This document shows, in pieces, positions 1 to 64,000 of a stretch of 64,000 nucleotides of DNA; within the stretch, counting starts at the first letter, position 1; the number at the start of each line of letters is the position of its first letter. The stretch lies in IMG/VR virus record IMGVR_UViG_3300042923_001092, positions 39,092 to 103,091 of that record. One strand, written 5' to 3'. The notes beneath the pieces were generated by a model. That model made no database searches. It was not told where the DNA came from and was given only the letters and a program-made list of their open reading frames with translations. A program made the position numbers and the translations under genes. This stretch comes from a virus.

Positions 1-6
1 GCATTA

Positions 7-327
7 TTGCAATCTAAAATAAAAGATGACAAAATTAAAAACGCACTTAATTCTGTTCAGAATGCTGTAAATATTACAGTAAATGAACTTAATCAAATGT
101 TTGTTAAAGACTGGAAAGCTGCAGGCGGGGGAAAGCTTACAGCAGCTCAAATCGACGAATTAAAAACTCGGTCTGTACATTTAATATATGAAAAATTAAC
201 TGACCCTACGATAAAATTGCTTGATGCATCATATTCTAATTTAGATAACCTTATTCAATCTATGATACAGGCAAAAATTGATGAGATTAAAAGCCAGCCA
301 GCATCAACTCCTTTGCCGGGGAATTGA
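7..327 (+). CDS. 3' part of a putative holin (LL-H-like); probably begins left of the window
   Basis: Pattern AVNITVNELNQMFVKDWK..GGKLT..Q...L...Y.NLDNLIQSMIQAKI resembles the soluble C-terminal part of Firmicute phage holins; followed by a terminator. Confidence 0.4.
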   Translation: MQSKIKDDKIKNALNSVQNAVNITVNELNQMFVKDWKAAGGGKLTAAQIDELKTRSVHLIYEKLTDPTIKLLDASYSNLDNLIQSMIQAKIDEIKSQPASTPLPGN

Positions 328-357
328 TGATATAATATTTATAGCCTCCTTATAGCA

Positions 358-385
358 GGGAGCCTCATTTGAGGCTCCCATTTTT
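358..385 (+). terminator. Rho-independent terminator
   Basis: GGGAGCCTC-ATTT-GAGGCTCCC then T-tract. Confidence 0.85.
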
Positions 386-551
386 ATTTATTTGAGATTT
401 AAATTTAGACTTTTACTAAGCAAAAATAATATGGTTAATGATTTTTTTATTTAGGAAGCATTTTTTATTTATCTATCAGCGTTCTAAATAGGTATAGTTA
501 TTTTTAGAAATGCTAACTTAATCCAAAATAATTAAAATATTTCTAAAAATA

Positions 552-581
552 ATTAAAAAAGAACTCATAAATGATATAATA
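552..581 (+). promoter_or_regulatory. Class II (SigF-like) promoter, variant -35
   Basis: ATTAA-N15-TGATATAATA upstream of the SF2 helicase. Confidence 0.55.
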
Positions 582-613
582 ATAAATATCGAATTAAATA
601 GGAGGAACTTCTA

Positions 614-2122
614 ATGATCGAAGTTATTATAGACAGTAGAATAAGACTTAATTGGAAAGAACTTCCAAAAGAAATGTTTAAAGAATTAAAAGAATCTTTA
701 ACTTATAAAAACCCTTTATATCAAAAAGGTTTAATGATGGGATATGGTACTAAAGGCGTTCCTCAGACTATAACTAGCTATGACATAGAAAAAGAAATAA
801 TGACAATATCCAGAGGTGCTAGCTATAAGTTAAAAGAAATTGCAAGAAATAATGATATAGAAATTAAATTCATAGACAATAGGATATCACTACCTTATGA
901 ATTTAATTCAGATATTGAACTAAGAGATTATCAAAAAAAGCCTTCTAATCAATTATTTCATTTTGAAAACGGTTTAGTTCAGGGACCTTGTGGTTGTGGT
1001 AAAACTATTATTCTTTTAAAAACAATAGAAAGAATAGGACAAAAAACATTAATTATAGTTCATGAACAAAAGCTTCAACAACAATGGTTCGATGAAATTC
1101 ATACTTTATTTAAAATCCCTAAAGAAGAGATTGGATTAATTGGTGGAATTTCTAAAGGAAAGAATAAGGTTAAACCAATAACTGTAGCACTTCAACAATC
1201 ACTTTTAAGATCTGCTGGTAAATATAAAGATGAATTTGGATGTATCGTTTGCGATGAAGTTCACAGATATGCAGCTTCAACATTTCAAGAAGTAGTAGAT
1301 GTATTTCCTGCAAAATTTAGAATAGGTGCCACTGCAACTCCAAAAAGAAAGGACGGCAAACATTTTCTTGTTTTTGATCAATTTGGAAAAATACTTCATG
1401 AAATTACTGAAGAAACACTTAAAGAAAATAATATGACTATGGATATTAAAGTTGTAGTAGTATTTACAGAATTTGAATATACCGGAATTATGGAAAGACA
1501 TAAAAATAGAATATTTAAAGGGAACGATTCTAATGGAAAAGCTATTTGGGAAGAACAAGAAATAGAATATGTAAATAACAATGAATATTTAGAACAAATA
1601 ATTTTAGATCAAAATAGAAATAGATTAATTTATAGATTTTTAAAAGAAGAAGTTGAAAATAAACAATACTGTATTTTATTATCAGACAGAAGAAGATTTT
1701 GCCATAATTGGCAAAGATGGTTAGAACAAAAAGGTATTGAATCTAAACTTTTAGTTGGTGGTTCTGAATATAAAGAAGAAGGTGATAATGCTATAAAGAG
1801 GATTGAAAAAGATGGCGATCTTTATGTTGTTATTGGAACTACAGTAGCAGACGAAGGTCTAAACATTAAAAAGCTTAGTAGAGGTTTCACTTCTACACCA
1901 ACAGCCACTAACGAAAGAAGAATAATTCAACAAACTGGTAGAATAAAGCGAATCTGTGAAGGCAAAAAAGATGCTATTTGGTATTATTTTTTAGATCATA
2001 AAGTTAAAGGTTCTGAAAAGCAATTAAAAATGTTAAAAAAACTTTTTAAAAATATTGAAATTCTTGAAACACCGGAAGATATAGATGAATATTTTCACAT
2101 AATGAAAGAAATAAAAGGATAA
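614..2122 (+). CDS. Superfamily 2 (DEAD/UvsW-like) helicase
   Basis: Walker A GPCGCGKT, DEVH, TAT, motif VI QQTGRIKR; RBS GGAGG. Confidence 0.9.
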   Translation: MIEVIIDSRIRLNWKELPKEMFKELKESLTYKNPLYQKGLMMGYGTKGVPQTITSYDIEKEIMTISRGASYKLKEIARNNDIEIKFIDNRISLPYEFNSDIELRDYQKKPSNQLFHFENGLVQGPCGCGKTIILLKTIERIGQKTLIIVHEQKLQQQWFDEIHTLFKIPKEEIGLIGGISKGKNKVKPITVALQQSLLRSAGKYKDEFGCIVCDEVHRYAASTFQEVVDVFPAKFRIGATATPKRKDGKHFLVFDQFGKILHEITEETLKENNMTMDIKVVVVFTEFEYTGIMERHKNRIFKGNDSNGKAIWEEQEIEYVNNNEYLEQIILDQNRNRLIYRFLKEEVENKQYCILLSDRRRFCHNWQRWLEQKGIESKLLVGGSEYKEEGDNAIKRIEKDGDLYVVIGTTVADEGLNIKKLSRGFTSTPTATNERRIIQQTGRIKRICEGKKDAIWYYFLDHKVKGSEKQLKMLKKLFKNIEILETPEDIDEYFHIMKEIKG

Positions 2123-2410
2123 ATTCTTTATCACCCGATAAAGAATTTTCTTGTTATCTTTAGATAACAGCTCACTTCTATTTCCTCTGGTAAGTTTTAA
2201 ATTTTAGAGCTTCCCCTCCCCATACCCCTCCCTTATATATATTTAAATATAGCTTTATATATATAATCATTTCTAAAATAAATATTTTAGAAATGGAAGA
2301 TAAAATCTTTCAGATTTTATATTCTATCTTTTAAAAGATCTTTTAAATATCTTTAAATAAACTTCTAATCTTATTTAAATCTTTTATAAGTCTATAATAT
2401 AAGACTAGAA
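2121..2410. other. Non-coding AT-rich region with at least 7 inverted repeats and a G4 motif; candidate replication origin
   Basis: Stems at 2121-2148 (12 bp), 2152-2169, 2233-2266, 2268-2295 (12 bp), 2300-2320; palindromes 2326-2346; sits upstream of the loader/DnaB/primase operon. Confidence 0.45.
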
Positions 2411-2485
2411 TATAAGATTAATAGAAATAACTGTAGAATTTAGAACAGCGCTGACGTTTAAATTTATTTTATTTTTTCTTTAGAA

Positions 2486-2515
2486 GTTAATAAATGAGTT
2501 TTTTGTGATATAATT
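2486..2515 (+). promoter_or_regulatory. Class II (SigF-like) promoter
   Basis: GTTAA-N15-TGATATAATT. Confidence 0.7.
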
Positions 2516-2571
2516 TAATTATGGACCAAAATTTATTTGATAGACAGTAATATCAAAACATATTTCATGAG

Positions 2572-3165
2572 GTGGATAAGTTGAAAAAAATAAAGAAAGC
2601 AGTGCCAATTAGGCCTGTTAAAAACTGTTCAAAACCAGATGATTTATTATCATTCATAAAAACAGATAAGAAAAAACAAACTCGAGCTAAAAATGGTGAA
2701 CGAGTTAAAATTGATAGATCAGCACCATCTAAATACCCTTCGCTTACACATTGGAAAAATAAAGAAATAGATAAGTGGATAAGCAACGATTTTATTGGTT
2801 TTTATTTATTTGTCTATAACGAAGTTGTTGGCGAAGAAGATATTACTTTTGCTGGAAGAAAAGCAGACGATACGATGGGAAAAGAAAAAGGCTGCTTAAA
2901 TAGATGCCTTAAAAATTTCTTTTTAGAAAATAACAACGAAATGAAAAATTACATCGAATACATAATAAGATGGTGGATATCACCGGATTCATTTCCAGAT
3001 TCATTGCCTTCATTCTGGTCTATATTCGGAACTAATGGAACTTTCGTTAAACAATATCGATCAACAAAAATTATTAAAAAGAAAAGCTTAAAAAGCAGAA
3101 AAGAAATTGATAATCATTATGCTGACAAACAAGCATGGGATAATTATTTTGATAAGGAGGATTAA
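2572..3165 (+). CDS. Hypothetical protein, possible replication initiator (start may be TTG 2581)
   Basis: Directly upstream of DnaC-like and DnaB genes; function inferred from synteny only. Confidence 0.4.
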   Translation: MDKLKKIKKAVPIRPVKNCSKPDDLLSFIKTDKKKQTRAKNGERVKIDRSAPSKYPSLTHWKNKEIDKWISNDFIGFYLFVYNEVVGEEDITFAGRKADDTMGKEKGCLNRCLKNFFLENNNEMKNYIEYIIRWWISPDSFPDSLPSFWSIFGTNGTFVKQYRSTKIIKKKSLKSRKEIDNHYADKQAWDNYFDKED

Positions 3166-3167
3166 TA

Positions 3168-3863
3168 ATGTATCAAGCTAATAAACTTATCTCATCAGCT
3201 TATAGAAAATATTCTAAATCTAATTTGCCAATGAAATATATTGATCATAATATTGAAGATTTTAGAATATTAGGAGATACTACAAAAGAAAAAAAGCATA
3301 ATCAACAAATGTTTGATAAATTTATGAATTATTATAATAATCTTGAAGAAAATTTAAAAAACGGACGAGGTATAATACTTTGTGGGTCTGTAGGTATTGC
3401 AAAAACATGGCTACTTACTCATTTATCAAAAAAAATTATTTCTATATTCGAAGAAGAAAATATAAACATACAAGAAAAAGAACAAGAAGGCGACCTCAAA
3501 TCAAATTCAAAATATAACAATTTTTATTATATACAGGCTACTACATTAAGTCAAATGGTTTTTACAACAGGACTTAATGAAGATGAGCTTAAAGTAAGAA
3601 GGGGAATAAAAACAATAGCAGGGCTGTGGATAGATGATATATCTAAACTTGCTGAAACAAAATCTGGCCATGAAATATCTTTTTTGGATGATATAATTAG
3701 GTGGAGAGATTTAAATCTTCTTTCGACATTTTATACTTCACAACTTCCATTTGATTCGTCCGGAGAACTTGAAGGATTAGATTCAGCTTTATCAAAACCT
3801 ATTCACGATATGATAAGAGGTAATTGTGAAATAATAACTTTTAGAGGAGAGAGTCAAAGATAA
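3168..3863 (+). CDS. DnaC/IstB-like AAA+ helicase loader
   Basis: GIILCGSVGIAKT (Walker A variant), LWIDD (Walker B), T-S-Q motif, position before dnaB. Confidence 0.7.
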   Translation: MYQANKLISSAYRKYSKSNLPMKYIDHNIEDFRILGDTTKEKKHNQQMFDKFMNYYNNLEENLKNGRGIILCGSVGIAKTWLLTHLSKKIISIFEEENINIQEKEQEGDLKSNSKYNNFYYIQATTLSQMVFTTGLNEDELKVRRGIKTIAGLWIDDISKLAETKSGHEISFLDDIIRWRDLNLLSTFYTSQLPFDSSGELEGLDSALSKPIHDMIRGNCEIITFRGESQR

Positions 3864-4048
3864 TGGAATTTAATAGAGACGAATATTGTAAAGCAAAAAA
3901 ATGTGGAGTCATGATATGTATGGAGGATGATGAAATAAAAGAAGAATGGAAAACGTTTGAAGTAGTAAAAAATAGTTGTTTAAAATGTGAAGCTTTTAAA
4001 TTTCATAAATGGCTTTTAGAAAATGATTATAGAATAGTAAAAGAATAG
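3863..4048 (+). CDS. Small Cys-containing hypothetical protein
   Basis: Translationally coupled ORF; CxxxxC and CxxC. Confidence 0.6.
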   Translation: MEFNRDEYCKAKKCGVMICMEDDEIKEEWKTFEVVKNSCLKCEAFKFHKWLLENDYRIVKE

Positions 4049-4061
4049 GCGGGTAATTGGT

Positions 4062-5483
4062 ATGGCTGAAAAGATCAAAACAGCTTCATTTAATATACAA
4101 AACGAAATGATTGTTTTAGCTAACATGATAAAATCTACAAAAGTAAGAAGAAAACTTTCTAAGGAATTAAAACCATATCATTTTATTGGAAAGAAACATA
4201 GGACTATATTTAATATCTTATGTAGATTGGTTGAAAAAAATCTTGAATTCGATTTAGATGTTTTTGAAACATTAGCTAAAGACGATGAAGAATATGGTAG
4301 TTTAACTTATATACAAAAAATAGAAAAGCTATTTCAAGAAAGCGATAATATTGAATTTCATGTAAATCAATTGAAAGTAGATTCTCTTAAAGCACATATA
4401 AAAGAAAGAAGACTTGGTAAACTATCAGATGCTATAGAAGATCCACATTCAGAATTAACTAAAGTAGTAGAAATAGTTGACCAGATAAAAAGAGAGATAG
4501 CTGAAAATACAAGTAAAGCAAATATGTTATCTGGTATAGATTTAAGAAAAGGTTGGTGGAAAGATTATCAACAAAGAAAGAAAGAATCTATATATACTCC
4601 AACTGGAATAAGTGGCCTTGATAGAAGATTAACAGAAGGATTGGCTAGAACAAAATGTTCTATATGGTCTGCTAGGCCAGGTATGGGGAAAACAACTACA
4701 ATGGCAAATATAGCATTAAGATTATCAACTGGATTAGATTATAATGGTATTCAGTTGTGCGAGCCAAAAAAAGTTTTATTAGTACCTTTGGAAACTGGTT
4801 ATGTATCATATATTGATATTATGGTTTCAATGTTAGTTAAACAAAAAATAAAGAAAGAACTTGAACAAAAAAGCGAAATAATGCCAAATGGTACTTATGG
4901 AATAAAATTAGAAAAACTTGTAAGATATACTGATCAAATAACAGTAGAAGAAGATAAATATATTAAATGGGCATTAGATCAAATATTTTGTAATAACAAT
5001 TTAGTAGTTACAGATAATCCAAGCATGAAATTAAGTGAATGCGAAACTATACTTGAGGAGAATAATTTTGATATCTGTATAATGGATTTATGGGAAAAGT
5101 TTACAGATATCAAAATAGATGCAGCAAGCATTGCTGAAAAACTCAATAAAACTCAAGCTATAGCCAAGGAATGTAATACACATATGGCTATAGTTCAACA
5201 GATAAAAAGAAGTGAAGATAAAAAAGGTAAAAAAAATAAGAGACCAACTATAGATATGCTTAAAAATTCTGGTGGATATGAAGAAATTGCCGATTTGATT
5301 ATCATGATGCATAGAGAAAGATATTATGATCCAGAAATTGATGACGATATTATTGAATATATTATAGGTAAGCAAAGACGAGGTGCTATGAATAAGACAG
5401 CATATCATATATTTGATGCAGATTATGGTATAATTGGAGATTATGTTAAAGCATACTCTAATAACAATGACGATGTATTTTAG
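4062..5483 (+). CDS. dnaB: Replicative DNA helicase DnaB
   Basis: SARPGMGKTT, Q-I-K-R, RPTIDMLKNSGGYEEIADLI, IIGKQRRG. Confidence 0.92.
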   Translation: MAEKIKTASFNIQNEMIVLANMIKSTKVRRKLSKELKPYHFIGKKHRTIFNILCRLVEKNLEFDLDVFETLAKDDEEYGSLTYIQKIEKLFQESDNIEFHVNQLKVDSLKAHIKERRLGKLSDAIEDPHSELTKVVEIVDQIKREIAENTSKANMLSGIDLRKGWWKDYQQRKKESIYTPTGISGLDRRLTEGLARTKCSIWSARPGMGKTTTMANIALRLSTGLDYNGIQLCEPKKVLLVPLETGYVSYIDIMVSMLVKQKIKKELEQKSEIMPNGTYGIKLEKLVRYTDQITVEEDKYIKWALDQIFCNNNLVVTDNPSMKLSECETILEENNFDICIMDLWEKFTDIKIDAASIAEKLNKTQAIAKECNTHMAIVQQIKRSEDKKGKKNKRPTIDMLKNSGGYEEIADLIIMMHRERYYDPEIDDDIIEYIIGKQRRGAMNKTAYHIFDADYGIIGDYVKAYSNNNDDVF

Positions 5484-5491
5484 GTGATAAT

Positions 5492-6325
5492 ATGAAAATA
5501 AGAAAAGGCAATGATTATATTGATTTAATTGGATTAAATAATTTTTCATTAAAAGATACATTTGAATGTGGTCAATGTTTTAGATGGAAATTAATATCTG
5601 AGAATTTGTATCATGGGATAGCATATGGAAAGCCTTTAATAATTGAGCAAAAAGATGATTTTATTAGACTGTATACTAGCGGTAATGAATTTAGAAAATT
5701 CTGGAAAGATTATTTTGATCTTGATAGAGATTATAATAATATACGTAAAAAGATTCAATATGACAAATTCTTAAAAAAAGCTTCTCATTATGGAAAAGGT
5801 ATTAAGATATTAAAACAAGAACCATGGGAAGTACTTTGTTCATTTATTATATCGCAGCAAAATAATATTCCAAGAATCAAAAATATAGTAGAAAGAATTT
5901 CAGAAAAACATGGTGAAGTAATATATAAATATAATACAAAATTTTATGCCTTTCCAACACCGGAAAAAATTATAGAACTTGGAATAGTTGGACTTAAAGA
6001 ATTTGGTTTGGGTTATAGAGACACATATTTAATAGATGCTGCTTATGCTGTATTTAACAAAGAAATTGACTTAGAAAATCTTAAATATATATCTTCTGAA
6101 CAATCTTTAAAAGAATTAATGAAACTTAGAGGAGTAGGAACTAAAGTAGCAAATTGCGTTAACTTATTTGGATTACAACATATAGATTCATTTCCAATTG
6201 ATGTTTGGATTCAAAGAGTCATTGACGTTTATTATAATGGTCATATTGATATTATACCATATAAGGAAGTTGCTGGAATAGTACAACAATATATGTTTTA
6301 TTATATTAGAAATAAAGAGGTATAA
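5492..6325 (+). CDS. ogg: 8-oxoguanine DNA glycosylase/AP lyase (clostridial Ogg, HhH-GPD)
   Basis: DTFECGQCFRW, QEPWEVLCSFIISQQNNIPRI, HhH LRGVGTKVANC, FPIDVWI. Confidence 0.9.
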   Translation: MKIRKGNDYIDLIGLNNFSLKDTFECGQCFRWKLISENLYHGIAYGKPLIIEQKDDFIRLYTSGNEFRKFWKDYFDLDRDYNNIRKKIQYDKFLKKASHYGKGIKILKQEPWEVLCSFIISQQNNIPRIKNIVERISEKHGEVIYKYNTKFYAFPTPEKIIELGIVGLKEFGLGYRDTYLIDAAYAVFNKEIDLENLKYISSEQSLKELMKLRGVGTKVANCVNLFGLQHIDSFPIDVWIQRVIDVYYNGHIDIIPYKEVAGIVQQYMFYYIRNKEV

Positions 6326-6328
6326 AGC

Positions 6329-7588
6329 ATGTCTGATATTATGAACAATATAGTTAAAAGAGGTAAACTTAAAAAAATTAAAAAAATGATAAATATGAAA
6401 GTGCTTCTTAAAGCAATTAATGTCACAACTAAATCAGCAAATATATATGGAGAGGAGTTATATGATTTATGTCCAGATCCAAAACATAAAGATTCATCTC
6501 CAAGTTGGTCTATAAATATTGAGCCAGAAAGTGAAAAGTTTGGTGTTCACAGTTGCTTTAGTTGTGGATATCGTGGCAACTTTATAACATTGACAAGAGA
6601 TAAACTGTCTCAATCCACCGGTAAGAAATTAACAAATGCAGATGCTATAGAATTTATTGTCAAATTATTCTCATTAGGAGATATTGATGAAGATTCGTTA
6701 TATGGATTAATACTTGATGAAAGAGAACAGATGTTGGAAGATTTTGAAAAAGAGCCAGAAGGTCCTAAAGAGTCAAGCTTACCAAATGATGAAAAATCAG
6801 GTTTTTTTAAACTTTTAAAACCTGAAAATAAATTATATTGGAATTACCTTACGAAGCCTATTTTAGAGGGCGGTAGAGGCATACCTGCCAACTTAATTGA
6901 TAAATATCATATTGGATTTTGTGATAGTGGTCTATATAGGAAAAGAATTATAATACCTTTTTGGCAAGAAGGTAAATTAATATCATTTCTTGCAAGAAGT
7001 GTATTACCAACTATAAAATCTCAAAAGAAAAATGGAGAAGATTTTATAATTTGTCCAGAGTGTGGTAAATTAAATGCTTTTATAAATAAAGAATGTACGA
7101 AGTGCGATTGTATTTTAACCGGATATGTTGTTAAGAAAGCTAGATCAAGATATCCAAAAGGAAGTACAATGGAATATATGCTTTGGGCATATGATGAGTT
7201 AGATTATAGTTTAGATTATGTAATTCTTTGTGAAGGGGCTATGGATAAACTAAGATTAGAAAGTCTTGGTTATAAAAATGTAATGTGCGTATTTGGAAAT
7301 AAAATATCAGATTTTCAAGTAGAACTTCTTAAAAAGTTTGAACAAAAGATAGGTAAAAAATTAAGAGTTTTTTTATTTCCAGATGCTGACGAAGGTGGAG
7401 ATATTTTAATAGATTTTGCTAACCAGAAAATAAAATATTTATTTCAAGCATTTGTTATAGAATTACCATGGATTGAGTCTAATCCATTAGATCCAGGAAG
7501 CGCAACAGAAAAGCAAATACGTATAGCAGTTAATACTTGTGAAAAATTATATAAAGTTTATATGAGAAAATTTGAAAAAAATTACTAG
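6329..7588 (+). CDS. dnaG: DnaG-type primase with an extra internal zinc ribbon
   Basis: CHC2 finger CPDPKH...CFSC; TOPRIM ILCEGAMD and FPDADEGG; extra CPEC...CTKC. Confidence 0.85.
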   Translation: MSDIMNNIVKRGKLKKIKKMINMKVLLKAINVTTKSANIYGEELYDLCPDPKHKDSSPSWSINIEPESEKFGVHSCFSCGYRGNFITLTRDKLSQSTGKKLTNADAIEFIVKLFSLGDIDEDSLYGLILDEREQMLEDFEKEPEGPKESSLPNDEKSGFFKLLKPENKLYWNYLTKPILEGGRGIPANLIDKYHIGFCDSGLYRKRIIIPFWQEGKLISFLARSVLPTIKSQKKNGEDFIICPECGKLNAFINKECTKCDCILTGYVVKKARSRYPKGSTMEYMLWAYDELDYSLDYVILCEGAMDKLRLESLGYKNVMCVFGNKISDFQVELLKKFEQKIGKKLRVFLFPDADEGGDILIDFANQKIKYLFQAFVIELPWIESNPLDPGSATEKQIRIAVNTCEKLYKVYMRKFEKNY

Positions 7589-7594
7589 GTCTAC

Positions 7595-7624
7595 ATTTAT
7601 TTTTAAATTTCTTAGGATATAATA
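7595..7624 (+). promoter_or_regulatory. Class II (SigF-like) promoter, variant -35
   Basis: ATTTA-N15-GGATATAATA. Confidence 0.55.
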
Positions 7625-7632
7625 TAATTAAG

Positions 7633-7845
7633 GTGGTATTTCAAATGCGAAATATAGTAAGTTTTAAAATGAAGGATGGTACTATAAAATATAAATTTAG
7701 TTGGGTCGATTTAACAAGTGATTCTGAAGAACCTATAGTTGAATGGGCAACTGAAGAAGAATTTTGGTCGATGATGGATACAGCATCTTTCCAAGAATAT
7801 GCATGGATAAAGTTTTGGCCAGTTTGTACTAAATGTAGAAAATAG
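7633..7845 (+). CDS. Hypothetical protein
   Basis: ORF downstream of promoter, RBS AAGGTGG. Confidence 0.55.
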   Translation: MVFQMRNIVSFKMKDGTIKYKFSWVDLTSDSEEPIVEWATEEEFWSMMDTASFQEYAWIKFWPVCTKCRK

Positions 7846-7855
7846 GGGGTAATAA

Positions 7856-8158
7856 ATGTATTCTTTAGAACAAATTAATAATTTATCTGATACTATAGTT
7901 AAAGAATTTTATGATATGAATGATCAGCAAAGATGGTTTATATCATCACTTGTACAAAATGAAAAATTAAAATGGACTAGAATAGAATTAATGAAGATGC
8001 TTATGATTTTTAATTATTCTGTAGAAATAAAATGCGATATTGCTTCAGAAGAAGTAAATCAGCTTTCTAAATTTATTGATGATAATTCTAAAATAATAAG
8101 TGATATTTTTAGTCTTTCAGATAATAAATTTAGAAAAGAGCATGGAGCTTATAATTAA
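7856..8158 (+). CDS. Hypothetical protein
   Basis: Co-directional ORF with RBS. Confidence 0.6.
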   Translation: MYSLEQINNLSDTIVKEFYDMNDQQRWFISSLVQNEKLKWTRIELMKMLMIFNYSVEIKCDIASEEVNQLSKFIDDNSKIISDIFSLSDNKFRKEHGAYN

Positions 8159-8167
8159 GGAGAAAAT

Positions 8168-8416
8168 ATGGTTAAAAAATGTGGGGTTTTTAAATGTAAT
8201 AATAAAATTGATTTTAGTGTATTATGCTTAAGCTGCGTTACAAAAGACAATATTGTATGTAATATTAAAAATCAGTGTAATTATTGTAAACAAAAATCGT
8301 ATTGTACATTTAAATGTATCGTTTGTCCGGAATGTGGAGAAGAGTTTCATAAATCTCCTATAATGAATAAGTTCGAATGTCCAAATTGTAAAAAGGAGCT
8401 TAATGATGGAATATAA
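8168..8416 (+). CDS. Cys-rich small protein (multiple CxxC)
   Basis: CLSC, CNYC, CPEC, CPNC; RBS AAGGAG. Confidence 0.65.
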   Translation: MVKKCGVFKCNNKIDFSVLCLSCVTKDNIVCNIKNQCNYCKQKSYCTFKCIVCPECGEEFHKSPIMNKFECPNCKKELNDGI

Positions 8417-9029
8417 ATATAATAGTACATATAAGGTATTGAAAACAATTTCTTTTACTAAAGAAATAAGTACAACAAGAATTTTTAAAAATGATAAAAA
8501 TTATAAAGAGACAATAAATAATACACTATATTCTTTAATAAGTTCATTAGGTAAAGAATATAATAAAATATGTATTGTTTGTATAGGATCTGATAGAGCA
8601 ACAGGAGATTGTCTAGGTCCTATTGTTGGAAAGTTTTTAAGTGAAAAATTTGAAGACGATGATTTTATAAAAGTGTATGGAACTTTATTAAATCCTATTC
8701 ATGCAAAAAATATTGAAGAACTAATGGATTCGTTAGATTATTCTAATTCATTAGTAATAGCGATCGATGCTTCTGTAGGAGATGACCAAAATCCTTTGCA
8801 TGAAGTTGGTAGTATAATTATAAGAGATGCTGCATTAATGCCTGGTAAAGGTTGTGGTAAAGATCTTGGTCATATAGGAGATATCTCAATCACTGGTATT
8901 ACTACACATAATGCTTTTTATTTAAGAGATGTAAGACTATTATATGTTTTTGATATGGCAGAAAAGATTTATAAAGGATTAAAACCAGTATTAAATACTT
9001 TAAAGAAAGAATTTGTTTTAAGGGGATAA
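8403..9029 (+). CDS. yyaC: Spore protease YyaC (DUF1256, GPR-like) family protein
   Basis: CIGSDRATGDCLGPIVG, VYGTL..PIHAKN, IAIDASVG, PGKG.GKDL..IGDISITGI. Confidence 0.88.
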   Translation: MMEYKYNSTYKVLKTISFTKEISTTRIFKNDKNYKETINNTLYSLISSLGKEYNKICIVCIGSDRATGDCLGPIVGKFLSEKFEDDDFIKVYGTLLNPIHAKNIEELMDSLDYSNSLVIAIDASVGDDQNPLHEVGSIIIRDAALMPGKGCGKDLGHIGDISITGITTHNAFYLRDVRLLYVFDMAEKIYKGLKPVLNTLKKEFVLRG

Positions 9030-9031
9030 AT

Positions 9032-9205
9032 ATGAAAAGCTCAAAATCTTATTTTAAATTATCTAAACAAGAAAATGTCTTTTGTCCTAAATGTAATAAA
9101 GTAGTATATAGGCTTTCAGACGACAAAAGACAAGATAGTCCAAAATTTTATATATGTTTTGATTGCAAATTTATTGGACATATTGGAGTTGGCCAAGTCA
9201 CTTAA
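9032..9205 (+). CDS. 57-aa zinc-ribbon protein (not in supplied ORF track)
   Basis: Manual translation MKSSKSYFKLSKQENVFCPKCNK...YICFDCKFIGHIGVGQVT; RBS AGGGG. Confidence 0.6.
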   Translation: MKSSKSYFKLSKQENVFCPKCNKVVYRLSDDKRQDSPKFYICFDCKFIGHIGVGQVT

Positions 9206-9242
9206 ATCAAAGAGTAATATGATTCAAAATAAACGTTCTTTT

Positions 9243-9272
9243 GTTAAAAAAAGAAATTATTTTGATATTATT
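9243..9272 (+). promoter_or_regulatory. Class II (SigF-like) promoter
   Basis: GTTAA-N15-TGATATTATT. Confidence 0.7.
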
Positions 9273-9300
9273 ATATTAGGTTATAAAAAGGAGTGACGAA

Positions 9301-11202
9301 ATGGCTGTAAAATTATTAAAACAAAAAAAAGAATTTAATGAACAGCAACAAGAAGTAATAAACCATAATTATGGGGCATGTGTAGTAGTAGCCGTTGCTG
9401 GAGCTGGTAAAACTACAGCTGTTGTTGAAAGAATAAATAGAATGTTAAGAAATGGAATAGCAAGACCAAGTCAGATTTGTGCTACTACATTTACGAAAAA
9501 AGCTGCTGGTGAAATGAATGACAGACTTAAAGCTTTAGGTGTAGATACTGACGAAATGCAAGTTTCTACTTTTCATTCAATTTGTTATAAAATAATGCTC
9601 GAGGAGCTTAAAAAAGTCAAAGCCAAATACGATTTAGATGCCACTGGAAGTAAGTCTAAAGCGCTTTTAAAATATGTATTGGGTTATCAATGTATGGATT
9701 GGAAAACAGCTAATATCAGTGAAGTAGATATGTTTATATCCAATTGTAAAAATTCATTATTAAGACCTAAAGATTTAGATATAAATGTATGTGGTTATTA
9801 TTTAAAACAAGCATATGAGTTATATGAAAAAAATAGAGAAGAAAGACAATTTTTAACATTTGACGATATGCTTATTAGATGTTGGGAAATATTTGATGAA
9901 CATCCAGAAATTTTAAAATATTGGCAATCTAAATTTAAATTTGTAATTGTAGATGAGTTTCAAGATACTAATAAGGCACAATATGAAATAATGAAAATGC
10001 TATCATATCCGGAAAATAATTTAATGGTGGTTGGCGATGATGACCAGTCTATATATAAGTTCAGAGGAGCAGTACCAGAATATATGATTAATTTTGAAAA
10101 TGATTTTAATGCTAGAGTAATAAGGATGGAAAAAAACTATAGATGCCCTCAAATTATTGGTAAATTAGCTAATCCTCTTATTTCTAATAATGAAAAAAGA
10201 TTAATTAAAGTTCTTTCTGCACAAAAACAAAATGAAGGCAATTTAAAAATTATAGATTGTTATGATTTTGACGAGGAAGCTGCTATGGTAACTGAATATA
10301 TAAAATCGTTACCCGAATTTATAAATAAACAGTATGGAAAAATATCAGTTCTATATCGTGCTAATGCCCAATCTAGGGCGATCGAAGATATGCTTATAAT
10401 GGAAAATATACCTTACGAATTAGTTGGTGGTATGAACTTCTATCAAAGAAAAGAAATAAAAGATATATTACATTATTTTTATGCAGCATTTGATTCTCAA
10501 GGCAGGGGCGAGGAGGGATATGAAAGAATTATAAATGTCCCTTTTAGATATATAGGCAAAGCATTTATGGAAGATTTACAAAAATTTAGAAAAAATACTG
10601 GATGTAGCTTTGAAAGAGCCTTAAAAGATATGAGAATGACTCCAAATCAAGAAAGATCTATAGATAGTCTTTTAGATGTTATAGATACTATAAGAAAAAG
10701 AAAGCAAGAAAATCCTCAAATATTGATTTCCTGGTTAGTAAATGAGATTGGCTATTATGATTATCTCGTTAAACAAGAAGGTGATAAAGAAGAAGAAAGT
10801 AGTAGATCTTCTAATATAAAAGAATTGATACGTGCATCTGGTAAATTTAGTACTGTAGAAAAATTTATAGAATATATAGATATGTTAAATACTAAGAAAA
10901 AGAAAAATGGTCCAAAAAATAAAGTTATACTTTCTACTATACATAGATCAAAAGGGCTTGAATGGGATAATGTAATTATAATAGGATTAAACGAATTATT
11001 ACTCCCACATAGCAGGAGTTTAGATCCAGAATCTATTGAAGAAGAAAGAAGACTTGCATATGTAGCTATAACAAGATCAAAAGAAAGACTATTATTAAGT
11101 TTTGTTCAAACTGCATCTGTTGGTGGAGGAATTAGAGAATTAAAGCCTAGTAGATTTATTTCGGAAATGGGATTAGCTGGTAAAGGTAAATATTTATATT
11201 AA
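9301..11202 (+). CDS. pcrA: UvrD/PcrA-family SF1 helicase
   Basis: AVAGAGKTT, TTFTKKAAGEM, VDEFQDTN, VGDDDQSIYKFRGA, STIHRSKGLEW, EERRLAYVAITR. Confidence 0.95.
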   Translation: MAVKLLKQKKEFNEQQQEVINHNYGACVVVAVAGAGKTTAVVERINRMLRNGIARPSQICATTFTKKAAGEMNDRLKALGVDTDEMQVSTFHSICYKIMLEELKKVKAKYDLDATGSKSKALLKYVLGYQCMDWKTANISEVDMFISNCKNSLLRPKDLDINVCGYYLKQAYELYEKNREERQFLTFDDMLIRCWEIFDEHPEILKYWQSKFKFVIVDEFQDTNKAQYEIMKMLSYPENNLMVVGDDDQSIYKFRGAVPEYMINFENDFNARVIRMEKNYRCPQIIGKLANPLISNNEKRLIKVLSAQKQNEGNLKIIDCYDFDEEAAMVTEYIKSLPEFINKQYGKISVLYRANAQSRAIEDMLIMENIPYELVGGMNFYQRKEIKDILHYFYAAFDSQGRGEEGYERIINVPFRYIGKAFMEDLQKFRKNTGCSFERALKDMRMTPNQERSIDSLLDVIDTIRKRKQENPQILISWLVNEIGYYDYLVKQEGDKEEESSRSSNIKELIRASGKFSTVEKFIEYIDMLNTKKKKNGPKNKVILSTIHRSKGLEWDNVIIIGLNELLLPHSRSLDPESIEEERRLAYVAITRSKERLLLSFVQTASVGGGIRELKPSRFISEMGLAGKGKYLY

Positions 11203-11231
11203 AATAAATGATAATATTTTGTCAAAATGGG

Positions 11232-11260
11232 TTTACAAATTGTTTCTTATTAATTATAAT
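11232..11260 (+). promoter_or_regulatory. sigmaA-type promoter
   Basis: TTTACA-N17-TATAAT upstream of the sigma-like gene. Confidence 0.75.
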
Positions 11261-11341
11261 AATATTATAAATTTAAATTATAACCAAATAGATAATACAT
11301 TATAACGAAATAAGAAAATTTGTAAATTTGGGAGGTTACAT

Positions 11342-12082
11342 ATGGAGGAGAAGAAATTTGACGAGTCTAAAATTCTTTTATATAAAGAGACTGGAGACGA
11401 GTCAATATTTGAAGAAATTATTTCAAATAAAGATATAAAGAAATATATATATTCAGTATGTCATGACAAAATGAGGAATTATCCTAGTTCTTTAATGGGA
11501 TTTGATGATTTCGAAAGTCAAGCTTATTTAGTGTTATGGCAATGTATTAAGAAATATAAATTTCGATGTCCAATATGTGGTATTCAAGCTAAAACCGAAT
11601 CGGTATATAAACTTCATATGCTAACAAAACACAATGAATATCGAGAACCAGCAACGAGTATATCTAAATACATAAAGTTTAATCTCGGTGCATATCTTCA
11701 AAATGAATTAAGGAAAGAATATAGTGAAGAAAGAAAGTCTAATATAATGACTGTTAGTATTTATTCCGGCCAAAACAGTGAAGAAAAAGATGAGACTATT
11801 AATGATAGAGTTGAATTTGAATTTTGTCAATCAAATGGTTTTGAAGATGATGTTGTTTTTAAACAATTTTTGAATGATCTTGTCGATAAATTTGATTCTC
11901 AAACAAAAGAGATTTTTATAATGATGTTTTTAGAAAATATGAAACAAATAGATATAGCTAATACTTTATATAGACAAGGAAGATATGCAAGCGAACAATC
12001 GGCTTCTGTAGTAGTCTCTAGGACTATAAAAACTAAAATATATCCTGCTATAACTGAGATATATAGCAAGACTAATATTTAG
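11342..12082 (+). CDS. Phage sigma-70-family factor with inserted C2H2 zinc finger
   Basis: Region 2-like DDFESQAYLVLWQCIKKY...ISKYIKFNLGAYLQNELRKE; region 4-like TKEIFIMMFLENMKQIDIANTL; insert CPICG...KLHMLTKH. Confidence 0.65.
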   Translation: MEEKKFDESKILLYKETGDESIFEEIISNKDIKKYIYSVCHDKMRNYPSSLMGFDDFESQAYLVLWQCIKKYKFRCPICGIQAKTESVYKLHMLTKHNEYREPATSISKYIKFNLGAYLQNELRKEYSEERKSNIMTVSIYSGQNSEEKDETINDRVEFEFCQSNGFEDDVVFKQFLNDLVDKFDSQTKEIFIMMFLENMKQIDIANTLYRQGRYASEQSASVVVSRTIKTKIYPAITEIYSKTNI

Positions 12083-12127
12083 TATTATTGTTAGTTTTGT
12101 ATAATATAAATTTTTTTACTAAAAATC

Positions 12128-12157
12128 GTTTATTTTTGTAGTTAAGATGATATATTA
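12128..12157 (+). promoter_or_regulatory. Class II (SigF-like) promoter
   Basis: GTTTA-N15-TGATATATTA. Confidence 0.7.
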
Positions 12158-12209
12158 TTAATATACGGAAATAAACACGTAAATTCCAAATTTAAAAGGA
12201 GATTTCAAA

Positions 12210-13058
12210 ATGGGAAAAATTACTGTATCAGCTTTGCAGGAAGGATGCAAAGAATTAGGAATTGAAACAAATTCTAAAAAGTTAAAAGAGTTAGAGACTC
12301 TTATCGACAAAAAACTTTTTGAAACTGAACTCGGTTACGAATGCCCATCTTGTGGCAAGGATATTCCGGATGTTAAAAAATGCCCGTATTGTGGAGAGTC
12401 TTTTGAAGAAGCTGAAGATGAAGAAGTAGTTGAAGAAAATGATGAAACAGCTGAAGAAAATGATGAAGCAGAAAACGACACAGCTGAAGAAGATGAAGAA
12501 AATGATGAAGCTGATGACAATGAAGATGGCGATGCCACAGATGCAGAGAGCGATGCCGATGAAGAAATTAAAAAAGCAGCAGAAGAGGTTGCTGGAAAAG
12601 TAGTTGACAAAAAAGGCAAATCATCTGATAAAAAAGAAGACAAAAAGGCCGATAAAAAAGAAGACAAAAAGGCCGATAAAAAAGAAGACAAAAAGGCTGA
12701 GAAAAAGGGCCGTCCTGAAGGGACTTCTGCGGATACTCAGAAGAAAAATGAAGAATTTGAACAGCTTGTTGCAGAGATTGATAAAGTTATCGGTAAAGAT
12801 TTTGAAAAAAGAGAAAGAAAAACCGGTATTACTTATGTCAAAGATGGCAAGAGAATCCTCAAAGCTGTAAAAACTGGTAAAGTTCTGGTAGTTGAATTTA
12901 ATGCCGAAGTTGAATCCGATGTTGATGGCTTAACTAAATATACCGAGGAACAGGCAAAGCAGAAACACCTCGGAACTACAAAAGCAGTTTATGATGGCGG
13001 CGACACCAAAGTTGTTACAAAGTTAGTTAAAGAAGCTTTAAAGAACTTTGGTAAATAA
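12210..13058 (+). CDS. Zinc-ribbon protein with acidic/Lys-rich linker and C-terminal domain paralogous to ORF 45585
   Basis: CPSC..CPYC, D/E tract, DKKEDKKA repeats; monocistronic (own promoter and terminator). Confidence 0.8.
   Translation: MGKITVSALQEGCKELGIETNSKKLKELETLIDKKLFETELGYECPSCGKDIPDVKKCPYCGESFEEAEDEEVVEENDETAEENDEAENDTAEEDEENDEADDNEDGDATDAESDADEEIKKAAEEVAGKVVDKKGKSSDKKEDKKADKKEDKKADKKEDKKAEKKGRPEGTSADTQKKNEEFEQLVAEIDKVIGKDFEKRERKTGITYVKDGKRILKAVKTGKVLVVEFNAEVESDVDGLTKYTEEQAKQKHLGTTKAVYDGGDTKVVTKLVKEALKNFGK
12627..12698 (+). repeat. 24-bp in-frame tandem repeat x3 (DKKEDKKA)
   Basis: GATAAAAAAGAAGACAAAAAGGCC at 12627, 12651, 12675 (last base differs in third copy). Confidence 0.9.
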
Positions 13059-13080
13059 TATATTTCTTCTCCTTAATTAA

Positions 13081-13104
13081 GGGAGGCACCAGGCCTCCCT
13101 TTTT
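13081..13104 (+). terminator. Rho-independent terminator
   Basis: GGGAGGC-ACCAG-GCCTCCC-TTTTT. Confidence 0.85.
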
Positions 13105-13147
13105 GAATGTTTAAGCATCTACATATAATAAATTTTATTTGCTCAAC

Positions 13148-13177
13148 GTTAATAAATGACAAATGAATAATATTATA
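13148..13177 (+). promoter_or_regulatory. Class II (SigF-like) promoter of the nucleotide-modification operon
   Basis: GTTAA-N15-TAATATTATA. Confidence 0.65.
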
Positions 13178-13201
13178 ATATTATATAAAGGAGGTTAAAA
13201 C

Positions 13202-14119
13202 GTGTCTAAATACATAATTGGTGGTGGAATAACTGGATTAATAGCTTCTTTTTATAATCCAGACTATCGAATTATAACAGATAAAATTGGTGGCCAGATG
13301 GCTGCTAATACTGCTGGTCCTAGGATTCTTGAAGTAAATGAATATTCAAGAATGTTTTTAAAAGATTTGGGATTTGAAAACGTAAATACTAAATTTGCTA
13401 AGATTGGATATAAAGTAAGAGGCAAGATAGTAGATTCTATAAGTAAAAGCTTAAGAAATAAATATTATTTAAAATCAAGATGCCTTGATGACGCCAATTT
13501 AATACCAAATTCTATAATGTCAGACGGAAAGAATACTATTGAATATTTTGATATAAGTTGGGATGAAATAATTGAAAGACTTATATCAAATATCAAAAAG
13601 CCAGTAATTAATAAAATAACTTCAATAGACACTGAAGAAAAAATAATCGTTTTAGATGGTCTTCCATTTAGATATGAAAAATTAATATCGACAATTCCTG
13701 CACCGGCTTTTTTTAAAGCATCTAAGCTTAATCCAGAAAAAGAGCTAAAATTTATTCAAAAGGTATTTATCATAGTAGATAGTAGTACCATTGATATGAG
13801 AGAATATGAATATATTTATTATCCAGAATGTCAATACCCATATCATAGGATATCGAAAGTTGGTTCTAATAAGCTTTCGATAGAATTTACTACTAATGAA
13901 GATACATCTAAGATACTTAATTATTGGAAACATATTTCCATACAAAATATAATTATACCAATAGGTCAGATACAATCTGGAATGATTAGTAAAGTTAAAG
14001 ATATATCTTTTTTTGGCAGATACGCTTGCTGGGATCATGATTTAAAAGTTGATGATGTTATTAGGCAGAGCATAGACTATAATGATACAGAAAGGAAAAA
14101 TATTTATGATGGAATATAA
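13202..14119 (+). CDS. FAD-dependent oxidoreductase (UGM/protoporphyrinogen-oxidase-like fold)
   Basis: N-terminal IIGGGITG dinucleotide motif, later IGG, LISTIP, C-terminal FGRYACW. Confidence 0.75.
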   Translation: MSKYIIGGGITGLIASFYNPDYRIITDKIGGQMAANTAGPRILEVNEYSRMFLKDLGFENVNTKFAKIGYKVRGKIVDSISKSLRNKYYLKSRCLDDANLIPNSIMSDGKNTIEYFDISWDEIIERLISNIKKPVINKITSIDTEEKIIVLDGLPFRYEKLISTIPAPAFFKASKLNPEKELKFIQKVFIIVDSSTIDMREYEYIYYPECQYPYHRISKVGSNKLSIEFTTNEDTSKILNYWKHISIQNIIIPIGQIQSGMISKVKDISFFGRYACWDHDLKVDDVIRQSIDYNDTERKNIYDGI

Positions 14120-15059
14120 AGATAAGCTTAAACATATATGGGATGTTCAATTAGACTTTAATAAAAAGTTTTATAAGTCTAAAATAGGTAAAGATATGAA
14201 TGATATGACTATGGAAGAAAAGGTATTTTGGTCAAAAAATCAATTACTTTCTATAGTTAAAGAATCTATGGAAGTACTTGATGAAATTCCTAATTGGAAG
14301 GAGCATAGAAACATAGCTACAGAATTTATACCATCAAATCTTTTTGAAGAGATTATCGATGTTAATAAGTTCTCTTTAGGGCTTGCTCAAATATGGGGTA
14401 TGACTTTCGAGGATTATTATAAAGAATACCTTAGAAAAAGTTGGGTTGTTGATCAGCGTTGGACTCAAGAACATGACTTAAAATCTATAAACGAAGACGA
14501 TAAGATTGTTGGAATAGATATTGATGGAATATTAGGAGATTATCCAAAATGGTTTCTTAAATTTGTTTATGAAAAAACTGGTAAAGAGTTTAATACACTT
14601 GAGCAAGTTAAAAATTGTTTCGGTACTTCGGAATATGAGGGATTAAAGTCTTTATACAGACAGTCAGGATGGAAAGCAACAATGCCTGTTTGTGAACATG
14701 CATCTGAATTTACAAATCTTCTTCATAACAAAGGATATAAAATAATAATACTTACAGCTAGACCTTATAAGGATTATTATACTATTTATCCGGATACATT
14801 ACAATTTCTTAAAGAAAATGAAATATATTTTGATGCTATAATTTGGGATGAAGAAAAACATTTAAGGATTATTAAAGAATTTCCGAAAATGCTTTTTATG
14901 ATTGATGATACACTTGAAGTGGCAGAAGCAGTTGCAGCAGAAGGATATGTTGTATTTTTAAAACAGACAGAGCCTTTTGTCAATATCGATCCTAAATTTT
15001 GGGATAAAATTATTACATTTAGTGACCTATTAGAAATACCCGAAAAATGGAATATATAA
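14082..15059 (+). CDS. Fusion of all-alpha NTP pyrophosphatase (dimeric dUTPase/dCTPase-like) and HAD 5'-nucleotidase (start probably 14106/14109)
   Basis: IVKESMEVLDEIPNWKEH...EEIIDV (EXXE/EXXD helices); IVGIDIDGI, ILTARP, MIDD HAD motifs. Confidence 0.75.
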   Translation: MIQKGKIFMMEYKDKLKHIWDVQLDFNKKFYKSKIGKDMNDMTMEEKVFWSKNQLLSIVKESMEVLDEIPNWKEHRNIATEFIPSNLFEEIIDVNKFSLGLAQIWGMTFEDYYKEYLRKSWVVDQRWTQEHDLKSINEDDKIVGIDIDGILGDYPKWFLKFVYEKTGKEFNTLEQVKNCFGTSEYEGLKSLYRQSGWKATMPVCEHASEFTNLLHNKGYKIIILTARPYKDYYTIYPDTLQFLKENEIYFDAIIWDEEKHLRIIKEFPKMLFMIDDTLEVAEAVAAEGYVVFLKQTEPFVNIDPKFWDKIITFSDLLEIPEKWNI

Positions 15060-15135
15060 ACCATTAGGTGCATTATTTTGAGCTGTCTATAAAGGTTCTA
15101 AATAGGTTAAATTTATTATTGGAAGGGGTTTTAAA

Positions 15136-15582
15136 ATGGCTATTTTATTTTTTGTAGGTGTTGATAAAACAGGTAAAACTACTTTATTAAAAAATGTTTT
15201 AAAAGAAACTAATCGTCATATATGTATTGATAGATTTACTCCATGTCAAGTAGTATACGGAAGAATACATGATAAAAAAGACACACCAAAAGTTAAAGAA
15301 TTTAGAGAATTAGAAACATTTTTACGATATTCTCCTATACCAGCTGCATTTGTTTATGTGTCAGCAGAGACAGATATGATAATAAAAAGATTTAAGCAGC
15401 ATGATGAAAAAGATATAGATATTAGTCAAATAAGTATTGTTAAAATTTTATATGATCAGTACTTAAGTTCATCTCCGCTACCATGTTTACGTATTGATAC
15501 AACCGGAGACTCAATAGAAAAATGCACTAATACGATTATCGAGTTTGCAGATAGGCTTGATAGAAAGGAGATTTATATATGA
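15136..15582 (+). CDS. Nucleoside-monophosphate kinase (Tmk-like, second paralogue)
   Basis: P-loop GVDKTGKTT, IDRF motif. Confidence 0.75.
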   Translation: MAILFFVGVDKTGKTTLLKNVLKETNRHICIDRFTPCQVVYGRIHDKKDTPKVKEFRELETFLRYSPIPAAFVYVSAETDMIIKRFKQHDEKDIDISQISIVKILYDQYLSSSPLPCLRIDTTGDSIEKCTNTIIEFADRLDRKEIYI

Positions 15583-16595
15583 AAGCAAAATTAGGGCTTG
15601 GTGGATATTTTACAGACACCAAAGACAATCCAGCTTCCATTATAAGATATGCTTATGATTTTGGTGGAGTAAGATTTTTTGATACTTCACCAGTATATGG
15701 AACTAGTGAGCAAATTTTTGGACATGCACTAAAAGATTATCCAAGAGAATCTTATGAACTTTCAACAAAAACAAAAGCTAAAACTGTTGAAGAGCTTCAT
15801 TCTTCGTTTTTACAAAGCTTATTTAATCTTAACACTAATTATATAGATATGTATTTTGGTCATTCAGCTATAGATGATGATAATACATGGAAAGATTTTC
15901 AAAAGATAATAAATGAACTTTTAAGATTAAAGTCAATCAATTATATCAAAAAGATTGGAGTATCTGGACATTCTGTTTCTGCAGCTATAAAAGCGATAAA
16001 CAGTGGTTTGATTGATGTTATAATGGTACCTCATTCTATAATGTACAGAAAATTTGAAGGAGTGATTCAATTAGCTAAGTCCAAAAACATAGAAGTAATT
16101 ACTATGAAAAACTTTGCTAGTGGAATATTGCTTGGTGGTCCGGATACTAATGAATATAAAAAAGACGTATCAATGCAGGATATTATCAATTTTTCTTCTT
16201 ATTGCGGAGATATAATAATACCAACTCCAAGATCTATTAATCAATTTAAAGAAATAAGTAACTGTTATCTAAATGCAGCTGAACTTAATACATCTAAATT
16301 AATTAATATAGAAAGTAAGATAATAAAACATCTTGGCACGGATTTTTGCAGATTTTGTAATGAATGCAGACCCTGCCCTAAGCATGGATGGCAAATGTCA
16401 CAACCAAGCATCTTAAAGGCAATGTTATATCAGTCAAAGTTAGGAATAGATGGAAAAGAAAGATATTCTAATTTTGCTTATAATGTAAATCATTGCGAAG
16501 GATGTGATAGCGAATGCTCGCATATGTGCCCTTTTGGTATAGATATTAAAGAAAAAATGCAAAATGCACACAACATTTTTACAGGAGGAAAATAA
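15579..16595 (+). CDS. Aldo/keto reductase with C-terminal 4Fe-4S dicluster
   Basis: FFDTSPVYG.SE, STKT, YID.Y..H, KKIGVSGH; CRFCNECRPCP and CEGCDSECSHMCP. Confidence 0.85.
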   Translation: MKAKLGLGGYFTDTKDNPASIIRYAYDFGGVRFFDTSPVYGTSEQIFGHALKDYPRESYELSTKTKAKTVEELHSSFLQSLFNLNTNYIDMYFGHSAIDDDNTWKDFQKIINELLRLKSINYIKKIGVSGHSVSAAIKAINSGLIDVIMVPHSIMYRKFEGVIQLAKSKNIEVITMKNFASGILLGGPDTNEYKKDVSMQDIINFSSYCGDIIIPTPRSINQFKEISNCYLNAAELNTSKLINIESKIIKHLGTDFCRFCNECRPCPKHGWQMSQPSILKAMLYQSKLGIDGKERYSNFAYNVNHCEGCDSECSHMCPFGIDIKEKMQNAHNIFTGGK

Positions 16596-17663
16596 ATGGA
16601 TGTAGTTAATGAAAAAGCAGCTAAAAAAATATTGCCATATGTAAAGTCAATAGAAAATGGTACTATAAAAGGCCCAATTTCGTTGCACTTATTAATAACT
16701 GACTTTTGTGTTAATAAGTGCAACATGTGTGGACATTGGAAGACTAAATGCAAAAAAAGTTTAAGTCTTGATGTTATAAAAAACATTTGGTCAGAGATGA
16801 ACGAAAATGATTGTGAATCAGTTTGTCTTACTGGCGGAGATCCAATTTTGCATCCAAATTTTGAGGAAATATTAGATCTTAAAAGAAATTTTGACCTTGG
16901 TGTTATTTGTACCGGAAATTTTAATCCAAAATTTGATTTTGAAAAGCTTTCCAAACTTAAATGGTTACGCTTTTCTATTGATTCTTTAAACCTTGATAGA
17001 TATATGGAAATAAGAGGTTTGAGTAATTTATATTCAGTTATAATTCCTAATCTTATAAAGGCTAAGAATTATATAGATCAGGTCGGTATAAATTTCACTA
17101 TACAAAAGAAAAATATTATGGATGTAAGAGATATTGTAAAATTTGCTTATAATGAAGAAATTTATAGACTTATGATATATCCAATGCATGGTGATAGTGA
17201 CTTATGCTTAAATTCTGAAGATATTAAAGTTGTTTTAGAACAATTAAGAGAAGTAATTAAGTACGGATTTCATAAAGAAATACCAGAAAATAATATTGTA
17301 TTTTTGTATCAAAGTTTAAAAGCAGCTTTAGAAAAAGACACTGAAGTAAGAAAAGCAGTTTTTGATTATTCTAAATATCCTTGTATTATAAATAAAATAC
17401 ATTTATCTGTAGGTTCTGATGGAAATGTATTTCCTTGTGAAATGATTGCAGATGATACAGATGCATATGGAGAAAGAGATTTTTGGGATACACATTCACA
17501 TTATAATAGTCTTGGAAACGTGAATGAAGAAAGTTTGATGAAAATATGGAAAAATAATTTTGACAACTCCTTTTGTTCCGGAAAATGTGAAAATTGCTTC
17601 AGTAGATATTTACCTATTAATAAAGCTTATTATGAAAATATTGGAAAGAGGATATTTATATGA
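16596..17663 (+). CDS. Radical SAM enzyme with SPASM/twitch domain
   Basis: CVNKCNMC (CX3CX2C), LTGGDP, FSIDSL, C-terminal GSDGNVFPC...CSGKCENC. Confidence 0.9.
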   Translation: MDVVNEKAAKKILPYVKSIENGTIKGPISLHLLITDFCVNKCNMCGHWKTKCKKSLSLDVIKNIWSEMNENDCESVCLTGGDPILHPNFEEILDLKRNFDLGVICTGNFNPKFDFEKLSKLKWLRFSIDSLNLDRYMEIRGLSNLYSVIIPNLIKAKNYIDQVGINFTIQKKNIMDVRDIVKFAYNEEIYRLMIYPMHGDSDLCLNSEDIKVVLEQLREVIKYGFHKEIPENNIVFLYQSLKAALEKDTEVRKAVFDYSKYPCIINKIHLSVGSDGNVFPCEMIADDTDAYGERDFWDTHSHYNSLGNVNEESLMKIWKNNFDNSFCSGKCENCFSRYLPINKAYYENIGKRIFI

Positions 17664-17962
17664 GAATAACAGGTATATATAGTCCATTAAAAATATATTT
17701 TGATCTTGGTGGCCAGATGGCTGGTAAGAGATGTTTTACATTATGCAAAGATACTTATTCTGAAAACGACAGGTATACTATTTGGCTTGATGGTTCCAGA
17801 TTAAAATGCAAAAGAGAACAGATAATAGATACAATGAATGAACATTTAAGAATAATTGACAAAAATGTTAAATTGTCTAATGAACAAATTGACTTTATTA
17901 ATGAAATAATAAAAAATCATAAATTCGAAATGAATTATTATTTTGCGATAGAAACAATTTAA
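17660..17962 (+). CDS. Hypothetical protein in the modification operon
   Basis: ATGA-coupled to the radical SAM gene. Confidence 0.6.
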   Translation: MRITGIYSPLKIYFDLGGQMAGKRCFTLCKDTYSENDRYTIWLDGSRLKCKREQIIDTMNEHLRIIDKNVKLSNEQIDFINEIIKNHKFEMNYYFAIETI

Positions 17963-17970
17963 TTTTAGAC

Positions 17971-18000
17971 GTTAATAAATGATTCTAATATGATATAATA
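17971..18000 (+). promoter_or_regulatory. Class II (SigF-like) promoter
   Basis: GTTAA-N15-TGATATAATA. Confidence 0.75.
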
Positions 18001-18028
18001 TTATTATAAAACAATAAAGGAGGAAATA

Positions 18029-19075
18029 ATGGAAAACTCAATTCAAAAAATAAATGAATTAAGAAGTGTTATGGGAACTTTACCAGATCAGGACCCGCAG
18101 CTTAAAACTGAATTTATTAAGGGCGTTACTGGAATTTCAGTTGAACTTATCGGAACAGTAGAAAATCCGTATAAGCCGATGTTTATATTAGGGACTACAT
18201 GCTGGGGTAAGAAAGTTAATAAATGGGAAGAAACATTACCCGAACACAGGTTTGAAGTAGTAAAGGCGGCTTTAAGGGGTCAGGCATTACCTCTTGCATT
18301 GGAAACTCCTCAGTTTTCATTTGCTATTGAAGGTCCATCAAGAGCGGCATTTGATCAGATTGCAAGAGCAAGGCTTGGTGTTGTATTTTCTGCCAGAGGT
18401 ATGAGAGATAATAATTGGAAAGACGCTTCAATTCGTATTCCGACTTCTTTGTGGCCTACAAAAAAAGAAGATATTTTGCATGATGAATATCTTCTTGATG
18501 GCAAAAGAAGCGATGAACATAATAATGCTTATATAAAGGTTGAAAACTTTAAAAATATAGAAATTACAATGCTTGAAGTAAAACAACTTTACGCTGATAT
18601 TGTAGATGTTGGAAAAGGTTCTTGGCAGGCTGCAAGGAGCGTATTGCCTTTATATGTAGTTTATGGTTTTTCAATGGGAATTAATTTCCAAGCATTAAGA
18701 AGCTTATGCAGCTCAAGAATGAAATTTTGCGAAATGGAAGATACAGTTGCAGTAGCATGGCTTTTAGCAAAAGCAGTATCTGAAAAATTCCCTTTACTTG
18801 GTTCTTATTTAAGACCCGGATGTGACTGGTCTGGTAAATGTCAGTACCATAAAGCTTATTCTTTATCTGAAATGTTCGGTTGTTTATTTAAAGAATGTGG
18901 CAGAAACGAATGCACCGATACAAATGATTATGCAGAATTTAATGAAACATGTACAAATTATCGTGATCTTGAGGAACAGCTTGGTATTCATATTACAAGG
19001 CCAAATGAGTGGCCTAAATTTGAAAATTTCGATGATTTGTCGGATATAGATAAAGCATTATTTATGCAGGATTAA
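18029..19075 (+). CDS. Divergent ThyX-fold flavoprotein (catalytic motif altered)
   Basis: FSFAIEGPSRAAFDQIARARLGVVFSARGMRD and AARSVLP...INFQALRSLCSSR map onto the ThyX scaffold, but RHR..S....SxRY is not intact. Confidence 0.7.
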   Translation: MENSIQKINELRSVMGTLPDQDPQLKTEFIKGVTGISVELIGTVENPYKPMFILGTTCWGKKVNKWEETLPEHRFEVVKAALRGQALPLALETPQFSFAIEGPSRAAFDQIARARLGVVFSARGMRDNNWKDASIRIPTSLWPTKKEDILHDEYLLDGKRSDEHNNAYIKVENFKNIEITMLEVKQLYADIVDVGKGSWQAARSVLPLYVVYGFSMGINFQALRSLCSSRMKFCEMEDTVAVAWLLAKAVSEKFPLLGSYLRPGCDWSGKCQYHKAYSLSEMFGCLFKECGRNECTDTNDYAEFNETCTNYRDLEEQLGIHITRPNEWPKFENFDDLSDIDKALFMQD

Positions 19076-19079
19076 TTTT

Positions 19080-19117
19080 AAGGTGTGGCTATAGATTAAT
19101 AGTTTATACCACACCTT
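19080..19117 (+). terminator. Stem-loop after ThyX-like gene (terminator or processing site)
   Basis: AAGGTGTGG...CCACACCTT with inner TATAGA/TTTATA pairing. Confidence 0.55.
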
Positions 19118-19186
19118 AATTAACTTATTATAGAAGATTAGTCGCTTTATTTTAATAGTATTAATCTTCTATAATAAGTTAATTAA
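19116..19186. repeat. Perfect 25-bp inverted repeat, 21-nt spacer
   Basis: TTAATTAACTTATTATAGAAGATTA (19116-19140) / TAATCTTCTATAATAAGTTAATTAA (19162-19186). Confidence 0.95.
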
Positions 19187-19210
19187 AATAAAGAAATGGA
19201 GAAATAGATT

Positions 19211-19759
19211 ATGCATGGATTAGGTTTAAGACAAATGATAGAAAATCTTGAAACTTTTATAGTTGAAAAAGGAAAACCTGTTGTTGTAGACAATCAGGGA
19301 ACTATAGAAGTTTTAAATCATAGTTTCAATATTACTTATAATAGTATTATTGATATTGAAGATATACAAAAGCATATGAAAGATTATTATGACGTAAATG
19401 GTATTGATTATTCTAAAATTGAGGAACTTGAAAAAAATGAATATTCGTTAATCGAAAACGAACTTTATAGCAAGTTTGCTTTATTCAATGATGATATTCA
19501 TTCAAGAAGGGTCCTTTGGTCTGATGATTGCTGTATCAGTTTAATTCATTATCTCATCCGGGATAAGAAAATCTATTGCTTTGTTCATTTAAGAAGTTCT
19601 GACATCGTAAATAAGTTATTTTCTGATCTATTTTTAATTCATAAGATAACAAGGCAACTTCAGGATGATCTTGATATTAAAGATGTTAATATTTGTGTAA
19701 ACGGTCACAGCATGCACAAGCTGGTATTAAACAATATGAACAAGTGTAAAAATGAGTAA
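19211..19759 (+). CDS. Short thymidylate-synthase/dCMP-hydroxymethylase-fold protein, dCMP-type Asp
   Basis: DDCCISLIHYLIRD, RSSDIVNKLFSDL, GHSMH correspond to the TS PC, RSxDxxxGxPxN and H motifs, with N replaced by D. Confidence 0.75.
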   Translation: MHGLGLRQMIENLETFIVEKGKPVVVDNQGTIEVLNHSFNITYNSIIDIEDIQKHMKDYYDVNGIDYSKIEELEKNEYSLIENELYSKFALFNDDIHSRRVLWSDDCCISLIHYLIRDKKIYCFVHLRSSDIVNKLFSDLFLIHKITRQLQDDLDIKDVNICVNGHSMHKLVLNNMNKCKNE

Positions 19760-22700
19760 GTTCTGCCCAAAAATTAATGGCCCTGTAGTCTATCTCGATT
19801 GCCTTGAGTGTGACTACAGGGTTTGTGTTAAAGGAGGAAAAGAATTGGCAAAGATAATAAAAAAAATAAAACAACCAGAACAAGAGGTACCAGACAAAAA
19901 GGTAAAAAAAATTAAATCGTCTGAAATAGATGAACAAGTAAAAGAAGCTAAAAAAAATATTCGACAAAAATCAGTACCTGTTATGGAGTCAAAATATTCT
20001 GGTATAATAAAACCAAGAAATGTGGCTATCCCAACTCGAGACCTAATTCAATTTATTCCGGAACATATACATACAGATTATTCAACAAAAGATGCTGCTA
20101 TGTCTATTGATGAATATATTGAGTCACTTAAAGAAATGGGATTTAAAGGTGGTACAATTACTGAACATGGAAATATGTCAAGTTCAGTAAAGTTTTATAA
20201 AGCTATGAAGGCTAATGGGCTTAAACCTATTTTAGGTAATGAAATCTATACGGATGATAATATCGAGCTTAAAATAGAGGCTTCATTAGAAAGGTCAAAG
20301 AGGAAAAAGGACGATGAGGCAGCAGAAGGTGGATATTTGGATGATGAGTATGGTCATCTTGTAGTATTAGCTCCAACTAATGAAGCTTATAATGAATTAT
20401 TATTAACTACTGCTAAAGGATTTAGAGATGGTTTTTATAAGAGGCCAAGAGTTACACACGAATGGATTTTAAATGAAGCTTCAAAACACCAGATTACCAC
20501 TACAGCCTGCCTTGCATCGAAGTTTAATTATTATATAAGGTGCGGCCAGGATAAGGAGGCTAAACAGCTTCTTAGTGATTATAAGTCAGCTTTTGGTGAT
20601 AGGTTTTATGCTGAACTTCATTTTAATGAATTAGAAATACAAAGATATTGTACTAATAAGTTATTAGAATTTTGCAAAGAACTTAAAATACCTTGGATGA
20701 TTGGTCTTGATGCACATTATGCAAAAAAAGAACATGCTGAGTATCATGACTATATGAAAGATATGTTTTATAAGGGTTCATTATCTAAACCATCTTCTTT
20801 AAGATATAATACTAGAGAATTATATCTTAAAAATTCAAATGAAGTTCTTCATTCAGCACTAAAATGGGACTATGGAATTGATCAAAAAGATATAATAATT
20901 GGATTGAATAGAACTAATGAATTATACGATAGAACAACATTTGAAATGGAAATGGGAAAGTTAAGGTTTCCAAAATTTAGTAATGATCCTAATTTTGATC
21001 CAGTAGCAGAGTTAAAAAAGAAATGTATAAGAGGATATAATAAAAGAAAGAAACAAGGATTACTTCCTGCACCGGGATATGCAGATCAAGACTATAAGGA
21101 TAGGTTTAATAAAGAATTTCCAGTAATAGTTAGTAAAGGTTATGCTGATTACTTTTTAATAGTTTCTGAATATACAGATTATTGTGTACAGACTGAATTA
21201 TTTAAAGGTCCCGGAAGAGGTAGTGCTGCAGGTGCTTTGATTTCTTGGTTGCTTGATATTACTAAGATTGACCCTATAAGATATGGACTATTCTTTGAAA
21301 GGTTTCTTAATGAAGAACGTGCTGATCCACCAGATATTGACCTCGATTTTGATTCTGAAAGAAGATTTGAAATTGAAGAACTTTTAATAAGAAAAAATGG
21401 TCCAGAAAAGGTTGCTCACATTATGTCATTTGGTACATGGGGATGTAAAAGTATTCTTGGAGAATTATCAAAAGTATTTGAACTTCCTTGGGGTGTTGTA
21501 GATAAACTTAAAAAATTATGTAATGATGATCAATCGCTGCAGGAAAATATTGATAGAATATTAGGAATAAAGCCAGTTAAAAAGATAAAGAAAGATGGTA
21601 CAGTGCAAGAAATATTTGAAATACCATCTCCAGATATAAAGGAGTTTATTGAGAATAATGAAAAATTCTTTACTGTATGTAAATTTTTTGAAGGTAAAGT
21701 TAGGAACTATTCAATGCATGCTTCTGGTGTAGTTGTAACTCCAGGACCTATGGAAGAACTTGCTCCAATAAACAGAGCTTCTGGGCAAATAGTTACTGGT
21801 CTTCAAGAAGGTGGAGATATAAGAGAAATATCAGATATAGGGTTACTTAAATTTGATATTTTGGGTCTTAATAACTGTACTATAGTTAATAGGACTTTAA
21901 AGTCTATTAAAAGAAGAAAAGGCATAACCATTGATATAGATGCTATTGATCTTGAAGACGATAATTTATTAGAAAGATTTAGAAAAGGGCATACAACGGG
22001 AATATTTCAGTTTGAGTCTACCGGTATTACTAAATTTATGAAAGATATTCAGCCACAAAGACTTGAAGATTTAATTATAGTTAATGCTGCTTATCGACCA
22101 GGTACATTAAGAGCTGGTGGTGTTGATGCTATCATAGAAAATAGGCATTCAGATAATATTGATTATATGCATCCAGCTATTGAAGAAGTTTTAGGTCCAA
22201 CATATAATGTTTTAGTTTATCAAGAACAGCAGATGGCTTTAATGGCTCAAGTTGGTGGATTTACAATGGTTGAAGCTGATAAATCTAGGAAGACTATTAA
22301 GTTAATTAATAAAGCTTCTACTGCTTCACCAGAACAGTTAAAGAAATTTTATGATATGATCGAGCATTTTAAGCAAGGTGCTCATGAAAAAACTGGACTC
22401 TCGCATGAAAAATTACAAAAGCTTGTTGATGCAATGGCTGCGGCTGCTGACTATTCATTTAATAAATCTCATAGTTGTAGTTATGCTATTATAGCAATGC
22501 AGGATATGTATTTGAAGCATTATTATCCAGCTGACTATGCAGCTGCTTTCCTAAGTAGGACTAAAAATGAAGAAAAGAAAGGTAAAGCAGGACATAAGAC
22601 TGGGGAGAACAAAATTGAAAAATATGTAAAAATGGCAATAATTGAAATGGATTTAAACATTGCTCCTCCGGATGTTTCAATTTCTGGAGTAGATTGGATA

Positions 22701-23441
22701 CCTAAAGACGATAAGACTATAATACCTTCATTAACTTTTATTAAAGGTGTTGGTGAAGCTGCAGTTCCTCAAATTGTTAAGCACCAGCCATATGCCACTT
22801 TAGAGTCATTCTTTGAATGTGATATGGATTGGAGGTTAGTTAATAAAAGGGTTGTTGAAGCATTAATCCAGACAGGGTCTTTTAACAATCTATATCCGTA
22901 TAGGAAAACATTATTGGAGGTATATACAAAGTGGAATGCTGCTGGTAAAAAGAACTTTTCAAAAATACTTGAAAAAGTAGAAAATGAAATGGGTCAAGTT
23001 GATATAGACTTTGACGAGGGAATGATTATTGAAAAAGAATTATTTGGATTTTATTTCAGTGCTAATCCATTAGACAAATATAAAGAAATTGTAAAAGAAA
23101 GAGAAATAAAAGAAGTAAGTGACTTAGCAAAAGGTAAGAAATGGAAAAAAGGGACACTTTATGGAATAATTACTAAAGCATTTCCATATAAGATTGCAAA
23201 AGGTAACATGTGTTTTGTAGATATACAAGGAAAAGATGAAACAAAAGCAAATATTACAGTTTGGCCAGAAATATATGAACAATATAAAGATATTATAAAA
23301 GAAGGAAATGTAGTCGCTATAAAAGTCAAACCCGGTAAAGGTAAAAATGATGAACCTTGTTTTTATGTTGATGAAAGCGACGAGCGAAAGAAGGTAATCT
23401 TAATGGAGCAATTATTAAAAATTAAATCAAAGCAACGTTAA
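19752..23441 (+). CDS. dnaE: DNA polymerase III alpha subunit (family C) with PHP domain
   Basis: HIHTDYS, TEHGN, GPGRGSAAG, FERFLN..R.DPPDIDLDF, GLLKFDILGL, YSFNKSHS. Confidence 0.97.
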   Translation: MSKFCPKINGPVVYLDCLECDYRVCVKGGKELAKIIKKIKQPEQEVPDKKVKKIKSSEIDEQVKEAKKNIRQKSVPVMESKYSGIIKPRNVAIPTRDLIQFIPEHIHTDYSTKDAAMSIDEYIESLKEMGFKGGTITEHGNMSSSVKFYKAMKANGLKPILGNEIYTDDNIELKIEASLERSKRKKDDEAAEGGYLDDEYGHLVVLAPTNEAYNELLLTTAKGFRDGFYKRPRVTHEWILNEASKHQITTTACLASKFNYYIRCGQDKEAKQLLSDYKSAFGDRFYAELHFNELEIQRYCTNKLLEFCKELKIPWMIGLDAHYAKKEHAEYHDYMKDMFYKGSLSKPSSLRYNTRELYLKNSNEVLHSALKWDYGIDQKDIIIGLNRTNELYDRTTFEMEMGKLRFPKFSNDPNFDPVAELKKKCIRGYNKRKKQGLLPAPGYADQDYKDRFNKEFPVIVSKGYADYFLIVSEYTDYCVQTELFKGPGRGSAAGALISWLLDITKIDPIRYGLFFERFLNEERADPPDIDLDFDSERRFEIEELLIRKNGPEKVAHIMSFGTWGCKSILGELSKVFELPWGVVDKLKKLCNDDQSLQENIDRILGIKPVKKIKKDGTVQEIFEIPSPDIKEFIENNEKFFTVCKFFEGKVRNYSMHASGVVVTPGPMEELAPINRASGQIVTGLQEGGDIREISDIGLLKFDILGLNNCTIVNRTLKSIKRRKGITIDIDAIDLEDDNLLERFRKGHTTGIFQFESTGITKFMKDIQPQRLEDLIIVNAAYRPGTLRAGGVDAIIENRHSDNIDYMHPAIEEVLGPTYNVLVYQEQQMALMAQVGGFTMVEADKSRKTIKLINKASTASPEQLKKFYDMIEHFKQGAHEKTGLSHEKLQKLVDAMAAAADYSFNKSHSCSYAIIAMQDMYLKHYYPADYAAAFLSRTKNEEKKGKAGHKTGENKIEKYVKMAIIEMDLNIAPPDVSISGVDWIPKDDKTIIPSLTFIKGVGEAAVPQIVKHQPYATLESFFECDMDWRLVNKRVVEALIQTGSFNNLYPYRKTLLEVYTKWNAAGKKNFSKILEKVENEMGQVDIDFDEGMIIEKELFGFYFSANPLDKYKEIVKEREIKEVSDLAKGKKWKKGTLYGIITKAFPYKIAKGNMCFVDIQGKDETKANITVWPEIYEQYKDIIKEGNVVAIKVKPGKGKNDEPCFYVDESDERKKVILMEQLLKIKSKQR

Positions 23442-23466
23442 TTTTTGAATCTATACCAATATAATA
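23437..23466 (+). promoter_or_regulatory. Class II (SigF-like) promoter
   Basis: GTTAA-N15-CAATATAATA. Confidence 0.6.
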
Positions 23467-23487
23467 ATATTATAAAGGAGGTATAAA

Positions 23488-24192
23488 ATGCGAGTTATTA
23501 AACCATCGTTTGAAATTAAACGCAATTTGAGTGGGGAAGAAATTTTAAAGAATATTGAAAGAGCTGGCAGGATTTGTTATAAATCCGAAGATTTAATAAC
23601 TTCAGATTCTGCAAAAAAATTTGTAAAAGGCCTTTTAAATAGAGGCCATGAAGCAATGATCGAACATGCTTTTGCTACCGTTATTATAGTTTGTGATAGA
23701 GGAGTTTCTCATGAAATTGTTCGCCATAGAGTTGCATCATATGCTCAGGAAAGTACAAGATATTGCAATTATGGAAAAGAAAAACATGATCAGGAATTGA
23801 AATTTATTGATATAGGACCAGTTATTGATAGTAAAATTGGTACTACAGTAAAAGATTCAAATGGTGAAAATGTTCTGGTAACAGGTGATTTAGCAGCTTC
23901 ATGGATTATAAGCTGGCTTGATTCAATAGCTGATTCAGAAATAGCATACATGAATATGGTAAATTCAGGATGTCCTGCAGAACTTGCAAGATCAGTTCTT
24001 CCTAATTCAATAAAAACAGAAATAGTTGTCACAATGAATTTAAGAGAATGGCGACATTTCTTTAAGCTTAGGGCTATAGGTACAACGGGAAAACCTCATC
24101 CTCAAATGGTAGAAATAGCTAAACCTTTATTAAGGGAAATGGCTGAATACATACCAGTTGTATTTGACGATCTTATTGAATTGATTAGTTAG
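23488..24192 (+). CDS. thyX: Canonical flavin-dependent thymidylate synthase ThyX
   Basis: GHEAMIEH, EIVRHRVASYAQESTRY, ARSVLPNS, NLREWRHFFKLR. Confidence 0.95.
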   Translation: MRVIKPSFEIKRNLSGEEILKNIERAGRICYKSEDLITSDSAKKFVKGLLNRGHEAMIEHAFATVIIVCDRGVSHEIVRHRVASYAQESTRYCNYGKEKHDQELKFIDIGPVIDSKIGTTVKDSNGENVLVTGDLAASWIISWLDSIADSEIAYMNMVNSGCPAELARSVLPNSIKTEIVVTMNLREWRHFFKLRAIGTTGKPHPQMVEIAKPLLREMAEYIPVVFDDLIELIS

Positions 24193-24202
24193 GAGAAGTC
24201 AT

Positions 24203-24883
24203 ATGGGCGAAGTCATAATTGGTAGTAAAACTAAAAAGGTAATTAAAAGAAGCGACTCAACCATTGAAAAGGAAGAAAAAGACTGGGATGAAGTTACACC
24301 AGAGGATGAGTATCATTATTATCAAACTGATTTAGATAATGAAGATCTTGATGCACCGGTAACTAAGTTTGGGTTTTTAACTAAAGACTTAAATAATCTT
24401 GATATTGAAGATATTTATAAGCATTTAAAAAAGAATATGAAAGTTGGAAAAGATAGATTGGATCCAGATGTATTATCTGAAGCAATTGATTCTGCTCCAG
24501 AATGGTCTTTTAAGGCAACTCAAATTTATCTTATAGCAAAAGAAAGATTGGCAAAGTTTAATGATCTTACCTTTAAAGTTAAATATGCTGACTTATCCAA
24601 TAAAGCATCTGACGAGTTAGAAAAAATGCGTAAAGATAAAAAGTTAAATGGCCAAATAACTAAGGAAAAAATTGAAAACTGGATTGTTGCTAATGTACCA
24701 GAATATAAAAAGTTACTTAGAGAAAAAAGGGAACTTGAAACTGCAGTTGAACTTCTTAAATCTTTAGCAGCTCAGTTTGAAAGTAAAAAATCAATGCTTC
24801 AAACACAAGGACGTTTAGCTGAAAAGAAAAAGTTTGTTGTAACACCAAAAGGAGGTGAGAAAAATAGAGAAGAAGAAGATTAA
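24203..24883 (+). CDS. Helical protein, possibly UvsY-like recombination mediator
   Basis: Coiled-coil pattern ITKEKIENWIVAN.PEYKKL...LKSLAAQFESKKSMLQ; upstream of SSB and recA. Confidence 0.4.
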   Translation: MGEVIIGSKTKKVIKRSDSTIEKEEKDWDEVTPEDEYHYYQTDLDNEDLDAPVTKFGFLTKDLNNLDIEDIYKHLKKNMKVGKDRLDPDVLSEAIDSAPEWSFKATQIYLIAKERLAKFNDLTFKVKYADLSNKASDELEKMRKDKKLNGQITKEKIENWIVANVPEYKKLLREKRELETAVELLKSLAAQFESKKSMLQTQGRLAEKKKFVVTPKGGEKNREEED

Positions 24884-25118
24884 AGCGGTGGTTAATCCAG
24901 ATAAGGAAATGGTAGATGAATATACCCCTTCGTTTGGAGAAACTCAGCCTGATATAACTTTAGTAAAATCTCAATCTTCTGTTCAAATTGAGACTGATTC
25001 TAAAGGCATTAAAAAGTATTCAGTCAAGGTTTATGCAGATAATGCAATGGAAGCTGCTAATAAGGCTTTAGAAATTTCTGAAATGGTTGAACAAAGAATA
25101 AATAAGAAAGAGGATTAA
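24855..25118 (+). CDS. Hypothetical protein
   Basis: Co-directional ORF, RBS GGAGG. Confidence 0.6.
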   Translation: MRKIEKKKIKAVVNPDKEMVDEYTPSFGETQPDITLVKSQSSVQIETDSKGIKKYSVKVYADNAMEAANKALEISEMVEQRINKKED

Positions 25119-25122
25119 AACT

Positions 25123-26334
25123 ATGGCACAAAAATCATTGGGCATGAAAGAATTTATGAAAGATACTAAACCAAAAGGCGGAGATATGGAAAGCCTTGAT
25201 TTGAGAGAAAGGGGTAAAGTTACTGTCTGGCTTCATCCTGAAAGCGGAATTTATAAAAGAGATGCACATTATTTTCCGGTTTATGCTACAGTAATGGACA
25301 ATGATAAAAAAGTTAAAAAGGTTTACAATGCCATGGTTATCCATGAAGATGTAAAAAGCTGCTTGATCTGTCAGCTTAGAAAAGCCCTTAGAGACGACGA
25401 AGATATCGATATGGATGAAATTATACTTCGTGTTGGAGAAGATGACGAAGAAGTCGAATATAATAAAGGTGAAATTATTGGGGCAGAAGGCTATGGCTGG
25501 AAGAAAAACCTTTCTTATAAAACTGAATACTTATTCGGTGTAATTGATAATGATAAGCCGGATAAAGTGTTGAGGTTAACAGCTCCAAAGTCTTTAGGTA
25601 AGAAAATTACTAAAGTAATTGAGGATCAGATCGAAGAAGAAGGAGAAACTGATGGTAATCCTTTTGAAAATCCTTATGCTTTCAAACTTTCTTATGATAA
25701 AGATGCTGATCAGGCGAGCAATATGTACAATGCAATATGGAACAAAGCAAAGTATACAGAAGAAATTCAGGAAATATTAGAGGGCGAAGGTCTTGATCTT
25801 TCTATATTAACTGAAGTTACACCTGAGGCTAAAGTTGCTTATATCATAAGAGAAGCTTTGGTAATTGATCCGGATGACTTAGGTTTAGATCTTTCGGCTG
25901 CAGATGACTTTGACCCTAAAGAACTTGACAGAGTAGGAAATTCAGAAAAGGAAGAAGTATCTGACAAAAAGGAGTCTAAAGATTCTAAGGAAGATAAAAA
26001 ACAAACTAAGGACAATAAAAAAGTTACAAAAGATAAGAAAGTAACTAAAAAAGATAAAGATGATGAAGAAGACGATGATGAAAAAGAGGAGCCTAAGGAA
26101 GATAAAAAGCCTGCTCCCAGCAATAAGAAAGTAATGAAAAGTAAAGTTGCAAAAAAACCTCAGATTGATTGCCCTAATTGCGGAAAAAAGATTGATGAAG
26201 ATGCTACTGAATGCCCGCATTGTGGAGTTGAATTTGAAGATGAAGAAATGATTGAATGCCCATCTTGCGGCAAGGATATTGCAGCTGACAGTCAAAAATG
26301 CCCACATTGTGGTGACGATGTAAGTCCTTTTTAA
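25123..26334 (+). CDS. Putative phage ssDNA-binding/annealing protein with acidic tail and double zinc ribbon
   Basis: Very acidic; C-terminal CPNC-CPHC-CPSC-CPHC and terminal SPF; precedes recA as in other large Firmicute phages. Confidence 0.55.
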   Translation: MAQKSLGMKEFMKDTKPKGGDMESLDLRERGKVTVWLHPESGIYKRDAHYFPVYATVMDNDKKVKKVYNAMVIHEDVKSCLICQLRKALRDDEDIDMDEIILRVGEDDEEVEYNKGEIIGAEGYGWKKNLSYKTEYLFGVIDNDKPDKVLRLTAPKSLGKKITKVIEDQIEEEGETDGNPFENPYAFKLSYDKDADQASNMYNAIWNKAKYTEEIQEILEGEGLDLSILTEVTPEAKVAYIIREALVIDPDDLGLDLSAADDFDPKELDRVGNSEKEEVSDKKESKDSKEDKKQTKDNKKVTKDKKVTKKDKDDEEDDDEKEEPKEDKKPAPSNKKVMKSKVAKKPQIDCPNCGKKIDEDATECPHCGVEFEDEEMIECPSCGKDIAADSQKCPHCGDDVSPF

Positions 26335-26356
26335 TAAGTTTCGGTTCAGTTATTAC

Positions 26357-26383
26357 AAAGCCCCTGAAATATGGGGCTTTTTT
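26357..26383 (+). terminator. Rho-independent terminator
   Basis: AAAGCCCC-TGAAATAT-GGGGCTTT-TTT. Confidence 0.85.
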
Positions 26384-26385
26384 AC

Positions 26386-26415
26386 GTTAATAAGAGACTT
26401 ATTAATGATATAATA
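26386..26415 (+). promoter_or_regulatory. Class II (SigF-like) promoter
   Basis: GTTAA-N15-TGATATAATA. Confidence 0.75.
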
Positions 26416-26435
26416 TAAATAAAGGAGGTAGTTAT

Positions 26436-26744
26436 ATGTGTATTTGTAATCCAAATAATAGAACACCATTTTGTGGTAAACCCGGATGTGAAATGCCTGA
26501 GCGAGAAGCTGGTTGTCTAGAACCAAAGAAGTATGATATTTCAGAAGATCTAGAAAATAGATTTTCTTATCATTCTCCAAAGCCCGATCAAATAGGTAAA
26601 TACGAAAGAATAAGAGATATGGCTAAAGAATTTGCTTACCTAATAAGAGATAATTGCCCAGATTCTAGAGAAGCATCTTTAGCAATTACTAAAATAGAAG
26701 AATCTGTATTTTGGGCTAACGCCAGTATAGCGAGGGAAAAATAA
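26436..26744 (+). CDS. Acb2/Tad1-hairpin-like protein (candidate signalling-nucleotide sponge)
   Basis: NRFSYHSPK.DQ..KYE.IR..AKEFAYLI..NCPDSREASLAITKIEESVFWANASIAR. Confidence 0.65.
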   Translation: MCICNPNNRTPFCGKPGCEMPEREAGCLEPKKYDISEDLENRFSYHSPKPDQIGKYERIRDMAKEFAYLIRDNCPDSREASLAITKIEESVFWANASIAREK

Positions 26745-27964
26745 TGGCTGCACCAGTTAAGAAAAAACCAACTACAAAAGCAACAAAACCAGCTGCAAAA
26801 CCTACTGTTAAAACTGCTTCAGCTATGGTTAAAAAGCAGGTTAATAATAGTGATCAATTGGATATGCTCAAAATGATAGCTGGAGATATAAAAGGGAATA
26901 TGACTTTTGAAGAAAAAGAAGAGATAAAGTTCATACCAGCTAATTTACTTTCTTATAATAGAGCATCAGTATTTGGAGGTTATCCCACCGGTGGTATTTA
27001 TGAATTACATGGCCCTAATGGCGGAGGTAAGACAGCATTAGGTATTGAAATTCTTAGTTCAGCTCAGAAAGCTGGTCATTTAACAGTAATGTACGATCAT
27101 GAAAGAGCAGCTAATGATAAATCTTGGATTGAAAATTTAGGATTAGATCTCAAGAACTGTTTATACAGAAATAAAGCTTTAGATGGAAAGTCAATAATGA
27201 CTTTAGAGGAGAGTGCACAAGAAATTAATGATATGATTATTAATTTCAATGAAAAAAAGCAAAAAAAATTAATACCACAGCATGTGCTTTTATATATTTT
27301 GTTTGACTCTGTAGCTTCAGCAGTTCCTAAAGCGAAACTTGAAAAAGGCGCTAAAGTTGGTGATGCTAATTATGGTTTAACCGCAAGATTAATGTCAGAT
27401 TGGCTTCAAACATTAAATGCTTTAGTTGGTGGTAGTGATGTTGCTGTCATTTTTATTAATCAGGAAAGAGTGAATGTTGGAGCTAAACCTTGGGAACAAA
27501 AATTCAAATCTTTTGGTGGAGAAGCATTACAGTTTTATGCATCAGTAAGAATAAGAGTTAATTATTCCGGTGCTACTAAAGAAAAAGTCAATTCTGTAGA
27601 AATTCAGGTTGGGAAAGAACATAAGTTTAAGCTTGAAAAAAATAAGCTTGGTTATCCTATGCAGGAAGGCTATTTTTATACTTCAAATGGACTTGGTGAA
27701 TGCAATATTGGTTTTGATGATGTAAGAGCAACTATTACAGAAGCCATTTTGCAGAATTTAATTACCAAGGAAGGAACAAGGTTTAATTGTGAGTTTTTCG
27801 ATGAAATAAATGGTGAGAAAAAATTAAGAGCATACTTAAGAAATAATCCAGATACCCTTGAAAAAATTAAAGAAAAGGGTTATAATCAAATAGTTGAAGG
27901 CAAAATAAATATGACTGACACAAAATCTGGAGATGATGATATAACATCAGATGATGAAGAATAA
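26744..27964 (+). CDS. recA: RecA/UvsX-like recombinase
   Basis: ELHGPNGGGKT, FDSVAS, ARLMS, FINQER, GGEALQFYASVRI. Confidence 0.93.
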   Translation: MAAPVKKKPTTKATKPAAKPTVKTASAMVKKQVNNSDQLDMLKMIAGDIKGNMTFEEKEEIKFIPANLLSYNRASVFGGYPTGGIYELHGPNGGGKTALGIEILSSAQKAGHLTVMYDHERAANDKSWIENLGLDLKNCLYRNKALDGKSIMTLEESAQEINDMIINFNEKKQKKLIPQHVLLYILFDSVASAVPKAKLEKGAKVGDANYGLTARLMSDWLQTLNALVGGSDVAVIFINQERVNVGAKPWEQKFKSFGGEALQFYASVRIRVNYSGATKEKVNSVEIQVGKEHKFKLEKNKLGYPMQEGYFYTSNGLGECNIGFDDVRATITEAILQNLITKEGTRFNCEFFDEINGEKKLRAYLRNNPDTLEKIKEKGYNQIVEGKINMTDTKSGDDDITSDDEE

Positions 27965-27969
27965 TATTT

Positions 27970-28009
27970 AAAATTAAGGCTCTGTTGATTAAAACAGGGC
28001 TTTAATTTT
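27970..28009 (+). terminator. Stem-loop terminator
   Basis: 17-bp stem AAAATTAAGGCTCTGTT / AACAGGGCTTTAATTTT (two G-U pairs). Confidence 0.7.
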
Positions 28010-28039
28010 GTTAATTTGTTGTTGTCTATTGATATTATA
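28010..28039 (+). promoter_or_regulatory. Class II (SigF-like) promoter
   Basis: GTTAA-N15-TGATATTATA. Confidence 0.7.
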
Positions 28040-28072
28040 ATATTATATAGGATAAATAAAAGGAGAATAGCT

Positions 28073-28552
28073 ATGGAAATTGAAATCTTAGGTTCGAATA
28101 AGTCTATTAACAAAAACAGGATAATCAAAACTAATATAGGTTATTTCTGTAAGGAGTCTGAAAATTTAATTACAGATGATATTACAAGAAGTACTTTACT
28201 TGGAGCTGTTGAAGCTGCATCGTATGTTTATGCTATATCAAATGATATTTCAACTCGCAACCATTGTAAAGTAGAAGCTGAAGTAGTTATATATAACGGC
28301 TTTAGATTTGAGATTGGAAAATATTATATTAATACAAATGGACTTAAAGTTCATGTACTTTGCTCTGCTAAAACTACTTCTTATGGAAAATGTTTTATAG
28401 CAGAGTCCAATATTGATGATATGCTTTTACCATTAAGAATGACTGAAGAAGGTACAATAGGCTTTAGAGAAATTACTAAAGAAGATTGGTTAGTAGATTT
28501 TGCCATACCTTCGGCGGCACCAATAATAACGAAAGGAGAAGGAGATGCCTAA
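28073..28552 (+). CDS. Hypothetical protein (start moved from 28016 to ATG 28073)
   Basis: RBS AAGGAG before 28073; promoter overlaps the upstream part of the listed ORF. Confidence 0.65.
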   Translation: MEIEILGSNKSINKNRIIKTNIGYFCKESENLITDDITRSTLLGAVEAASYVYAISNDISTRNHCKVEAEVVIYNGFRFEIGKYYINTNGLKVHVLCSAKTTSYGKCFIAESNIDDMLLPLRMTEEGTIGFREITKEDWLVDFAIPSAAPIITKGEGDA

Positions 28553-29249
28553 GTTTATTTCAGACCAAAATGAAAACATTGTAAATAAAATTAGACAGTG
28601 TATGGAACTGTCTAGAAAAGCTGGTACTCCAGAAGAAAGTCAAGGGGCCTTATTAAAGGCTCAAGAACTTATGGTTAAATATAACATAGATCTCGAAGGA
28701 ATAAAGGAATCTGAAAAAGAAAAAGAAGTAAAAGAAATAATCGATGAAGAATTTACACCAATAAAAAGAAATCACTGGTGGGTGAAACAATTGGCATATA
28801 TTATTGCTGAAAATTTTAAATGCACTTCGTATATTGTAAATTTTTATAATGCTAATTGTATTCATATGATAGGATTAAAAGAAGACGTCGAAATTGCAAG
28901 AGAAGTATTTAGTTACGCCGGATTCGAAATTGATAAGTTTTCAAAACAATACGCTAAAGAAAAAGCAGACTCTTCATTCTTTTTTAATGATAGATCATTT
29001 AAAAACGGTATTATAAATGATTATATAAAGGGCTATTTAAATGGTCTTAATAAAAAGTTTAAATCGCAAGTTGAAGAAAATGGGTGGGGATTAATTATAG
29101 TAAAAGATGCTTTAGTAGTAAGAGCAGTTGAAGATTTAAGTTTGGCTAAACCTTCAAAACCTGCTCCAGTAAATAGGACTGGAAATAAAGACGCTTATAG
29201 GACTGGTCTTAAAGATGGTCAAAATTTTGGAAGAAAGATAGGTGATTAA
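28545..29249 (+). CDS. DUF2786-domain protein
   Basis: IVNKIRQCMELS...PEESQGALLKAQELMVKYNI. Confidence 0.7.
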   Translation: MPKFISDQNENIVNKIRQCMELSRKAGTPEESQGALLKAQELMVKYNIDLEGIKESEKEKEVKEIIDEEFTPIKRNHWWVKQLAYIIAENFKCTSYIVNFYNANCIHMIGLKEDVEIAREVFSYAGFEIDKFSKQYAKEKADSSFFFNDRSFKNGIINDYIKGYLNGLNKKFKSQVEENGWGLIIVKDALVVRAVEDLSLAKPSKPAPVNRTGNKDAYRTGLKDGQNFGRKIGD

Positions 29250-30027
29250 ATTGCTTGAGCCTATTCATTTAATTTTCGCTGGAGACAATCATTACGATCT
29301 TAAAACTGAAGGTATCGATAGAAATATCGACATTAGCAATGCTAAGCAACAAGCTATAAAATATGCTGTTGAATTAAAAGAGTCAGGAGTTGAAGTATAT
29401 TTTATAGAACCAGGAGATATATTTCATGGCGTAAGACCTAGAGCTGAATCTATTGCATTAGCTATTTCAGATTATAAGCAATTAGATTCTGAAGGGATTC
29501 CAACTTACCTTGTTGCTGGTAATCACGATGTAATTGATGAACGTGGTAAAACATCCGCTTTAGAACCTATTATAGCAGCTCAATTTTCAATGCTTAATGT
29601 ATATCATGACATCGAATTAGTTAAAATTAGAGAAGGTCTAAATTTAATAACATTGCCTCATATATCAAAAGCTCGAGCTGCTGAGGAAGGTTATAAAAAT
29701 GTTCAAGAATTTATTGATCATAAATCTGCTTTAATAGAAAAACGTCTTAATCCAGAAGAGTATAATATTGTAATAGGACATCTTAATATTACCGGTGCTA
29801 CAGTCGGAACTGAAGAATTTATGATAAAAGGTGCTCATGAAGATTTTCCCAATGTTTTAAGAAAAAGCTCAAAAATAAGTTATATTTTTAATGGACATTA
29901 TCATAAAGCACAGATTATATCTAATCCAGATGGTGCTCCAATTATAATTACTGGAAGTATATCAATTAATGACTTTGGAGAAAGGACTGAGACTAAAGCA
30001 TTTTTTGATTTAGAGGTAGAAATATGA
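29242..30027 (+). CDS. sbcD: SbcD/Mre11-like metallophosphoesterase nuclease (catalytic domain only)
   Basis: GDNH, GDIFH, AGNHD, GH, GHYH motifs. Confidence 0.85.
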   Translation: MIKLLEPIHLIFAGDNHYDLKTEGIDRNIDISNAKQQAIKYAVELKESGVEVYFIEPGDIFHGVRPRAESIALAISDYKQLDSEGIPTYLVAGNHDVIDERGKTSALEPIIAAQFSMLNVYHDIELVKIREGLNLITLPHISKARAAEEGYKNVQEFIDHKSALIEKRLNPEEYNIVIGHLNITGATVGTEEFMIKGAHEDFPNVLRKSSKISYIFNGHYHKAQIISNPDGAPIIITGSISINDFGERTETKAFFDLEVEI

Positions 30028-30209
30028 TAAATGTCGGAGACAAAGTAATTATAAATTTCAAAGGTAAGAGAAGGGACAAATCTTATAATGGTATAGTTAT
30101 TGCTTTAGTTTTAAACGATTATTTGATTTATAGTAATGGATTCACATGTTTATATAGTAAAAGCTCTCGTCATTATAAGGTTGAGAAATTAGGTGAAGAC
30201 AATGGCTGA
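30024..30209 (+). CDS. Small hypothetical protein between the SbcD halves
   Basis: ATGA-coupled ORF; KOW/SH3-like start INVGDKVII. Confidence 0.55.
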   Translation: MINVGDKVIINFKGKRRDKSYNGIVIALVLNDYLIYSNGFTCLYSKSSRHYKVEKLGEDNG

Positions 30210-30675
30210 AAAATTAATTAAGAAAGTCAAAAAAACTATTGCAAAACCATCTCAAGAAAAAGGATTAATTGATGTATCAGTAATTCCAGGATTAAAGGCA
30301 ATAGAAATAAGTACAAGAAAATTTACTCAATATGATTTAGATTTCACATATCCGGGATGTAAAATTGAATTTCCAGTCATAAGAGATTACGATTTAATAG
30401 ATGCAATAGTTAAAGTAAATATTAAAATAAAAAGTGATGATATACATAAGATTAATATTAAAGAATTTGAAGAAATGCTAAAAGAAAAGGCATATGTAGT
30501 GAAACCTATAGTACCTCAGATATTAAAAACAAGAAGGGTCAGAATTAAAAAGCTTACTGCAGACTTACCACCTATAAAAGCAGTTGAAGTTTGGTTAATT
30601 GAAAAAGGTCATAAAGATGCTGATCAAATACTTTCTATTGCAGATGATATAATAAGAAAGATTGGTACTGTATGA
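30202..30675 (+). CDS. Putative separated C-terminal domain of SbcD
   Basis: AIEISTRKFTQYDLD...DAIVKVNIKI...EFEEML resembles the post-nuclease capping region. Confidence 0.45.
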   Translation: MAEKLIKKVKKTIAKPSQEKGLIDVSVIPGLKAIEISTRKFTQYDLDFTYPGCKIEFPVIRDYDLIDAIVKVNIKIKSDDIHKINIKEFEEMLKEKAYVVKPIVPQILKTRRVRIKKLTADLPPIKAVEVWLIEKGHKDADQILSIADDIIRKIGTV

Positions 30676-30848
30676 TAAGAAAAATAATTAAGAAAATAAT
30701 AAAATCTTTTCAATGGCCTTGTAAAGACTGCGGTCATACTATCATAAAAGAAGAAAAATGGCTATGCACTGTGGCTAAAGGATGCTGTAGGAGAGATAAT
30801 AATTTTGCTTGTTTTATAGATAAAGAAAAAATTTTACGGAGGTTATAA
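30672..30848 (+). CDS. 58-aa Cys-rich protein (not in supplied track)
   Basis: Manual translation MIRKIIKKIIKSFQWPCKDCGH...CTVAKGCCRR... Confidence 0.5.
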   Translation: MIRKIIKKIIKSFQWPCKDCGHTIIKEEKWLCTVAKGCCRRDNNFACFIDKEKILRRL

Positions 30849-30849
30849 A

Positions 30850-33006
30850 GTGGATCTCAAAAGAATAGGTTGTCAATATTTTCTTCATTTTGGAGAATGG
30901 AGTGAAATAGTTTTTAACGAAGATCAGAATATAATTTCTATAATTGGAGAATGGCATAAAGAACCAAAAAGATCTAATCGATCTGGTAAATCCTCATTTG
31001 TAGAAATTATATTATATGTTCTTTATGGAAAAACAAGAGCTAAAAAAGAGATATCTTTAATAAATAAGAATTATCCAAATGAAAATATGTTTTGTGAGTT
31101 AGAGTTTGATGATGGTAATATCATTAAAAGAGGTAGAACACCAAGTAATGAAATAATTCTTGATTTTACCGGTTTCGAAGGCGCAGATAAAAAAGTTATT
31201 CAAGAAGAGATTGAAAAATATGTTGGTATGAATTATGAAGATTTTATAATGACTTCATTTTTTTTGCAAGGCGATATTCATACTTTTATGAATGCTGGAC
31301 CAACTGGACAAAAGCAAATAATATCTAAATGGCTTGAAAAATCTTATTGGAAAAATTTTGAAAATGAAGCAAAAAATCGCTTGGAGGAAATACAAAAAGA
31401 TATTAATAAACTTCAGCTTGTTATAGATGATAAGCCAGACCCTGATAGAGACGATCAAATAAAGGATCGAATTAATATATTAAAAAACGATTTGGAGTTG
31501 ATAGAAAAGCAATTAGAAACCCTTAATAAGGCTATGGAGGGTTTAAATATTAAAATCCAAAAATATAATGATATAACAAATATACAAAAGTCTATCAAAT
31601 CAATTAAGTCTGAAATTAGATCAATATCTAATGAGATTGATGAGTTTAATGAAGATATTGATGAAAAGAAAAAAGATGTACTTAAGGCAGAAAATAATGA
31701 GAAAAGATTATTAGAACTTAAAGATATAAATTCAGACTGTTTAAGTGATGCTAAAGATTCATTAGATATTGCTAATAAAAAACTTAAAGAAAAAAATCAA
31801 GAACTAGCCACTGCTAAAGCTGAATTTATATCCTTAAAAAATCAACATGATAATATAGATAAATTCGATAATATATGTCCTATTACAAAAAATCAGTGTA
31901 CATCTTTAGATACTATTAAATCTTCTAAAAATGATTTAAGAAAAAAAGGTATTGCTAAAAATTTAGAAATTAAAAATATTGAATCTAAAATAGAAGTTTT
32001 AACAGGGAAATTGCAGGAAGAGCAAGAAAAATACGATGAAATTAAAGAACAATTACAAGAGATAAAATTAAGACAAAAAGAACCAACTAAAAAAGAAATA
32101 TTAGATAAGATTAAATCTTTAAAAGATAAAATTGGTGCCAAAGAAAATTTGAAAAAACAAAAAGAATCTTTACTAAAAGAAGAAGAAGAAAAATTAAGTG
32201 AACTTGAGCAAATTGATATAGACAAATTAAAAAACGAAAAAAGTGTTACAAATTCAAAAATAGCTGATAATAAAAGCTCTCTTAATGATATTATAAATAA
32301 TATAGCAAGGCAAGAAGCAGAGTTAAATATACTTAAGCAAAAGAGGCAAACTGCAATAAAAGCTGAAAAAGATATGAAAGAGCTATTGAAAAAGTATAGC
32401 ATTCATAAATATGTTACATACATGTTTGGAAAAAATGGTATACCTTCAAATCAAATAGAGGCTTCATTTAATGAAATTGAAGAAGAAGCTAATTTGATTT
32501 TAGAAAAAATAAGTTCTGATATATCTTTAGAATTTACACCTGATAGAGAATTAGATTCATGGGAACCAAATTGCTTAGTTTGTGGAACACCTTTTCCTAA
32601 AAATTATAGAAAAACAACATGTCCTGAATGTGAAAATGAAAGACAAAGAAAAAAGAAAGATGAACTTGGTATAATTATTACCACCGGTGGAAATGAGATA
32701 GATTTTAATCTTGAATCTGGTGGAGGTCAAGTATTAATTTCAATTTCTATAAGATTAGCTTTTGTAAGATTGTTGCAAAGAAGAATTGGTGTTAATCTTA
32801 AATTAGTAGTTTTTGATGAAATATTTGGAATGCTTGATGAAGTTAACAGGCAACATATATTTAAACTTCTTGCAAAAACTTTAATTGATGATTTTGGTTT
32901 TAGTCAAATATTGGCAATATCTCATGAAGCTGAAATTAGGGATTCATTACCTTATGTGATTAAAGTTACAAAGTACGATAATTATTCTACATTCAATTGG
33001 GATTGA
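30850..33006 (+). CDS. sbcC: SbcC/Rad50-like ABC ATPase
   Basis: NRSGKSS, FFLQG, long coiled coil with CPITKNQC hook, ESGGGQ signature, VVFDEIFGMLD, ISH. Confidence 0.9.
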   Translation: MDLKRIGCQYFLHFGEWSEIVFNEDQNIISIIGEWHKEPKRSNRSGKSSFVEIILYVLYGKTRAKKEISLINKNYPNENMFCELEFDDGNIIKRGRTPSNEIILDFTGFEGADKKVIQEEIEKYVGMNYEDFIMTSFFLQGDIHTFMNAGPTGQKQIISKWLEKSYWKNFENEAKNRLEEIQKDINKLQLVIDDKPDPDRDDQIKDRINILKNDLELIEKQLETLNKAMEGLNIKIQKYNDITNIQKSIKSIKSEIRSISNEIDEFNEDIDEKKKDVLKAENNEKRLLELKDINSDCLSDAKDSLDIANKKLKEKNQELATAKAEFISLKNQHDNIDKFDNICPITKNQCTSLDTIKSSKNDLRKKGIAKNLEIKNIESKIEVLTGKLQEEQEKYDEIKEQLQEIKLRQKEPTKKEILDKIKSLKDKIGAKENLKKQKESLLKEEEEKLSELEQIDIDKLKNEKSVTNSKIADNKSSLNDIINNIARQEAELNILKQKRQTAIKAEKDMKELLKKYSIHKYVTYMFGKNGIPSNQIEASFNEIEEEANLILEKISSDISLEFTPDRELDSWEPNCLVCGTPFPKNYRKTTCPECENERQRKKKDELGIIITTGGNEIDFNLESGGGQVLISISIRLAFVRLLQRRIGVNLKLVVFDEIFGMLDEVNRQHIFKLLAKTLIDDFGFSQILAISHEAEIRDSLPYVIKVTKYDNYSTFNWD

Positions 33007-33182
33007 GGTGATTAGGTGTCAAAAAGAGGCTTTAAATGGGGAGTTAGTTTAAATTCAAACTATGGTGCTTTTTTATTAGGAGCTAATATTCATATTGGTA
33101 AATATAATAAAGGCGAAAGATATGGTTATATAACTATCTATTTAGGCTTTAAAACAGTGGTAGTTGGAAAGGATTATTTTTA

Positions 33183-33851
33183 ATGGGATCTAAATTAATC
33201 AAAGAAAAAACGCAAGTTGTTGAGAAAGTATCTCCAGAAAAAGCAATAATTTTAGCTATAGACCCAAGTCTTAATGGTGCTGGTTTTATCAAAATGAAAA
33301 ATTTTGAAGTTCTAGATTATTGGTTTTTCACTAATGTGGTAAAAAACAGTAAAGATCCACATGCGAGATTTAATAAAGAATTTGGTAGCAAAAGATTAAA
33401 CAATATTTATGAATTTTACGAAGGATTACTTAAAAATCATAAATTTGATTATTGTGCTATTGAAGACTATGCATATGGTGCAAAATCAAATTCTGTATTT
33501 CAAATAGGTGGTCTTGGAGAAATGATAAGATTATCGACGTATCGTTCCGGAATACCTTATCGGGATTATGAACCTTCTAAAGTTAAAAAGTTTGCTACAG
33601 AAAAAGGAAACGCAGAAAAGTCGGAGATGGTTTTAGCAGCTTATAAAGCTGGATTTGATGTTGGAATGTACGGAAAAAATGGAGAAGATTTAGCTGACGC
33701 TTATTGGATAGGGGCTATGCTAACTACAGAATTATTTTTGCATAAAAATAAAGACTATATAGGAAGATTTACAAGAAAGCAGCAAGAAGTTTTTAGTGAA
33801 ACATCTAAAGCTTATCCAATACCGCTTCTCAGTAGGCCTTTCTATAAATAA
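33183..33851 (+). CDS. ruvC: RuvC-like Holliday junction resolvase
   Basis: ILAIDPSL, AIEDYAY, PSKVKKFATEKGNAEK, DLADAY. Confidence 0.85.
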   Translation: MGSKLIKEKTQVVEKVSPEKAIILAIDPSLNGAGFIKMKNFEVLDYWFFTNVVKNSKDPHARFNKEFGSKRLNNIYEFYEGLLKNHKFDYCAIEDYAYGAKSNSVFQIGGLGEMIRLSTYRSGIPYRDYEPSKVKKFATEKGNAEKSEMVLAAYKAGFDVGMYGKNGEDLADAYWIGAMLTTELFLHKNKDYIGRFTRKQQEVFSETSKAYPIPLLSRPFYK

Positions 33852-33868
33852 TTTGGGGGCAAAATGAT

Positions 33869-34390
33869 ATGGCAAGGAAATGGTTTGTTGGTTATTTCTA
33901 TAGTGGATATTTAGATCAGCTTATGAAGATATTTAATAGAAAAGAAGAATTTAGCGACGTTAGGATATGGAATCCACAGACTTATGAAGTGGTCGTTAAA
34001 GACGGTAAGAAGATTGAAATAACTTCCAATATGTTTGACAGCTATATACTTTTTGAATTTGAAGAAGGCTCTTTAATTTGGAAAAAGATAATAAAGTCAA
34101 CGCCAATAATATCATTTCTTACCGATGACTCAAATAACCCTATTCCAATTACAGAGCAAGAAGTAATTCATATAAAGGAGATAGAATGTACAAGCAAAGT
34201 GGTTGATTATACTATACTTATTAATAAAAAAGTTATTGTTACGGCTGGACCTTTTGCAAATTTTACCGGAATGTGTAAGACAATAATAAAAAACAAATAT
34301 AAAGCTAGGGTTTTCATAGAGATGTTTGGAATGGTTGAAAGAAGTGTCGAGATAAATCTTGAAGATCTTAAGTTAGCAGATCAGGAGTAG
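33869..34390 (+). CDS. NusG-family transcription factor (NGN + KOW)
   Basis: KWF..Y.YSG, YILFE, IISFL, P.PI..QEV, KOW VIVTAGPFANFTG, ARVFIEMFG. Confidence 0.8.
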   Translation: MARKWFVGYFYSGYLDQLMKIFNRKEEFSDVRIWNPQTYEVVVKDGKKIEITSNMFDSYILFEFEEGSLIWKKIIKSTPIISFLTDDSNNPIPITEQEVIHIKEIECTSKVVDYTILINKKVIVTAGPFANFTGMCKTIIKNKYKARVFIEMFGMVERSVEINLEDLKLADQE

Positions 34391-34392
34391 TT

Positions 34393-34701
34393 ATGTCATG
34401 TGGAATATATGCTATAAAGTGCGTAGTAAATGGTAAAGCATATGTAGGAAGCAGTAAAAATATAGAGAGAAGATGGAAAGAGCATAAAGTATCTCTTAAT
34501 AAGCAAGATAAAAAGAAATGCAATAAACTTCTTCTCTCTGATTGGATACGATATGGGCAAGATAAATTTACGTTAGAAATACTAGAAGAATGTTTGCCTC
34601 AATTTATCTTTAAAAAAGAAAATAACTGGATTGGTAAGCTAAATAGCAGAAGAGAAGGGTATAATATAAATGTAGCATATAATAATCGTCATAAAAAATA
34701 A
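34393..34701 (+). CDS. Stand-alone GIY-YIG nuclease
   Basis: GIYAIKC..NGKAYVGSSKNIERRWKEH, E and N motifs. Confidence 0.85.
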   Translation: MSCGIYAIKCVVNGKAYVGSSKNIERRWKEHKVSLNKQDKKKCNKLLLSDWIRYGQDKFTLEILEECLPQFIFKKENNWIGKLNSRREGYNINVAYNNRHKK

Positions 34702-34711
34702 GGGGATAGTT

Positions 34712-34948
34712 ATGGCAAAATATTGTATTCATCCAGGAGTTACTATTAGCAAGAATGATGGTCAATTTCATTATATTTCTTCATCAAGACTTATAAGTTT
34801 ATATGGGGTAAATCCATCCGATTGTATTATAAGTTCATGTGATGAAAGAAACCCCAAAAGATATCCAGAAAATATAATTCATTTATATCCAGATTATAAA
34901 GGTAATTATGATTTAAAGGAGGTTTTACGTGAAAATAATAGTCCTTGA
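34712..34948 (+). CDS. Hypothetical protein
   Basis: Co-directional ORF with RBS. Confidence 0.6.
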   Translation: MAKYCIHPGVTISKNDGQFHYISSSRLISLYGVNPSDCIISSCDERNPKRYPENIIHLYPDYKGNYDLKEVLRENNSP

Positions 34949-35549
34949 AGGGATTGATAAATGTGGAAAAGCTACACAAACAAAAGAATTAGCTTTAAGA
35001 TTGAGTCAAGCAGGATTTAAAACGCAAGCATCTGAATTTCATAGATATGATACACAGACCGGAAAAATGATTCAAGATTGGCTATTTGGAAAGTTTGAAT
35101 GTGATACTTATACTATGGAATTAATTATGGCTGCAGACAAACAACTTCAACAGTATTGGTTTAATGAACTTGAAAATCAAGGATATGACTTTCTTATATT
35201 AGATAGGTATACATTAAGTCAAGAGATTTATGCAACATATAAAAAAGTAAATCAAATATGGTTATATTCTATAATGACATATTTGAAAAAACCTTATGCT
35301 GAAATATTAATAGATATTCCTGCTGAACTAAGTATGTCCAGAAAACCCAAATATGGTACCAATAATAATATTCAGGATGACAGGCATGAAAAGGATTATA
35401 ATTTGCTAAACAGCGTTAGAGATCTTTATTTAAAGGCTTGTAATCATAATCATTTCGATATAAAACGGACAATAATTGATGGAACTCAGACAGTTGACAA
35501 TGTCAGCGATGATATTTGGAATTATGTTAAAAATTTATTCAAAATATAA
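34929..35549 (+). CDS. tmk: Thymidylate kinase
   Basis: IVLEGIDKCGKATQ, ILDRY, ILIDIP. Confidence 0.9.
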   Translation: MKIIVLEGIDKCGKATQTKELALRLSQAGFKTQASEFHRYDTQTGKMIQDWLFGKFECDTYTMELIMAADKQLQQYWFNELENQGYDFLILDRYTLSQEIYATYKKVNQIWLYSIMTYLKKPYAEILIDIPAELSMSRKPKYGTNNNIQDDRHEKDYNLLNSVRDLYLKACNHNHFDIKRTIIDGTQTVDNVSDDIWNYVKNLFKI

Positions 35550-35556
35550 AATACGC

Positions 35557-35586
35557 GTTTACTTTTGCCAAAAACGTGATATTATT
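35557..35586 (+). promoter_or_regulatory. Class II (SigF-like) promoter of the structured RNA and HU
   Basis: GTTTA-N15-TGATATTATT. Confidence 0.7.
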
Positions 35587-35601
35587 ATATTATAACCACG
35601 G

Positions 35602-35750
35602 ATTATTACCTTAACAGGCTGTCCAATATCCAAAGTGGATTAGCTACCCACGAATAATGGCATTCCTAGGTTGCATGGCTAAAGAGTCACTCGGCTCGAA
35701 AAGGTTCGAATCCTTTACATTAGTATTGGATAACCTGTTAAGGTAATAAT
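35602..35750 (+). ncRNA. Structured RNA with long terminal stem and tRNA-type T-arm
   Basis: 35602-35628 pairs with 35724-35750 (first 17 bp perfect, one mismatch overall); AAAGG-TTCGAAT-CCTTT at 35700-35716. Confidence 0.65.
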
Positions 35751-35787
35751 ACCAAAAAAATAATTTATTTTATAGGAGGATTTTATT

Positions 35788-36156
35788 ATGGCAGGTATCG
35801 GTGATATCGCAAAGGCTGCTGGAGTTAAGTATGAGGCAGTATCCGCAACAATCGAAGGAATTAGATCTTTATTAATGCAGGGAGAAAAAATTACACTTCA
35901 GGATTTCGGTACATTTTATATCGATGTTCAGGACAAAAAAGTTGCTCGCAAGGTTGCTACCAGCGAAAAGATTGATGTTCCGGAGAAGTCCGTTCCCAAG
36001 TTCAGATTTAATTACACTTTCAAAGCAAAAGTCGCTGAAAAGGTTAAAGTCGATAAGGAAAAGCTTCAGAAGAAGAGGGAACGTAAAGCTAAGTATGATG
36101 CCAAGATGGCTGAAAAAGCCGGCACTAAGGCACCGACTGGTAAAAAATCTAAATAA
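35788..36156 (+). CDS. hup: HU/IHF-family DNA-binding protein with Lys-rich tail
   Basis: GEKITLQDFGTFYI....KVARKVAT.EKIDVPEKSVPKFR. Confidence 0.85.
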   Translation: MAGIGDIAKAAGVKYEAVSATIEGIRSLLMQGEKITLQDFGTFYIDVQDKKVARKVATSEKIDVPEKSVPKFRFNYTFKAKVAEKVKVDKEKLQKKRERKAKYDAKMAEKAGTKAPTGKKSK

Positions 36157-36178
36157 TTAAATAGCAGCAGGCCCACTT

Positions 36179-36211
36179 AAGGAGGTTGGTTATAGTACTA
36201 ACCTCCTTTTT
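36179..36211 (+). terminator. Rho-independent terminator
   Basis: AAGGAGGTTGGT-TATAGT-ACTAACCTCCTT-TTT. Confidence 0.85.
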
Positions 36212-36237
36212 GCTTGTTAAATTTTGCCTAATAATAT

Positions 36238-36267
36238 GTTTATTTTTGTCGTCAAAATGATATTATT
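36238..36267 (+). promoter_or_regulatory. Class II (SigF-like) promoter
   Basis: GTTTA-N15-TGATATTATT. Confidence 0.7.
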
Positions 36268-36300
36268 ATATTAGGACAAAAATAATTTAAGGATGGAATT

Positions 36301-36504
36301 ATGACAAACTGGGACAAGAAAATTAGAAAAACAAATAGAAGAAAAGAAGCTAAAAATAAAAGGGCTTTATTTAATAAGAAATTTGATGAAAAATTTTATA
36401 AAATATACTCTAAATTATTAAAGATTTATTTTATAATAGTCTTTCTTATAATTTTATATATTGTATTTATTTCATTAGCTGGTGAGGCAAAGCTTGGTTT
36501 TTAA
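36301..36504 (+). CDS. Small basic membrane protein
   Basis: Single hydrophobic C-terminal segment. Confidence 0.55.
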   Translation: MTNWDKKIRKTNRRKEAKNKRALFNKKFDEKFYKIYSKLLKIYFIIVFLIILYIVFISLAGEAKLGF

Positions 36505-36518
36505 ATGGAGGATATAAA

Positions 36519-37457
36519 GTGGAGAAAAAATATGATGTTGCAATAATAGATGGAAACAATTTATTTTTTAAAGCATTTTCTGTTCATAAAGACTTTTCTG
36601 TAAAAATTTCAGGTAAAAAGGTTTTTACGGGTGGGACATATGGACTAATAGATATGTTAATAAATGTTAAGAAAAATTATTTAAAAGAAGATTCTATAAT
36701 AATAGTTTGTTGGGATAAAGGTCACAAAAGAAGATCTCTTATTTATCCGGAATACAAAGCTAATAGAAACAAAGATGAGTGGGAAGATTATGAAAATTTT
36801 AAAACTCAGATGGCACAAGCAAAATATGTATTGAGTTTTTTAGGAATACGCCAAGCTTCTAAAGATGGAGAAGAAGCAGACGATGTTTGTGGAACCCTGT
36901 CTAAGCTCCAAAAGGAAGCTGGCAAGGAAGTTATATTGGTAAGTGCTGATAAGGATTACCAGCAGCTTCTAGATGACTCTGTCGACCTTTTGGCTAATAA
37001 AGGTCAAGGAAATATTAAACTTTGGGATGTTGAATCTTGGGAAAGATCTAAAGGGTATAATCCTAAATATTTTTCATATTTCTTAGCCTTAAGAGGAGAT
37101 GATGGTGATAACATTCCGGGAGTAAAAGGCATAGGAGAAAAAACAGCAGATAAGTTTTTAAAAGAGAATTTTGAACTTATAGAAGCAATGATAGATCCTT
37201 CTAAAAAGTTTTTTCAAAGTGGAGCTACATACGAGGAACTTATACCAGAAAAGCAGTCTGCAGCTATGAAAAAACTTTTAGAAAATGTGGAAGATTTAAA
37301 ACTGTCTTATGAATTAGCACTTATAGATAAGAATATAGAAGGTATTAAAGTTAAGAAAATCAAAAAAGATATGGATAAAATAGAGGAAATATTTGAAACT
37401 CTTAAATTTAATAGCTTTTTAGATCATAAATATTGGAGCATATTGGAGGTGTTATAA
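36519..37457 (+). CDS. 5'-3' exonuclease/flap endonuclease (PolI N-terminal/T4 RNase H family)
   Basis: IIDGNN, YKANR, EADD, SADKD, GDDGDNIPGVKGIGEKTA. Confidence 0.93.
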   Translation: MEKKYDVAIIDGNNLFFKAFSVHKDFSVKISGKKVFTGGTYGLIDMLINVKKNYLKEDSIIIVCWDKGHKRRSLIYPEYKANRNKDEWEDYENFKTQMAQAKYVLSFLGIRQASKDGEEADDVCGTLSKLQKEAGKEVILVSADKDYQQLLDDSVDLLANKGQGNIKLWDVESWERSKGYNPKYFSYFLALRGDDGDNIPGVKGIGEKTADKFLKENFELIEAMIDPSKKFFQSGATYEELIPEKQSAAMKKLLENVEDLKLSYELALIDKNIEGIKVKKIKKDMDKIEEIFETLKFNSFLDHKYWSILEVL

Positions 37458-38101
37458 TGCAAACAGTTTCTTCAAAGAATTTCGCAACAAAAGGAGATCT
37501 TGGATACATACCTTTAGAGGAAGCATTAGAACAATATAGTTTTGAAAGTCTTATTTTTTATGATAATGAAGACGAAGATGAAGAAACTAAGGAACAAAGA
37601 TATAAATTGTTCCAAGAAATTGATGAATTAGCAAATAAGTATCTTAATATTAAAGAGCTATGCATTTATAATTTAGTAATACATGAAAACAAAAAAACTT
37701 CAGATATTGTAGAAATAATGAATTATAATAGCTGGAGAACGACTCAAAATTCTATTGAAAGAGTTTTTAAGATTTTAAAATTATATTATGAATTTTCAAA
37801 AATTGATCAAGAAGATTTGTCGTATGAAATTACTAGAAATTTTAGTAAATTTGAACAAAAGATTTTAAAATTTCTTGAAGATAGACTGACAATACAACAA
37901 ATAAATGAAAAATTAGGAAAGAAAAAGTTTTGCTATACTAAAACACATTCTTTAATTAAAAACATAATGAGCAGGCTAGATGATATGGGCGGTAGCTGCA
38001 GACAGTTTTATAATTTCTTAAGTGAAATAAGAAAATTTAAAGATTCGTGTAATTTTGATGAAAAAGTTGATAATATCAAAATATTAAATGGAGGTAAATA
38101 G
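37457..38101 (+). CDS. Protein with two sigma-region-4-like HTH repeats (start ATG 37457)
   Basis: LNIKELCIYNL..HENKKTSDIVEIM...TTQNSIERVFK and FSKFEQKILKF..DRLTIQQINEKLG. Confidence 0.4.
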   Translation: MQTVSSKNFATKGDLGYIPLEEALEQYSFESLIFYDNEDEDEETKEQRYKLFQEIDELANKYLNIKELCIYNLVIHENKKTSDIVEIMNYNSWRTTQNSIERVFKILKLYYEFSKIDQEDLSYEITRNFSKFEQKILKFLEDRLTIQQINEKLGKKKFCYTKTHSLIKNIMSRLDDMGGSCRQFYNFLSEIRKFKDSCNFDEKVDNIKILNGGK

Positions 38102-38587
38102 ATGGAAGAAAGAATAAGCTGGGATAATTATTTCTTATTAATTTCTAAAGTAGTTTCCTCTAGAGCAACATGTTTTAGTGAACCTAAAGGAGCAGTAATT
38201 GTCGTAAATAAGAATATTGTATCTACCGGATATAATGGGGCTCCTAGCGGTATTAAAGATTGTAAGTATGGATATAAAGAGTGTAAAAAAAGATCATTAG
38301 GTTATGGTCATGGTACTGGGCATCATATATGTCTCGCGTCACATGCTGAAGCAAACGCAATTGATCATGCAGCTAAAAATGGAATTTCTATAAATGGTGG
38401 CACGCTATATTGCACTCATAAACCATGTTCTGAATGTGCAAAACACATTATTAATTCCGGAATAATAAGAGTAGTTTATATTAATGAATACGAATCAAAC
38501 GCTTTTGAACTTTTTAATGAAGCCGGTATTGATTGTGTAAAGTCTAAAGATTTTGATTTAATTGAAATGTTAAATCAAATCAAATAA
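38102..38587 (+). CDS. dCMP deaminase
   Basis: WDNYF, STGYNGAP, HAEANAI, PCSECAK. Confidence 0.93.
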   Translation: MEERISWDNYFLLISKVVSSRATCFSEPKGAVIVVNKNIVSTGYNGAPSGIKDCKYGYKECKKRSLGYGHGTGHHICLASHAEANAIDHAAKNGISINGGTLYCTHKPCSECAKHIINSGIIRVVYINEYESNAFELFNEAGIDCVKSKDFDLIEMLNQIK

Positions 38588-38591
38588 ATTA

Positions 38592-39263
38592 ATGGAGGTA
38601 ATTATGGAAGTTGTAAAGAATTTTAGTGTAGTAACTCTTTGTGGAAGTACTAGATTTAAAGCGGAGTTTGCCGAAGTAGCAAAAAGGCTTACTTTAGCTG
38701 GAAATGTTGTTTTGATGCCAATATGTTATGAACATGCAGATGGTCTTGTTTATTCGGATCAAAATATTAAAAAGATGTTAACTAAGATGCATGCTCAAAT
38801 GATTGATATGGCAGATGCTATTTTTGTCATAGACCCAGGTAACTATATTGGAGAATCAACAAAAGAAGAAATAGAATATGCCATCAGAAATAACAAAAAG
38901 ATAATTTATTATTCAGCTATTTTTGATCAGAATGATGTAGATAAAATGTATAAATCAGGTAAAAGTCCTACTGAAGGAGGTTGCTGGTTTTGCAGTAACA
39001 CTAAGAACGAAACTGAAAATTTATTATTTTCATTTGAGTTTGATACTTATGTACATGCTTCTTGTGTGCTTGAAAAAGAAAAAGAAGGCAATGGAGAAGC
39101 AGAAATAATTGCAAAAGAACTTAATCTTCCGGATATAAAAGCTGACGTAAAGCATGAATGCCATTGCTGCAGACGCAAAGAGGATTGTACAGAAGATGAA
39201 AAAGATTATGGAACTCAGCACGATAATAATGAATGCTTTGAAGATGAAGAGGAGGATGTTTAA
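38592..39263 (+). CDS. Nucleoside 2-deoxyribosyltransferase-like (Rossmann) domain plus Cys-rich C-terminus
   Basis: VTLCGSTRF, IDMADAIFVID..NYIGEST.EEIEYA. Confidence 0.55.
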   Translation: MEVIMEVVKNFSVVTLCGSTRFKAEFAEVAKRLTLAGNVVLMPICYEHADGLVYSDQNIKKMLTKMHAQMIDMADAIFVIDPGNYIGESTKEEIEYAIRNNKKIIYYSAIFDQNDVDKMYKSGKSPTEGGCWFCSNTKNETENLLFSFEFDTYVHASCVLEKEKEGNGEAEIIAKELNLPDIKADVKHECHCCRRKEDCTEDEKDYGTQHDNNECFEDEEEDV

Positions 39264-39808
39264 TGAAAAGAAAAAGTATTATAGCATTAAGTGTAGTAGG
39301 TATTTTAGTCCTAATGTTATTCATTGGTTTAGCTGAAACTTGGTCACACAGAAATATTGCAGTAGACCTTGAAGAAAGAATTGCTGCTCAGTACAAATCA
39401 AATCAAAACAGTTATGATTCTATGTGGAAGAAATTCAAAGAATTGACTCAAGTAACAGAGCTTCAGGCAGATCAAATGAAAGATGTATATACTGATCTTA
39501 TTTCGGGAAGGTATGAAGATTCTGATGTCTTGTTTAAAATGGTGACTGAAGATAATCCTGACATTAATACTTCAGTTTATACTCAGCTCCAACAGCAGAT
39601 AGAAGCTGGCAGAAATTCATTTAAAAATGATCAGGATAAGATATTGGACATTATAAGAGAATATAATTCTAAAGTAAGAAAGTGGATTATAATGTCTGCA
39701 ATTACCGGACGTACTAGAATCGATGAAAATAAATATATAGTTACTTCTAAGGAAACTCAAAATGCTTTTGATGAAAAACAAGCAGACGTTATTGATTTAA
39801 CAGATTAG
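39263..39808 (+). CDS. Membrane-anchored coiled-coil protein (LemA-like)
   Basis: N-terminal TM helix then helical repeats. Confidence 0.45.
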   Translation: MKRKSIIALSVVGILVLMLFIGLAETWSHRNIAVDLEERIAAQYKSNQNSYDSMWKKFKELTQVTELQADQMKDVYTDLISGRYEDSDVLFKMVTEDNPDINTSVYTQLQQQIEAGRNSFKNDQDKILDIIREYNSKVRKWIIMSAITGRTRIDENKYIVTSKETQNAFDEKQADVIDLTD

Positions 39809-39816
39809 GAGGGTTT

Positions 39817-40878
39817 ATGGTATTTATACCTTTTATTCTATTTTTATTGATTTTGATATTCTGCTTAATAAAGCTTAGTCTTAAGATTGAGTATTTTATA
39901 GGTGGGATTATTCTCGGTTTGATTCTTTTATTTGCCGTAATTGCTGCAGATGAAGTTGCTCAAACTACGGATACAGAAGTTTGGTCTGGATCAGTTATAG
40001 ACTGGAAGCATACTGAAGAGTACGATGAAAAGGTTTACGAAAAGGATAAAGATGGAAATGTAACTGGATATCATTATGATCATCATTATGCTGAAAATAA
40101 GATTAAAACTTCAGATAATGGGTGGATAACTGTTAAAAAGTCTCCAGATGGTAAGAAATTTACAGATAAATGGCCAAACAAAACTTCTGAACTTAAGGAA
40201 ATCTGGCCAGAAGGAACACCTACAGCATCATCTCATACTTATGTAAATAAAATTCAAGCTTCATATTCTATATATAAACACGAAGAAATTGATTTGGATC
40301 AATATAAAGATTTACCAAAATATCCAGATAAAACATATGATTATTTATATATAGATAGAATTGTTGGAGATTTTCCTAATGAACTTGAATCTAGAAAGCT
40401 TCTAGATCAATGGAATACTGAGTTAAATAAGTTTATCCCTGATCCTGAAAAACCCGGTAAGAATAGGTCTTGGAAGCAAGTAAACATTATATTTGTAAAT
40501 GTTGGTCCTGGTAAATCAGTTGATTACGGATTCGCTCTCCAAGATTATTGGGAAGGTGGAAATAAAAATGATTTTGTAGTATCATTAAGTATGGAAAAAG
40601 ATGGTACTATAAATTGGGTTTACCCCTTTAGCTGGAGTGAAGTAGAAATATTAAAAATAGAAGTTAGGGATTATATAACTAATTTAAAAGTAATTAATGA
40701 TTTAAGTCCAATAATTGATAAAGTGAGTCAAATGGTTGCAGATAAATTCGAAAGAAAACAATTTGCTGATTATAATTATTTAAATATAGATGTAAGTAAT
40801 GGTGCAATAGTTAGTATTTGGGTTTTATTTATTATTTTGTCTTTAGGAGCTATTACTATTTCGGTAAGAGAGTTTTAG
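39817..40878 (+). CDS. Membrane protein with large soluble domain
   Basis: Hydrophobic N- and C-terminal segments. Confidence 0.6.
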   Translation: MVFIPFILFLLILIFCLIKLSLKIEYFIGGIILGLILLFAVIAADEVAQTTDTEVWSGSVIDWKHTEEYDEKVYEKDKDGNVTGYHYDHHYAENKIKTSDNGWITVKKSPDGKKFTDKWPNKTSELKEIWPEGTPTASSHTYVNKIQASYSIYKHEEIDLDQYKDLPKYPDKTYDYLYIDRIVGDFPNELESRKLLDQWNTELNKFIPDPEKPGKNRSWKQVNIIFVNVGPGKSVDYGFALQDYWEGGNKNDFVVSLSMEKDGTINWVYPFSWSEVEILKIEVRDYITNLKVINDLSPIIDKVSQMVADKFERKQFADYNYLNIDVSNGAIVSIWVLFIILSLGAITISVREF

Positions 40879-40927
40879 CATTTAAAGTTTATATAGATCT
40901 TATTATAAAATAAAATTTCCTCTAATA

Positions 40928-40957
40928 GTTAATTTTTGAATCTTAATTGATATAATA
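40928..40957 (+). promoter_or_regulatory. Class II (SigF-like) promoter
   Basis: GTTAA-N15-TGATATAATA. Confidence 0.75.
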
Positions 40958-41019
40958 AAATTAGGTCCAAATATAATTATTAGAGGAAATTTAGACTAAA
41001 TACTAAATGGAGGTGCTAA

Positions 41020-41355
41020 ATGTCAATATTAGATAGTAATAAGATGGTTAAGTACAGGGTTGTTGGAACTACACATAAAAACCCCAATGGTACTTCAAGG
41101 CAAGAAATTATTTCGCATTTGACCAAAGCTTCAAAAATTACTTTAGTAAGAGAGCCGGATAATGAGTATGATAAAAATGCTATTGCAGTCTATGCTAATG
41201 AAAAACAGATTGGATATTTAAGTTCTGCTTATGCAGCAACATTTGCTCCAAAAATTGATGCTGGAAGAAGATTCGAAGTAAATGTTGATACAATCGGGAG
41301 TAGAACAAGCAAGAAAAATGGACAATCTTGGTATATCAGTATAGAAATTAGATAA
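41020..41355 (+). CDS. HIRAN-domain protein
   Basis: VVGTTH, LVREPDNEYDKNAIAV, IGYL. Confidence 0.85.
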   Translation: MSILDSNKMVKYRVVGTTHKNPNGTSRQEIISHLTKASKITLVREPDNEYDKNAIAVYANEKQIGYLSSAYAATFAPKIDAGRRFEVNVDTIGSRTSKKNGQSWYISIEIR

Positions 41356-41397
41356 GCAGCTAAGTCAAGTCGCAAGTGAAAATTTGAGCAATTTGAA

Positions 41398-41745
41398 TTG
41401 GAGGAAAATAAAATGTATAATTTTGTAAGAGTAAAAGATATCTTAGGAAAATGCAGAGAGTATGAAAAGACTCTTAACGAGTTTGAAAACGTTATAAGAA
41501 TACAACTTAAGATGGCTGGCTCTAGTGAAAAAAGAGACTGGAAAGAAGCTGCTGTAAAATCTGAAAGTTCAGTGGTTAAGTGCTTATTTGAGGAATATAA
41601 ATCTGTAAAAAGATTTTATCAGTTGTTTCTCGAGTCAGAATATACTGATAAAGATCAGCTTCTTCCGTGCTATCCTGAAGATGGAAATGAAAATGCAAAT
41701 AGTGAGCAGTCTACATTAAATGGAACTTTAGAAACAGGAGAATAA
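41398..41745 (+). CDS. Hypothetical protein
   Basis: Co-directional ORF. Confidence 0.55.
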   Translation: MEENKMYNFVRVKDILGKCREYEKTLNEFENVIRIQLKMAGSSEKRDWKEAAVKSESSVVKCLFEEYKSVKRFYQLFLESEYTDKDQLLPCYPEDGNENANSEQSTLNGTLETGE

Positions 41746-41747
41746 TA

Positions 41748-42980
41748 ATGGCACAAAAAATTGTTAAAGCTAAAAGTAATTTAGACTTATTATCCTGGAG
41801 GCCTTTTATACCAATGGGTGCAGTTAAAGAACCATTGGATAAGTTAGATGCTTACATTGATAATCCGGACTATATAGCTGAAATTAAATATGACGGCTAT
41901 AGAATGCCTTCATGGTTTTACCCTGATGTTATAAGGTTTACGACAAGAAGCATAGGCATAGAAACAGTTAGAAACGGTTCTCCATGGCCTACAGAAAGAA
42001 CTGATAATATTCCACATTTAAAAATACTTAAGCATAATCATTATGGAACAATGCCAGATGGTGAGATATGGAAACCAAATAGTAGATCGCACGATATGAC
42101 ATCTATGATCGGAGGCCTGCCTGAAACATCATTGAATAATCAGATTGAAAAAGGTTTTGTTCATTATATGATGTATGATATAATACAGTATAAAGGTAAA
42201 GATCTTAGAGAAACTGGTTATTCTGAAAGAAGAAAAATTCTTGAAGATTTTTATCATGAAATGCTTCATATTAATCGTGATTGGTATTTTGAACATCCGG
42301 TAACTAAAGAAATACTTTGTAATAATATAGAAGATTATCTTCATATATCTCAGATAGTTTCATTTGAAGATAGAAGAGAAATTTGGGAATCTATTGTTGC
42401 AGCTGGAGGTGAAGGTATGGTTCTTAAACACAAGGATTCTTTATATTATGAAGGAAAAATAAGAGATGGTAAAGGCGAGCCTGCTAAAGTAAAAGCAAAT
42501 AAAAAGAAAGGCATTCCTTTCACTCCTTGGGTCAAATGGAAGAAATATGATACATTCGATGTAGTAATCAAAGGATTTGAACCAGCAACTGTTGAATATA
42601 CTGGTAAAGATCCTGCTAATCATCAATATTGGATGTCAGAATCTGGACATAAATTTCTTACAACTGGTTCGGAGGAGGCATATGATAGGGCTACATCTTA
42701 TGGCGAACCAGTTAAGCCTATAACTAAATTTCACTTTTATGGCTGGATTGGTTCTATTATTTTTGGTCAATATAAAGGCGAAGAACTTATAGAAGTTGGA
42801 AATACTTCTGGTATTACAGACGAAATGAGAGAAGAATTTACTAAAAATCCTGATAAATATATTGGTTTAGTTGCTGAAGTTGGAGCTATGGAAAGAGTAC
42901 CAAAAACTGGAGCTTTACGTGAACCAAGATTTTTAAGGATACGTGATGATAAAAATGCCTTTGAATGTATAATTGAATAG
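41748..42980 (+). CDS. lig: ATP-dependent DNA ligase
   Basis: EIKYDGYR (KxDG), DGEI, YDI, EGMVLK, WVKWK, LREPRF.RIRDDK. Confidence 0.93.
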   Translation: MAQKIVKAKSNLDLLSWRPFIPMGAVKEPLDKLDAYIDNPDYIAEIKYDGYRMPSWFYPDVIRFTTRSIGIETVRNGSPWPTERTDNIPHLKILKHNHYGTMPDGEIWKPNSRSHDMTSMIGGLPETSLNNQIEKGFVHYMMYDIIQYKGKDLRETGYSERRKILEDFYHEMLHINRDWYFEHPVTKEILCNNIEDYLHISQIVSFEDRREIWESIVAAGGEGMVLKHKDSLYYEGKIRDGKGEPAKVKANKKKGIPFTPWVKWKKYDTFDVVIKGFEPATVEYTGKDPANHQYWMSESGHKFLTTGSEEAYDRATSYGEPVKPITKFHFYGWIGSIIFGQYKGEELIEVGNTSGITDEMREEFTKNPDKYIGLVAEVGAMERVPKTGALREPRFLRIRDDKNAFECIIE

Positions 42981-42988
42981 GAGGAAAT

Positions 42989-43384
42989 ATGATAGAATTT
43001 AGATTTACTTGTGAAGGCAAAAATGATTTTGCAAAAGACAGAATAGATTTTAGACTTGAACCAGTGATGGAAGGAAGTATAGAAAATAATTATTTATTTG
43101 TAGGACCTCCAAAAGGTATGTTTAGATTATTTTCAGTCAATCCAGAAATTTCTGAACATATACAGATTGGTAAAGAATATATTGTATCTATATTGCCGGA
43201 AGAGCGAAGCATTGGAACTTGCAAACTTATGAAAAGACTTTTAGAAGTTCCAGGAGTGGAAGGTCTTCCAGATGATTCGATTGAAGAGTTGAGGCGGATT
43301 ATTTGTGGAGAACATAATGGAAGTTGTGATGAGAGATATTCTGGTATTAAAAATTATATTCAAAAGGAGGTTAATCAATGTTAG
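42989..43384 (+). CDS. Hypothetical phage protein
   Basis: RBS AGGAGG; PV..GS.EN..F pattern. Confidence 0.6.
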   Translation: MIEFRFTCEGKNDFAKDRIDFRLEPVMEGSIENNYLFVGPPKGMFRLFSVNPEISEHIQIGKEYIVSILPEERSIGTCKLMKRLLEVPGVEGLPDDSIEELRRIICGEHNGSCDERYSGIKNYIQKEVNQC

Positions 43385-43626
43385 AAAATCTCCTTTTTAG
43401 GAATGGATCTAAAAGAAAATTTGTAGTACTTAAGATAGCAGATCTTTTAAAATATATAAATTCACCTTTTAAACTTGCTATGCTAGAAAATGATATGCTT
43501 GATATTGTTGAAGGCAGAAAAAAAGATGGAAAGAATCCAGAAAATGAATATATTATAATAAATACAGACGAACCATATGCTAATGAAGTTATTGAAATTT
43601 TAAAAAAGAATGGGCATTGGGGATAA
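43378..43626 (+). CDS. Hypothetical phage protein
   Basis: RBS AAGGAGG; R..DGK.P.N.Y...NTDEPYA pattern. Confidence 0.6.
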   Translation: MLENLLFRNGSKRKFVVLKIADLLKYINSPFKLAMLENDMLDIVEGRKKDGKNPENEYIIINTDEPYANEVIEILKKNGHWG

Positions 43627-43645
43627 TAAATATAAAATAGTATGT

Positions 43646-43668
43646 AAAGGCCTCGTACGAGGCCTTTT
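43646..43668. terminator. Bidirectional terminator between convergent genes
   Basis: 22-nt palindrome AAAGGCCTCGTACGAGGCCTTT. Confidence 0.8.
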
Positions 43669-43670
43669 GA

Positions 43671-43874
43671 TTATTTGCTAGCCATTTGCTCCTGAGCTTG
43701 TTTGATCATTTTTCTGACCATGTTTCCACCAATATAGCCATTCTCTCTAGCAGTAAGGTTTCCCTTATCAATCTTGTCGTAATCTGTTATTCCTAACTCA
43801 TTGGCAATTTCAAGTTTCATTTTGTTTAAAGCTTCTCTTGCTTCAGGAATTTCAACTCTGTTTCTGCTTGACAT
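43671..43874 (-). CDS. ssp: alpha/beta-type small acid-soluble spore protein (SASP)
   Basis: PEAREALNKMKLEIANELG...LTARENGYIGGNMVRKMI; RBS AAGGAGG on the minus strand. Confidence 0.93.
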   Translation of the reverse strand: MSSRNRVEIPEAREALNKMKLEIANELGITDYDKIDKGNLTARENGYIGGNMVRKMIKQAQEQMASK

Positions 43875-43915
43875 AGTTTAAACCCTCCTTGAATTTAGTT
43901 ATATGATTACGATAA

Positions 43916-43945
43916 TATTATATCCTATATGAATCATTAATAAAC
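43916..43945 (-). promoter_or_regulatory. Class II (SigF-like) promoter of the SASP gene
   Basis: Minus strand GTTTA-N15-GGATATAATA. Confidence 0.75.
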
Positions 43946-44092
43946 TAGTAAAATTTGGTAAATTTATACCTGAAAGGCAACAAAATAACAATCGAGTTTC
44001 CTTATATTATATACGCGTTAAAATCGAATATCTGAACGCAGACTTAATGGAGATAAAAAGTATCAATCTTTAAAAATTGTTTTTAATAAAGG

Positions 44093-44122
44093 TTTTAATA
44101 TTGACTCAATGATGATATAATA
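44093..44122 (+). promoter_or_regulatory. Class II promoter, variant -35
   Basis: TTTTA-N15-TGATATAATA. Confidence 0.5.
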
Positions 44123-44137
44123 TAAATAAATTAATAA

Positions 44138-44443
44138 ATGGAGGATTTAAAGATGAGTTATATACAGCAAAAATTATTAGCAAGAGATAGTGATGAATGT
44201 AAGTTAATAAGCTTTACAGATTGGCTTGCTAATAACATAGAAAAGATGGGGGTCCAGGTTAACGAAAGTGATTTTATTGATGGAACTTATGATTTATCGT
44301 TTCAGGAAAAAACAAATTCGTTTGTTTTAGAAATAAACACACCTAACGAAGAATTTGCAAATGAAGCTAAAATAGAATTACAAAGACTAAGTGTTGATGA
44401 AATTAGGATGCTTGGTGTTGTAAAAGAACTAGGAGTGGTTTGA
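44138..44443 (+). CDS. Hypothetical protein
   Basis: ORF with RBS. Confidence 0.6.
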   Translation: MEDLKMSYIQQKLLARDSDECKLISFTDWLANNIEKMGVQVNESDFIDGTYDLSFQEKTNSFVLEINTPNEEFANEAKIELQRLSVDEIRMLGVVKELGVV

Positions 44444-44868
44444 TGAAATATTGTGCAGAGCTTAGTTGGCTAGAAATTATAACGACACATCAATTTCTAG
44501 CCATGTTATATAAGAAAAAATATAAAATCGAAAGTATCCCAGAAAGAGATATACCAAAATTTACATCAAAAAAGATGATGTTTGTATATCAAGCTTTTGC
44601 AGATGCTTGTACATTTTATGATATAACCGGATTAGAATATTTAAACATTAAAAAAATTAAAGCAGAAGAAAAAAATGGTATTTGGAACTTTAAATACAAA
44701 TATAAAAAAGGATTATTTGCTGAATATAATGAGATAAAAGATTATGATGAAAATTGGGAAGAAAAAATAAAGGAAGAAGAACTTAAAAGAAAAGAAGCTA
44801 AAAAAGAACAAGAAAGAAAAAGAAAAGAAGATGAAAGAAGAATAAAAAGAATATCGAGAGGAAGATAA
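44440..44868 (+). CDS. Hypothetical protein with charged tail
   Basis: Coupled ORF. Confidence 0.6.
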   Translation: MMKYCAELSWLEIITTHQFLAMLYKKKYKIESIPERDIPKFTSKKMMFVYQAFADACTFYDITGLEYLNIKKIKAEEKNGIWNFKYKYKKGLFAEYNEIKDYDENWEEKIKEEELKRKEAKKEQERKRKEDERRIKRISRGR

Positions 44869-44869
44869 G

Positions 44870-45355
44870 ATGTTAATGATCGAAGAAATTAAAAACGGAG
44901 AAAATGAAGAAATAGATAATTTGAAAAGTATGTTTAAAGATAATTTCGGAAAACTTTCAAATAATGATGAAAAAACTATTGAATTTTATTATAATATGGG
45001 ATTGGTGAGGGGAATTAATGCTTATACATATATTGAAGAAGCTATAAAAAGAGCATCAATGAAACAAAACCTTTCTAAACCAATCAGCTATATAGCAAGT
45101 CTTTGCAAGAGCTTTTATAAGCATGGTCTATTTTATCAACCTTCAAATGAAGAAACAGATATCATTAATTATATCGAGAGCAAAATTGGTGAAATAAGCA
45201 ATGACAATAAAAAATTAATACAAACAGCTATTTCAACATCCGGATGTGTAAGAGTAATGTCTGGAGCTTCTGAAGTTCTTAATAATTCAAAATTGCAAAA
45301 TATGATTATTGAAGAAATTTTACTGAAAGTTGTAGAAATTTGGGAAAATAAATAA
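44870..45355 (+). CDS. Hypothetical protein, weak DnaD-like helical repeat
   Basis: IEEAIKRA.....KPISYIASL..SF pattern. Confidence 0.35.
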   Translation: MLMIEEIKNGENEEIDNLKSMFKDNFGKLSNNDEKTIEFYYNMGLVRGINAYTYIEEAIKRASMKQNLSKPISYIASLCKSFYKHGLFYQPSNEETDIINYIESKIGEISNDNKKLIQTAISTSGCVRVMSGASEVLNNSKLQNMIIEEILLKVVEIWENK

Positions 45356-45516
45356 TGATGCTTTAGACAGTCATTAGAACTTTTATTTTATTTATGGTAT
45401 TTTTACCTTAAAGCATAATTTAAATACTCTATTTAGGGTCTAAAATAGGCTTAATTATATCAATAATTAGTTTTTATAAACATTAAATATAATTTTTAAT
45501 TCTGAATAAAAAGATA

Positions 45517-45545
45517 TTTACAAATAGAGTATAGAATATTATAAT
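45517..45545 (+). promoter_or_regulatory. sigmaA-type promoter
   Basis: TTTACA-N17-TATAAT. Confidence 0.8.
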
Positions 45546-45584
45546 TAAACTGTAAGGTTAAATAAATCAAATGGAGGTTATTAA

Positions 45585-46232
45585 ATGGCTAATACTAAAG
45601 CAACAAATAAAAGTAATAAAGCTAAAGCAAATACCAATCAGAAAAAGCAAGAATCTAAAGAAGTAATTAAACCTGCAGATCAATCTTTAGAATCTAAAGA
45701 GGTTGTAGAAGAAGTTACAAAAGAGGTTACAGAAGTTAAAGAAGAAATTGTAGAAGAAAAGAAAGATACTGAGACTAAAACTGATAACAAAAAATTAACA
45801 GAAGAAGAAAAAGAGAAAGTCAAAAAGGAAGCAGAAGCTGCTCAAAAACTATATGATGCTATTCTTTTGGAAATTGAAAAAATTATTCCAAAAGATAAGT
45901 TTAAAAGCAAAACAAATAATTCTGGAGTAACATTCTTTGGTACTGAAGGTACTAGGGCATTTAAAGTAGTAAAAGCAAAGAAAGGTGTTAAGCTTGAACT
46001 TAATGTTCCGGTATCTAAAGTTGAAAACTTAACAATATTAACAGAAAAAGAGGCTTCTGAAAAGCATATGGGAACTTGTAGATGGATTTATATTGGAGAT
46101 GATATCAAAACTATAAAAAATCTAATAAAGGAAGCTGTTGAAAAATACGAACCTAAAAAACGTTCTGATTCTAAAGAAGAAAAGGATAAAAGGGAAGCTA
46201 AAGAAAAAGAAACTAAAGAAAGTAAAGAATAA
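45585..46232 (+). CDS. Charged protein with domain paralogous to the ORF 12210 C-terminus
   Basis: SGVTF...AFKVVKAKKGVKLELN...LTILTEKEASEKHMGT aligns with TGITY...ILKAVKTGKVLVVEFN...LTKYTEEQAKQKHLGT. Confidence 0.75.
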   Translation: MANTKATNKSNKAKANTNQKKQESKEVIKPADQSLESKEVVEEVTKEVTEVKEEIVEEKKDTETKTDNKKLTEEEKEKVKKEAEAAQKLYDAILLEIEKIIPKDKFKSKTNNSGVTFFGTEGTRAFKVVKAKKGVKLELNVPVSKVENLTILTEKEASEKHMGTCRWIYIGDDIKTIKNLIKEAVEKYEPKKRSDSKEEKDKREAKEKETKESKE

Positions 46233-46238
46233 ATATAA

Positions 46239-46336
46239 GGGCTGTGTTATCGAGGAGCATTCCTCAATTGTAAACATTCAATTTTTCTTCTTAAAGTCCA
46301 AGAGAATTTGGTCAATGCTCTTGGATAACACAGCCC
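46239..46336 (+). ncRNA. Candidate structured RNA (about 23-bp closing stem, branched interior)
   Basis: GGGCTGTGTTATC / GATAACACAGCCC plus GAGCATT / AATGCTC; followed by a terminator. Confidence 0.45.
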
Positions 46337-46343
46337 AAATTTT

Positions 46344-46368
46344 AAGGTCTATTTAATGGACCTTTTTA
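46344..46368 (+). terminator. Rho-independent terminator
   Basis: AAGGTC-N9-GACCTT-TTT. Confidence 0.65.
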
Positions 46369-46375
46369 TTTTTGA

Positions 46376-46405
46376 GTTAATTTGTATTTTCTATATGATA
46401 TAATA
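46376..46405 (+). promoter_or_regulatory. Class II (SigF-like) promoter
   Basis: GTTAA-N15-TGATATAATA. Confidence 0.75.
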
Positions 46406-46427
46406 TAAAATAGGTGATTAAAAGTAT

Positions 46428-46456
46428 TTTACAATTTGAGAATAGAATGGTATAAT
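46428..46456 (+). promoter_or_regulatory. sigmaA-type promoter (identical to the one at 56456 over 39 bp)
   Basis: TTTACA-N17-TATAAT with TG at -15/-14. Confidence 0.8.
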
Positions 46457-46486
46457 TTATATATAAACTTAAGGAGGAATTTAAAA

Positions 46487-46882
46487 TTGAGTGATGTTTT
46501 AAAAGAAACATTCGATAATTTATTTAATAATCTTGATACTTATGAAGTAATGCCTAAAATGGTAGAAAAAGTAACAAGTGATGTTATTCATTCTGAATTT
46601 GATGGAATGAAAGAACATAGTATTTGTTACCATATATCCGGAATGGTAGATATAATTTTAGCTGCTAAACAGTCATTAAGTTTATTAGTTATAGAATCAA
46701 AAATATTAGATATAGATTTAGAATCCGAAATGGATGCAGAACAGTATCTAAAATTAACAAAACTGATTGATGCATTTAAAAAGAATGATTGCATTTGTGA
46801 AAATGTAGAATCAAAAGAAATTTCAAATGGTTATTTCGAAGTAAGATGTAAAGACTGTGGCCGAACTTGGGTTGATGGTTGA
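46487..46882 (+). CDS. Hypothetical protein with C-terminal Cys motif (start TTG 46487)
   Basis: RBS AAGGAGG; CIC...CKDC. Confidence 0.6.
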   Translation: MSDVLKETFDNLFNNLDTYEVMPKMVEKVTSDVIHSEFDGMKEHSICYHISGMVDIILAAKQSLSLLVIESKILDIDLESEMDAEQYLKLTKLIDAFKKNDCICENVESKEISNGYFEVRCKDCGRTWVDG

Positions 46883-46910
46883 ACATAGAAAAAATAATAG
46901 GAGGTATAAG

Positions 46911-47360
46911 ATGGTAAAGAAAATTTTAATTGCACCTCATCCAATCCTTAAAAAAGTATGCGAAGAAGTACAGGATTTTAATGAGGAAGTAAAAACCGAA
47001 GCATTAGATTTAGAGGAAACATTAAAAGCTAACTTAAGAAAAGCAGTAGGACTTGCAGCCAGTCAAATAGGTTATATACATAGAATCATAGCATTTATGG
47101 ATCTTAAAGATGGAAATGTAATATCTATGATTAATCCGGTAATAACTTATTATTCTAAAGATGATATGATTCATGAATTTGAAGCCTGTGTGAGTTATCC
47201 AGGCAAGAGGAAAAAGATATATAGAGCTAAAGAAATTGTAGTTGAAGGATATTCTCATTCTGGTGTTCCAATCAAATATTCAATGGAAGATTTACAGGCC
47301 AGGATAATACAGCATGAGGTTGATCATTTAAACGGCAAATGTAGAGTGTCTATGAGATAA
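46911..47360 (+). CDS. def: Peptide deformylase
   Basis: VGLAASQIG, EACVSYP, ARIIQHEVDHLNG. Confidence 0.9.
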   Translation: MVKKILIAPHPILKKVCEEVQDFNEEVKTEALDLEETLKANLRKAVGLAASQIGYIHRIIAFMDLKDGNVISMINPVITYYSKDDMIHEFEACVSYPGKRKKIYRAKEIVVEGYSHSGVPIKYSMEDLQARIIQHEVDHLNGKCRVSMR

Positions 47361-47419
47361 GGAGGCAGCAATGAGAGTAAGTGGTAGAATGAAGAAAATT
47401 AAAAAGGAGGAGAAAAAGA

Positions 47420-47710
47420 ATGCCAAGATTTGAAAAGAAAAATCGCAATGAGCCTACTGTACAAGAGCTTAAAGATTTATTTGAAAGAATGATTGATGAT
47501 GGTATGGGAGATCATACAGTAAGACTATGGCATCAACCAAGCTGGCCATTTTTATTAAGTATTGGTAAAGTAGCTACAGTTTATGAAGAAGAGTTGGATG
47601 AAGATGATCCAGAGTATGATGAAAATGCAAATAAGTTTGTTTATCTTTGTGAAGGAAGACAGTTATGCTACGGACCTAAAAAAGATGAACTTGAAGAATA
47701 TGGGGGTTGA
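47420..47710 (+). CDS. Hypothetical acidic protein
   Basis: RBS AAGGAGG. Confidence 0.65.
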   Translation: MPRFEKKNRNEPTVQELKDLFERMIDDGMGDHTVRLWHQPSWPFLLSIGKVATVYEEELDEDDPEYDENANKFVYLCEGRQLCYGPKKDELEEYGG

Positions 47711-47973
47711 TTATGCAAAAAATCAAAAAACAAACTATGTCACAGCCAGTACAAGTAGCTCAACAAAAGAAATCGTCAGCAATCAATAGATCTGAAAGGC
47801 CTACTGCTAAATCAAGTGGCTCTCTTTCTGGTTTGATTGATAACGCAAAGAAAGCTTTAAAAAAGGCCGGTTTCAAGGCACAAGCTGATGAAATGGAAGA
47901 CAGGTGCTTAGATTCTGGAGACTATGATGAAGTGCTTTCTATCTTAAATGAATATGTAATTATTGATGATTAA
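47707..47973 (+). CDS. Hypothetical phage protein
   Basis: Coupled ORF followed by a terminator. Confidence 0.6.
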   Translation: MIMQKIKKQTMSQPVQVAQQKKSSAINRSERPTAKSSGSLSGLIDNAKKALKKAGFKAQADEMEDRCLDSGDYDEVLSILNEYVIIDD

Positions 47974-47979
47974 TAATCT

Positions 47980-48010
47980 AAGGATTGGCTAACAACCAAT
48001 CCTTTCTTTT
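47980..48010 (+). terminator. Rho-independent terminator
   Basis: AAGGATTGG-CTAACAA-CCAATCCTT-TCTTTT. Confidence 0.8.
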
Positions 48011-48020
48011 TAAAAAGTAA

Positions 48021-48049
48021 TTTACAAAATGATTCTATTATATTATAAT
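48021..48049 (+). promoter_or_regulatory. sigmaA-type promoter
   Basis: TTTACA-N17-TATAAT. Confidence 0.8.
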
Positions 48050-48085
48050 TATATTATAAACAAAGGAAAGGAAAGGTATAAGATA

Positions 48086-48724
48086 ATGGGAAATTACGAA
48101 GCAGTTATTTTTAAAAACAATCAAGTAAGAATGGTAGGGGAGGTGATATCTGATTTTAGTTATAGTCATGTAACATTTGGTGAAGGTTTTTATGTAGTTA
48201 ATGTAGCCGTTGAAAGATTAAGTACATATGTGGATATTATACCGGTTATGGTATCTGAGCGGTTAGTAGATATAAAAAATGACTTTAAAGGTCTTTGGGT
48301 AGAAATTACCGGACAGTTTAGATCTTACAGTAACCATGAAGATGGTAAAAATAAGTTAGTTCTTTCAGTATTTGCCAGAGAGTTTAAAGAGGCGGCTGAG
48401 GAGCTTAAAGTTGCTAATTCAATTTTTATAGATGGGTTTGTCTGCAAGCCTCCTATTTATAGAAAGACTCCTCTTGGAAGAGAAATTTCTGACTTGTTAA
48501 TTGCGGTTAACAGGCCTTATGGTAAAAGTGATTATATTCCATGTGTCTGCTGGGGAAGAGATGCAAGATTTGCGGAAAATCTTATAGTTGGTGACAGGAT
48601 AGCAGTAAATGGAAGAATCCAATGCAGAGAATATATTAAAAAACTTGAGAATGACATTGCAGAAACAAGAATAGCTTATGAAGTATCAGCGGCTACTATT
48701 GCATATTCTGTTGGAGAGGAGTAA
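48086..48724 (+). CDS. ssb: Clostridial-type tandem-OB single-stranded DNA-binding protein
   Basis: FSYSH..FGEGFY...V.RLS..VDIIP; RKTPLGREISDLLIAVNRPYGKSDYIPC.CWGR. Confidence 0.88.
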   Translation: MGNYEAVIFKNNQVRMVGEVISDFSYSHVTFGEGFYVVNVAVERLSTYVDIIPVMVSERLVDIKNDFKGLWVEITGQFRSYSNHEDGKNKLVLSVFAREFKEAAEELKVANSIFIDGFVCKPPIYRKTPLGREISDLLIAVNRPYGKSDYIPCVCWGRDARFAENLIVGDRIAVNGRIQCREYIKKLENDIAETRIAYEVSAATIAYSVGEE

Positions 48725-49142
48725 CATGGAAGGTGATTTTCTTTGGGAGCAATGGTGTATTAAAAACAATCTCCCTAAAACTTATGAAGAAATGAAAAAG
48801 TCTTATTGTAATATATCTACTGAACTTGCTGATGAAGTTTGGGATAGCCAGTTAGATAAATATGCAAGAGATGGTTCTAAAAAAATAATAAGGTATTGTG
48901 ATTCTGATCATCTTGCTTTTGTTTATGATTTATATAAAACTACAGAAAAGGCTGGAATATCTGTAATCACAATAGACGATAAAAATCTTTGCAAGTATTT
49001 TGTCGTTGCAACTCTAAATAATGAGAGTTTTGTAATCAACATTACAGATATGGATGCAATCGATAAACCAAGGTTTATAGCTGGTGTATTATCAAATAAT
49101 TTTACCGGAATTGATGGCATAGAAATTTATAAAAAGATATAG
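48678..49142 (+). CDS. Hypothetical protein (start probably ATG 48726)
   Basis: RBS GAGAGG upstream of 48726. Confidence 0.55.
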   Translation: MKYQRLLLHILLERSNMEGDFLWEQWCIKNNLPKTYEEMKKSYCNISTELADEVWDSQLDKYARDGSKKIIRYCDSDHLAFVYDLYKTTEKAGISVITIDDKNLCKYFVVATLNNESFVINITDMDAIDKPRFIAGVLSNNFTGIDGIEIYKKI

Positions 49143-49304
49143 GAGGGATTATGGAAGTTTTATTAGCAATATTTTTCGCATTCATAATAGCTTTAGTATT
49201 TGGATATATTGCTAGTAGCATCGCAAGAGTATGGGGTCATATTAAATCTAGTGACCCCGACGGTGCTTCTGATGAATATATTGAATAATTAATGCATTGC
49301 AGGA

Positions 49305-49334
49305 GTTAATTTTAATTGTCTTGTTAATATAATA
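49305..49334 (+). promoter_or_regulatory. Class II (SigF-like) promoter
   Basis: GTTAA-N15-TAATATAATA. Confidence 0.65.
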
Positions 49335-49351
49335 ATATTTAGGAGGATAAA

Positions 49352-50368
49352 ATGTCGAAAAGAATAGTAGAAGGTAGTATCTGTCAGAGAGGACAAGTAT
49401 GGTGGATACCTGAAAATGAAAACGAAACAAGGAATGCTATAAATAATCCAAATAATAGTGTTACAGCAAAATCAAGAACATATCTTATAGTTTCTTGTAA
49501 AGAAAATAATGAAATGTCAACTACTATAAATTGTGTAGTGGTATCAACAAAAGCATTTGATTATTATCCTATGCATGTACCTTTTGAGTTTGGTGGTGTT
49601 CAGCAGATGGTACAATGTGAGCAGATAAGAACATTTGATATAAGAGAATTTACAAGATTAAAAGCATATTATAAATTCTCTTTAACACAAGCTTTAATGG
49701 ATAGAGTTAATATTGCATTAATCGGTCAGCTTGAACTAAATAATTGCATCCCCGGTTATTCATCAATTATGAGCATGATCGAAAATATAGCTAAGATTAA
49801 AGCTGAGGAAATGAAGAATATGTACAGACAAGCAACTGAAGATGACGTTGCTGATCTTGCTGCTAAGGTTGAATCGATGCTTAAACCATCTGCAAATGAT
49901 ATTGTCAAAAAACCAGAAACCAAACCAGATGCTGTTTATGCTTCAAATAGCAGCAATAAAAGTGCTATCGAATATTCCAATTCAAAACATCAAACTAAGT
50001 CTGTATCAGGGTCTAACAATGTAACAAACAGGCAAAATCAGGTTGATAAGTTTAATAACAAATATGATAAGTCAAATAATGGAAATATCCAAAGCAGAGG
50101 TTTTAACACTGTTTTGCCTCCCGGATTTAAGCTGGAACCAGAAACAAAAACAGTAGAAACTAAAAAGCCTGAATCTATCCAAAAACAAACAGAAGAGAAA
50201 AAAGTTTCTAAACCTAATGGGAGAAATAGTTGGGATGAAAAAACCGTCAAACAATTCTTGGCAGACTGCGAAAAACTTTCTCCAGAAGAAATAGCTAGTA
50301 CTTATAACTTAAAAGATAAAAAGACTGTATATCAATACAAGTATAAGTTTCAGCAGTTACAATTCTAG
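49352..50368 (+). CDS. PemK/MazF-fold domain fused to low-complexity linker and C-terminal HTH-like segment
   Basis: RGQVWW, K.RTYLIVS, VVVST, CEQIRTFD; tail WD...V.QFL..C..LSPEEIA..YNL..KKTVYQY. Confidence 0.65.
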   Translation: MSKRIVEGSICQRGQVWWIPENENETRNAINNPNNSVTAKSRTYLIVSCKENNEMSTTINCVVVSTKAFDYYPMHVPFEFGGVQQMVQCEQIRTFDIREFTRLKAYYKFSLTQALMDRVNIALIGQLELNNCIPGYSSIMSMIENIAKIKAEEMKNMYRQATEDDVADLAAKVESMLKPSANDIVKKPETKPDAVYASNSSNKSAIEYSNSKHQTKSVSGSNNVTNRQNQVDKFNNKYDKSNNGNIQSRGFNTVLPPGFKLEPETKTVETKKPESIQKQTEEKKVSKPNGRNSWDEKTVKQFLADCEKLSPEEIASTYNLKDKKTVYQYKYKFQQLQF

Positions 50369-50385
50369 CAAAGGAGGAGGTTAAG

Positions 50386-51105
50386 ATGAACCTCAGTCTA
50401 CCAAAGGACAAACAACATCTAGTTATTAACAATATGCAACTAGTTTATCATATTGCAAGAAAGAATATTAAACCTCCACAAGATGAGTTTGAAGATTATG
50501 TTCAGGAGGGTATGATTGGTTTAATAAAAAGCGCTATAAGATTTGATGAATCGAGAGGTTATAGCTTCAGTACATATGCTTTTCCAGTAATTATAGGAGC
50601 TATGAAAAGATACAGAAGAGATAATACAATGGTAAGTATGCCAAGGAATCATTATTCAGATTATATTAGGATTGTTACTTATAAAAATTCTCATAAAGAT
50701 GCACAAAAAGATGAAATAATTAAAGAACTTGGTTTAACAACATATAAATTTAAAGCAGCAATGCAATATTTTGACTGTGACAGTCTTGATAGAAATGTGA
50801 GCGATGATCTTAATAGTCCTGTAAGCATTGTTGATACAATATCAGGAGAAGATGCATATGAAGCTCTTCACGGGATGCTAGTTGAAGAAAGTATTATAGA
50901 GATATTAGAAAAAACTTTAAAATTTGCTTCAAAACAGCACAGAGCAGTATATGAAGAATTTTTCTATCCATTACTATTTGGAGAAAAGGTTTCTCAGATG
51001 GACATAGGAGCCAAATATGGAATATCCCAAGTTCAAGTCTCTAGAATAATTAATAAATATAATGAACTGCTTAAACAACATCTTGTATTTAATGAAATTT
51101 TATAA
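50386..51105 (+). CDS. SigF/SigG/SigB-like sigma factor
   Basis: NMQLVYHIARK, EDYVQEGMIGLIKSAIRFD.SRGYSFSTYA, SQMDIG.KYGISQVQVSRII. Confidence 0.9.
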   Translation: MNLSLPKDKQHLVINNMQLVYHIARKNIKPPQDEFEDYVQEGMIGLIKSAIRFDESRGYSFSTYAFPVIIGAMKRYRRDNTMVSMPRNHYSDYIRIVTYKNSHKDAQKDEIIKELGLTTYKFKAAMQYFDCDSLDRNVSDDLNSPVSIVDTISGEDAYEALHGMLVEESIIEILEKTLKFASKQHRAVYEEFFYPLLFGEKVSQMDIGAKYGISQVQVSRIINKYNELLKQHLVFNEIL

Positions 51106-51451
51106 GGAGGCGGGTATGAAATTATTTAAGATTTTATATCTAAAAAAATGGTCTAAACCATATAAAACAGATATGTATATGTGGAAAAGTTTCTTTATAT
51201 TAAAAAAGAAAGACAAAACTCCAAAGATAAATAGTAAGAAATATAAGAAATTCGAGAAACAGTTAACAAAATATGGATACGTTCTTGAACCAGTTATTGT
51301 TTCTCGCGAATCATTTTCATCAAGATATGTAATAAGAAATAATGTTGAAATTTATCATCTTCTTGCTAGTAAGGGCTTTGCAAAAATACCTATAAAAATA
51401 AAGAATAAAGAAAGGAATTCAAAATATGATCGAATCTATTCAGTTTATTAA
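51062..51451 (+). CDS. Hypothetical basic protein (start probably ATG 51116)
   Basis: RBS AAGGAGG upstream of 51116. Confidence 0.55.
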   Translation: MNCLNNILYLMKFYKEAGMKLFKILYLKKWSKPYKTDMYMWKSFFILKKKDKTPKINSKKYKKFEKQLTKYGYVLEPVIVSRESFSSRYVIRNNVEIYHLLASKGFAKIPIKIKNKERNSKYDRIYSVY

Positions 51452-51749
51452 TTTCAAGGATAAAATAGAAGGTAAAGAAGGTATTGTAATTCTTGGAGCA
51501 GGAGGAGAATTACAAGAATGGGTTTCAGGTATTTGTTCCTTATTAAATGAGTCAGGAGTGACTAATGAAACTAATGAAGATCTCATTTTTCCGGAACAAT
51601 ACAAGCTTATTACAACCGGTGGCAGAACTGATCTTGCATTAGTAGTAAATTTTGATTTAGTTAGCGCTGGATTAGCAATATGGAGAATTAAATTTGGTGA
51701 TTGTAGTTGGATATCTGATTACATCACAAATTATGCAAAACATCATTAA
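51426..51749 (+). CDS. Hypothetical protein
   Basis: Coupled ORF. Confidence 0.6.
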   Translation: MIESIQFINFKDKIEGKEGIVILGAGGELQEWVSGICSLLNESGVTNETNEDLIFPEQYKLITTGGRTDLALVVNFDLVSAGLAIWRIKFGDCSWISDYITNYAKHH

Positions 51750-51861
51750 GGAGGTAATTATGCTTTGGCAATGGACACATCCTGACTTTACTTATAGTCA
51801 TTCTTATGTATATTCGTTGTTATCTATGAAAACAAAATTTATAAAGGAAGGATATGATAAA

Positions 51862-52065
51862 ATGTATACTGTTAAAAATTTTAAAACTAAAAAAGCACTC
51901 AAAGAGGCTGTAGCATCTGGTGAAGAGGTTACGTTATTTGCACCAGGTCTTGGAACTCCAAAAGAAAATGGAACTGAACATGTTGAAGGCCCTCATTATC
52001 CGGCAGCACATTCTTGGTATGCTGAAGTTGAAGTAAAAAATGGAAAGGTTATAAAGGTTAAATAA
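51862..52065 (+). CDS. Small hypothetical phage protein (start ATG 51862)
   Basis: RBS AAGGA; MYTVKNFKTKKALKEAV...GPHYP. Confidence 0.6.
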   Translation: MYTVKNFKTKKALKEAVASGEEVTLFAPGLGTPKENGTEHVEGPHYPAAHSWYAEVEVKNGKVIKVK

Positions 52066-52422
52066 ATGAAAAATGTAGGAAGACCTAGAAGATCTAAGTT
52101 CGATCCCTACATAGAAGAGATATCAGATCTGTTAAAGACTGGATTAAGTATTAATAAAGTTGCAGATCTGATATCAATTTATTTTGACGATCCAGTAGAC
52201 ATGAGTGCACTTTATGCTTTTGCTTATAGTAGAGGTTTGGATCGTAGAGTAACGCAGGGTGGAACTAATAAAAATTATTCAATACCAAATTGTAATAAAT
52301 GTAAAGAATGTATCAAAGTGCTTAATACACATGATAGTGAAATGTTATTATGCTTTAAGGCTAAAAGATTGATTAGTAAAACATGTAAAACAAGTCCAAT
52401 GTGGTGTGATAAAAGAAAATAA
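52066..52422 (+). CDS. HTH plus Cys-cluster protein
   Basis: GRPRRSK...GLSINKVADLI; CNKCKEC...C...C. Confidence 0.5.
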   Translation: MKNVGRPRRSKFDPYIEEISDLLKTGLSINKVADLISIYFDDPVDMSALYAFAYSRGLDRRVTQGGTNKNYSIPNCNKCKECIKVLNTHDSEMLLCFKAKRLISKTCKTSPMWCDKRK

Positions 52423-52434
52423 ACTTAACAATTC

Positions 52435-52474
52435 CTAAATTCTATAGGATTTCGTCTTGTCTTATAGAATTTAG
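52435..52474. terminator. Intergenic stem-loop
   Basis: CTAAATTCTATAGGA / TCTTATAGAATTTAG 15-bp stem. Confidence 0.5.
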
Positions 52475-52675
52475 TTTATATAGATAATTAAGATAAGGAG
52501 GTTAAAATGAATGTATTAGGAATTATATTAATTATTCTATTTTTTTTAATGATGTTTGTCTATTTATTTGGAGCTGTTGGAGAAAAAGATCATGAATTAA
52601 GAAGACATTATATAATGGCGACATTAGTAACTGCAGTTATAATACTTATAATCTATTTTTTAGGAGGAAATTAAC

Positions 52676-53050
52676 ATGGATGGTAATACATACCAAGCAT
52701 TAGCAATGAGAACAAATGATGGTAAAGCAGCAGAAAGGCTAAATGCTTACTTAGATAGTAGTAATTTTACTGATCCTGCCGGAATATTAAATGCAGCTCT
52801 TGGGTTAACTGGAGAAGTTGGTGAGCTTGAAGATATGATAAAGAAACATATCTTTCATCAAAAGCCTATTGACGAAGATCATGTAAAAAGAGAGATCGGA
52901 GATATTTGTTGGTACATTGCTATGGTATGCGAGTCTGCAGGATATGATTTAGATGAGATTATGCAGATGAATGTTGACAAACTGAGGGCAAGATATCCAG
53001 AGGGCTTTGACGTAGTTAGAGCCAATAACAGGGCTACTACTGATAATTAA
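52676..53050 (+). CDS. MazG-like NTP pyrophosphohydrolase
   Basis: LGLTGEVGELEDMIKK, REIGDICWY, NVDKLRARYPEGF. Confidence 0.9.
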   Translation: MDGNTYQALAMRTNDGKAAERLNAYLDSSNFTDPAGILNAALGLTGEVGELEDMIKKHIFHQKPIDEDHVKREIGDICWYIAMVCESAGYDLDEIMQMNVDKLRARYPEGFDVVRANNRATTDN

Positions 53051-53173
53051 TTTAGACTGTCAATAGGGCGTTTTAATTTTTAAACGTAAATTAATATTAC
53101 GAATATATTTGAGTTGCTTTAGACAGTCTCTAAAAAGGCTCAAATATATTCTAAATTAATCAGAGGAGGTTAT

Positions 53174-53494
53174 ATGGAAAAATATATTTTTGATTATAAG
53201 TCTAAGTCGCAGATATTATTCGAACATCCTTTAGATATTATAGTAGTTATAGAAGATTTAGTAAAAGATATTGGTAATTATAATGAAATTGCTGATTATC
53301 TTGATACCATCTACATACACGGTTTAACTTTATTAGAAATGACCTATGTATCCGGAGAAATTGCTAAGTTTCTTTCTCAAAAGAAAGTATCTACAGCAAG
53401 GATGCAATATATTTTGGAAGATAAATATAAAGATAAGGCAAAGTTAGAAAGTAATAATTATCAAAGTCTTAACCAAAAGTATTTTACAAATTGA
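53174..53494 (+). CDS. Hypothetical protein
   Basis: RBS GAGGAGG. Confidence 0.6.
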   Translation: MEKYIFDYKSKSQILFEHPLDIIVVIEDLVKDIGNYNEIADYLDTIYIHGLTLLEMTYVSGEIAKFLSQKKVSTARMQYILEDKYKDKAKLESNNYQSLNQKYFTN

Positions 53495-53511
53495 AAATAG
53501 AGTGATATAAT
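53483..53511 (+). promoter_or_regulatory. sigmaA-type promoter
   Basis: TTTACA-N17-TATAAT with TG. Confidence 0.8.
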
Positions 53512-53543
53512 TTTATTATAAACAAAGGAAAGGAGATAATATT

Positions 53544-53900
53544 ATGACTAAAAAAGCATATGAAGAAATTATGAAATTGCTTGAAAAAACATGCGGTTTT
53601 GATAATCTTATTATTATATATGATAAAATTATCAATTACTATGGTTCAACTGACATTGATGAGACTGGTAAGTTTATTAATGCTAAATTAAAACTTAATC
53701 AAAAAAATGATTTAAAAGAATTTAACGAATATGAAATGACTATAATGTATGATGGTGGTTATTTGTATTCGGTAATGAGCTGTGAATTCGGTTATCAGTC
53801 AAAAGATAAATTTATAGATAAGCTTGATTTTATTTTAAGAAAATATAATCTTTGCTATGAAGAATATGATAATGTTTCGTTAGTTGTTTGTAAGAATTAG
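53544..53900 (+). CDS. Hypothetical early protein
   Basis: RBS, downstream of promoter. Confidence 0.6.
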   Translation: MTKKAYEEIMKLLEKTCGFDNLIIIYDKIINYYGSTDIDETGKFINAKLKLNQKNDLKEFNEYEMTIMYDGGYLYSVMSCEFGYQSKDKFIDKLDFILRKYNLCYEEYDNVSLVVCKN

Positions 53901-53911
53901 GAGGTTAATAT

Positions 53912-54337
53912 ATGACACCACATGATAAGGAAAAGATGCTTTTAAAAGCTAAAAATGTAAAGGCATGCGATTTAGTTTTAGATACTTTAGATCTTGATGA
54001 ATCTAAAGAAATTATCAAATTACTTTTATCAAGAATAAATTTATTTAATATTGCTAATGATATTTCAAACAAAAGAGTAGCATTAAATCATACTGCTATT
54101 GAATTGGAAGGACTTCCATATCCTGAAGAAATTATGGGACTAGTAAGGCAGGCATTAGGAGTCCCTGAAGATGATGACTCTAAAGATGAAAGAATTAAAA
54201 AAATGACAAAACACAATGTTTTTAGAAAAATACTTCAATGGGAAGGGATTGTAGGATATGAGTTTTATATTAAATCTTGGATAGAACAGATTTGGAATAT
54301 CAGTTTTGACAGTCTGGAGGTATCTGATGAAAGGTAA
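53912..54337 (+). CDS. Hypothetical protein
   Basis: RBS AGGAGG. Confidence 0.6.
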   Translation: MTPHDKEKMLLKAKNVKACDLVLDTLDLDESKEIIKLLLSRINLFNIANDISNKRVALNHTAIELEGLPYPEEIMGLVRQALGVPEDDDSKDERIKKMTKHNVFRKILQWEGIVGYEFYIKSWIEQIWNISFDSLEVSDER

Positions 54338-54477
54338 AGCGGATGAGCCAGTAAAAGGTATTAGAGAATGTAAAGTTTGTGGAATGCCTATTTTAGCTAG
54401 AGGTAATACTCAGTATTGCGATAAGCATGGAGATAGTAGAAGAAAGAGCAGGAAAGCTGCAAGGGAGGCTAAGAAAA

Positions 54478-54747
54478 ATGAAATATTTCAAAGTAAGGAA
54501 AAAAGATAAATCTGAGGTTCCTACGTATTATAAATTTGAAGATAAACTTGAAGTTACTAAAGAAGATTTAGAAGATATATGGGGAAAAGATTATGAAGTA
54601 AGAGAAATAGATGAAGATGTTTATAATGCTGGGCAGTTAATTGTTGAGCAAGGTCTTCAAAACTATGTAGATCTTGCAAATGATCTTGCAAAAGGTACTG
54701 CAAAACAAGTAACTATTGGTATAGACTTGGGGGTGCTTAATGATTAA
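54478..54747 (+). CDS. Hypothetical protein
   Basis: ATG 54478 after GGGAGG. Confidence 0.55.
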   Translation: MKYFKVRKKDKSEVPTYYKFEDKLEVTKEDLEDIWGKDYEVREIDEDVYNAGQLIVEQGLQNYVDLANDLAKGTAKQVTIGIDLGVLND

Positions 54748-54897
54748 TCATTTAGTTGAAAGATGGGATTTAGTAGGTAATTGGTATATTATACCTCAGA
54801 TATTATTAGAAGGATTCTTACTAGGGATGACTTTCTACTGTATGTACATACTGACTGCAAAATTAATAAAGAAAATTAAAGAAAAGAGGAGTAAATA

Positions 54898-55422
54898 ATG
54901 CTAAAGTACTATTTGTTTGAAGTCGATGAGTATGAAGGAGTAGATTTTGTATCCGAACCACATGCATCTTATAAAGGTAAAAGAATTGATATTGATGCAG
55001 TTCCGGAAAGATCAATTACACTAGAGGAGTGGAAAGATGTAAGGGCTAATACTTGGGGTTTTGAAAAATTATATTCAAAACTATCAGATTCTGCATTCTT
55101 TGATGTTCTTGATAATCATTTAAAAAACTCATCTGGAAAAGCCTGTGGAACTTATGATTATTCAATTGAAAACAATTTGATACCAGAAATGAGGCATAGA
55201 ATGGAATTATATTCTATGAAGAAAGCTTTTGATAAAACATGCAGAAGGATTGTAGGGGTAATAATGATGCAAGTTCCTATTATAATCTTAACAAGAGCTA
55301 TATTAGAAATGCATCAAAGCCTACTAAGATCAGTTATAGAAATTGGTTCTGCAGTATTAATATATTTCTTGTTAGACTTAAGACAATATTTGAAAGGTAG
55401 ATTTAGAAAATGGAAGAAATAA
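54898..55422 (+). CDS. Hypothetical protein with C-terminal membrane segments
   Basis: RBS GAGGAG; two hydrophobic helices. Confidence 0.6.
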   Translation: MLKYYLFEVDEYEGVDFVSEPHASYKGKRIDIDAVPERSITLEEWKDVRANTWGFEKLYSKLSDSAFFDVLDNHLKNSSGKACGTYDYSIENNLIPEMRHRMELYSMKKAFDKTCRRIVGVIMMQVPIIILTRAILEMHQSLLRSVIEIGSAVLIYFLLDLRQYLKGRFRKWKK

Positions 55423-55754
55423 AAATACCAGAAATTTTGTATCATGCAACCTGGGAAGAAAATGTTATGTCTATATTCTTAGAAGGTTTGAAGCCAGGAT
55501 TTGATGGTTTAAATTATCTATGCGATAAGCAAGAAGATGCTGCTAAATTTTTAGTATTAAAAATACAGCCTGGAAAACAGCTTGTAGTTCTTAAAATATA
55601 TACTAAAAATTTAGATAAAGAATTATTTGACTATGGGTTTGATCATAATCCTAATTTCTTTGGAAATCTAAATGTATTAACTTATAAAGGTATTATAAGT
55701 AAAGATCATATAAGTTCACTTTATACAAAATATGAATTTGGAGGTAAGAAATGA
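55410..55754 (+). CDS. Small ADP-ribosyltransferase-fold (Tpt1/KptA-like) protein
   Basis: LYHAT....SI..EGLKP...YL....DA..F...LVVLKI pattern. Confidence 0.5.
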   Translation: MEEIKIPEILYHATWEENVMSIFLEGLKPGFDGLNYLCDKQEDAAKFLVLKIQPGKQLVVLKIYTKNLDKELFDYGFDHNPNFFGNLNVLTYKGIISKDHISSLYTKYEFGGKK

Positions 55755-56410
55755 TAAATAATTTTAGAGGAAATTATGGCTTTTTAAGTAATTTTTACAA
55801 AGGAAAAGTAATGTTTGAAGGTTTAGAATATGATTGCAGAGAAAATGCATTTCAAGCTTCTAAAACTACAGATGAAGAAAAAAGAAAGTCATTACAACAT
55901 GTTAATCCAGTTGTAGCAAAGCGGTTTGGTAGAGTAGTTAAGCTCAGACAAAATTGGGAAAGAATAAAGTATAGAAATATGTATCTTATAGTATTTGACT
56001 GTTTTAAAAGGAATGATAACTTAAGACAATTACTTATTGATACCGGTGATGAAGAGCTGGTTGAAGAAAATACTTGGGGAGATACTTATTGGGGAGTTTG
56101 TAATGGCAAAGGTGAAAACAAACTTGGTGAAATACTAATGAGAGTTAGAGATTATCATAATGGATTGATTGACTTTAAGTTCATTGATGATGAACTTAAC
56201 TATGTCAATAGTTGCTGGCCGTCAGAACCATTATTACATAGGGTAAAAGATGATAGAAAATATTTATCAAGGTCTGAATCTTTTACCCTAATTGATAGAA
56301 AATGTAAATCAAGAGTTATTGCATTTGAAGAAATAGATGCCTGGTTTCATGATGAGAATTATATTGATTGTGGGCATGATTGTGATATATGTTTGACTCC
56401 AATTTGCTAA
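55751..56410 (+). CDS. NADAR (YbiA)-family hydrolase with C-terminal Cys extension
   Basis: FLSNFY, ENAFQASK, AKRFGR, LLIDTGDEELVE.NTWGDTYWG, GENKLGEILMRVR. Confidence 0.92.
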   Translation: MINNFRGNYGFLSNFYKGKVMFEGLEYDCRENAFQASKTTDEEKRKSLQHVNPVVAKRFGRVVKLRQNWERIKYRNMYLIVFDCFKRNDNLRQLLIDTGDEELVEENTWGDTYWGVCNGKGENKLGEILMRVRDYHNGLIDFKFIDDELNYVNSCWPSEPLLHRVKDDRKYLSRSESFTLIDRKCKSRVIAFEEIDAWFHDENYIDCGHDCDICLTPIC

Positions 56411-56423
56411 ACAGAACCTCTAA

Positions 56424-56490
56424 ATATAAATTATACCATTCTAATAATATTTGATTTTACAATTTGAGAATAGAATGGTATAATTTATAT
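56424..56490. repeat. Perfect 20-bp inverted repeat covering the promoter -10
   Basis: ATATAAATTATACCATTCTA (56424-56443) / TAGAATGGTATAATTTATAT (56471-56490). Confidence 0.9.
56456..56484 (+). promoter_or_regulatory. sigmaA-type promoter
   Basis: TTTACA-N17-TATAAT. Confidence 0.8.
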
Positions 56491-56513
56491 ATAATAATTA
56501 AGGAGGTTGTAAA

Positions 56514-56750
56514 ATGAGCATTGATGATATTTTAGAAAATTTCTTTGAAGAAGAGGTTGAGATTAAAAAAAGCTTATCACAAGAAGAAGTAAAAAAAGCT
56601 TATAATAAAAGTACTAATATAAAGTTTTATAAAGGAGAACGTAAAGATTTAACTTATATAGGTTTAATTTTTGAGACTTATCAAGATATAAATATTTACG
56701 TTGATCAAGAAAATAACTACTGGGCTGATTATTTTAGTATAGGAGATTAA
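56514..56750 (+). CDS. Hypothetical early protein
   Basis: RBS AAGGAGG. Confidence 0.6.
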   Translation: MSIDDILENFFEEEVEIKKSLSQEEVKKAYNKSTNIKFYKGERKDLTYIGLIFETYQDINIYVDQENNYWADYFSIGD

Positions 56751-56761
56751 GGAGGTACTGT

Positions 56762-57121
56762 ATGACTAATAAAGAAATTTATGCTGAAAGATTAGCAGAT
56801 GGTATGAGAAGTGCAGGCCAAGAAAATTGGTCAAAAAATGATATTCAAGATTTATGTGAATTAGCTGGTATGTGGGATGAATGGTTAAAAGCAGAAACAA
56901 CTGAGCAGGAACAAGAACTTGCTATAAAAGCTGCTAAAAAGCTAAATGTTAAGATTAGGCATTATGTTTTAATATGCAATAAATGTAAGAAAGAATTATC
57001 AAATAATGACAAAGTATTTTCTGCAGTTGGAGTTCATTTGTGCGAAAAATGTAATTCTGAATCTAATAGCAGAGTAAGTTTAGATATGATTTTAAGCAAA
57101 ATAGAGAAAGGAACAATCTAA
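56762..57121 (+). CDS. Hypothetical protein with zinc ribbon
   Basis: CNKC...CEKC. Confidence 0.6.
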   Translation: MTNKEIYAERLADGMRSAGQENWSKNDIQDLCELAGMWDEWLKAETTEQEQELAIKAAKKLNVKIRHYVLICNKCKKELSNNDKVFSAVGVHLCEKCNSESNSRVSLDMILSKIEKGTI

Positions 57122-57247
57122 TGAAAATAAAACCAATGTTTGCATGGTATGATTTTTGGATCGGTTTATTCTATGATAAAAATAAAAAAATTCTTTATGT
57201 ATTCCCAATACCAATGTTTGGCATAAAGATAGAGTTTAGGAGATAAT

Positions 57248-57589
57248 ATGCTAAGTATAAATTTACCATGTCTTGGATATAGAGCTGACTTTGGACCAGA
57301 TGGTTATGAATATGATTGTGAGTATGGAACTGGTATTCCATGTGAAGATTGTGTTTGTTGTCTTGATGCTTGTGGCTATACAGATCCAAGAAATGATAAA
57401 GAAATAAATTTTCTATTCAAAATTATTCAAAGAAGAAGATCTAAAAAATATTGGAAAATCAAAAAGGAAGGAGTATATGATGATATTTTCGGAGATAATA
57501 AAAACTTCAGTAAAATCACAAGAAAGTATTTACAACCTAGTAAGCAAGGTAGAAGAAGAATGCAACTCTTTAAAAGAACAAGGAAATAG
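57248..57589 (+). CDS. Cys-rich hypothetical protein
   Basis: RBS AGGAG; CEDCVCCLDAC. Confidence 0.55.
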   Translation: MLSINLPCLGYRADFGPDGYEYDCEYGTGIPCEDCVCCLDACGYTDPRNDKEINFLFKIIQRRRSKKYWKIKKEGVYDDIFGDNKNFSKITRKYLQPSKQGRRRMQLFKRTRK

Positions 57590-58055
57590 GATAATATCTA
57601 TAAGTATTCAAGGAAGCAGGGCAATAATATTTGCAGAAAAAGAAGAGGAACTATATCATCCGGCAACTAGGTTCGATTTATTTAAAGAAAATATGTCTAA
57701 GCTTCTTGATAAATGGAGAAAGGAGAAGAAAATCAATTTTGAAGTAGAAAATTATGTCGAAATGCTTGACATATTAAGAAATGTAATTGAAGTTGAGAAG
57801 CTTGTATACATACAAACTGAACGCTGGCAAGATAGATGCAGCTCTTGTTTCTCATTTGAATTAAAATCTTGCAGATGTAAGAATATAGCAAGTAAGTATT
57901 ATATGATGTTTATAGATGAGCCATATAATACTAATTGTGATGGTTATTCATTTGTTTGTTCCCGGCATGATAAGATCTGTAAATATGCTGTTTATCAAAG
58001 TGGTCAATATACATGTGGAGCTAAAGCTGGTAATACAAAACCTTGTGGAAGATAA
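57477..58055 (+). CDS. Hypothetical protein with Cys-rich C-terminus
   Basis: RBS AAGGAAGG; CSSC...C...C. Confidence 0.55.
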   Translation: MMIFSEIIKTSVKSQESIYNLVSKVEEECNSLKEQGNRIISISIQGSRAIIFAEKEEELYHPATRFDLFKENMSKLLDKWRKEKKINFEVENYVEMLDILRNVIEVEKLVYIQTERWQDRCSSCFSFELKSCRCKNIASKYYMMFIDEPYNTNCDGYSFVCSRHDKICKYAVYQSGQYTCGAKAGNTKPCGR

Positions 58056-58137
58056 TAAGCCTGCCAGATAATTTAGAATTTATCAAAGTAGGTATTATAT
58101 CAAATATAAAATAAAAGAAATTTTCTAGGAGGTTTTA

Positions 58138-58581
58138 ATGGAAAAAGAATTTGAATGTCCAGTTTGTAAGACTAAAATTACTAAAATTTATTACAACGAC
58201 TTAGGCCATTTAGCAGAGGAGTTTTATTCATGTCATCATTGTGGATACGGATATCAGTATGCATATGGTAGTACTTTAGAATATGTAAATGGTAAAGAAT
58301 TTAATTATGATTATAAAACAGATATAGATGAAAAAGTATTTAAAAACATAGCAGAGGAGATAAAATTATTGAAAACTTTAATAGAAAATCAAGATGAAGA
58401 TTTAATTGCAGCTAGCAAATATTGGTCTGAAAAGTTAGAATATGTCAAATCAATTGCTTCAGAAAATAATCTGAATGTAGAAATAACAAATGAGTTTCTG
58501 TTTGATTTATATGATAATGGAGACAAAGAAGTTACAAAAGATGAAATTTTAAAAGAACTTAAACAAAATAGAAAGGAGTAA
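58138..58581 (+). CDS. Zinc-ribbon hypothetical protein
   Basis: CPVC...CHHC. Confidence 0.65.
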   Translation: MEKEFECPVCKTKITKIYYNDLGHLAEEFYSCHHCGYGYQYAYGSTLEYVNGKEFNYDYKTDIDEKVFKNIAEEIKLLKTLIENQDEDLIAASKYWSEKLEYVKSIASENNLNVEITNEFLFDLYDNGDKEVTKDEILKELKQNRKE

Positions 58582-58741
58582 TATAATGGATTATATGTAT
58601 GCCTTGGCAAGTAGCAAAGCACAAGAATTTGAAGAACATACAAACAAAGAAGATTTAGAAGATATTAAAAAAGTGGCTAATAAATTTGACGACAATCAAA
58701 GACGATTAAAACAAATAAGCTCAAATCTTAATCAAAAGCGT

Positions 58742-58770
58742 TTTACAAAATGACTCTATTGTATTATAAT
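58742..58770 (+). promoter_or_regulatory. sigmaA-type promoter
   Basis: TTTACA-N17-TATAAT. Confidence 0.8.
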
Positions 58771-58796
58771 TATATTATAAAATAAAGGAGGTTAAA

Positions 58797-59015
58797 ATGT
58801 ACGATCATTATGAAATTAATGTATCACTTCATGGAAGACATTTCTTTGCTACAGCATCAAGATCTATAACAGATACTGCAAAATTAACTGATGTTCTTAG
58901 TGTATTTGATATTGCTTTTCCAAAAGAATCTGGTTATGAAGTATCAATACATAAAATAGAAACAAGGGGAATACCAGTAAATATTGAAAACTTAAGAAAG
59001 GTAAAAGGTGAGTAA
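58797..59015 (+). CDS. Hypothetical early protein
   Basis: RBS AAGGAGG. Confidence 0.65.
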   Translation: MYDHYEINVSLHGRHFFATASRSITDTAKLTDVLSVFDIAFPKESGYEVSIHKIETRGIPVNIENLRKVKGE

Positions 59016-59017
59016 TT

Positions 59018-59305
59018 ATGAAATCTACAGGAATTGTAAGAAGAGTAGACGATTTAGGAAGAATCGTTATTCCTAAAGAATTAAGAAGATTAATGCTTGT
59101 TAAAGAAGGGGATCCTTTAGAAATTTTTACTGATAATGGTATAATATGTATGAGGAAATTCGATCCAATTCCATTATCACCGGACGATATTGATTTCATA
59201 ATGAATGTAGTTTCATATGAAGATGCCGACGTTGATTCAAGAGAAAGAATTTTAAGCTTCCTCAAAAGCTTAAAGGAAAGCTTGATTATTTCAAACCAAT
59301 ATTGA
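59018..59305 (+). CDS. AbrB/SpoVT-family transcription regulator
   Basis: MKSTGIVRRVDDLGRIVIPKELRR...KEGDPLEIF. Confidence 0.93.
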   Translation: MKSTGIVRRVDDLGRIVIPKELRRLMLVKEGDPLEIFTDNGIICMRKFDPIPLSPDDIDFIMNVVSYEDADVDSRERILSFLKSLKESLIISNQY

Positions 59306-59314
59306 TAATTTAAA

Positions 59315-59341
59315 CCAAGGCTAGAATTTTTCTAGCCTTGG
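59315..59341. terminator. Stem-loop after the AbrB-like gene
   Basis: CCAAGGCTAGAA-TTT-TTCTAGCCTTGG; no clear U-tract. Confidence 0.5.
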
Positions 59342-59623
59342 AACAGCTGCATATAAAAGCTTTTACATATTAATTTACATTCAAATATAAAAGCTTGTTA
59401 GAAAAAGTTCTAGATATTAAGGAGGTATTATATGACAAGAAAAGAAATTGAAAAATTCGCATTAGGGCATCCATTTCCAACAGACTATGTAGAGATTCTT
59501 CTTAAGAAATATAACTATGATAAAGGCATAGTTAGAAAGATTTTATGTGGTCCTTCTGAAGATGTTATAAAAGAAGTACAGTCTATAATTAAAGATAAGT
59601 AGTTTAAATATGGGGGATGAGTA

Positions 59624-59827
59624 ATGAAAGAATTCGAAAAGTTTGTTTTAGATAATATTGAGATCATAATGCCTGTAGTTTTGTTTTTAATTGCATTTCA
59701 GCTTGGTCAAGTAGTAGATATTATATCAGGAGATGAGATAGCTGGATCGATGGTGAGAATTGCTGTAGGGCTTGGTTCGGTTATCGCTTGGGACAAATAT
59801 TATAAGAAAAGGAAGGGAAAGAAATGA
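59624..59827 (+). CDS. Small membrane protein
   Basis: Two hydrophobic segments. Confidence 0.55.
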   Translation: MKEFEKFVLDNIEIIMPVVLFLIAFQLGQVVDIISGDEIAGSMVRIAVGLGSVIAWDKYYKKRKGKK

Positions 59828-60261
59828 TATTAAGAATATTTTATATAATTAAAGATCTTATAGAAGAAATAGGAAATTTAGATAGGAAGATTTATGTATT
59901 AGAAAATTCTCCTAAAGATTTTTATATAAGTATTAGAAGTGATGCAACGCCACCCATAAGCGGTTATGAAATTTCTATATTGTTAAAATGCTATAAAGAT
60001 ATAAAAGAAAGAAAAACAAAAGAACTATACGAAAGATGGCCATCTTATACGGAATACAAGTTTGCAGATGTAGAAGAAATAGTAAATTCTATAAATGATT
60101 TAGAAGAAAAAATAAATACAATAAAAACATCTGACTATATCAGGTTATTTTGTGATTTTGGTACTGGTAAATTTTTATTCGATAATAAGTATTTAGATTT
60201 ATTAAAAGATGCATTTGAAGCTGAGCAGGCAGAATTAATAAAGAAGCTTAGTTCATATTAA
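59824..60261 (+). CDS. Hypothetical protein
   Basis: Coupled ORF. Confidence 0.55.
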   Translation: MILRIFYIIKDLIEEIGNLDRKIYVLENSPKDFYISIRSDATPPISGYEISILLKCYKDIKERKTKELYERWPSYTEYKFADVEEIVNSINDLEEKINTIKTSDYIRLFCDFGTGKFLFDNKYLDLLKDAFEAEQAELIKKLSSY

Positions 60262-60288
60262 AAGAAAATGTTCTAGGGAGGTTATGGT

Positions 60289-60477
60289 GTGTTTAGAAAA
60301 GATTATGAGGCTGCAAAAGTAATAATGGATAGAGTTGAACTTCTTGAAAGAAGTATAGATAATTGGGAAAATGCAGTCAAATATAGTAATCCGAAATTAG
60401 AAAAACTTAAGATGAAAGAAATTGAAAAATGGAAAAAACAAGTTATGATGCTTATTGAAGAGCTTGATGAAATCTAA
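60289..60477 (+). CDS. Hypothetical protein
   Basis: RBS GGGAGG. Confidence 0.55.
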   Translation: MFRKDYEAAKVIMDRVELLERSIDNWENAVKYSNPKLEKLKMKEIEKWKKQVMMLIEELDEI

Positions 60478-60489
60478 GGAGGTTAAGAT

Positions 60490-60879
60490 ATGATAGTAAA
60501 TTTTTTACCATCACGCAATAAGTCTGAAAATGAAAAAGATTTAAATCGACAGATTAAAAAAGACATGGAAAGGTATATCAAGGATAGAGTTGACTATCAG
60601 AAAAATCATCTTGATACTACTGTAAAAGATTCTACAAGTCATCATTATGAAGAGTGGACTAAAGAAAATCAATCTAAAATAGAATATGCTCAAAGAATTT
60701 TAGATTGCATTACTCTGTATATGGATTCACTGCCAGATGAATGTGGTAATTGTGGAAGAAATTTAGAGGAATGCCAGTACTGTATAAGGATAGACAATTA
60801 TGCAAACAATGGTAATCCGGAATATGAGGATTTATATTTCAGAGACAATGACTATGAAAGGGATGATTATGAAGATTAA
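60490..60879 (+). CDS. Hypothetical protein with CGNC..CQYC
   Basis: RBS AAGGAGG. Confidence 0.6.
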   Translation: MIVNFLPSRNKSENEKDLNRQIKKDMERYIKDRVDYQKNHLDTTVKDSTSHHYEEWTKENQSKIEYAQRILDCITLYMDSLPDECGNCGRNLEECQYCIRIDNYANNGNPEYEDLYFRDNDYERDDYED

Positions 60880-61114
60880 GACAGGGAAAGCATTTCTATT
60901 AGATGGCGACAGATTCCTTTTAGGTACAATCAAAAGAAAAGGATTTAAGAAAGTATTTATGCCGGACCTAAGGTATAAATGTGGATTTGATTATCAATAT
61001 CTTTATAGAGGAGATGTAGGTAGAATTATATTCTATGATGATGCGTTAGTGATAAATCTATCTAATGCTATTTTTGAACATCCAGACTGGTTCCAAGCAA
61101 GGAGGAATAAATAA
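60869..61114 (+). CDS. Hypothetical protein
   Basis: ATG 60869 after AAGGGA. Confidence 0.5.
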   Translation: MKIKTGKAFLLDGDRFLLGTIKRKGFKKVFMPDLRYKCGFDYQYLYRGDVGRIIFYDDALVINLSNAIFEHPDWFQARRNK

Positions 61115-61455
61115 TGTTATCAAATGAAGAAAGAGCTTATTTAATTCATTTAGCAGATTCTGGTAATAAAGCTAATGATGTTATTAGAAAAGAAAATGAT
61201 ATCAAACAAATGATTGACTTCTTAGAAGGTGCTCTAAAAATAGAACCTCCAGTTTTAGAAGTTACAATAAAATATAAAGGGAGATGTATTGGGTTATCAA
61301 ATCTGGTAGATATTCCTTTTGCACATGAAAAGATAAATGAAATAATTTCAAATGAATTAAAGGAATACAAAAGAGAAGATGGTGAACTTAAAATACCTAA
61401 GTCAATTGATCAAGATAGATTAAGGCAATATATTAACTCAATCACGGATAAATAA
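61114..61455 (+). CDS. Hypothetical protein
   Basis: RBS AAGGAGG. Confidence 0.6.
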   Translation: MLSNEERAYLIHLADSGNKANDVIRKENDIKQMIDFLEGALKIEPPVLEVTIKYKGRCIGLSNLVDIPFAHEKINEIISNELKEYKREDGELKIPKSIDQDRLRQYINSITDK

Positions 61456-61467
61456 AGGAGTAAATAA

Positions 61468-61662
61468 ATGGAATACCAAGAATTAAGATCTTTAAAAGCT
61501 AAGAAAGGAAATGCAGAATTAAAGAAAAGATTCTTAAAACAATGGTCTATAGCACATGGAGCATTACAACTTTGCATTATTCATGACCCTTATAACGTAA
61601 GAGAAGAATTAGAAAAAGAAATGCTTGATTTAGAATTAAAACTAAAACAAATTTGTCATTAA
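61468..61662 (+). CDS. Hypothetical protein
   Basis: RBS AAGGAG. Confidence 0.55.
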   Translation: MEYQELRSLKAKKGNAELKKRFLKQWSIAHGALQLCIIHDPYNVREELEKEMLDLELKLKQICH

Positions 61663-61916
61663 AGGAGAAAGGTTATATGACATTTGAAGATGCTAAGATG
61701 CAAGCCCAAAAGATTATCTATGTATATTGTACTAGAAAAGAACTAGAAATATACTGTAAAAGAAAAGGAATCTTAAAGTCATATGACCTTTCTAAAATAG
61801 ATATAAAAGTATTACAGAAATATGCAATAAATAGATTCGCTAAGGAAATTCAAATCTATTTTAGAAAGATACAAGAAACTATAACTGTCAATCCACCGAT
61901 AGAATGGAAGGAATAA
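61653..61916 (+). CDS. Hypothetical protein
   Basis: RBS AAGGAG. Confidence 0.5.
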   Translation: MSLKEKGYMTFEDAKMQAQKIIYVYCTRKELEIYCKRKGILKSYDLSKIDIKVLQKYAINRFAKEIQIYFRKIQETITVNPPIEWKE

Positions 61917-62335
61917 ATATGGAAGAATGTGAAGTATATTACAAACTGAATTGCTCTTGCAAAGATGGACATTGCAAAGAATATAAAGGCTACTGTGTGT
62001 TTGCAATACCAAAAGAAAAATGTAAGGAATGTAAAGAGAATCTAAATAAATGTGTCAATTGTACAAAAGAAGATAAGATACAAGATATACAAATTAACAA
62101 AGATATAGAAAACCTACAAGATGAATTTGCAGATATCCTATACAATCTTGAATCATCCGGTAAGATGAAAATGGAAGCATTAGATGAGATATTTTCTAAA
62201 TCTATGGAAATAATCTCTAAATCCTATTGGCTAGGAAGAGAAGATAGACCTAAGATTCGAACTAAAGAATTAAATCTAAAACTGCAGAATAACTTCCAAT
62301 CTGCCATCGTTAATTACCTCAATAAAGGAAGATAA
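61904..62335 (+). CDS. Cys-rich hypothetical protein
   Basis: Multiple Cys in the N-terminal half. Confidence 0.55.
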   Translation: MEGINMEECEVYYKLNCSCKDGHCKEYKGYCVFAIPKEKCKECKENLNKCVNCTKEDKIQDIQINKDIENLQDEFADILYNLESSGKMKMEALDEIFSKSMEIISKSYWLGREDRPKIRTKELNLKLQNNFQSAIVNYLNKGR

Positions 62336-62639
62336 ATAAATTCTACATTCTACAAATAAAGCTCCAACGCCCCCTTCCCCTCAAAAAAATAAAATAAAAA
62401 GTAGCCCTTCAATATTAATGAATATATAGCAGATATAAAGGGCTACAATCTATATAATTAATAAATCTAATTCTATAAAACATCTAGACATATCAAAGCT
62501 AACCATTCTATTCCTCTACAATCTACATAATCAATAACCATAAGCTATAGTAATGATCCTCATGGTAACTAGATATAAGAATCAAATTGCATGAGAAAAT
62601 GAGTATAGAGAACTGCTAGACTAGGTGCGAAGCCTGCGC

Positions 62640-63120
62640 GCAGAGTAGAGCGCTTTCGCAAGTGTACTACTCATATCCCCGGAGCTCTAGACTTCTAGAG
62701 CACTTGCGCGAGAGCACTGCGAGTCGCGTTATAGAGAGCTCGGCAATTAGAGCACTTGCGATTAGTCAGGAGTTCCCGTTGCCAGGGCCCTTATAGATCA
62801 GCTCTAAAGCTAATTGCTCTAAATAGATCTAAGCGCACTGCTCAAGTCTTTCTTTAAAAATAAGAACAGAGCTCTAGAATTAGAATTGAGCTCAAGATTA
62901 CAGAGCAGCGCTCACGCGTCGCATTAGTGCACTACTCGCAATTTAGAGCTCAGTCATTCTACAGTCTAAGATTCAGTATGAGCTCTAAAAATATTGACAG
63001 AGCTCTGGACGGTTATAAGAGTGCTATTCTAAACTATGTGCTCTATAGAATTGATTAGAGCTCTGGTGGGCTTATTCAATAGCGTTCTATTGTTCTAAAA
63101 ATAAGTATGCGCTCTAGCGA
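62640..63120. repeat. GC-rich non-coding island with dense GNGCNC palindromic motifs
   Basis: GAGCTC at 62682, 62736, 62869, 62888, 62946, 62980, 63000, 63058, plus 10 variants; TAGAGCACTTGCG direct repeat at 62696 and 62748. Confidence 0.85.
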
Positions 63121-63181
63121 GCAACACCCACCCTGGCCCTATATATGGAAAATCAAAATTTCGACTCTAAAAATAAAGTAT

Positions 63182-63210
63182 TTTACTTTAGAGGAATAGA
63201 ATGGTATAAT
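63182..63210 (+). promoter_or_regulatory. sigmaA-type promoter
   Basis: TTTACT-N17-TATAAT with TG. Confidence 0.75.
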
Positions 63211-63246
63211 ATATTCATAAGGATAAACCAAGGAGGTAGATATATA

Positions 63247-63429
63247 ATGAAAGAATATGTTATATTTTATCGTAGTAGATATTTTCCTTTAGAAGGAATT
63301 AAAAAGAAGAAAGTTAAGGGATATAAATCTAAGCAAGATATAAGAAATAATTGGCATGATATCATCGGTACAGATGAATATACAATTAAAAAAATAGAGG
63401 AGGTAGATAAATATGGAAACACCATGTGA
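63247..63429 (+). CDS. Hypothetical early protein (start ATG 63247)
   Basis: RBS AAGGAGG. Confidence 0.6.
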   Translation: MKEYVIFYRSRYFPLEGIKKKKVKGYKSKQDIRNNWHDIIGTDEYTIKKIEEVDKYGNTM

Positions 63430-63679
63430 TTATGGAGATTGCCCATTCAATGCCCAAGGTGGATATGATTGTAGAAACTATTGTGGATTAGGTGTAGATG
63501 AAAATGACTATCCAGAGGAGGAAGAAATAATGTCTAGATGTGATAATTGTGGTGGAGAAGATTGTGCTTGTTGTGAAGTATTTATAGAGGAGCAAGAAGA
63601 TATTAGAAGAGGAACTTTTTATGAAGATGGAGATATAGATCCATTCAATTACTTTAACGATAGAGATGATAGATATTAA
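63413..63679 (+). CDS. Acidic Cys-rich small protein
   Basis: C..GDCP...CRNYC; CDNC..CACC. Confidence 0.6.
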   Translation: METPCDYGDCPFNAQGGYDCRNYCGLGVDENDYPEEEEIMSRCDNCGGEDCACCEVFIEEQEDIRRGTFYEDGDIDPFNYFNDRDDRY

Positions 63680-63693
63680 GGAGGAAGAAGATT

Positions 63694-63942
63694 ATGAATA
63701 AATTATTGAAGGTAAACGGTAGAGGTAAAAACGAAATGCTTCTTGAAGGTGAATCTATGGCAATGCTTAAGATCTGGGCCATGCAAAACACTAAAGGTAA
63801 AGCAAAATGCTACATAGCAGATAGTTCTAATAAAGTAGTTATGATTATAAGTGGTGTCCCTGGCAGCTTACCGACTATAGATAAGAATCCTCCAGAATTG
63901 TATCTAGAAAATGAAGACGAACAAGAAAAGGAGAATATATAA
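63694..63942 (+). CDS. Hypothetical protein
   Basis: RBS AAGGAGG. Confidence 0.6.
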   Translation: MNKLLKVNGRGKNEMLLEGESMAMLKIWAMQNTKGKAKCYIADSSNKVVMIISGVPGSLPTIDKNPPELYLENEDEQEKENI

Positions 63943-64000
63943 TGGCAATAGTTGTAGAGGAAATAACTTTAATTAAGCTTCTAAAAAAGTTTATAAAGAA

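Follow-up and report, generated by a model that had tools for sequence, protein, structure and literature searches.

A rigidly spaced promoter class in the replication module of an uncultured soil phage, with a divergent phage sigma factor as its candidate reader

Temporal gene classes governed by phage-encoded sigma factors are textbook knowledge, yet have been worked out in only a handful of phages. Here we asked which factor reads a two-box, promoter-like motif that recurs upstream of genes in a 64,000-nt stretch (the window) of the 107.6-kb genome of an uncultured soil phage (IMGVR_UViG_3300042923_001092). The original prediction described this motif as a SigF-like promoter class with an invariant spacing of 15 nt, read by a phage sigma factor encoded at either 50386 or 11342 and possibly also by host SigF or SigG. 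Our analyses agree with a discrete non-housekeeping class of rigid spacing, situated before replication, modification and recombination genes and most likely read by a phage-encoded sigma factor, for which they favour the product of gene 11342. The class would then be a new example of a known mode of phage gene timing, because it is probably switched on by a phage sigma factor and not by host spore sigma factors.

A two-box motif with invariant spacing

The pattern GTTWA-N15-KRATATWWTW, here termed class II, gave 14 exact matches in the window (13 on the plus strand and one on the minus strand) as compared to 0.15 expected from dinucleotide shuffles, and no others were found in the whole genome. 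With any spacing from 10 to 21 other than 15, the same boxes gave 0–1 match each genome-wide, and an unsupervised dyad scan independently recovered GTTAA-N15-TGATA, so that the proposed fixed spacing was borne out. A weight matrix made from the exact sites found 17 sites at 19 bits or higher (null expectation <0.1), thereby adding those at 23437, 7595 and 44093. Together with a weak site at 552 this gives 18 sites, each of which points at the next gene and is followed on its own strand, after 10–203 nt, by a start codon, with a terminator-like hairpin preceding 5 of 17. The sites first listed were mostly right, including the variants at 7595 and 44093; the one at 552 proved weak, that at 6227 had been missed, and 23437 had been given as exact, which it is not because its −10 side starts with CA instead of K-R, yet it still reaches 25 bits.

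All 18 sites are found within the replication and nucleotide-metabolism module, the class being absent from the early and structural modules. Their positions and orientations agree with the earlier description of sites preceding mostly replication, modification and recombination genes. For comparison we used five related metagenomic phage contigs (G001, L003, L004, L018 and L019), of which G001 is complete at 111 kb. The following sites are on the plus strand unless otherwise indicated. The weak ATTAA-box variant at 552–581 (12.7 bits) precedes a DEAD/ResIII helicase gene at 614, before which G001 carries an orthologous ATTAA-type site scoring 21.4. An exact site at 2486–2515 (32.7 bits; orthologous sites in G001 and L003) stands before a gene for a 194-aa protein, and another at 6227–6256 (27.6 bits) falls within the 3'-terminal part of an OGG-like gene (5492–6325; Pfam OGG_N) and is separated by 74 nt from the primase gene that follows at 6329 (Pfam Toprim). 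The variant at 7595–7624 (24.4 bits), having an ATTTA box and GG before ATATAAT, precedes a 70-aa gene, and the exact site at 9243–9272 a UvrD-like helicase gene at 9301, with orthologous sites in G001, L003 and L018. Directly after the sigma-like gene 11342 there is an exact site at 12128–12157 with the TGATATATT form of the −10, a form also found at this position in G001, L003 and L004, with L018 and L019 having class II-like sites with variant −10 words. Further downstream, sites precede a 305-aa gene (13148–13177, exact, after a terminator hairpin), a ThyX paralogue (17971–18000, the top score at 37.6 bits, with orthologous sites in G001 and L003) and ThyX itself (23437–23466, 25.4 bits; Pfam Thy1).

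Two exact sites that follow terminators are those before an Acb2/Tad1-like gene and recA (26386–26415) and before a 159-aa gene (28010–28039). The exact site at 35557–35586 is followed by a conserved non-coding leader of about 200 nt and then by an HU-like gene at 35788, and the site at 36238–36267 (37.2 bits, again after a terminator) by a 67-aa gene; that at 40928–40957 (exact) precedes a HIRAN-domain gene. The only minus-strand site (43916–43945, exact, of GG form) belongs to an alpha/beta-type SASP gene (Pfam SASP, 1e-25), which is the sole minus-strand gene in the region of class II sites. A TTTTA-box variant at 44093–44122 (19.5 bits) serves a 96-aa gene, the exact site at 46376–46405 stands in tandem with an early-type promoter (46428–46456) before the same gene, and the last exact site (49305–49334) lies before a PemK-fold gene and the SigF/G-like sigma gene at 50386.

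When 46 class II sites were pooled in the comparison with the five related contigs, the motif was found to be longer than first reported, nGTTWATwnnTG-N9-TGATATaATannAtTA, that is, GTTWAT with a TG about 4 bases on (10–11 nt into the motif) and TGATATWAT at a fixed distance. The first G of the box is near-invariant (40/46) and the upstream word reads GTTAA in 29 sites and GTTTA in 17. In the −10 hexamer the initial T, A and T are each found in 46/46, followed by A or T (34/12), A (42/46) and T (45/46), while the TG of an extended −10 is present in 36/46. Immediately before TATAAT there is an A in 45 of the 46 sites, a place at which TGG prevails in the early promoters. SigmaA does not select for this A, nor for the first G of the box or the TG that follows the box. 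Nothing relevant to the motif was found by word searches of the literature.

A separate early class and conservation among relatives

A second promoter class, TTTACA-N17-TATAAT, is near-canonical for sigmaA and fronts the small-gene arms as well as gene 11342, with the latter copy (11232–11260, plus strand) scoring 26.3 bits with the early matrix and 3.6 with that of class II. The two discrete classes emerged unsupervised, barely cross-score and segregate by module, class II being restricted to the replication module, early promoters to the small-gene arms. Dozens of the phage's early genes have no known function. As for late promoters, we saw no enrichment of a guessed pattern, GTTWA-N14-17-AWTGA, and the only conserved promoter-like block of the structural module is a single site outside the window. 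Neither Rfam families nor tRNA genes were detected in the window. The runs containing the phage are two soil metagenome DNA runs, with no RNA run listed.

Class II sites occupy orthologous positions in the five related contigs, with 17 sites in G001, and gp11342, the product of gene 11342, has orthologues there that are 51–77% identical. Across these six contigs, box positions that are not read by sigmaA were conserved and the spacers drifted. Upstream of the gp11342 orthologue, the early matrix outscored the class II matrix in G001, L003, L018 and L019, with L004 being ambiguous. Scanning viral contigs with the single gp11342 protein gave nothing, and it was an alignment-based scan that found the 111-kb relative. 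Among GenBank phages there was no match by megablast to 12 kb of the sequence, nor by tblastn to gp11342. The 2.1-Mb bin containing G001 had no Spo0A_C match and no SASP of its own, and it is therefore uninformative with regards to the host.

A more distant relative, L023, has a gp11342 homologue that is 28% identical and differs in its region 2.3/2.4-like and region 4-like helices. Its syntenic replication module contains no class II sites and instead seven sites of another motif, rGTTATATwAT (null 0.075), five of which have ATTCTG exactly 11 nt upstream. Motif and sigma-like protein have thus diverged together, which supports gp11342 as the reader.

gp11342 as the candidate reader

The gene at 11342–12082 (plus strand) encodes a divergent sigma factor made up of a sigma2 domain, into which a C2H2-type zinc finger is inserted, and a sigma4 domain, with no detectable sigma3 domain. 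It matched TIGR02937 (9e-7) and phrog_1740, and all of the 50 top PDB matches to its AlphaFold2 model (pLDDT 76) were sigma factors. The family is rare, with 8 clusters at E<1e-30 among 1.84 billion representatives, and its profile showed no significant similarity to SPO1 gp28, SPO1 gp34 (hhalign E 0.28) or gp50386. A complex model of its sigma2 with the beta' clamp helices of B. subtilis scored 0.77, compared to 0.01 for the best of three controls, although this score may reflect memory of solved sigma–beta' complexes and should be read as likeness only. Runs of that model agreed to at least 93%, with a partner pLDDT of 84 or higher, and a score of 0.77 was attained for 58 of 80 solved complexes as compared to 2 of 110 mismatched pairs.

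From gene order, promoter logic and the one covarying distant relative, we infer that class II sites on balance probably are phage middle promoters, read by host core RNA polymerase together with a sigma factor of the gp11342 family in the manner of SPO1 gp28. The host sigmaA holoenzyme would read the early promoters, including that of gene 11342, whereupon gp11342 would bind the host core polymerase and redirect it to about 18 class II promoters, serving the helicase, primase, UvrD, thymidylate synthase, RecA, HU-like, SASP and other genes of the replication module. The cascade as proposed is incomplete, because a late promoter class was not found.

The closest likeness is to SPO1, where sigmaA is followed by gp28 for middle and gp33/gp34 for late genes. 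Both are large Firmicute-type phages with host-type early promoters, an early-expressed phage sigma gene among replication genes, and a distinct two-box class before middle genes; as found for gp28, a two-box motif of its own fronts replication and metabolism genes, and the phage sigma gene lies behind a host-type early promoter. Class II is unrelated to AGGAGA / TTTNTTT, the consensus of SPO1 middle promoters, and unlike them keeps a sigmaA-like −10; gp11342 differs from gp28 and gp34 in its zinc-finger insertion. The SPO1 late promoters, CGTTAGA(N17-19)GATATT (quoted in PMC3601020), do resemble cGTTAAT ... GATATW of class II, in 5/7 and up to 6/6 letters. A promoter of that late type was nonetheless ruled out by the spacing of 15 instead of 17–19, by the replication genes served, and by there being no detected gp34/gp33 homologue.

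A more specific form of this proposal, which we put forward tentatively, is that gp11342 represents an undescribed minimal sigma family, with a zinc finger in sigma2 and no sigma3, that may recognize a hybrid promoter in which a −10 resembling the housekeeping one is combined, at rigid spacing, with a box particular to this family. The finger would read TGA and the spacer TG, and promoter and sigma factor would co-diverge between lineages, from GTTWAT-N14-TGATATWAT in the present clade to ATTCTG-N11-GTTATATWAT in L023. For a sigma family without any described member and with such an unusual insertion, a regulon of about 18 sites with orthologous copies could be outlined, and the two lineages make up a natural specificity-swap pair by which rules of sigma–promoter recognition become testable.

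Host sigma factors and gp50386 as alternative readers

The main rival follows from a caveat of the original prediction, that many copies contain a sigmaA extended −10. This was correct: class II matches TGnTATAAT completely, and in a generic sigma70 scan the sites score 9–10 of 12 as TTAATA-N16-TATAAT with TG, so that sigmaA may read them, either alone or with an activator. Host extended −10 promoters of low-GC Firmicutes have the same −10 (TATAAT or TATTAT), and in AT-rich C. difficile this type, with weak or no −35, accounts for 245 of 743 SigA promoters (PMC7438776). In class II there is instead a strongly conserved box unlike that of sigmaA, together with a TG in the spacer and an A at the n of TGn, and its upstream side is neither TTGACA-like nor unconserved, agreeing with TTGACA in 1–2 of 6 letters at 17-nt spacing and in 3–4 of 6, as TTWATw, at 16 nt.

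Host sigmaA acting with a phage early activator at the GTTWAT...TG box, in the manner of T4 MotA/AsiA and with gp11342 working elsewhere, for example at late genes, must be considered a serious rival, even if we find it somewhat unlikely. T4 middle promoters likewise combine a host-like −10 with a phage box replacing the −35 at replication genes, and the dozens of uncharacterized early genes are available as activator candidates; since no late class was found, gp11342 is left without another assigned role. T4 uses the MotA box and sigma appropriation, whereas the candidate factor here is a sigma-fold protein, and no activator candidate was identified. Among the early genes within the replication module, that of gp11342 is the sole conserved one that resembles a regulator. 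The early-type promoter kept by its orthologues in four relatives, the near-invariant A before TATAAT, which is not a sigmaA feature, and the shifted motif of L023 all argue against the activator.

Another reading, with class II as strong but ordinary extended −10 promoters of sigmaA, an upstream box that is a lineage habit and no phage factor needed, would explain the perfect −10 and the agreement of TTAATA with TTGACA in 4/6 at 16 nt. It is quite improbable with two sharply separate classes having different −35 boxes in one genome, split by module and in one case in tandem before the same gene (46376 and 46428), and with box positions that sigmaA does not read being kept across six contigs.

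The least probable reading is the forespore-type promoter as first proposed, read by gp50386 (50386–51105, plus strand), a SigB/F/G-family sigma factor (TIGR02980, 2.6e-34, below curated cut-offs), and possibly by host SigF or SigG. Promoters of the SigB/F/G group typically have a −35 box rich in G and T. Those of forespore SigF and SigG in B. subtilis and Clostridia share with class II a five-base −35 word starting with G at 15 nt from the −10 block, and the SASP-gene copy has GG before ATATAAT. The word GYWTA fits the 17 GTTTA sites and not the 29 with GTTAA, and the B. subtilis-type pattern GYWTA-N15-GGNRANANTW matches no class II site. At the −10, class II has T in place of the required G in 42/46 sites and of the required purine in 46/46, and the CATnnTA form of SigG is absent. 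Neither the SigF-like label nor reading by host SigF or SigG is therefore supported, since the −10 is a full sigmaA extended −10 and matches that of SigF only in part. Strict B. subtilis-type patterns for SigF, SigG, SigB, SigE, SigK and SigH were not enriched, and the single SigF-pattern match, inside an ORF in the terminal repeat, is probably due to chance.

Gene 50386 itself lies downstream of a class II promoter, and the complete G001 keeps class II without an orthologue of gp50386, its sole Sigma70_r2 protein being SigK/E-like, 26% identical and encoded at another locus. Three distant phage contigs with gp50386-like sigma factors had no class II sites in the 7–21 kb around the gene, which is weak evidence because of these short lengths. 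Sporulation-like phage sigma factors have been published as dispensable for lytic growth, and they adjoin phage-clade sigma factors that run the lytic programme (bioRxiv 10.1101/2021.11.12.468384). gp50386 is probably auxiliary and not the class II reader, which separates the working phage sigma factor from the sporulation-like one. SPO1 and the present phage both have such an extra sporulation-like sigma factor and a minus-strand SASP gene, and the variation of this sigma factor between close relatives fits manipulation of host dormancy rather than the phage programme.

Distribution of the class II motif

The virus record is a single contig of 107,581 bp with direct terminal repeats at its ends and a GC content of about 29%, with nearly all genes on the plus strand, and the only sequencing runs found to contain this DNA are from soil metagenomes. 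Structural genes form one module (genome 2-39 kb), replication and nucleotide-metabolism genes another (genome 39.5-90 kb, corresponding to window 500-51,000), and small genes make up the arms (genome 90-107 kb plus 0-2 kb). The motif GTTWA-N15-KRATATWWTW, here called class II, marks a real class of promoters in the replication module, and this class is conserved. The pattern of the original prediction was borne out by 14 exact matches in the window against 0.15 expected, with no further exact match in the whole genome, and so was its invariant 15-bp spacing, since each of 11 other spacings gave at most one match genome-wide. A blind scan over all 5-mer/gap/5-mer dyads returned two families, namely TTTAC-N18-TATAA with its shifts (16 copies, P ~1e-16) and GTTAA-N15-TGATA. 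Using a weight matrix trained on the 14 exact sites, 17 sites scored at least 19 bits (null expectation <0.1), with those at 23437, 7595 and 44093 gained in this manner. An exact site at 6227 had been overlooked in the original prediction, and the listed one at 552 was weak (12.7 bits), but a relative carries an orthologous ATTAA-type site before the same helicase gene.

As had been proposed, the sites lie upstream of genes, all being oriented toward the next gene at 10-203 nt before its start codon, and the sole minus-strand site serves the sole minus-strand gene nearby, encoding an alpha/beta-type SASP. Terminator-like hairpins precede five of the sites. The downstream genes include helicases, primase, UvrD, two ThyX-type genes, HU-like, HIRAN and SASP genes, an Acb2/Tad1-like gene with recA, and a PemK-fold gene that precedes a sigma gene. 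The structural module contained neither class II sites nor sites of the early class (TTTACA-N17-TATAAT).

Homologues of gp11342, a divergent sigma-like protein, numbered 14 (51-77% identity) in a set of 5.8 billion proteins, and the phage contigs bearing them (G001, L003, L004, L018 and L019) were syntenic. Class II-like sites were present in all five at orthologous positions, for example 5' of the UvrD gene, 5' of the ThyX paralogue and immediately 3' of the sigma-like gene, and across these relatives the spacers drift while the boxes stay conserved. In G001, an IMG/VR record of 111,051 bp (CheckV 100% complete, comprising loci L001 and L008-L016), there were 13 exact matches, all on the gene strand, where the reversed-pattern control gave one, and the weight matrix placed 17 sites at 16 bits or above. 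The pooled consensus of 46 sites was nGTTWATwnnTG-N9-TGATATaATannAtTA.

Early promoters, known consensuses and the proposed cascade

About 17 early sites were spread over the small-gene arms and a few loci of the replication module, including 11232-11260 before gene 11342, before the SSB gene at 48086, and in tandem with a class II site before gene 46487. The class II box appears as GTTWAT in the register of the early class, and cross-scoring was slight: the early matrix gave class II sites -33 to 18 bits, and the class II matrix gave early sites no more than 13 bits. With the -10 side unconstrained, TATWWT was preceded in class II by TGA, TAA, CAA or GGA, so the A is essentially invariant, whereas in the early class, which often has a conserved spacer, these three bases were mostly TGG. 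The most economical model, which we favour by a modest degree, is an SPO1-like cascade, in which gp11342 would be made early and would then read the class II promoters; we infer their timing, start sites and reader protein. Upstream of the sigma-like gene the early matrix outscored the class II matrix in four of the five contigs (G001, L003, L018 and L019).

The class II -10 side fully matches the extended -10 of sigmaA; the class II box agrees with TTGACA at one to two of six positions at 17 nt, or three to four at 16 nt. In a generic sigma70 scan the class II sites reached 9-10 of 12, but such matches are plentiful in this AT-rich DNA (134 against 108 expected). Reading by sigmaA with the help of a putative activator is the main rival to the cascade, a possible explanation that we rank well below it, and reading by sigmaA alone seems improbable.

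Of the SigF consensus quoted in the original prediction (GYWTA-N15-GGnrAnAnTw), the spacing fits, as does a GTTTA subset of the sites, but two -10 positions failed, in 42 and 46 of the 46 sites respectively, and none of the class II sites passed the full pattern. The late promoter of SPO1, CGTTAGA(N17-19)GATATT (PMC3601020), has words like those of class II, whereas its spacing is 17-19 instead of 15. Profile comparison found no gp34 homology of the gp11342 family.

Candidate sigma factors

The gp11342 protein (gene at window 11342-12082, plus strand) gave only weak family matches (TIGR02937, 9e-7; phrog_1740), and its family is rare: among 1.84 billion representatives, eight clusters matched at E<1e-30. 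Its AlphaFold2 model (pLDDT 76) has two helical domains, and all 50 of the 50 best PDB matches were sigma factors. Its first 135 residues, modelled on B. subtilis beta' 256-287, scored 0.77, the best of three controls reaching 0.01, with at least 93% run agreement and a partner pLDDT of at least 84. Of 80 solved complexes, 58 attained that mark, as did 2 of 110 mismatched pairs. Because sigma-beta' complexes have already been solved, the model shows likeness rather than binding. On the minus strand, the gap upstream of the gene (11196-11326) also contains two sigmaA-like promoters, one being TTTACA-N16-TATAAT ending at 11299, which face antisense into the UvrD gene and may provide antisense control around this switch gene.

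A more distant relative, L023 (from a 91.7-kb contig), encodes a gp11342 homologue of 28% identity in which the zinc finger is kept and the helices resembling regions 2.3/2.4 and region 4 differ. Its syntenic replication module had no class II sites; rGTTATATwAT occurred there seven times on the plus strand and never on the minus strand (null 0.075), with ATTCTG exactly 11 nt upstream in five of the seven copies. In the intermediate relative L021, the class II words recur at the site 3' of the sigma-like gene, the spacer being one base longer. This covariation of motif and sigma is one lineage-level comparison and not a statistic.

The other suggested reader, gp50386 (gene at 50386-51105), is a SigB/F/G-family sigma (TIGR02980, 2.6e-34, under equivalog cut-offs) and shares only 41% identity with its best non-self homologue. 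G001, in which class II is kept, has exactly one Sigma70_r2 protein; this is SigK/E-like, shares 26% identity with gp50386 and is encoded at a different locus adjoining the SASP gene. Since class II is unchanged between two phages in which this sigma has been swapped for another type, gp50386 is unlikely to be its reader, and we give reading by SigF or gp50386 the lowest rank, marginally behind sigmaA alone. Sporulation-like phage sigmas are known to co-occur with phage-clade sigmas and to perturb host sporulation, and one of them, SP10 g120, is dispensable for lytic growth (bioRxiv 10.1101/2021.11.12.468384). A PemK/MazF-fold gene lies immediately 5' of the SigF/G-like sigma gene (window 49352-51105), a pair also seen in three distant phage contigs (L005, L006 and L007), and the two may form a functional module, e.g. 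with a regulator of the sigma.

Further elements of the genome

Before the first structural-module gene, outside the window, a block at genome 2490-2518 starts with a class II-type CGTTTAT box, followed by a downstream element, AGTTTAAATGAA, unlike the class II -10 side. It is 90% identical to its G001 counterpart, is the only conserved promoter-like block of that module and may be the late promoter. Long hairpins lie just 5' of several structural genes (genome 4723-4866, 25283-25387, 29961-30174 and 37615-37750), their stems (13-15 bp, AGACCCTGnTAGA / TCTAnCAGGGTCT type) flanking AT-rich loops of ~50 nt; the stem motif is common to G001, and the hairpins may act in RNA processing or as unusual promoters.

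Between the class II promoter at 35557 and the HU-like gene is a non-coding leader of ~200 nt (window 35587-35787), whose long closing stem has a predicted energy of -57.5 kcal/mol and which includes a T-arm-like hairpin, GGTTCGAATCC, conserved in G001; Rfam and tRNA scans gave no match to it. An OGG/HhH-GPD DNA glycosylase-like gene (window 5492-6325) separates dnaB from the primase gene as an insertion that G001 and L003 lack at this position, and the class II promoter of the primase gene lies within its 3' end. The Acb2/Tad1 hairpin-domain protein (Pfam 3e-22), encoded at window 26436-26744 directly 5' of recA, has a class II promoter. A small third motif family (window 328-613, 15060-15135, 45356-45584 and 53051-53173) has a TGTCTA-type box, a spacer GTTCTAAATAGG and then TTAAAT/TATAGT, resembling early promoters with a different -35, and recurring palindromes, TAGACnnnGTCTA, are related to it. 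Finally, a GC-richer non-coding island of ~900 bp (window 62336-63246) with many GAGCTC-type palindromes is followed by an early promoter, and G001 carries a similar island.

Follow-up and report, generated by a model that had tools for sequence, protein, structure and literature searches.

A conserved phage gene module as a candidate source of C5-modified pyrimidine deoxynucleotides beside a DnaE-type replicase gene

Genes at the locus

The source phage is uncultured, with a genome of 108 kb in which a gene module adjoins the DNA polymerase gene. The window referred to below is the whole 64-kb stretch of this genome that was analysed. All eight open reading frames of the module, g1 to g8, were present where the first-pass annotation had placed them (Table 1), and every one of its domain calls was either confirmed or sharpened by profile and structure searches. 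The genes g1 and g2 overlap by 38 nt, g3 and g4 by 4 nt, g5 and g6 by 4 nt, and g8 and dnaE by 8 nt; g4 and g5 abut, and gaps of 76, 66 and 135 nt separate g2 from g3, g6 from g7 and g7 from g8, respectively. The co-directionality of g1 to g8 carries no weight, as nearly all open reading frames of the window lie on the + strand. A motif composed of ACGTTAAT, a spacer and a TATTATAAT-like element aligns upstream of g1, g7, thyX and three further genes; judged from its sequence, the copies before g1 and g7 are phage promoter-like, a function that we infer.

Table 1. Features of the module and its surroundings in the 64-kb window
Feature	Position	Strand	Basis or remark
Promoter-like motif	13146..13186	+	before g1; alignment; consensus scan site 13149-13184
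g1, compact flavoprotein, 305 aa, GxGxxG Rossmann motif	13202..14119	+	nearest UDP-galactopyranose mutase (UGM)
g2, all-alpha (dimeric dUTPase/MazG-like) NTP pyrophosphatase + HAD 5'(3')-deoxyribonucleotidase fusion	14082..15059	+	Pfam, PHROG, family profile
g3, minimal P-loop nucleotide kinase, YorR/thymidylate-kinase-like	15136..15582	+	family profile vs PDB
g4, aldo-keto reductase (AKR) + C-terminal two-cluster ferredoxin-like domain, COG1453 type	15579..16595	+	PF00248
g5, radical SAM (rSAM) enzyme with SPASM/twitch auxiliary-cluster domain	16596..17663	+	Pfam
g6, 100-aa ORF in variable slot	17660..17962	+	no family match
Promoter-like motif, second copy	17969..18005	+	before g7; alignment A6; consensus scan site 17972-17999
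g7, ThyX-fold protein, rewired active-site motif, C-terminal five-Cys domain	18029..19075	+	PF02511; module signature gene
g8, minimal thymidylate-synthase (TS) fold, 182 aa, dCMP-type active-site signature	19211..19759	+	nearest T4 dCMP hydroxymethylase
dnaE, DNA polymerase III alpha-type replicase, syntenic anchor of module	19752..23441	+	79% identical to L003 copy; syntenic in L071, L072
Canonical ThyX	23488..24192	+	TIGR02170 4.8e-38, 130.8 bits vs cutoff 87.9; intact RHR...S.RY
Canonical thymidylate kinase (Tmk)	34929..35549	+	PF02223 1.8e-23, full length
dCMP deaminase, dUMP supply	38102..38587	+	PF00383 8.7e-22

No Pfam family, GLF included, matched g1; its family profile matched UGM in the PDB at 8e-8, and the AlphaFold (AF2) model (pLDDT 92) found UGMs as the best Foldseek matches (E 5e-14, TMq 0.66-0.71), followed by protoporphyrinogen oxidase (PPO), amine oxidases and renalase. 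The fusion protein g2 matched Pfam dUTPase_2 at 0.007 and PHROG 173, 415 and 420, and its family profile matched both the dimeric all-alpha dUTPases (2.4e-5) and the 5'(3')-deoxyribonucleotidase of PDB entry 3bwv (1.5e-3), with the HAD DxD motif (D146/D148) and the acidic metal-binding motifs invariant in the family. For g3, in whose family the P-loop G-x-D-x-x-G-K is invariant, the profile matched YorR in the PDB at 7.9e-19 and then thymidylate kinases at about 1e-7; the earlier likening of this kinase to T4 gp1 was thus not borne out.

The aldo-keto reductase g4 (2.8e-25 to its family) carries two ferredoxin-type Cys motifs, CxxCxxCxxxCP (CRFCNECRPCP) and CxxCxxxCxxxCP (CEGCDSECSHMCP), and its homologues carry Fer4 domains (Fer4_17, Fer4_9). 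Its neighbour g5 matched Radical_SAM (PF04055, 2.6e-12) and SPASM (PF13186, 6.1e-8), with the CxxxCxxC motif at residues 38-45. The remote NCBIfam neighbours of g5, all far under cutoff, include the nucleotide-acting MoaA and viperin as well as cofactor and peptide maturases.

Although g7 belongs to the Thy1 family (PF02511, 3.8e-12) and resembles ThyX in Foldseek comparisons (TMt 0.70-0.75; PolB 0.71), it reached only 27 bits against the TIGR02170 cutoff of 87.9. Aligned with Mycobacterium tuberculosis ThyX, its RHR reads RAR, the Ser is Gly and the Tyr is Asp, and this His, Ser and Tyr are replaced in every aligned member of the g7 family. Invariant residues of the family include R105, D109, Q110, R113, R115, G124, R126, D127, R203 and R230, in addition to the cysteines C265, C271, C285, C290 and C308 of a domain that is poorly modelled (pLDDT 60-73). 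Despite the motif changes, the family has preserved the arginines that bind phosphate and base, and as g7 retains both arginines that flank the base in the aligned M. tuberculosis ThyX, a uracil-type substrate is indicated. In one relative, the insertion point of an intein coincides exactly with the invariant KF|CE motif.

The best PDB match of g8 was T4 dCMP hydroxymethylase, at 2e-4 with the single sequence and 1.8e-12 with the family profile, and about 65 residues of the ThyA folate-binding region are missing from it, which counts against the pathway proposed below. The catalytic Cys, an Arg-Ser pair and an Asp at the position of ThyA Asn177 are conserved in 20 of the 21 g8-family members. 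TS homologues with this Asn177-to-Asp change act on dCMP, and D169N is the mark of 5-hydroxy-dCMP synthases (PMC13326640). Eight relatives possess D169N variants; the g8 of this phage has kept Asp169 and is therefore predicted to be of the hydroxymethylase-like type.

Conservation of the module

The g7 family comprises 241 matches, is found in viruses only (its Atlas clusters are 88-100% viral), and was found in no cultured phage. A comparison across relatives, which the first-pass annotation had proposed as a check on its reading, found the genes co-conserved: g1 accompanies the ThyX-like gene in 36 of 40 viral records and in all eight near-complete ones, and g2 adjoins it in 47 of 66 loci. 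Like g2, g3 and g8 are usual companions, g8 being present in 32 of the 40 records and missing from three of the eight near-complete relatives. The core of the module is the ThyX-like g7 and the UGM-like g1, usually together with g2. As the cluster is conserved across phages, it is more than a chance grouping. Throughout, the module lies among replication genes, and in every lineage it stands between the replicase gene, whose dnaE homologues contain PHP, DNA_pol3_alpha and HHH_6 domains, and nucleotide-supply genes; dCMP deaminase, dUTPase and RNR genes flank it in many loci, and the dCMP deaminase family of this phage occurs near it in 19 related loci.

Of the redox tailoring set proposed in the first-pass annotation, g7 and g1 thus belong to the conserved core, but the AKR and the radical SAM enzyme do not: these two are a lineage-specific replacement of an RmlD-like reductase. 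In related phage contigs g4 is without exception paired with g5, and the pair directly follows the kinase gene, the position occupied in other lineages by the RmlD-like reductase, a short-chain dehydrogenase (SDR) nearest to dTDP-4-dehydrorhamnose reductase. This reductase is present in 30 of the 40 records; two near-complete records are without it, one of which is a close relative carrying the AKR and radical SAM genes. The g5 family comprises 28 proteins with at least 47% identity, and a phage-like gene context was seen in the three contigs inspected. This lineage probably comes from anoxic habitats. The small g6, counted earlier as a cluster member, is not conserved; tblastn found it in no relative tested, including the closest, L003, and it probably lies outside the pathway. 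The slot contains different small genes in relatives, one of them Tad2-like (anti-defence).

Proposed pathway and competing explanations

As the first-pass annotation had supposed, no characterised pathway was found to contain the gene set; nor was it found in any cultured phage. The comparison with T4-type replacement holds insofar as the cluster looks like a nucleotide-level modification module that combines, in T4-like fashion, an NTP pyrophosphatase and a kinase with a TS-fold enzyme bearing the cytosine-type Asp, and insofar as it lies beside the polymerase gene and apart from the dTTP-supply genes, whose separate presence (canonical ThyX, Tmk and dCMP deaminase) was likewise confirmed; the kinase differs in being YorR/Tmk-like, not gp1-like. 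The activities that hmU phages such as SPO1 and phi-e induce are those of dTTPase/dUTPase, dTMP nucleotidase, dCMP deaminase, dUMP hydroxymethylase and hmdUMP kinase; the same set is predicted here for g2, the dCMP deaminase, g7 and g3. The nearest known gene sets are those of the 5-hydroxycytosine pathways, in which DLP3, RB69 and RL38J1 possess TS homologues beside Tmk/YorR-like kinases, HAD phosphatases and dCTPases, and RL38J1 also a UGM (PMC13326640). The top Foldseek match of the "nucleotide kinase" in the 5-hydroxy-dCMP cluster of DLP3 is YorR (3kb2), and the RB69 and RL38J1 counterparts match thymidylate kinases (PMC13326640).

We consider it somewhat more probable than its negation that the cluster represents, in this phage, a widely conserved phage module that makes one or two C5-modified pyrimidine dNTPs ahead of replication, which the neighbouring DnaE would then incorporate. 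Such a pathway might operate as follows: the g2 fusion would take a canonical pyrimidine dNTP down to its dNMP and further to the nucleoside, clearing the competitor from the pool; g7, with reduced flavin, would place a one-carbon-derived group other than methyl onto C5 of a uracil-type dNMP, where its invariant Asp, Gly and Ala, in place of the reducing and Tyr/Ser/His machinery of ThyX, could leave the exocyclic methylene open to capture by water or another nucleophile; g8 would activate dCMP via its Cys to yield a 5-substituted dCMP, acting like a hydroxymethylase here and like a 5-hydroxylase (D169N) in many oxic relatives; the YorR-like g3 would phosphorylate the modified dNMP; and g1 and a carbonyl reductase, here the AKR-FeS protein g4 with the radical SAM enzyme g5 and elsewhere the RmlD-like SDR, may tailor an intermediate. 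The earlier placement of the modification "probably on cytosine" is therefore retained only in part: the g8 signature favours it, but the g7 arginines point to uracil.

The module might instead serve ordinary nucleotide-pool metabolism in a phage with canonical DNA, a reading that we regard as unlikely, though the likeliest of the alternatives. The ThyX-like protein would be a divergent, genuine thymidylate synthase, perhaps using another reductant via its Cys-rich domain, with g3 as dTMP kinase, g2 as a house-cleaning dUTPase/nucleotidase, and g1, g4 and g5 (or the SDR) providing electrons or cofactor repair. Among the near-complete relatives that were tested for both, three (G002, G003 and G005) have no ThyX-family gene other than the ThyX-like one and yielded no ThyA, so it could simply be their thymidylate synthase, and the nucleotide-supply genes beside the module fit this view. 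SPbeta has ordinary DNA, yet it carries YorR and a nucleotidase; as YorR-like kinases and NT5C-type nucleotidases occur in such phages, g2 and g3 are non-specific markers. Two genomic signals also count against modified DNA: some restriction sites are avoided (GAATTC 10 observed vs 37.6 expected; CATG 0.69; GATC 0.79), which is unexpected if every C or T bore a bulky group, and more than 200 relatives were assembled from ordinary short-read metagenomes, so that their DNA is not refractory to sequencing. However, a canonical ThyX is kept beside the ThyX-like gene in this window and in five other records from separate lineages, which argues against redundancy, and the window has a Tmk alongside g3. 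Moreover, the replacement of the RHR His, signature Ser and Tyr throughout the aligned g7 family and the score of g7 far under the ThyX equivalog cutoff do not favour a genuine ThyX; SDR and AKR enzymes pass hydride to substrates and are not electron carriers for flavoenzymes; and no dTMP pathway needs the cytosine-type Asp of g8.

We find it improbable that the genes make a sugar donor with which 5-hydroxy- or 5-hydroxymethyl-cytosine would be glycosylated, on the pattern of RL38J1, RB69 and DLP3, with g8 providing hydroxylated dCMP, g1 as mutase and the reductase (SDR or AKR/radical SAM) making an NDP-furanose or deoxysugar of unusual type, a sugar-phosphate phosphatase in the HAD half of g2, and an unrecognised transferase decorating the DNA after replication. 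The likeness of g1 to UGM in sequence and fold, that of the relatives' SDR to dTDP-4-dehydrorhamnose reductase, the eight D169N relatives, the GT4 glycosyltransferase genes that one marine subclade has about 5 kb downstream and the make-up of the known 5-hydroxycytosine clusters, with a UGM in RL38J1, are consistent with it. Glycosyltransferases, however, are limited to one subclade; GT1-family transferases occur in 10 of 40 records and in one of the eight near-complete ones, all eight of which have g1. This genome has no GT1, no glycosyltransferase was found among the scanned ORFs, in agreement with the first-pass annotation, and no nucleotidyltransferase was seen. In addition, g1, at 305 aa vs 365-510 aa in real UGMs, lacks a GLF match, and no role is left for the ThyX-like enzyme, the best-conserved member. 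A slightly smaller chance still is given to a free nucleotide-derived molecule acting outside DNA, for example by inhibiting a host enzyme or by countering a nucleotide-based defence signal as its decoy or antagonist. MoaA and viperin, remote relatives of g5, modify free nucleotides, g1 has some likeness to the dinucleotide oxidase renalase as well, and one relative has the Tad2-like gene in the variable slot. Against this stand the position of the module, which in every lineage lies between the replicase gene and genes of nucleotide supply, and two of its members, the NMP kinase and the dNTP-clearing fusion, which fit the feeding of a polymerase; in addition, every known enzyme of the ThyX or the TS fold has a deoxynucleotide monophosphate as its substrate. 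If the synthesis of modified pyrimidine dNTPs is indeed the function of the module, it would supply phage DNA with a non-standard pyrimidine by chemistry outside every described pathway.

Cluster layout and the ThyX-like protein

The eight plus-strand ORFs upstream of dnaE (g1 to g8, see table) all lie where the first-pass annotation had placed them. Their being co-directional had also been noted, but since nearly every ORF of the window is on the plus strand, this orientation says nothing by itself. Because a promoter-like motif (ACGTTAAT, a spacer and a GATATAAT-like element in the alignment) precedes g1, g7 and thyX alike, the cluster would seem to be transcribed as two units under common regulation, g1-g6 and g7-g8-dnaE. 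HMM and profile searches, with structure searches for g1 and g7, gave assignments for g1-g5, g7 and g8, with g6 as the exception.

Coordinates and assignments of the cluster genes and of other features (window positions unless a related locus, L-number, is named)
Feature	Coordinates	Assignment	Basis
g1	13202-14119	compact UGM-like flavoprotein	family profile, AlphaFold model, Foldseek
g2	14082-15059	NTP pyrophosphatase and HAD nucleotidase fusion	family profile, invariant motifs
g3	15136-15582	minimal P-loop kinase	family profile: SPbeta YorR 7.9e-19, then thymidylate kinases
g4	15579-16595	AKR with Fe-S domain (COG1453 type)	PF00248 2.8e-25; two ferredoxin-type Cys motifs ending CP
g5	16596-17663	radical SAM/SPASM enzyme	PF04055 2.6e-12; PF13186 6.1e-8
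g6	17660-17962	not conserved	without homologue, closest relative included
g7	18029-19075	ThyX fold but no ThyX equivalog	PF02511 3.8e-12; AF2 model; Foldseek
g8	19211-19759	minimal TS fold	T4 dCMP hydroxymethylase nearest solved relative: 2e-4 alone, 1.8e-12 with family profile
dnaE	19752-23441	replicative polymerase	
thyX	23488-24192	canonical ThyX	
Glycosylase-like gene	5492-6325	8-oxoguanine-glycosylase-like	OGG_N 2.7e-25 and HhH-GPD
Four ORFs	8403-9029, 11342-12082, 50386-51105, 33869-34390	DUF1256, sigma factor(s), NusG-like gene	
223-aa ORF	38592-39263	nucleoside 2-deoxyribosyltransferase-like, weak	0.0069, under cutoff
353-aa ORF	39817-40878	viral hypothetical protein	
338-aa protein	49352-50368	PemK/MazF-like toxin domain at N-terminus	4e-10
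L023 ThyX-like gene	9986-11431	contains intein	
L023 dnaE	5734-9957	intein-like insertion	
L033 ThyX-like pair	10001-11459	two tandem paralogous ORFs	
L072 gene	11125-11337	Tad2-like (anti-Thoeris)	
L009/L011 DnaE	6141-9941	UDG domain fused to or beside polymerase	
L007	13469-15375	UDG domain fused to or beside polymerase	
L071	2704-3291	UDG domain fused to or beside polymerase	

The protein g7 has a Thy1 fold in its AF2 model (pLDDT 88), with Foldseek TMt values of 0.70-0.75 against T. maritima ThyX and 0.71 against PolB, but against the NCBIfam equivalog TIGR02170 (cutoff 87.9) it scores 27 bits. The canonical ThyX scores 130.8 bits against the same model, and it is found elsewhere in the window together with Tmk (1.8e-23) and dCMP deaminase (8.7e-22), as had been proposed. 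In place of the ThyX signature RHRx7-8SxRY, g7 reads RAR...G-M-R-D. When the family was aligned to M. tuberculosis ThyX, His96 was replaced by Ala, Ser105 by Gly, Tyr108 by Asp, His91 by Asp and Glu92 by Gln; these motif replacements are held in all members of a 22-sequence family alignment, part of the family having RTR instead of RAR. The Ser-Arg pair, both outer arginines of RHR, the SxR arginine, the QAARxVLP segment and the last arginine are kept. In ThyX structures, the arginines retained in g7 contact the dUMP phosphate and the uracil carbonyls. As the residues that hold phosphate and carbonyls are retained, g7 is read as an enzyme that still binds a uracil-type mononucleotide, with a different chemistry predicted at C5.

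The likeness of g7 to ThyX (PF02511; T. maritima TM0449 and M. tuberculosis ThyX) and to PolB, a neofunctionalised ThyX relative that serves as the UMP/dUMP C5-methylase of polyoxin biosynthesis, consists of the same fold, the phosphate and base arginines and the Q-A-A-R-x-V-L-P segment. It differs from ThyX in RAR or RTR, in Gly and Asp for Ser and Tyr, in Asp-Gln for His-Glu, in the sub-cutoff score and in an added C-terminal domain of about 90 residues with five invariant Cys, which is poorly modelled (pLDDT 60-73), as expected of a metal site. Its gene coexists with canonical ThyX in the same genome. A complex prediction for g7 with g1 scored 0.01, which is evidence neither for nor against an interaction.

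In the relative L023, an intein interrupts the ThyX-like gene exactly between RMKF and CE of a family-invariant motif, the conserved Cys being the +1 residue. Inteins are typically inserted at functionally critical sites. The neighbouring DnaE of L023 carries an intein-like insertion too. Two tandem ORFs of approximately 271 and 240 aa take the place of a single ThyX-like gene in L033 and some 30 further loci of the marine clade, the first without the arginine motif and the Cys tail, and the second retaining RAR and the Cys-rich domain. This arrangement suggests that the marine-clade paralogues may form a heteromeric enzyme.

The TS-fold protein and the companion enzymes

In the alignment of g8 with the T4 enzyme, gp42, the catalytic Cys is in register (SDDCC versus SDFMC), as is the acidic residue three positions earlier; RSSD is aligned with RSND, and Cys148 and Asp179 of gp42 are matched. 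The catalytic Cys, Arg and Ser recur in 90% or more of the 21 family members, and 20 of the 21, including that of the window, carry Asp at the position of ThyA Asn177, a substitution that marks dCMP-acting TS homologues (Lee et al., NAR 2026, PMC13326640). Flavin- and O2-dependent enzymes that make 5-hydroxy-dCMP are recognised by a further diagnostic substitution, Asp169 to Asn (D169N; Lee et al., NAR 2026, PMC13326640). While the window g8 keeps Asp169 (RSSD), Asn occupies this position in eight relatives, all of the clade that encodes an RmlD-like reductase (SDR); it is Asp in L071 and L077, and Glu in the close relative L003/L076. The protein is short (182 aa, compared with 246 for gp42 and 246-264 for the full-length fold) and appears to be without much of the ThyA folate-binding segment (the Glu58, Trp80 and Trp83 region). 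Its profile alignment to gp42 covers the C-terminal half only (query 89-167 to gp42 131-218) plus a short N-terminal stretch, and the Pfam scan gave no PF00303 match for g8 itself, although a 218-aa relative matches at 1.7e-11.

The g1 family profile (26 members) reached UDP-galactopyranose mutases (UGMs) at 8e-8 over about 95 residues. UGMs were also the top Foldseek matches (E 5e-14, TMq 0.66-0.71) of the g1 model (pLDDT 92), followed by protoporphyrinogen and amine oxidases and renalase, the last of which (319 aa) was nearly as good. However, g1 is not a full three-domain UGM: it has 305 aa versus about 365-510 aa, and the target-normalised TM is only 0.42-0.52. On its own, g1 gave no Pfam match at all, and GLF was likewise absent from the 25 relatives scanned.

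For g2, the first half of the family profile matched dimeric all-alpha dUTPases (2.4e-5) and the second half 5'(3')-deoxyribonucleotidase (1.5e-3), with the HAD DxD and acidic metal-binding motifs invariant; the N-terminal half is all-alpha and nearest to dimeric dUTPases, a likeness from which base specificity cannot be told. T4 gp1 (1dek/1del) is absent from the family-profile matches of the kinase g3. Full-length homologues of g4 carry Fer4_17 and Fer4_9 domains. Fusions of these homologues were considered as a functional clue and dropped, as only tandem AKR-FeS repeats or TPR fusions were seen. In g5, the cluster motif C38-x3-C42-x2-C45 (CxxxCxxC) is accompanied by a C-terminal auxiliary-cluster domain, and the protein falls under every NCBIfam equivalog cutoff (best 62.5 bits versus 380).

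Conservation and variants among uncultured phages

The g7 family has 241 matches in a collection of 5.8 billion proteins, mostly on phage-sized contigs, and its ESM Atlas clusters are 88-100% viral. No cultured relative was found among 50,697 GenBank phage records by megablast of the cluster, tblastn of g7 or blastn of a marine homologue. Against GenBank phages, tblastn of g2 matched actinophage HAD nucleotidases only, and that of g5 nothing but an uncultured 735-kb phage, present in two copies (25% identity); single-sequence IMG/VR scans with g4 and g5 returned the close relative only. Among 185,579 species genomes, the family occurs on just two MAG contigs of approximately 100-111 kb. Both are probably binned phages, and hence no cultured lysogen is available.

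To describe the neighbourhoods, all flanking ORFs of 64 IMG/VR loci and five further contigs were clustered, and 40 whole viral records were searched, eight of them near-complete (at least 90% completeness). The genes proved to be co-conserved across phages, which we regard as the decisive evidence. The UGM-like flavoprotein gene occurs in 36 of the 40 records and in all eight near-complete ones; the corresponding counts are 32 and five for the g8-type gene, 30 and six for the SDR, and 10 and one for a GT1 glycosyltransferase. In 47 of 66 loci, g2 adjoins the ThyX-like gene. The usual order is g1, g2, (dUTPase), small ORF, g3-type kinase, SDR, (g8), DnaE, ThyX-like, and in the clade of the window (L003, L071, L072; 39-75% identity) it is g1, g2, g3, AKR, rSAM, ThyX-like, g8, DnaE.

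The closest PDB match of the SDR is dTDP-4-dehydrorhamnose reductase (2.6e-13). The two near-complete records without it are L005 and L003, the closest relative, which has the AKR and radical SAM (rSAM) genes instead. As these two genes directly follow the kinase gene, like the SDR elsewhere, they fill the SDR slot, and we infer that oxygen-sensitive, non-orthologous enzymes have taken over a carbonyl-reducing step. Such an oxic versus anoxic swap is consistent with two observations: the g8 variants of the O2-dependent type (D169N) are confined to the SDR clade; and binning placed one AKR/rSAM contig in a Thermosipho MAG. In L072, a Tad2-like gene lies between the rSAM and ThyX-like genes, where the window has the orphan g6, and this slot may collect anti-defence genes.

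Phages bearing the module come from soil, wastewater and, as judged from sample sets, marine waters; they use DnaE or PolA replicases, and none is cultured. In several relatives, the replicative polymerase has a UDG domain, either as a fusion or from an adjacent gene, an arrangement recently linked to phages with T-modified genomes (PMC13697223); no UDG was found in the genome of the window phage.

That genome (107,581 bp, direct terminal repeats, about 29% GC) has a myovirus structural module outside the window, with portal, ClpP-type protease, capsid, sheath and baseplate genes. The window, bases 39092-103091 of this record, is its replication and nucleotide-metabolism half, encoding helicases, DnaB, primase, UvrD, DnaE, RecA, an SbcCD-like pair, flap nuclease, ligase, SSB, sigma factors and a NusG-like protein. 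The sporulation-associated DUF1256 gene (YyaC-like; 2.5e-42), at least one phage sigma factor (a second candidate is weaker), the NusG-like gene, the GC content and the Fe-S and rSAM enzymes point to an anaerobic spore-forming Firmicute as the probable host. The 8-oxoguanine-glycosylase-like gene, unusual in a phage, lies between those for DnaB helicase and primase, and the PemK/MazF-like protein has a long C-terminal part besides its toxin domain. A 223-aa ORF just after the dCMP deaminase gene weakly resembles nucleoside 2-deoxyribosyltransferases, a family with a clear member near the module in L007.

Proposed function and its alternatives

Most elements of the module have counterparts in known systems. 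T4-type cytosine replacement (gp56 dCTPase, gp42 dCMP hydroxymethylase, gp1 dNMP kinase and glucosyltransferases) has in common with it an all-alpha NTP pyrophosphatase, a gp42-like TS fold, a dedicated kinase, dCMP deaminase and a separate thymidylate synthase. The window differs in its shorter g8 with part of the folate-side region apparently missing, a YorR/Tmk-like rather than gp1-like kinase, the pyrophosphatase-nucleotidase fusion, the lack of any glycosyltransferase found and four extra redox enzymes. The hmU phages SPO1 and phi-e induce a dTTP/dUTP pyrophosphatase, dTMP nucleotidase, dCMP deaminase, a dUMP C5-modifying enzyme and a kinase, a set of activities paralleled by g2, the deaminase, g7 and g3. 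The hmU synthases known to us are of the ThyA rather than the ThyX fold. Full replacement of T would not need canonical ThyX and Tmk, both of which the window phage keeps. Thymidine hypermodification in ViI, M6 and PaMx11 is post-replicative; radical SAM and flavin enzymes take part in the ViI- and M6-type pathways too (PMC8989533). Pfam and PHROG scans gave no match of any cluster protein to the 5-HMU DNA kinase or aGPT-Pplase families. Pathways for glycosylated 5-hydroxycytosine (5hoC) occur in RB69, DLP3 and RL38J1 (Lee et al., NAR 2026, PMC13326640) and share with the module a TS homologue with Asn177 changed to Asp, a Tmk/YorR-like "nucleotide kinase", an HAD phosphatase and a dCTPase, as well as a UGM in RL38J1. 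The window differs from them in its truncated UGM-like g1 and in that no glycosyltransferase, sugar kinase/nucleotidyltransferase or arabinose isomerase was seen; they in turn are without ThyX-like, AKR-FeS and rSAM components.

With somewhat better than even confidence, we view the module as a pre-replicative pyrimidine-modification pathway, on the established basis of the folds, the signatures, co-conservation, adjacency to the replicase and the separate canonical supply of dTTP. In such a pathway: g2 would remove a canonical pyrimidine dNTP by degrading it to the nucleoside; g7 would use flavin chemistry to place a non-methyl C5 group on a uracil-type dNMP; g8 would make a 5-substituted dCMP; g1 and the reductase (SDR, or AKR-FeS with rSAM) would tailor an intermediate; and g3 would phosphorylate the modified products.

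That the module belongs to ordinary metabolism, with the ThyX-like protein as a thymidylate synthase, appears unlikely to us. This reading is kept alive by several near-complete relatives in which the ThyX-like gene is the sole Thy1-family gene, together with the absence of ThyA from all five records tested for it. Against it, canonical ThyX is present in the window and in five other records of different lineages, three of them 100% complete, canonical Tmk accompanies g3 in the window, and the ThyX motif changes are invariant across the family. A sugar pathway seems improbable for the window phage, even though NDP-sugar synthesis is brought to mind by g1 (UGM-like), the SDR (RmlD-like) and the HAD domain, and in RL38J1 a UGM serves to make galactofuranosylated 5hoC (PMC13326640). 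The GT1 transferases are limited to one marine subclade, where a sugar pathway is more plausible; no nucleotidyltransferase was seen, and g1 is shorter than real UGMs. In line with the earlier statement that no glycosyltransferase was seen in the window, Pfam scans of 49 further ORFs from the window and the structural half found none, nor did a PF00534 (GT1) search of the whole genome. The 353-aa ORF was also considered as a glycosyltransferase and rejected, its Atlas structural neighbours being other proteins. We also discarded a 7-deazaguanine or 2-aminoadenine pathway (no marker-family match in any scan) and an RNR substitute, the chemistry being unsuited to the 3'-keto route.

The genome shows real restriction-site avoidance, which counts against pyrimidine modification. 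GAATTC occurs 10 times where 37.6 are expected (about 4-fold depletion), and CTAG, CATG (0.69) and GATC (0.79) are moderately depleted; CCGG is 2-fold over-represented (139 versus 69). The related genomes were readily assembled from short reads, which makes it unlikely that every C or T bears a bulky group.

The logic of the module is of a known kind, and its central enzymes are not known from any pathway characterised so far. In our literature search, neither a ThyX-like protein bearing a Cys-rich tail nor this combination of genes turned up. To our knowledge, ThyA-fold enzymes initiate every pre-replicative pyrimidine modification characterised in phages (5hmC, 5hmU, 5mC and the recently described 5hoC). 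The central enzyme here has the ThyX fold instead, its active site is systematically rebuilt, and an orphan UGM-like flavoprotein goes with it in all near-complete genomes examined. Taken jointly, and quite tentatively, these features may represent a second, flavin-based evolutionary route beside the ThyA-fold one, in which: the ThyX-fold flavoenzyme and the UGM-like flavoprotein would give a pyrimidine dNMP a C5 substituent other than methyl; the minimal TS-fold enzyme would modify dCMP alongside in the window phage, so that two pyrimidines are altered; and the rSAM enzyme and Fe-S AKR would provide oxygen-independent tailoring, yielding a new DNA base in widespread uncultured phages. The seeming exchange of an NAD(P)H reductase for AKR-FeS and rSAM enzymes would clearly exemplify non-orthologous replacement between oxic and anoxic conditions in a single viral pathway. 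If a new base is made, it would widen the repertoire of natural DNA chemistry, bring new flavin, radical SAM and Fe-S nucleotide enzymology, and provide a modified dNTP that would be interesting for biotechnology and for the evasion of restriction and CRISPR.

Follow-up and report, generated by a model that had tools for sequence, protein, structure and literature searches.

A divergent ThyX-like family encoded in a conserved nucleotide module of uncultured phages

The locus and its features

The window analysed here comprises 64,000 nucleotides of an IMG/VR virus record (IMGVR_UViG_3300042923_001092) of 107,581 bp with direct terminal repeats. Its DNA is that of a phage of low GC content (about 30%), and nearly all of the genes are on the + strand. 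The features discussed below are collected in Table 1. A reading of the window made from its letters alone (the sequence-only reading) had proposed a second ThyX gene with a rewired catalytic motif at positions 18029-19075, and the ORF is present as it claimed, on the + strand, with an ATG start and a product of 348 aa. Residues 108-128 of this product read FDQIARARLGVVFSARGMRDNN. The product of the canonical ThyX gene of the window (234 aa) contains SHEIVRHRVASYAQESTRY.

The 66-bp spacer located 5' of the ThyX-like gene holds a ribosome-binding site and the site GTTAAT-N15-GATATAAT. The corresponding pattern GTTWAY-N15-RATATWAT has 13 matches in the 64-kb window versus 0.13 expected by chance, which agrees with the claim that the gene has its own promoter. 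A sigma-70-type scan of the same upstream region also gives TTAATA-16-TATAAT with an extended -10 TG.

Table 1. Positions of the ThyX-like gene, its motifs, its upstream signals and the associated genes in the window
Feature	Position	Strand	Basis and remarks
UGM/amine-oxidase-like flavoprotein (GxGxxG ... GRYAQWxH)	13202..14119	+	46/65 loci; conserved partner
All-alpha NTP-pyrophosphatase + HAD/NT5C-like phosphatase fusion	14082..15059	+	47/65 loci; PHROG and Pfam matches; NT5C match in relatives
P-loop (d)NMP kinase	15136..15582	+	44/65 loci; phrog_761 thymidylate kinase at 1e-7
Promoter-like site GTTAAT-N15-GATATAAT	17971..17999	+	upstream of ThyX-like gene; instance of a phage promoter motif that recurs
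Ribosome-binding site AAAGGAGG	18016..18023	+	5 nt before ATG of ThyX-like gene; direct sequence reading
ThyX-like gene	18029..19075	+	ORF, ATG start, 348 aa; Pfam Thy1 46.8 bits; AF2 model; 241 homologues
ThyX-fold domain (about residues 27-260)	18107..18808	+	structural alignment ranges 27-270 to ThyX chains; hhalign
Rewired signature R105-...-F108-D109-Q110-..-R113-A-R115-...-G124-M-R126-D127-N128	18341..18412	+	invariant columns; stands in for R..HE..RHR..S....SxRY
W199-Q200-A-A-R203-S-V-L-P207 motif	18623..18649	+	ThyX ARxVLP (R203 = Mtb R172); W199, Q200, R203, P207 invariant
R230-M-K-F-C234-E235 motif	18716..18733	+	R230 = Mtb R199 / Tm R174; recurrent intein point F233/C234 in relatives
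Cys-rich C-terminal extension (C265, C271, C285, C290, C308)	18809..19072	+	invariant Cys columns
Mini thymidylate-synthase-like protein (TS core only)	19211..19759	+	43/65 loci; PF00303 matches in relatives
DnaE-type replicative polymerase	19752..23441	+	38/65 loci; usually adjoins module; Pfam annotation in relatives
Canonical ThyX, presumed real dTMP synthase of the phage	23488..24192	+	Pfam Thy1 143.9 bits; TIGR02170 130.8 vs cutoff 87.9
dCMP deaminase (supplies dUMP)	38102..38587	+	PF00383 77.6 bits at G000:77208-77573 = window 38117-38482

Fold and conserved residues

An AlphaFold2 model of the ThyX-like protein, built on 36 family members, reached a mean pLDDT of 91.8. Its best structural matches were all ThyX chains (Foldseek E 1e-9), and among them are the PDB entries 3g4a and 3g4c, which we take to be S88-mutant ThyX structures. 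The alignment of the model with ThyX from Mycobacterium tuberculosis (Mtb, 3gwc) by VIA-align has a Z score of 16.5 over 213 residues at 3.1 Å, whereas non-ThyX structures scored 3.2 or less. The comparison of the family profile with canonical ThyX by hhalign gave a probability of 99.8% (E 2.9e-28), and the kinship with ThyX proposed from the sequence is borne out by structure and profile together. The protein passes the gathering score of Pfam Thy1 (46.8 bits vs a cutoff of 24.8) and fails the cutoff of the NCBIfam thyX equivalog TIGR02170 (27 bits vs 87.9). No match was obtained with it as query in PHROGs or in a single-sequence search of the PDB.

The HMM alignment to Mtb ThyX and the profile-profile alignment to canonical ThyX display the same register, from which the residues can be mapped. 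The dUMP-binding arginines R87, R107, R172 and R199 of the Mtb enzyme are kept as R105, R126, R203 and R230, all invariant, and the two outer arginines of RHR as R113 and R115 (two of the three RHR residues). The signature RHRxxS...SxRY of ThyX is absent and reads R113-A-R115 ... V119 ... G124-M-R126-D127. The motif Ser (S88 in Thermotoga maritima, Tm) corresponds to G124 and the motif Tyr (Tm Y91) to D127, both replacements being invariant in the family. The equivalent of Tm H53 is also lost (A86), and the profile alignment has a small residue at this position throughout the family. Position 114 is variable (A, L, V, H, S, N, Q, M or T); the family pattern is therefore RxR, without a specific exchange of His for Ala. 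Of the rewired motif described in the sequence-only reading, the substitutions A114, G124 and D127 were thus found in the window's protein in the confirmed register, but the Ala at 114 is not family-wide. The downstream scaffold is retained as described, namely the AARSVLP (R203, P207) and N218...R230 segments. S88A and S88C mutants of ThyX have reportedly indicated that S88 is dispensable as a nucleophile, so some of the substitutions in the ThyX-like protein may be tolerated.

Among 36 diverse members, the residues R105, F108, D109, Q110, R113, R115, G124, R126, D127 and N128 are invariant, as are W199, Q200, R203, P207, R230, E235, W244 and five Cys. The Cys-rich tail reported from the sequence is present, with C265, C271, C285, C290 and C308. 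The triad C265/C271/C290 is common to a clade of ThyX proteins with canonical motifs, so that only C234, C285 and C308 are specific to the ThyX-like family and part of the tail is ancestral. Concerning the lost residues, Y91 of T. maritima ThyX has been assigned as the general acid in methylene transfer and its mutation slows flavin oxidation about 1000-fold, whereas S88 and H53 hold the reduced flavin in position and control the folate site, H53 stacking on both flavin and folate (PMC11940539, PMC8316439).

Distribution and phylogeny of the family

Among 5.8 billion clustered proteins, 241 relatives (clusters at 90% identity) were recovered, all with the Thy1 domain, and an exhaustive profile search detected 76 representative clusters at E<1e-30 and 486 at E<1e-10. 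With the Cys-rich tail as query, the atlas search recovered fragments of the same family only and no independent look-alike family. No member was detected in 50,697 cultured phage records by tblastn with the ThyX-like protein, the split B subunit described below, the product of the gene at 13202 or the mini-TS; the family is known only from uncultured phages. A ThyX paralogue of such type was not described in the literature searched. All related copies in 34 viral records are stop-free open frames. The signs of decay looked for in relatives are absent: every copy is intact and the motifs are invariant, which rules out a pseudogene.

Phylogenetic analysis with FastTree, approximate and with long branches, placed the family in one clade (SH-like support 99), which is distinct from the canonical ThyX proteins, that of the window among them. 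The sequence-only reading had taken the two ThyX genes of the window for paralogues, but a recent duplication of canonical ThyX is ruled out, since BLASTP reveals no significant similarity between the two products (E 0.16) and they belong to separate deep clades. The motifs of the family grade in a continuum towards canonical ThyX, with an outer clade that has the intermediate motifs RTHQRTR...GRDN and may provide the only TS of the phages concerned.

The co-occurrence with ordinary thymidylate synthases was counted in eight complete or terminally repeated genomes. Canonical ThyX is also present in four of them (the window's genome, G001, G002 and G006), a full-length ThyA in one (G033), and neither canonical ThyX nor ThyA was detected in the three others (G010, G014 and G027). 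In phages, the occurrence of TS is normally anticorrelated with that of ThyX (PMC7824862). The presence of a canonical TS in five of the eight genomes despite this anticorrelation argues for a distinct function of the ThyX-like protein and against simple redundancy.

A split form and the insertion of inteins

In 39 viral loci, a pair of tandem ThyX-like ORFs takes the place of the single gene. The N-terminal motifs, R105, GxRDN, W199, Q200, R203 and P207 are retained at 97-100% in subunit A (about 270 aa), from which Q110, R113, R115, R230, C234, E235 and the tail have disappeared. In subunit B (about 240 aa) the pattern is exactly reversed, again with 97-100% retention. Both subunits nest inside the family among single-chain members of the tree, which indicates that they arose by duplication. 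The active sites of ThyX are assembled from several subunits. Together with the complementary loss of motifs, this leads us to infer that the tandem pair forms an obligate heteromer in which one complete motif set is needed, and that the sharing of the active site between subunits has probably been kept from ThyX.

Several members of the family have a length of 480-717 aa owing to inteins (Hint, Intein_splicing and LAGLIDADG matches). Five or more insertion points are observed in relatives, at F108/D109, S121/122, G124/125, N128/129 and F233/C234, and every one of them falls within three conserved motifs. Since inteins typically insert at sites that are critical for function, these three motifs very probably form the working centre of the protein.

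Gene neighbourhood

ORFs were called in 65 loci and searched iteratively with the proteins of the window (counts in Table 1). The ThyX-like gene belongs to the core of a conserved nucleotide module of phages, for which no description was found in the literature searched. The genes that recur with it are those of the flavoprotein, the NTP-pyrophosphatase/HAD fusion, the P-loop kinase, the mini-TS and, usually, DnaE. The flavoprotein (300 aa) has a profile match to UDP-galactopyranose mutases (E 4e-7). The P-loop kinase and the mini-TS domain are fused in seven loci. In the mini-TS the residues R99, C108, R128, S129, D139 and H169 are invariant; the nucleophilic Cys is kept, and an invariant Asp is found exactly at the position of ThyA Asn177 (R128+11). 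An Asp at this position is the hallmark of TS enzymes that act on dCMP, such as the T4 dCMP hydroxymethylase and N177D variants of ThyA. A prediction of the complex of the ThyX-like protein with the mini-TS had a score of 0.00, which speaks neither for nor against binding. In relatives, dCMP deaminases also adjoin the ThyX-like gene.

In two loci (L003 and L024) a UDG domain is fused to DnaE, an arrangement reminiscent of the association reported between UDG-coupled polymerases and T-hypermodified genomes (PMC13697223).

The genes encoding a radical SAM/SPASM protein, an aldo-keto reductase and a 100-aa ORF were found in only two of the 65 loci, those of the window and of its closest relative (L009), and are ruled out as core partners. 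The first two of these form a lineage-specific insertion outside the core.

Comparison with known ThyX and ThyX-related proteins

Canonical ThyX (FDTS, EC 2.1.1.148, PF02511, TIGR02170; TM0449, Rv2754c) has the same fold, nucleotide-binding arginines, ARxVLP and N...R segments as the ThyX-like family. The family differs from it by RxR with a variable middle position, by Gly and Asp instead of the motif Ser and Tyr, by Ala instead of the His that gates folate and flavin, by an additional N-terminal helix with the invariant motif R12/M15-G16-T17, by the new invariant residues D109, N128, W199, C234 and E235 and by a longer Cys-rich tail. It also co-occurs with canonical TS and scores far below the equivalog cutoff. 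A Cys extension is found in some ThyX proteins with canonical motifs (P0243, P0255, P0258 and others), whose triad corresponds to C265/C271/C290. Contrary to the ThyX-like family, these proteins have the complete RHR...SQRY signature together with the gating His; C234, C285 and C308 are missing from them, as is the 13-residue insert in which C285 lies.

The only ThyX paralogue recruited to a second pathway and biochemically characterised is PolB from the polyoxin pathway of Streptomyces, which methylates UMP and dUMP (PMC5954106). The model aligns with the PolB structure 4p5b at Z 15.6, within 1 Z unit of many ThyX chains. PolB is bacterial, belongs to antibiotic synthesis and still methylates, whereas the ThyX-like family is found in phages only.

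ThyX-derived variants are also encoded by the T-hypermodified-DNA phages SP-15 (gp130), YerA41 and Carin-5, beside nucleotide-pool genes and UDG-linked polymerases, and their authors presume 5-hydroxymethyl-dUMP as product (PMC5977210, PMC12686479, PMC13697223). The likeness to our family lies in the location of divergent Thy1-related proteins beside nucleotide-pool genes. The family profile has no match in the SP-15, YerA41 and Carin-5 genomes, and hmmsearch --max aligned only 26-48 residues around ARxxLP. These proteins, of 387-413 aa, have neither the GxRDN nor the RxKFCE motif. The membership of the ThyX-like protein in their family is ruled out by the missing profile match and the short alignment; the two are separate lineages.

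Proposed function

The invariant substitutions, the intact copies, the inteins targeted to the motifs, the failed equivalog cutoff and the canonical TS in five of eight genomes support the view that the ThyX-like protein represents a repurposed (neofunctionalised) enzyme of the ThyX fold and not a decaying or redundant copy. Such a repurposing had been suggested in the sequence-only reading, and this part of it is supported. A functional link to the radical SAM and aldo-keto reductase genes and a recent paralogy of the two window genes are not supported. The large family of uncultured phages and its conserved set of nucleotide-metabolism genes indicate that the product of the enzyme is probably a DNA precursor distinct from normal thymidylate.

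The enzyme, presumably functional and derived from ThyX, has kept the fold and probably also the oligomeric design with shared active sites and the pocket for a pyrimidine deoxynucleoside monophosphate, whereas the residues that steer methylene transfer and reduction in ThyX (Tm H53, S88 and Y91) have given way to the invariant set A86, G124, D127-N128, D109, W199 and C234-E235. It would act at the stage of the nucleotide pool, alongside the NTP-pyrophosphatase/phosphatase, the UGM-like flavoprotein, the mini-TS, the dNMP kinase and DnaE. The reading that we prefer, to which we give a probability of about one half, is that of a flavin-dependent one-carbon modifier of the C5 of dUMP whose product is other than dTMP and plausibly 5-hydroxymethyl-dUMP. 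The one-carbon unit would be transferred with flavin and folate. For the simplest candidate product, 5-hydroxymethyl-dUMP, water would be added to the exocyclic-methylene intermediate in place of the hydride transfer. The kinase of the module would then phosphorylate the product, which would be incorporated into the phage DNA. The choice of a uracil nucleotide as the substrate is favoured by the dCMP deaminases and by the invariant R230. The preferred reading also has an analogy in the T-hypermodified-DNA phages, which combine UDG-linked polymerases with ThyX-derived TS variants (PMC13697223, PMC12686479, PMC5977210).

The protein might instead be a genuine flavin-dependent dTMP synthase, divergent and specific to a phage lineage, that relies on another set of catalytic residues; in that case the phage would have acquired its canonical ThyX later, as a redundant enzyme. 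This alternative is kept alive by the three complete records without an ordinary TS (G010, G014 and G027), where the ThyX-like gene is the only TS-like gene, and it agrees with the ThyX fold, the passed Thy1 score, the four nucleotide-binding arginines together with R113 and R115, the dCMP deaminase that adjoins the gene in relatives and the continuum of motifs towards canonical ThyX. It accounts less well for the canonical ThyX or ThyA of the five other genomes and for the 27 bits vs 87.9 on the equivalog model. Furthermore, the equivalents of H53, S88 and Y91 are lost, whereas the mutation of Y91 by itself costs about 1000-fold in rate (PMC11940539), and the tight linkage to four further nucleotide enzymes is unneeded by a plain dTMP synthase. 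We consider a dTMP synthase unlikely, although a serious contender.

The nature of the substrate and the presence of catalysis itself can be questioned as well. An enzyme that modifies the C5 of dCMP and not of dUMP, with or alongside the mini-TS, would yield a modified deoxycytidylate; the invariant Asp of the mini-TS points to cytosine and not to uracil, the acidic residues D109, D127 and E235 have been gained near the pocket and are invariant, and an NTP-pyrophosphatase with a kinase fits the logic of the T4 hmC pathway. However, R230 corresponds to the residue that reads the O4/N3 edge of uracil in ThyX (Mtb R199 / Tm R174) and is invariant, and dCMP deaminases co-occur, so that we give little credence to dCMP as substrate. 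A non-catalytic subunit (pseudoenzyme) that binds nucleotide or flavin and regulates or scaffolds the module could explain the loss of three kinetically important ThyX residues and the subunits of the split form that each lack half of the motifs. But many polar residues at positions that line the pocket by homology with ThyX are invariant, the inteins sit in the motifs, and A and B together hold the complete set, which implies that one complete site is required; a pseudoenzyme is hardly probable.

Beyond the preferred reading of a dUMP-modifying enzyme, a broader scheme can be put forward tentatively, although we consider it on the whole somewhat improbable. The ThyX-like enzyme would be the first hydroxymethylase to depend on flavin, or a one-carbon transferase of a related kind, and would form together with the mini-TS and the UGM-like flavoprotein an undescribed pathway to a C5-modified pyrimidine dNTP. 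In the DNA of a broad group of uncultured DnaE-encoding phages, this nucleotide would take the place of thymine (or cytosine), in part or completely, jumbo phages among them, and in half of these phages the enzyme would be an obligate A2B2 heteromer that originated by duplication and complementary loss of active-site residues.

Implications

With the A/B split, nature would offer a clear case of a homo-oligomeric enzyme that becomes a heteromer by complementary loss, and a map of the residues that must meet in one active site. To our knowledge, the chemistry of ThyX gives methylation only (dTMP, and ribo-T in PolB). A natural enzyme of the ThyX fold with a different outcome, if true, would extend the flavin- and folate-dependent one-carbon chemistry and would show how the modification of DNA bases is started in some phages that use no hydroxymethylase of the ThyA type. 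Members of the family are common in uncultured phages and routinely receive the annotation "thymidylate synthase ThyX", so that current annotations may hide a lineage with modified DNA, of a kind that is poorly handled by sequencing and by restriction-based methods.

Gene context of the ThyX-like gene

The promoter-like motif GTTWAY-N15-RATATWAT, whose spacing is fixed, occurs at 13 sites in the window versus 0.13 expected by chance, and most of these sites are located upstream of genes of replication or nucleotide metabolism (see table). The flavoprotein accompanies the ThyX-like gene in 46 of the 65 related viral loci compared and has the UDP-galactopyranose mutases as kin (E 4e-7). The alignment of 28 relatives of the mini thymidylate-synthase-like protein reveals that the residues R99, C108, R128-S129, D139 and H169 are invariant; C108 occupies the position of the nucleophile and D139 that of Asn177 in ThyA. 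This protein and the P-loop kinase are found as one fusion in 7 related loci.

Among the loci compared, the block that separates the kinase from the ThyX-like gene is confined to the window and to the related locus L009. The tail of its aldo-keto reductase is Cys-rich and Fe-S-like. The pair composed of the SPASM enzyme and the small ORF resembles a set for peptide maturation no less than it does a nucleotide pathway.

The DUF1256 gene sits amid phage replication genes, which hints at a Firmicutes host for the window phage.

Variation in the related loci

In one phage (L024), inteins are present in both the DnaE polymerase and the ThyX-like gene, this polymerase displaying in addition an N-terminal UDG domain. 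In one subgroup of the phages with two tandem ThyX-like ORFs (subunits A and B), represented by L030, L032, L043 and L068, DnaE is encoded by two consecutive ORFs. In 27 loci with the tandem ThyX-like pair, GroES- and GroEL-like genes directly follow the B subunit.

Features of the window and of related loci
Feature	Location	Remarks
GTTWAY-N15-RATATWAT sites	window 2486, 6227, 13148, 17971, 23437, 26386, 28010, 35557, 36238, 40928, 43917(-), 46376, 49305
DUF1256 gene	window 8403-9029	YyaC-like, sporulation-protease-related
Flavoprotein	window 13202-14119	305 aa; GxGxxG, 'STIP' motif, C-terminal GRYAQWxH
Aldo-keto reductase, radical SAM/SPASM enzyme, 100-aa ORF	window 15579-17962
Mini thymidylate-synthase-like protein	window 19211-19759	182 aa; TS core only
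DnaE and ThyX-like gene with inteins	L024 5734-9957 and 9986-11431
Two-ORF DnaE	L030 5472-6755 and 6757-9003	427 and 748 aa
GroES-/GroEL-like genes	L030 11513-13464	and 26 other loci
Outer ThyX-like clade	L071 10001-11014, L072 160-1215, L073 6001-7155	RTHQRTR...GRDN motifs

Related ThyX clades

The members of the outer clade are likewise phage-borne and adjoin DnaE or PolB; instead of the module of the ThyX-like family, they have a nucleoside 2-deoxyribosyltransferase and an HD-type nucleotidase as neighbours. Another clade of ThyX proteins (P0243, P0255, P0256, P0258, P0259, P0264 and P0266-P0268) displays the full canonical signature RHR...SQRY together with the C-terminal extension PKC...GxCxE...CG. 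Since this extension is borne by proteins with the canonical signature, a Cys-containing tail is older than the rewired active site.
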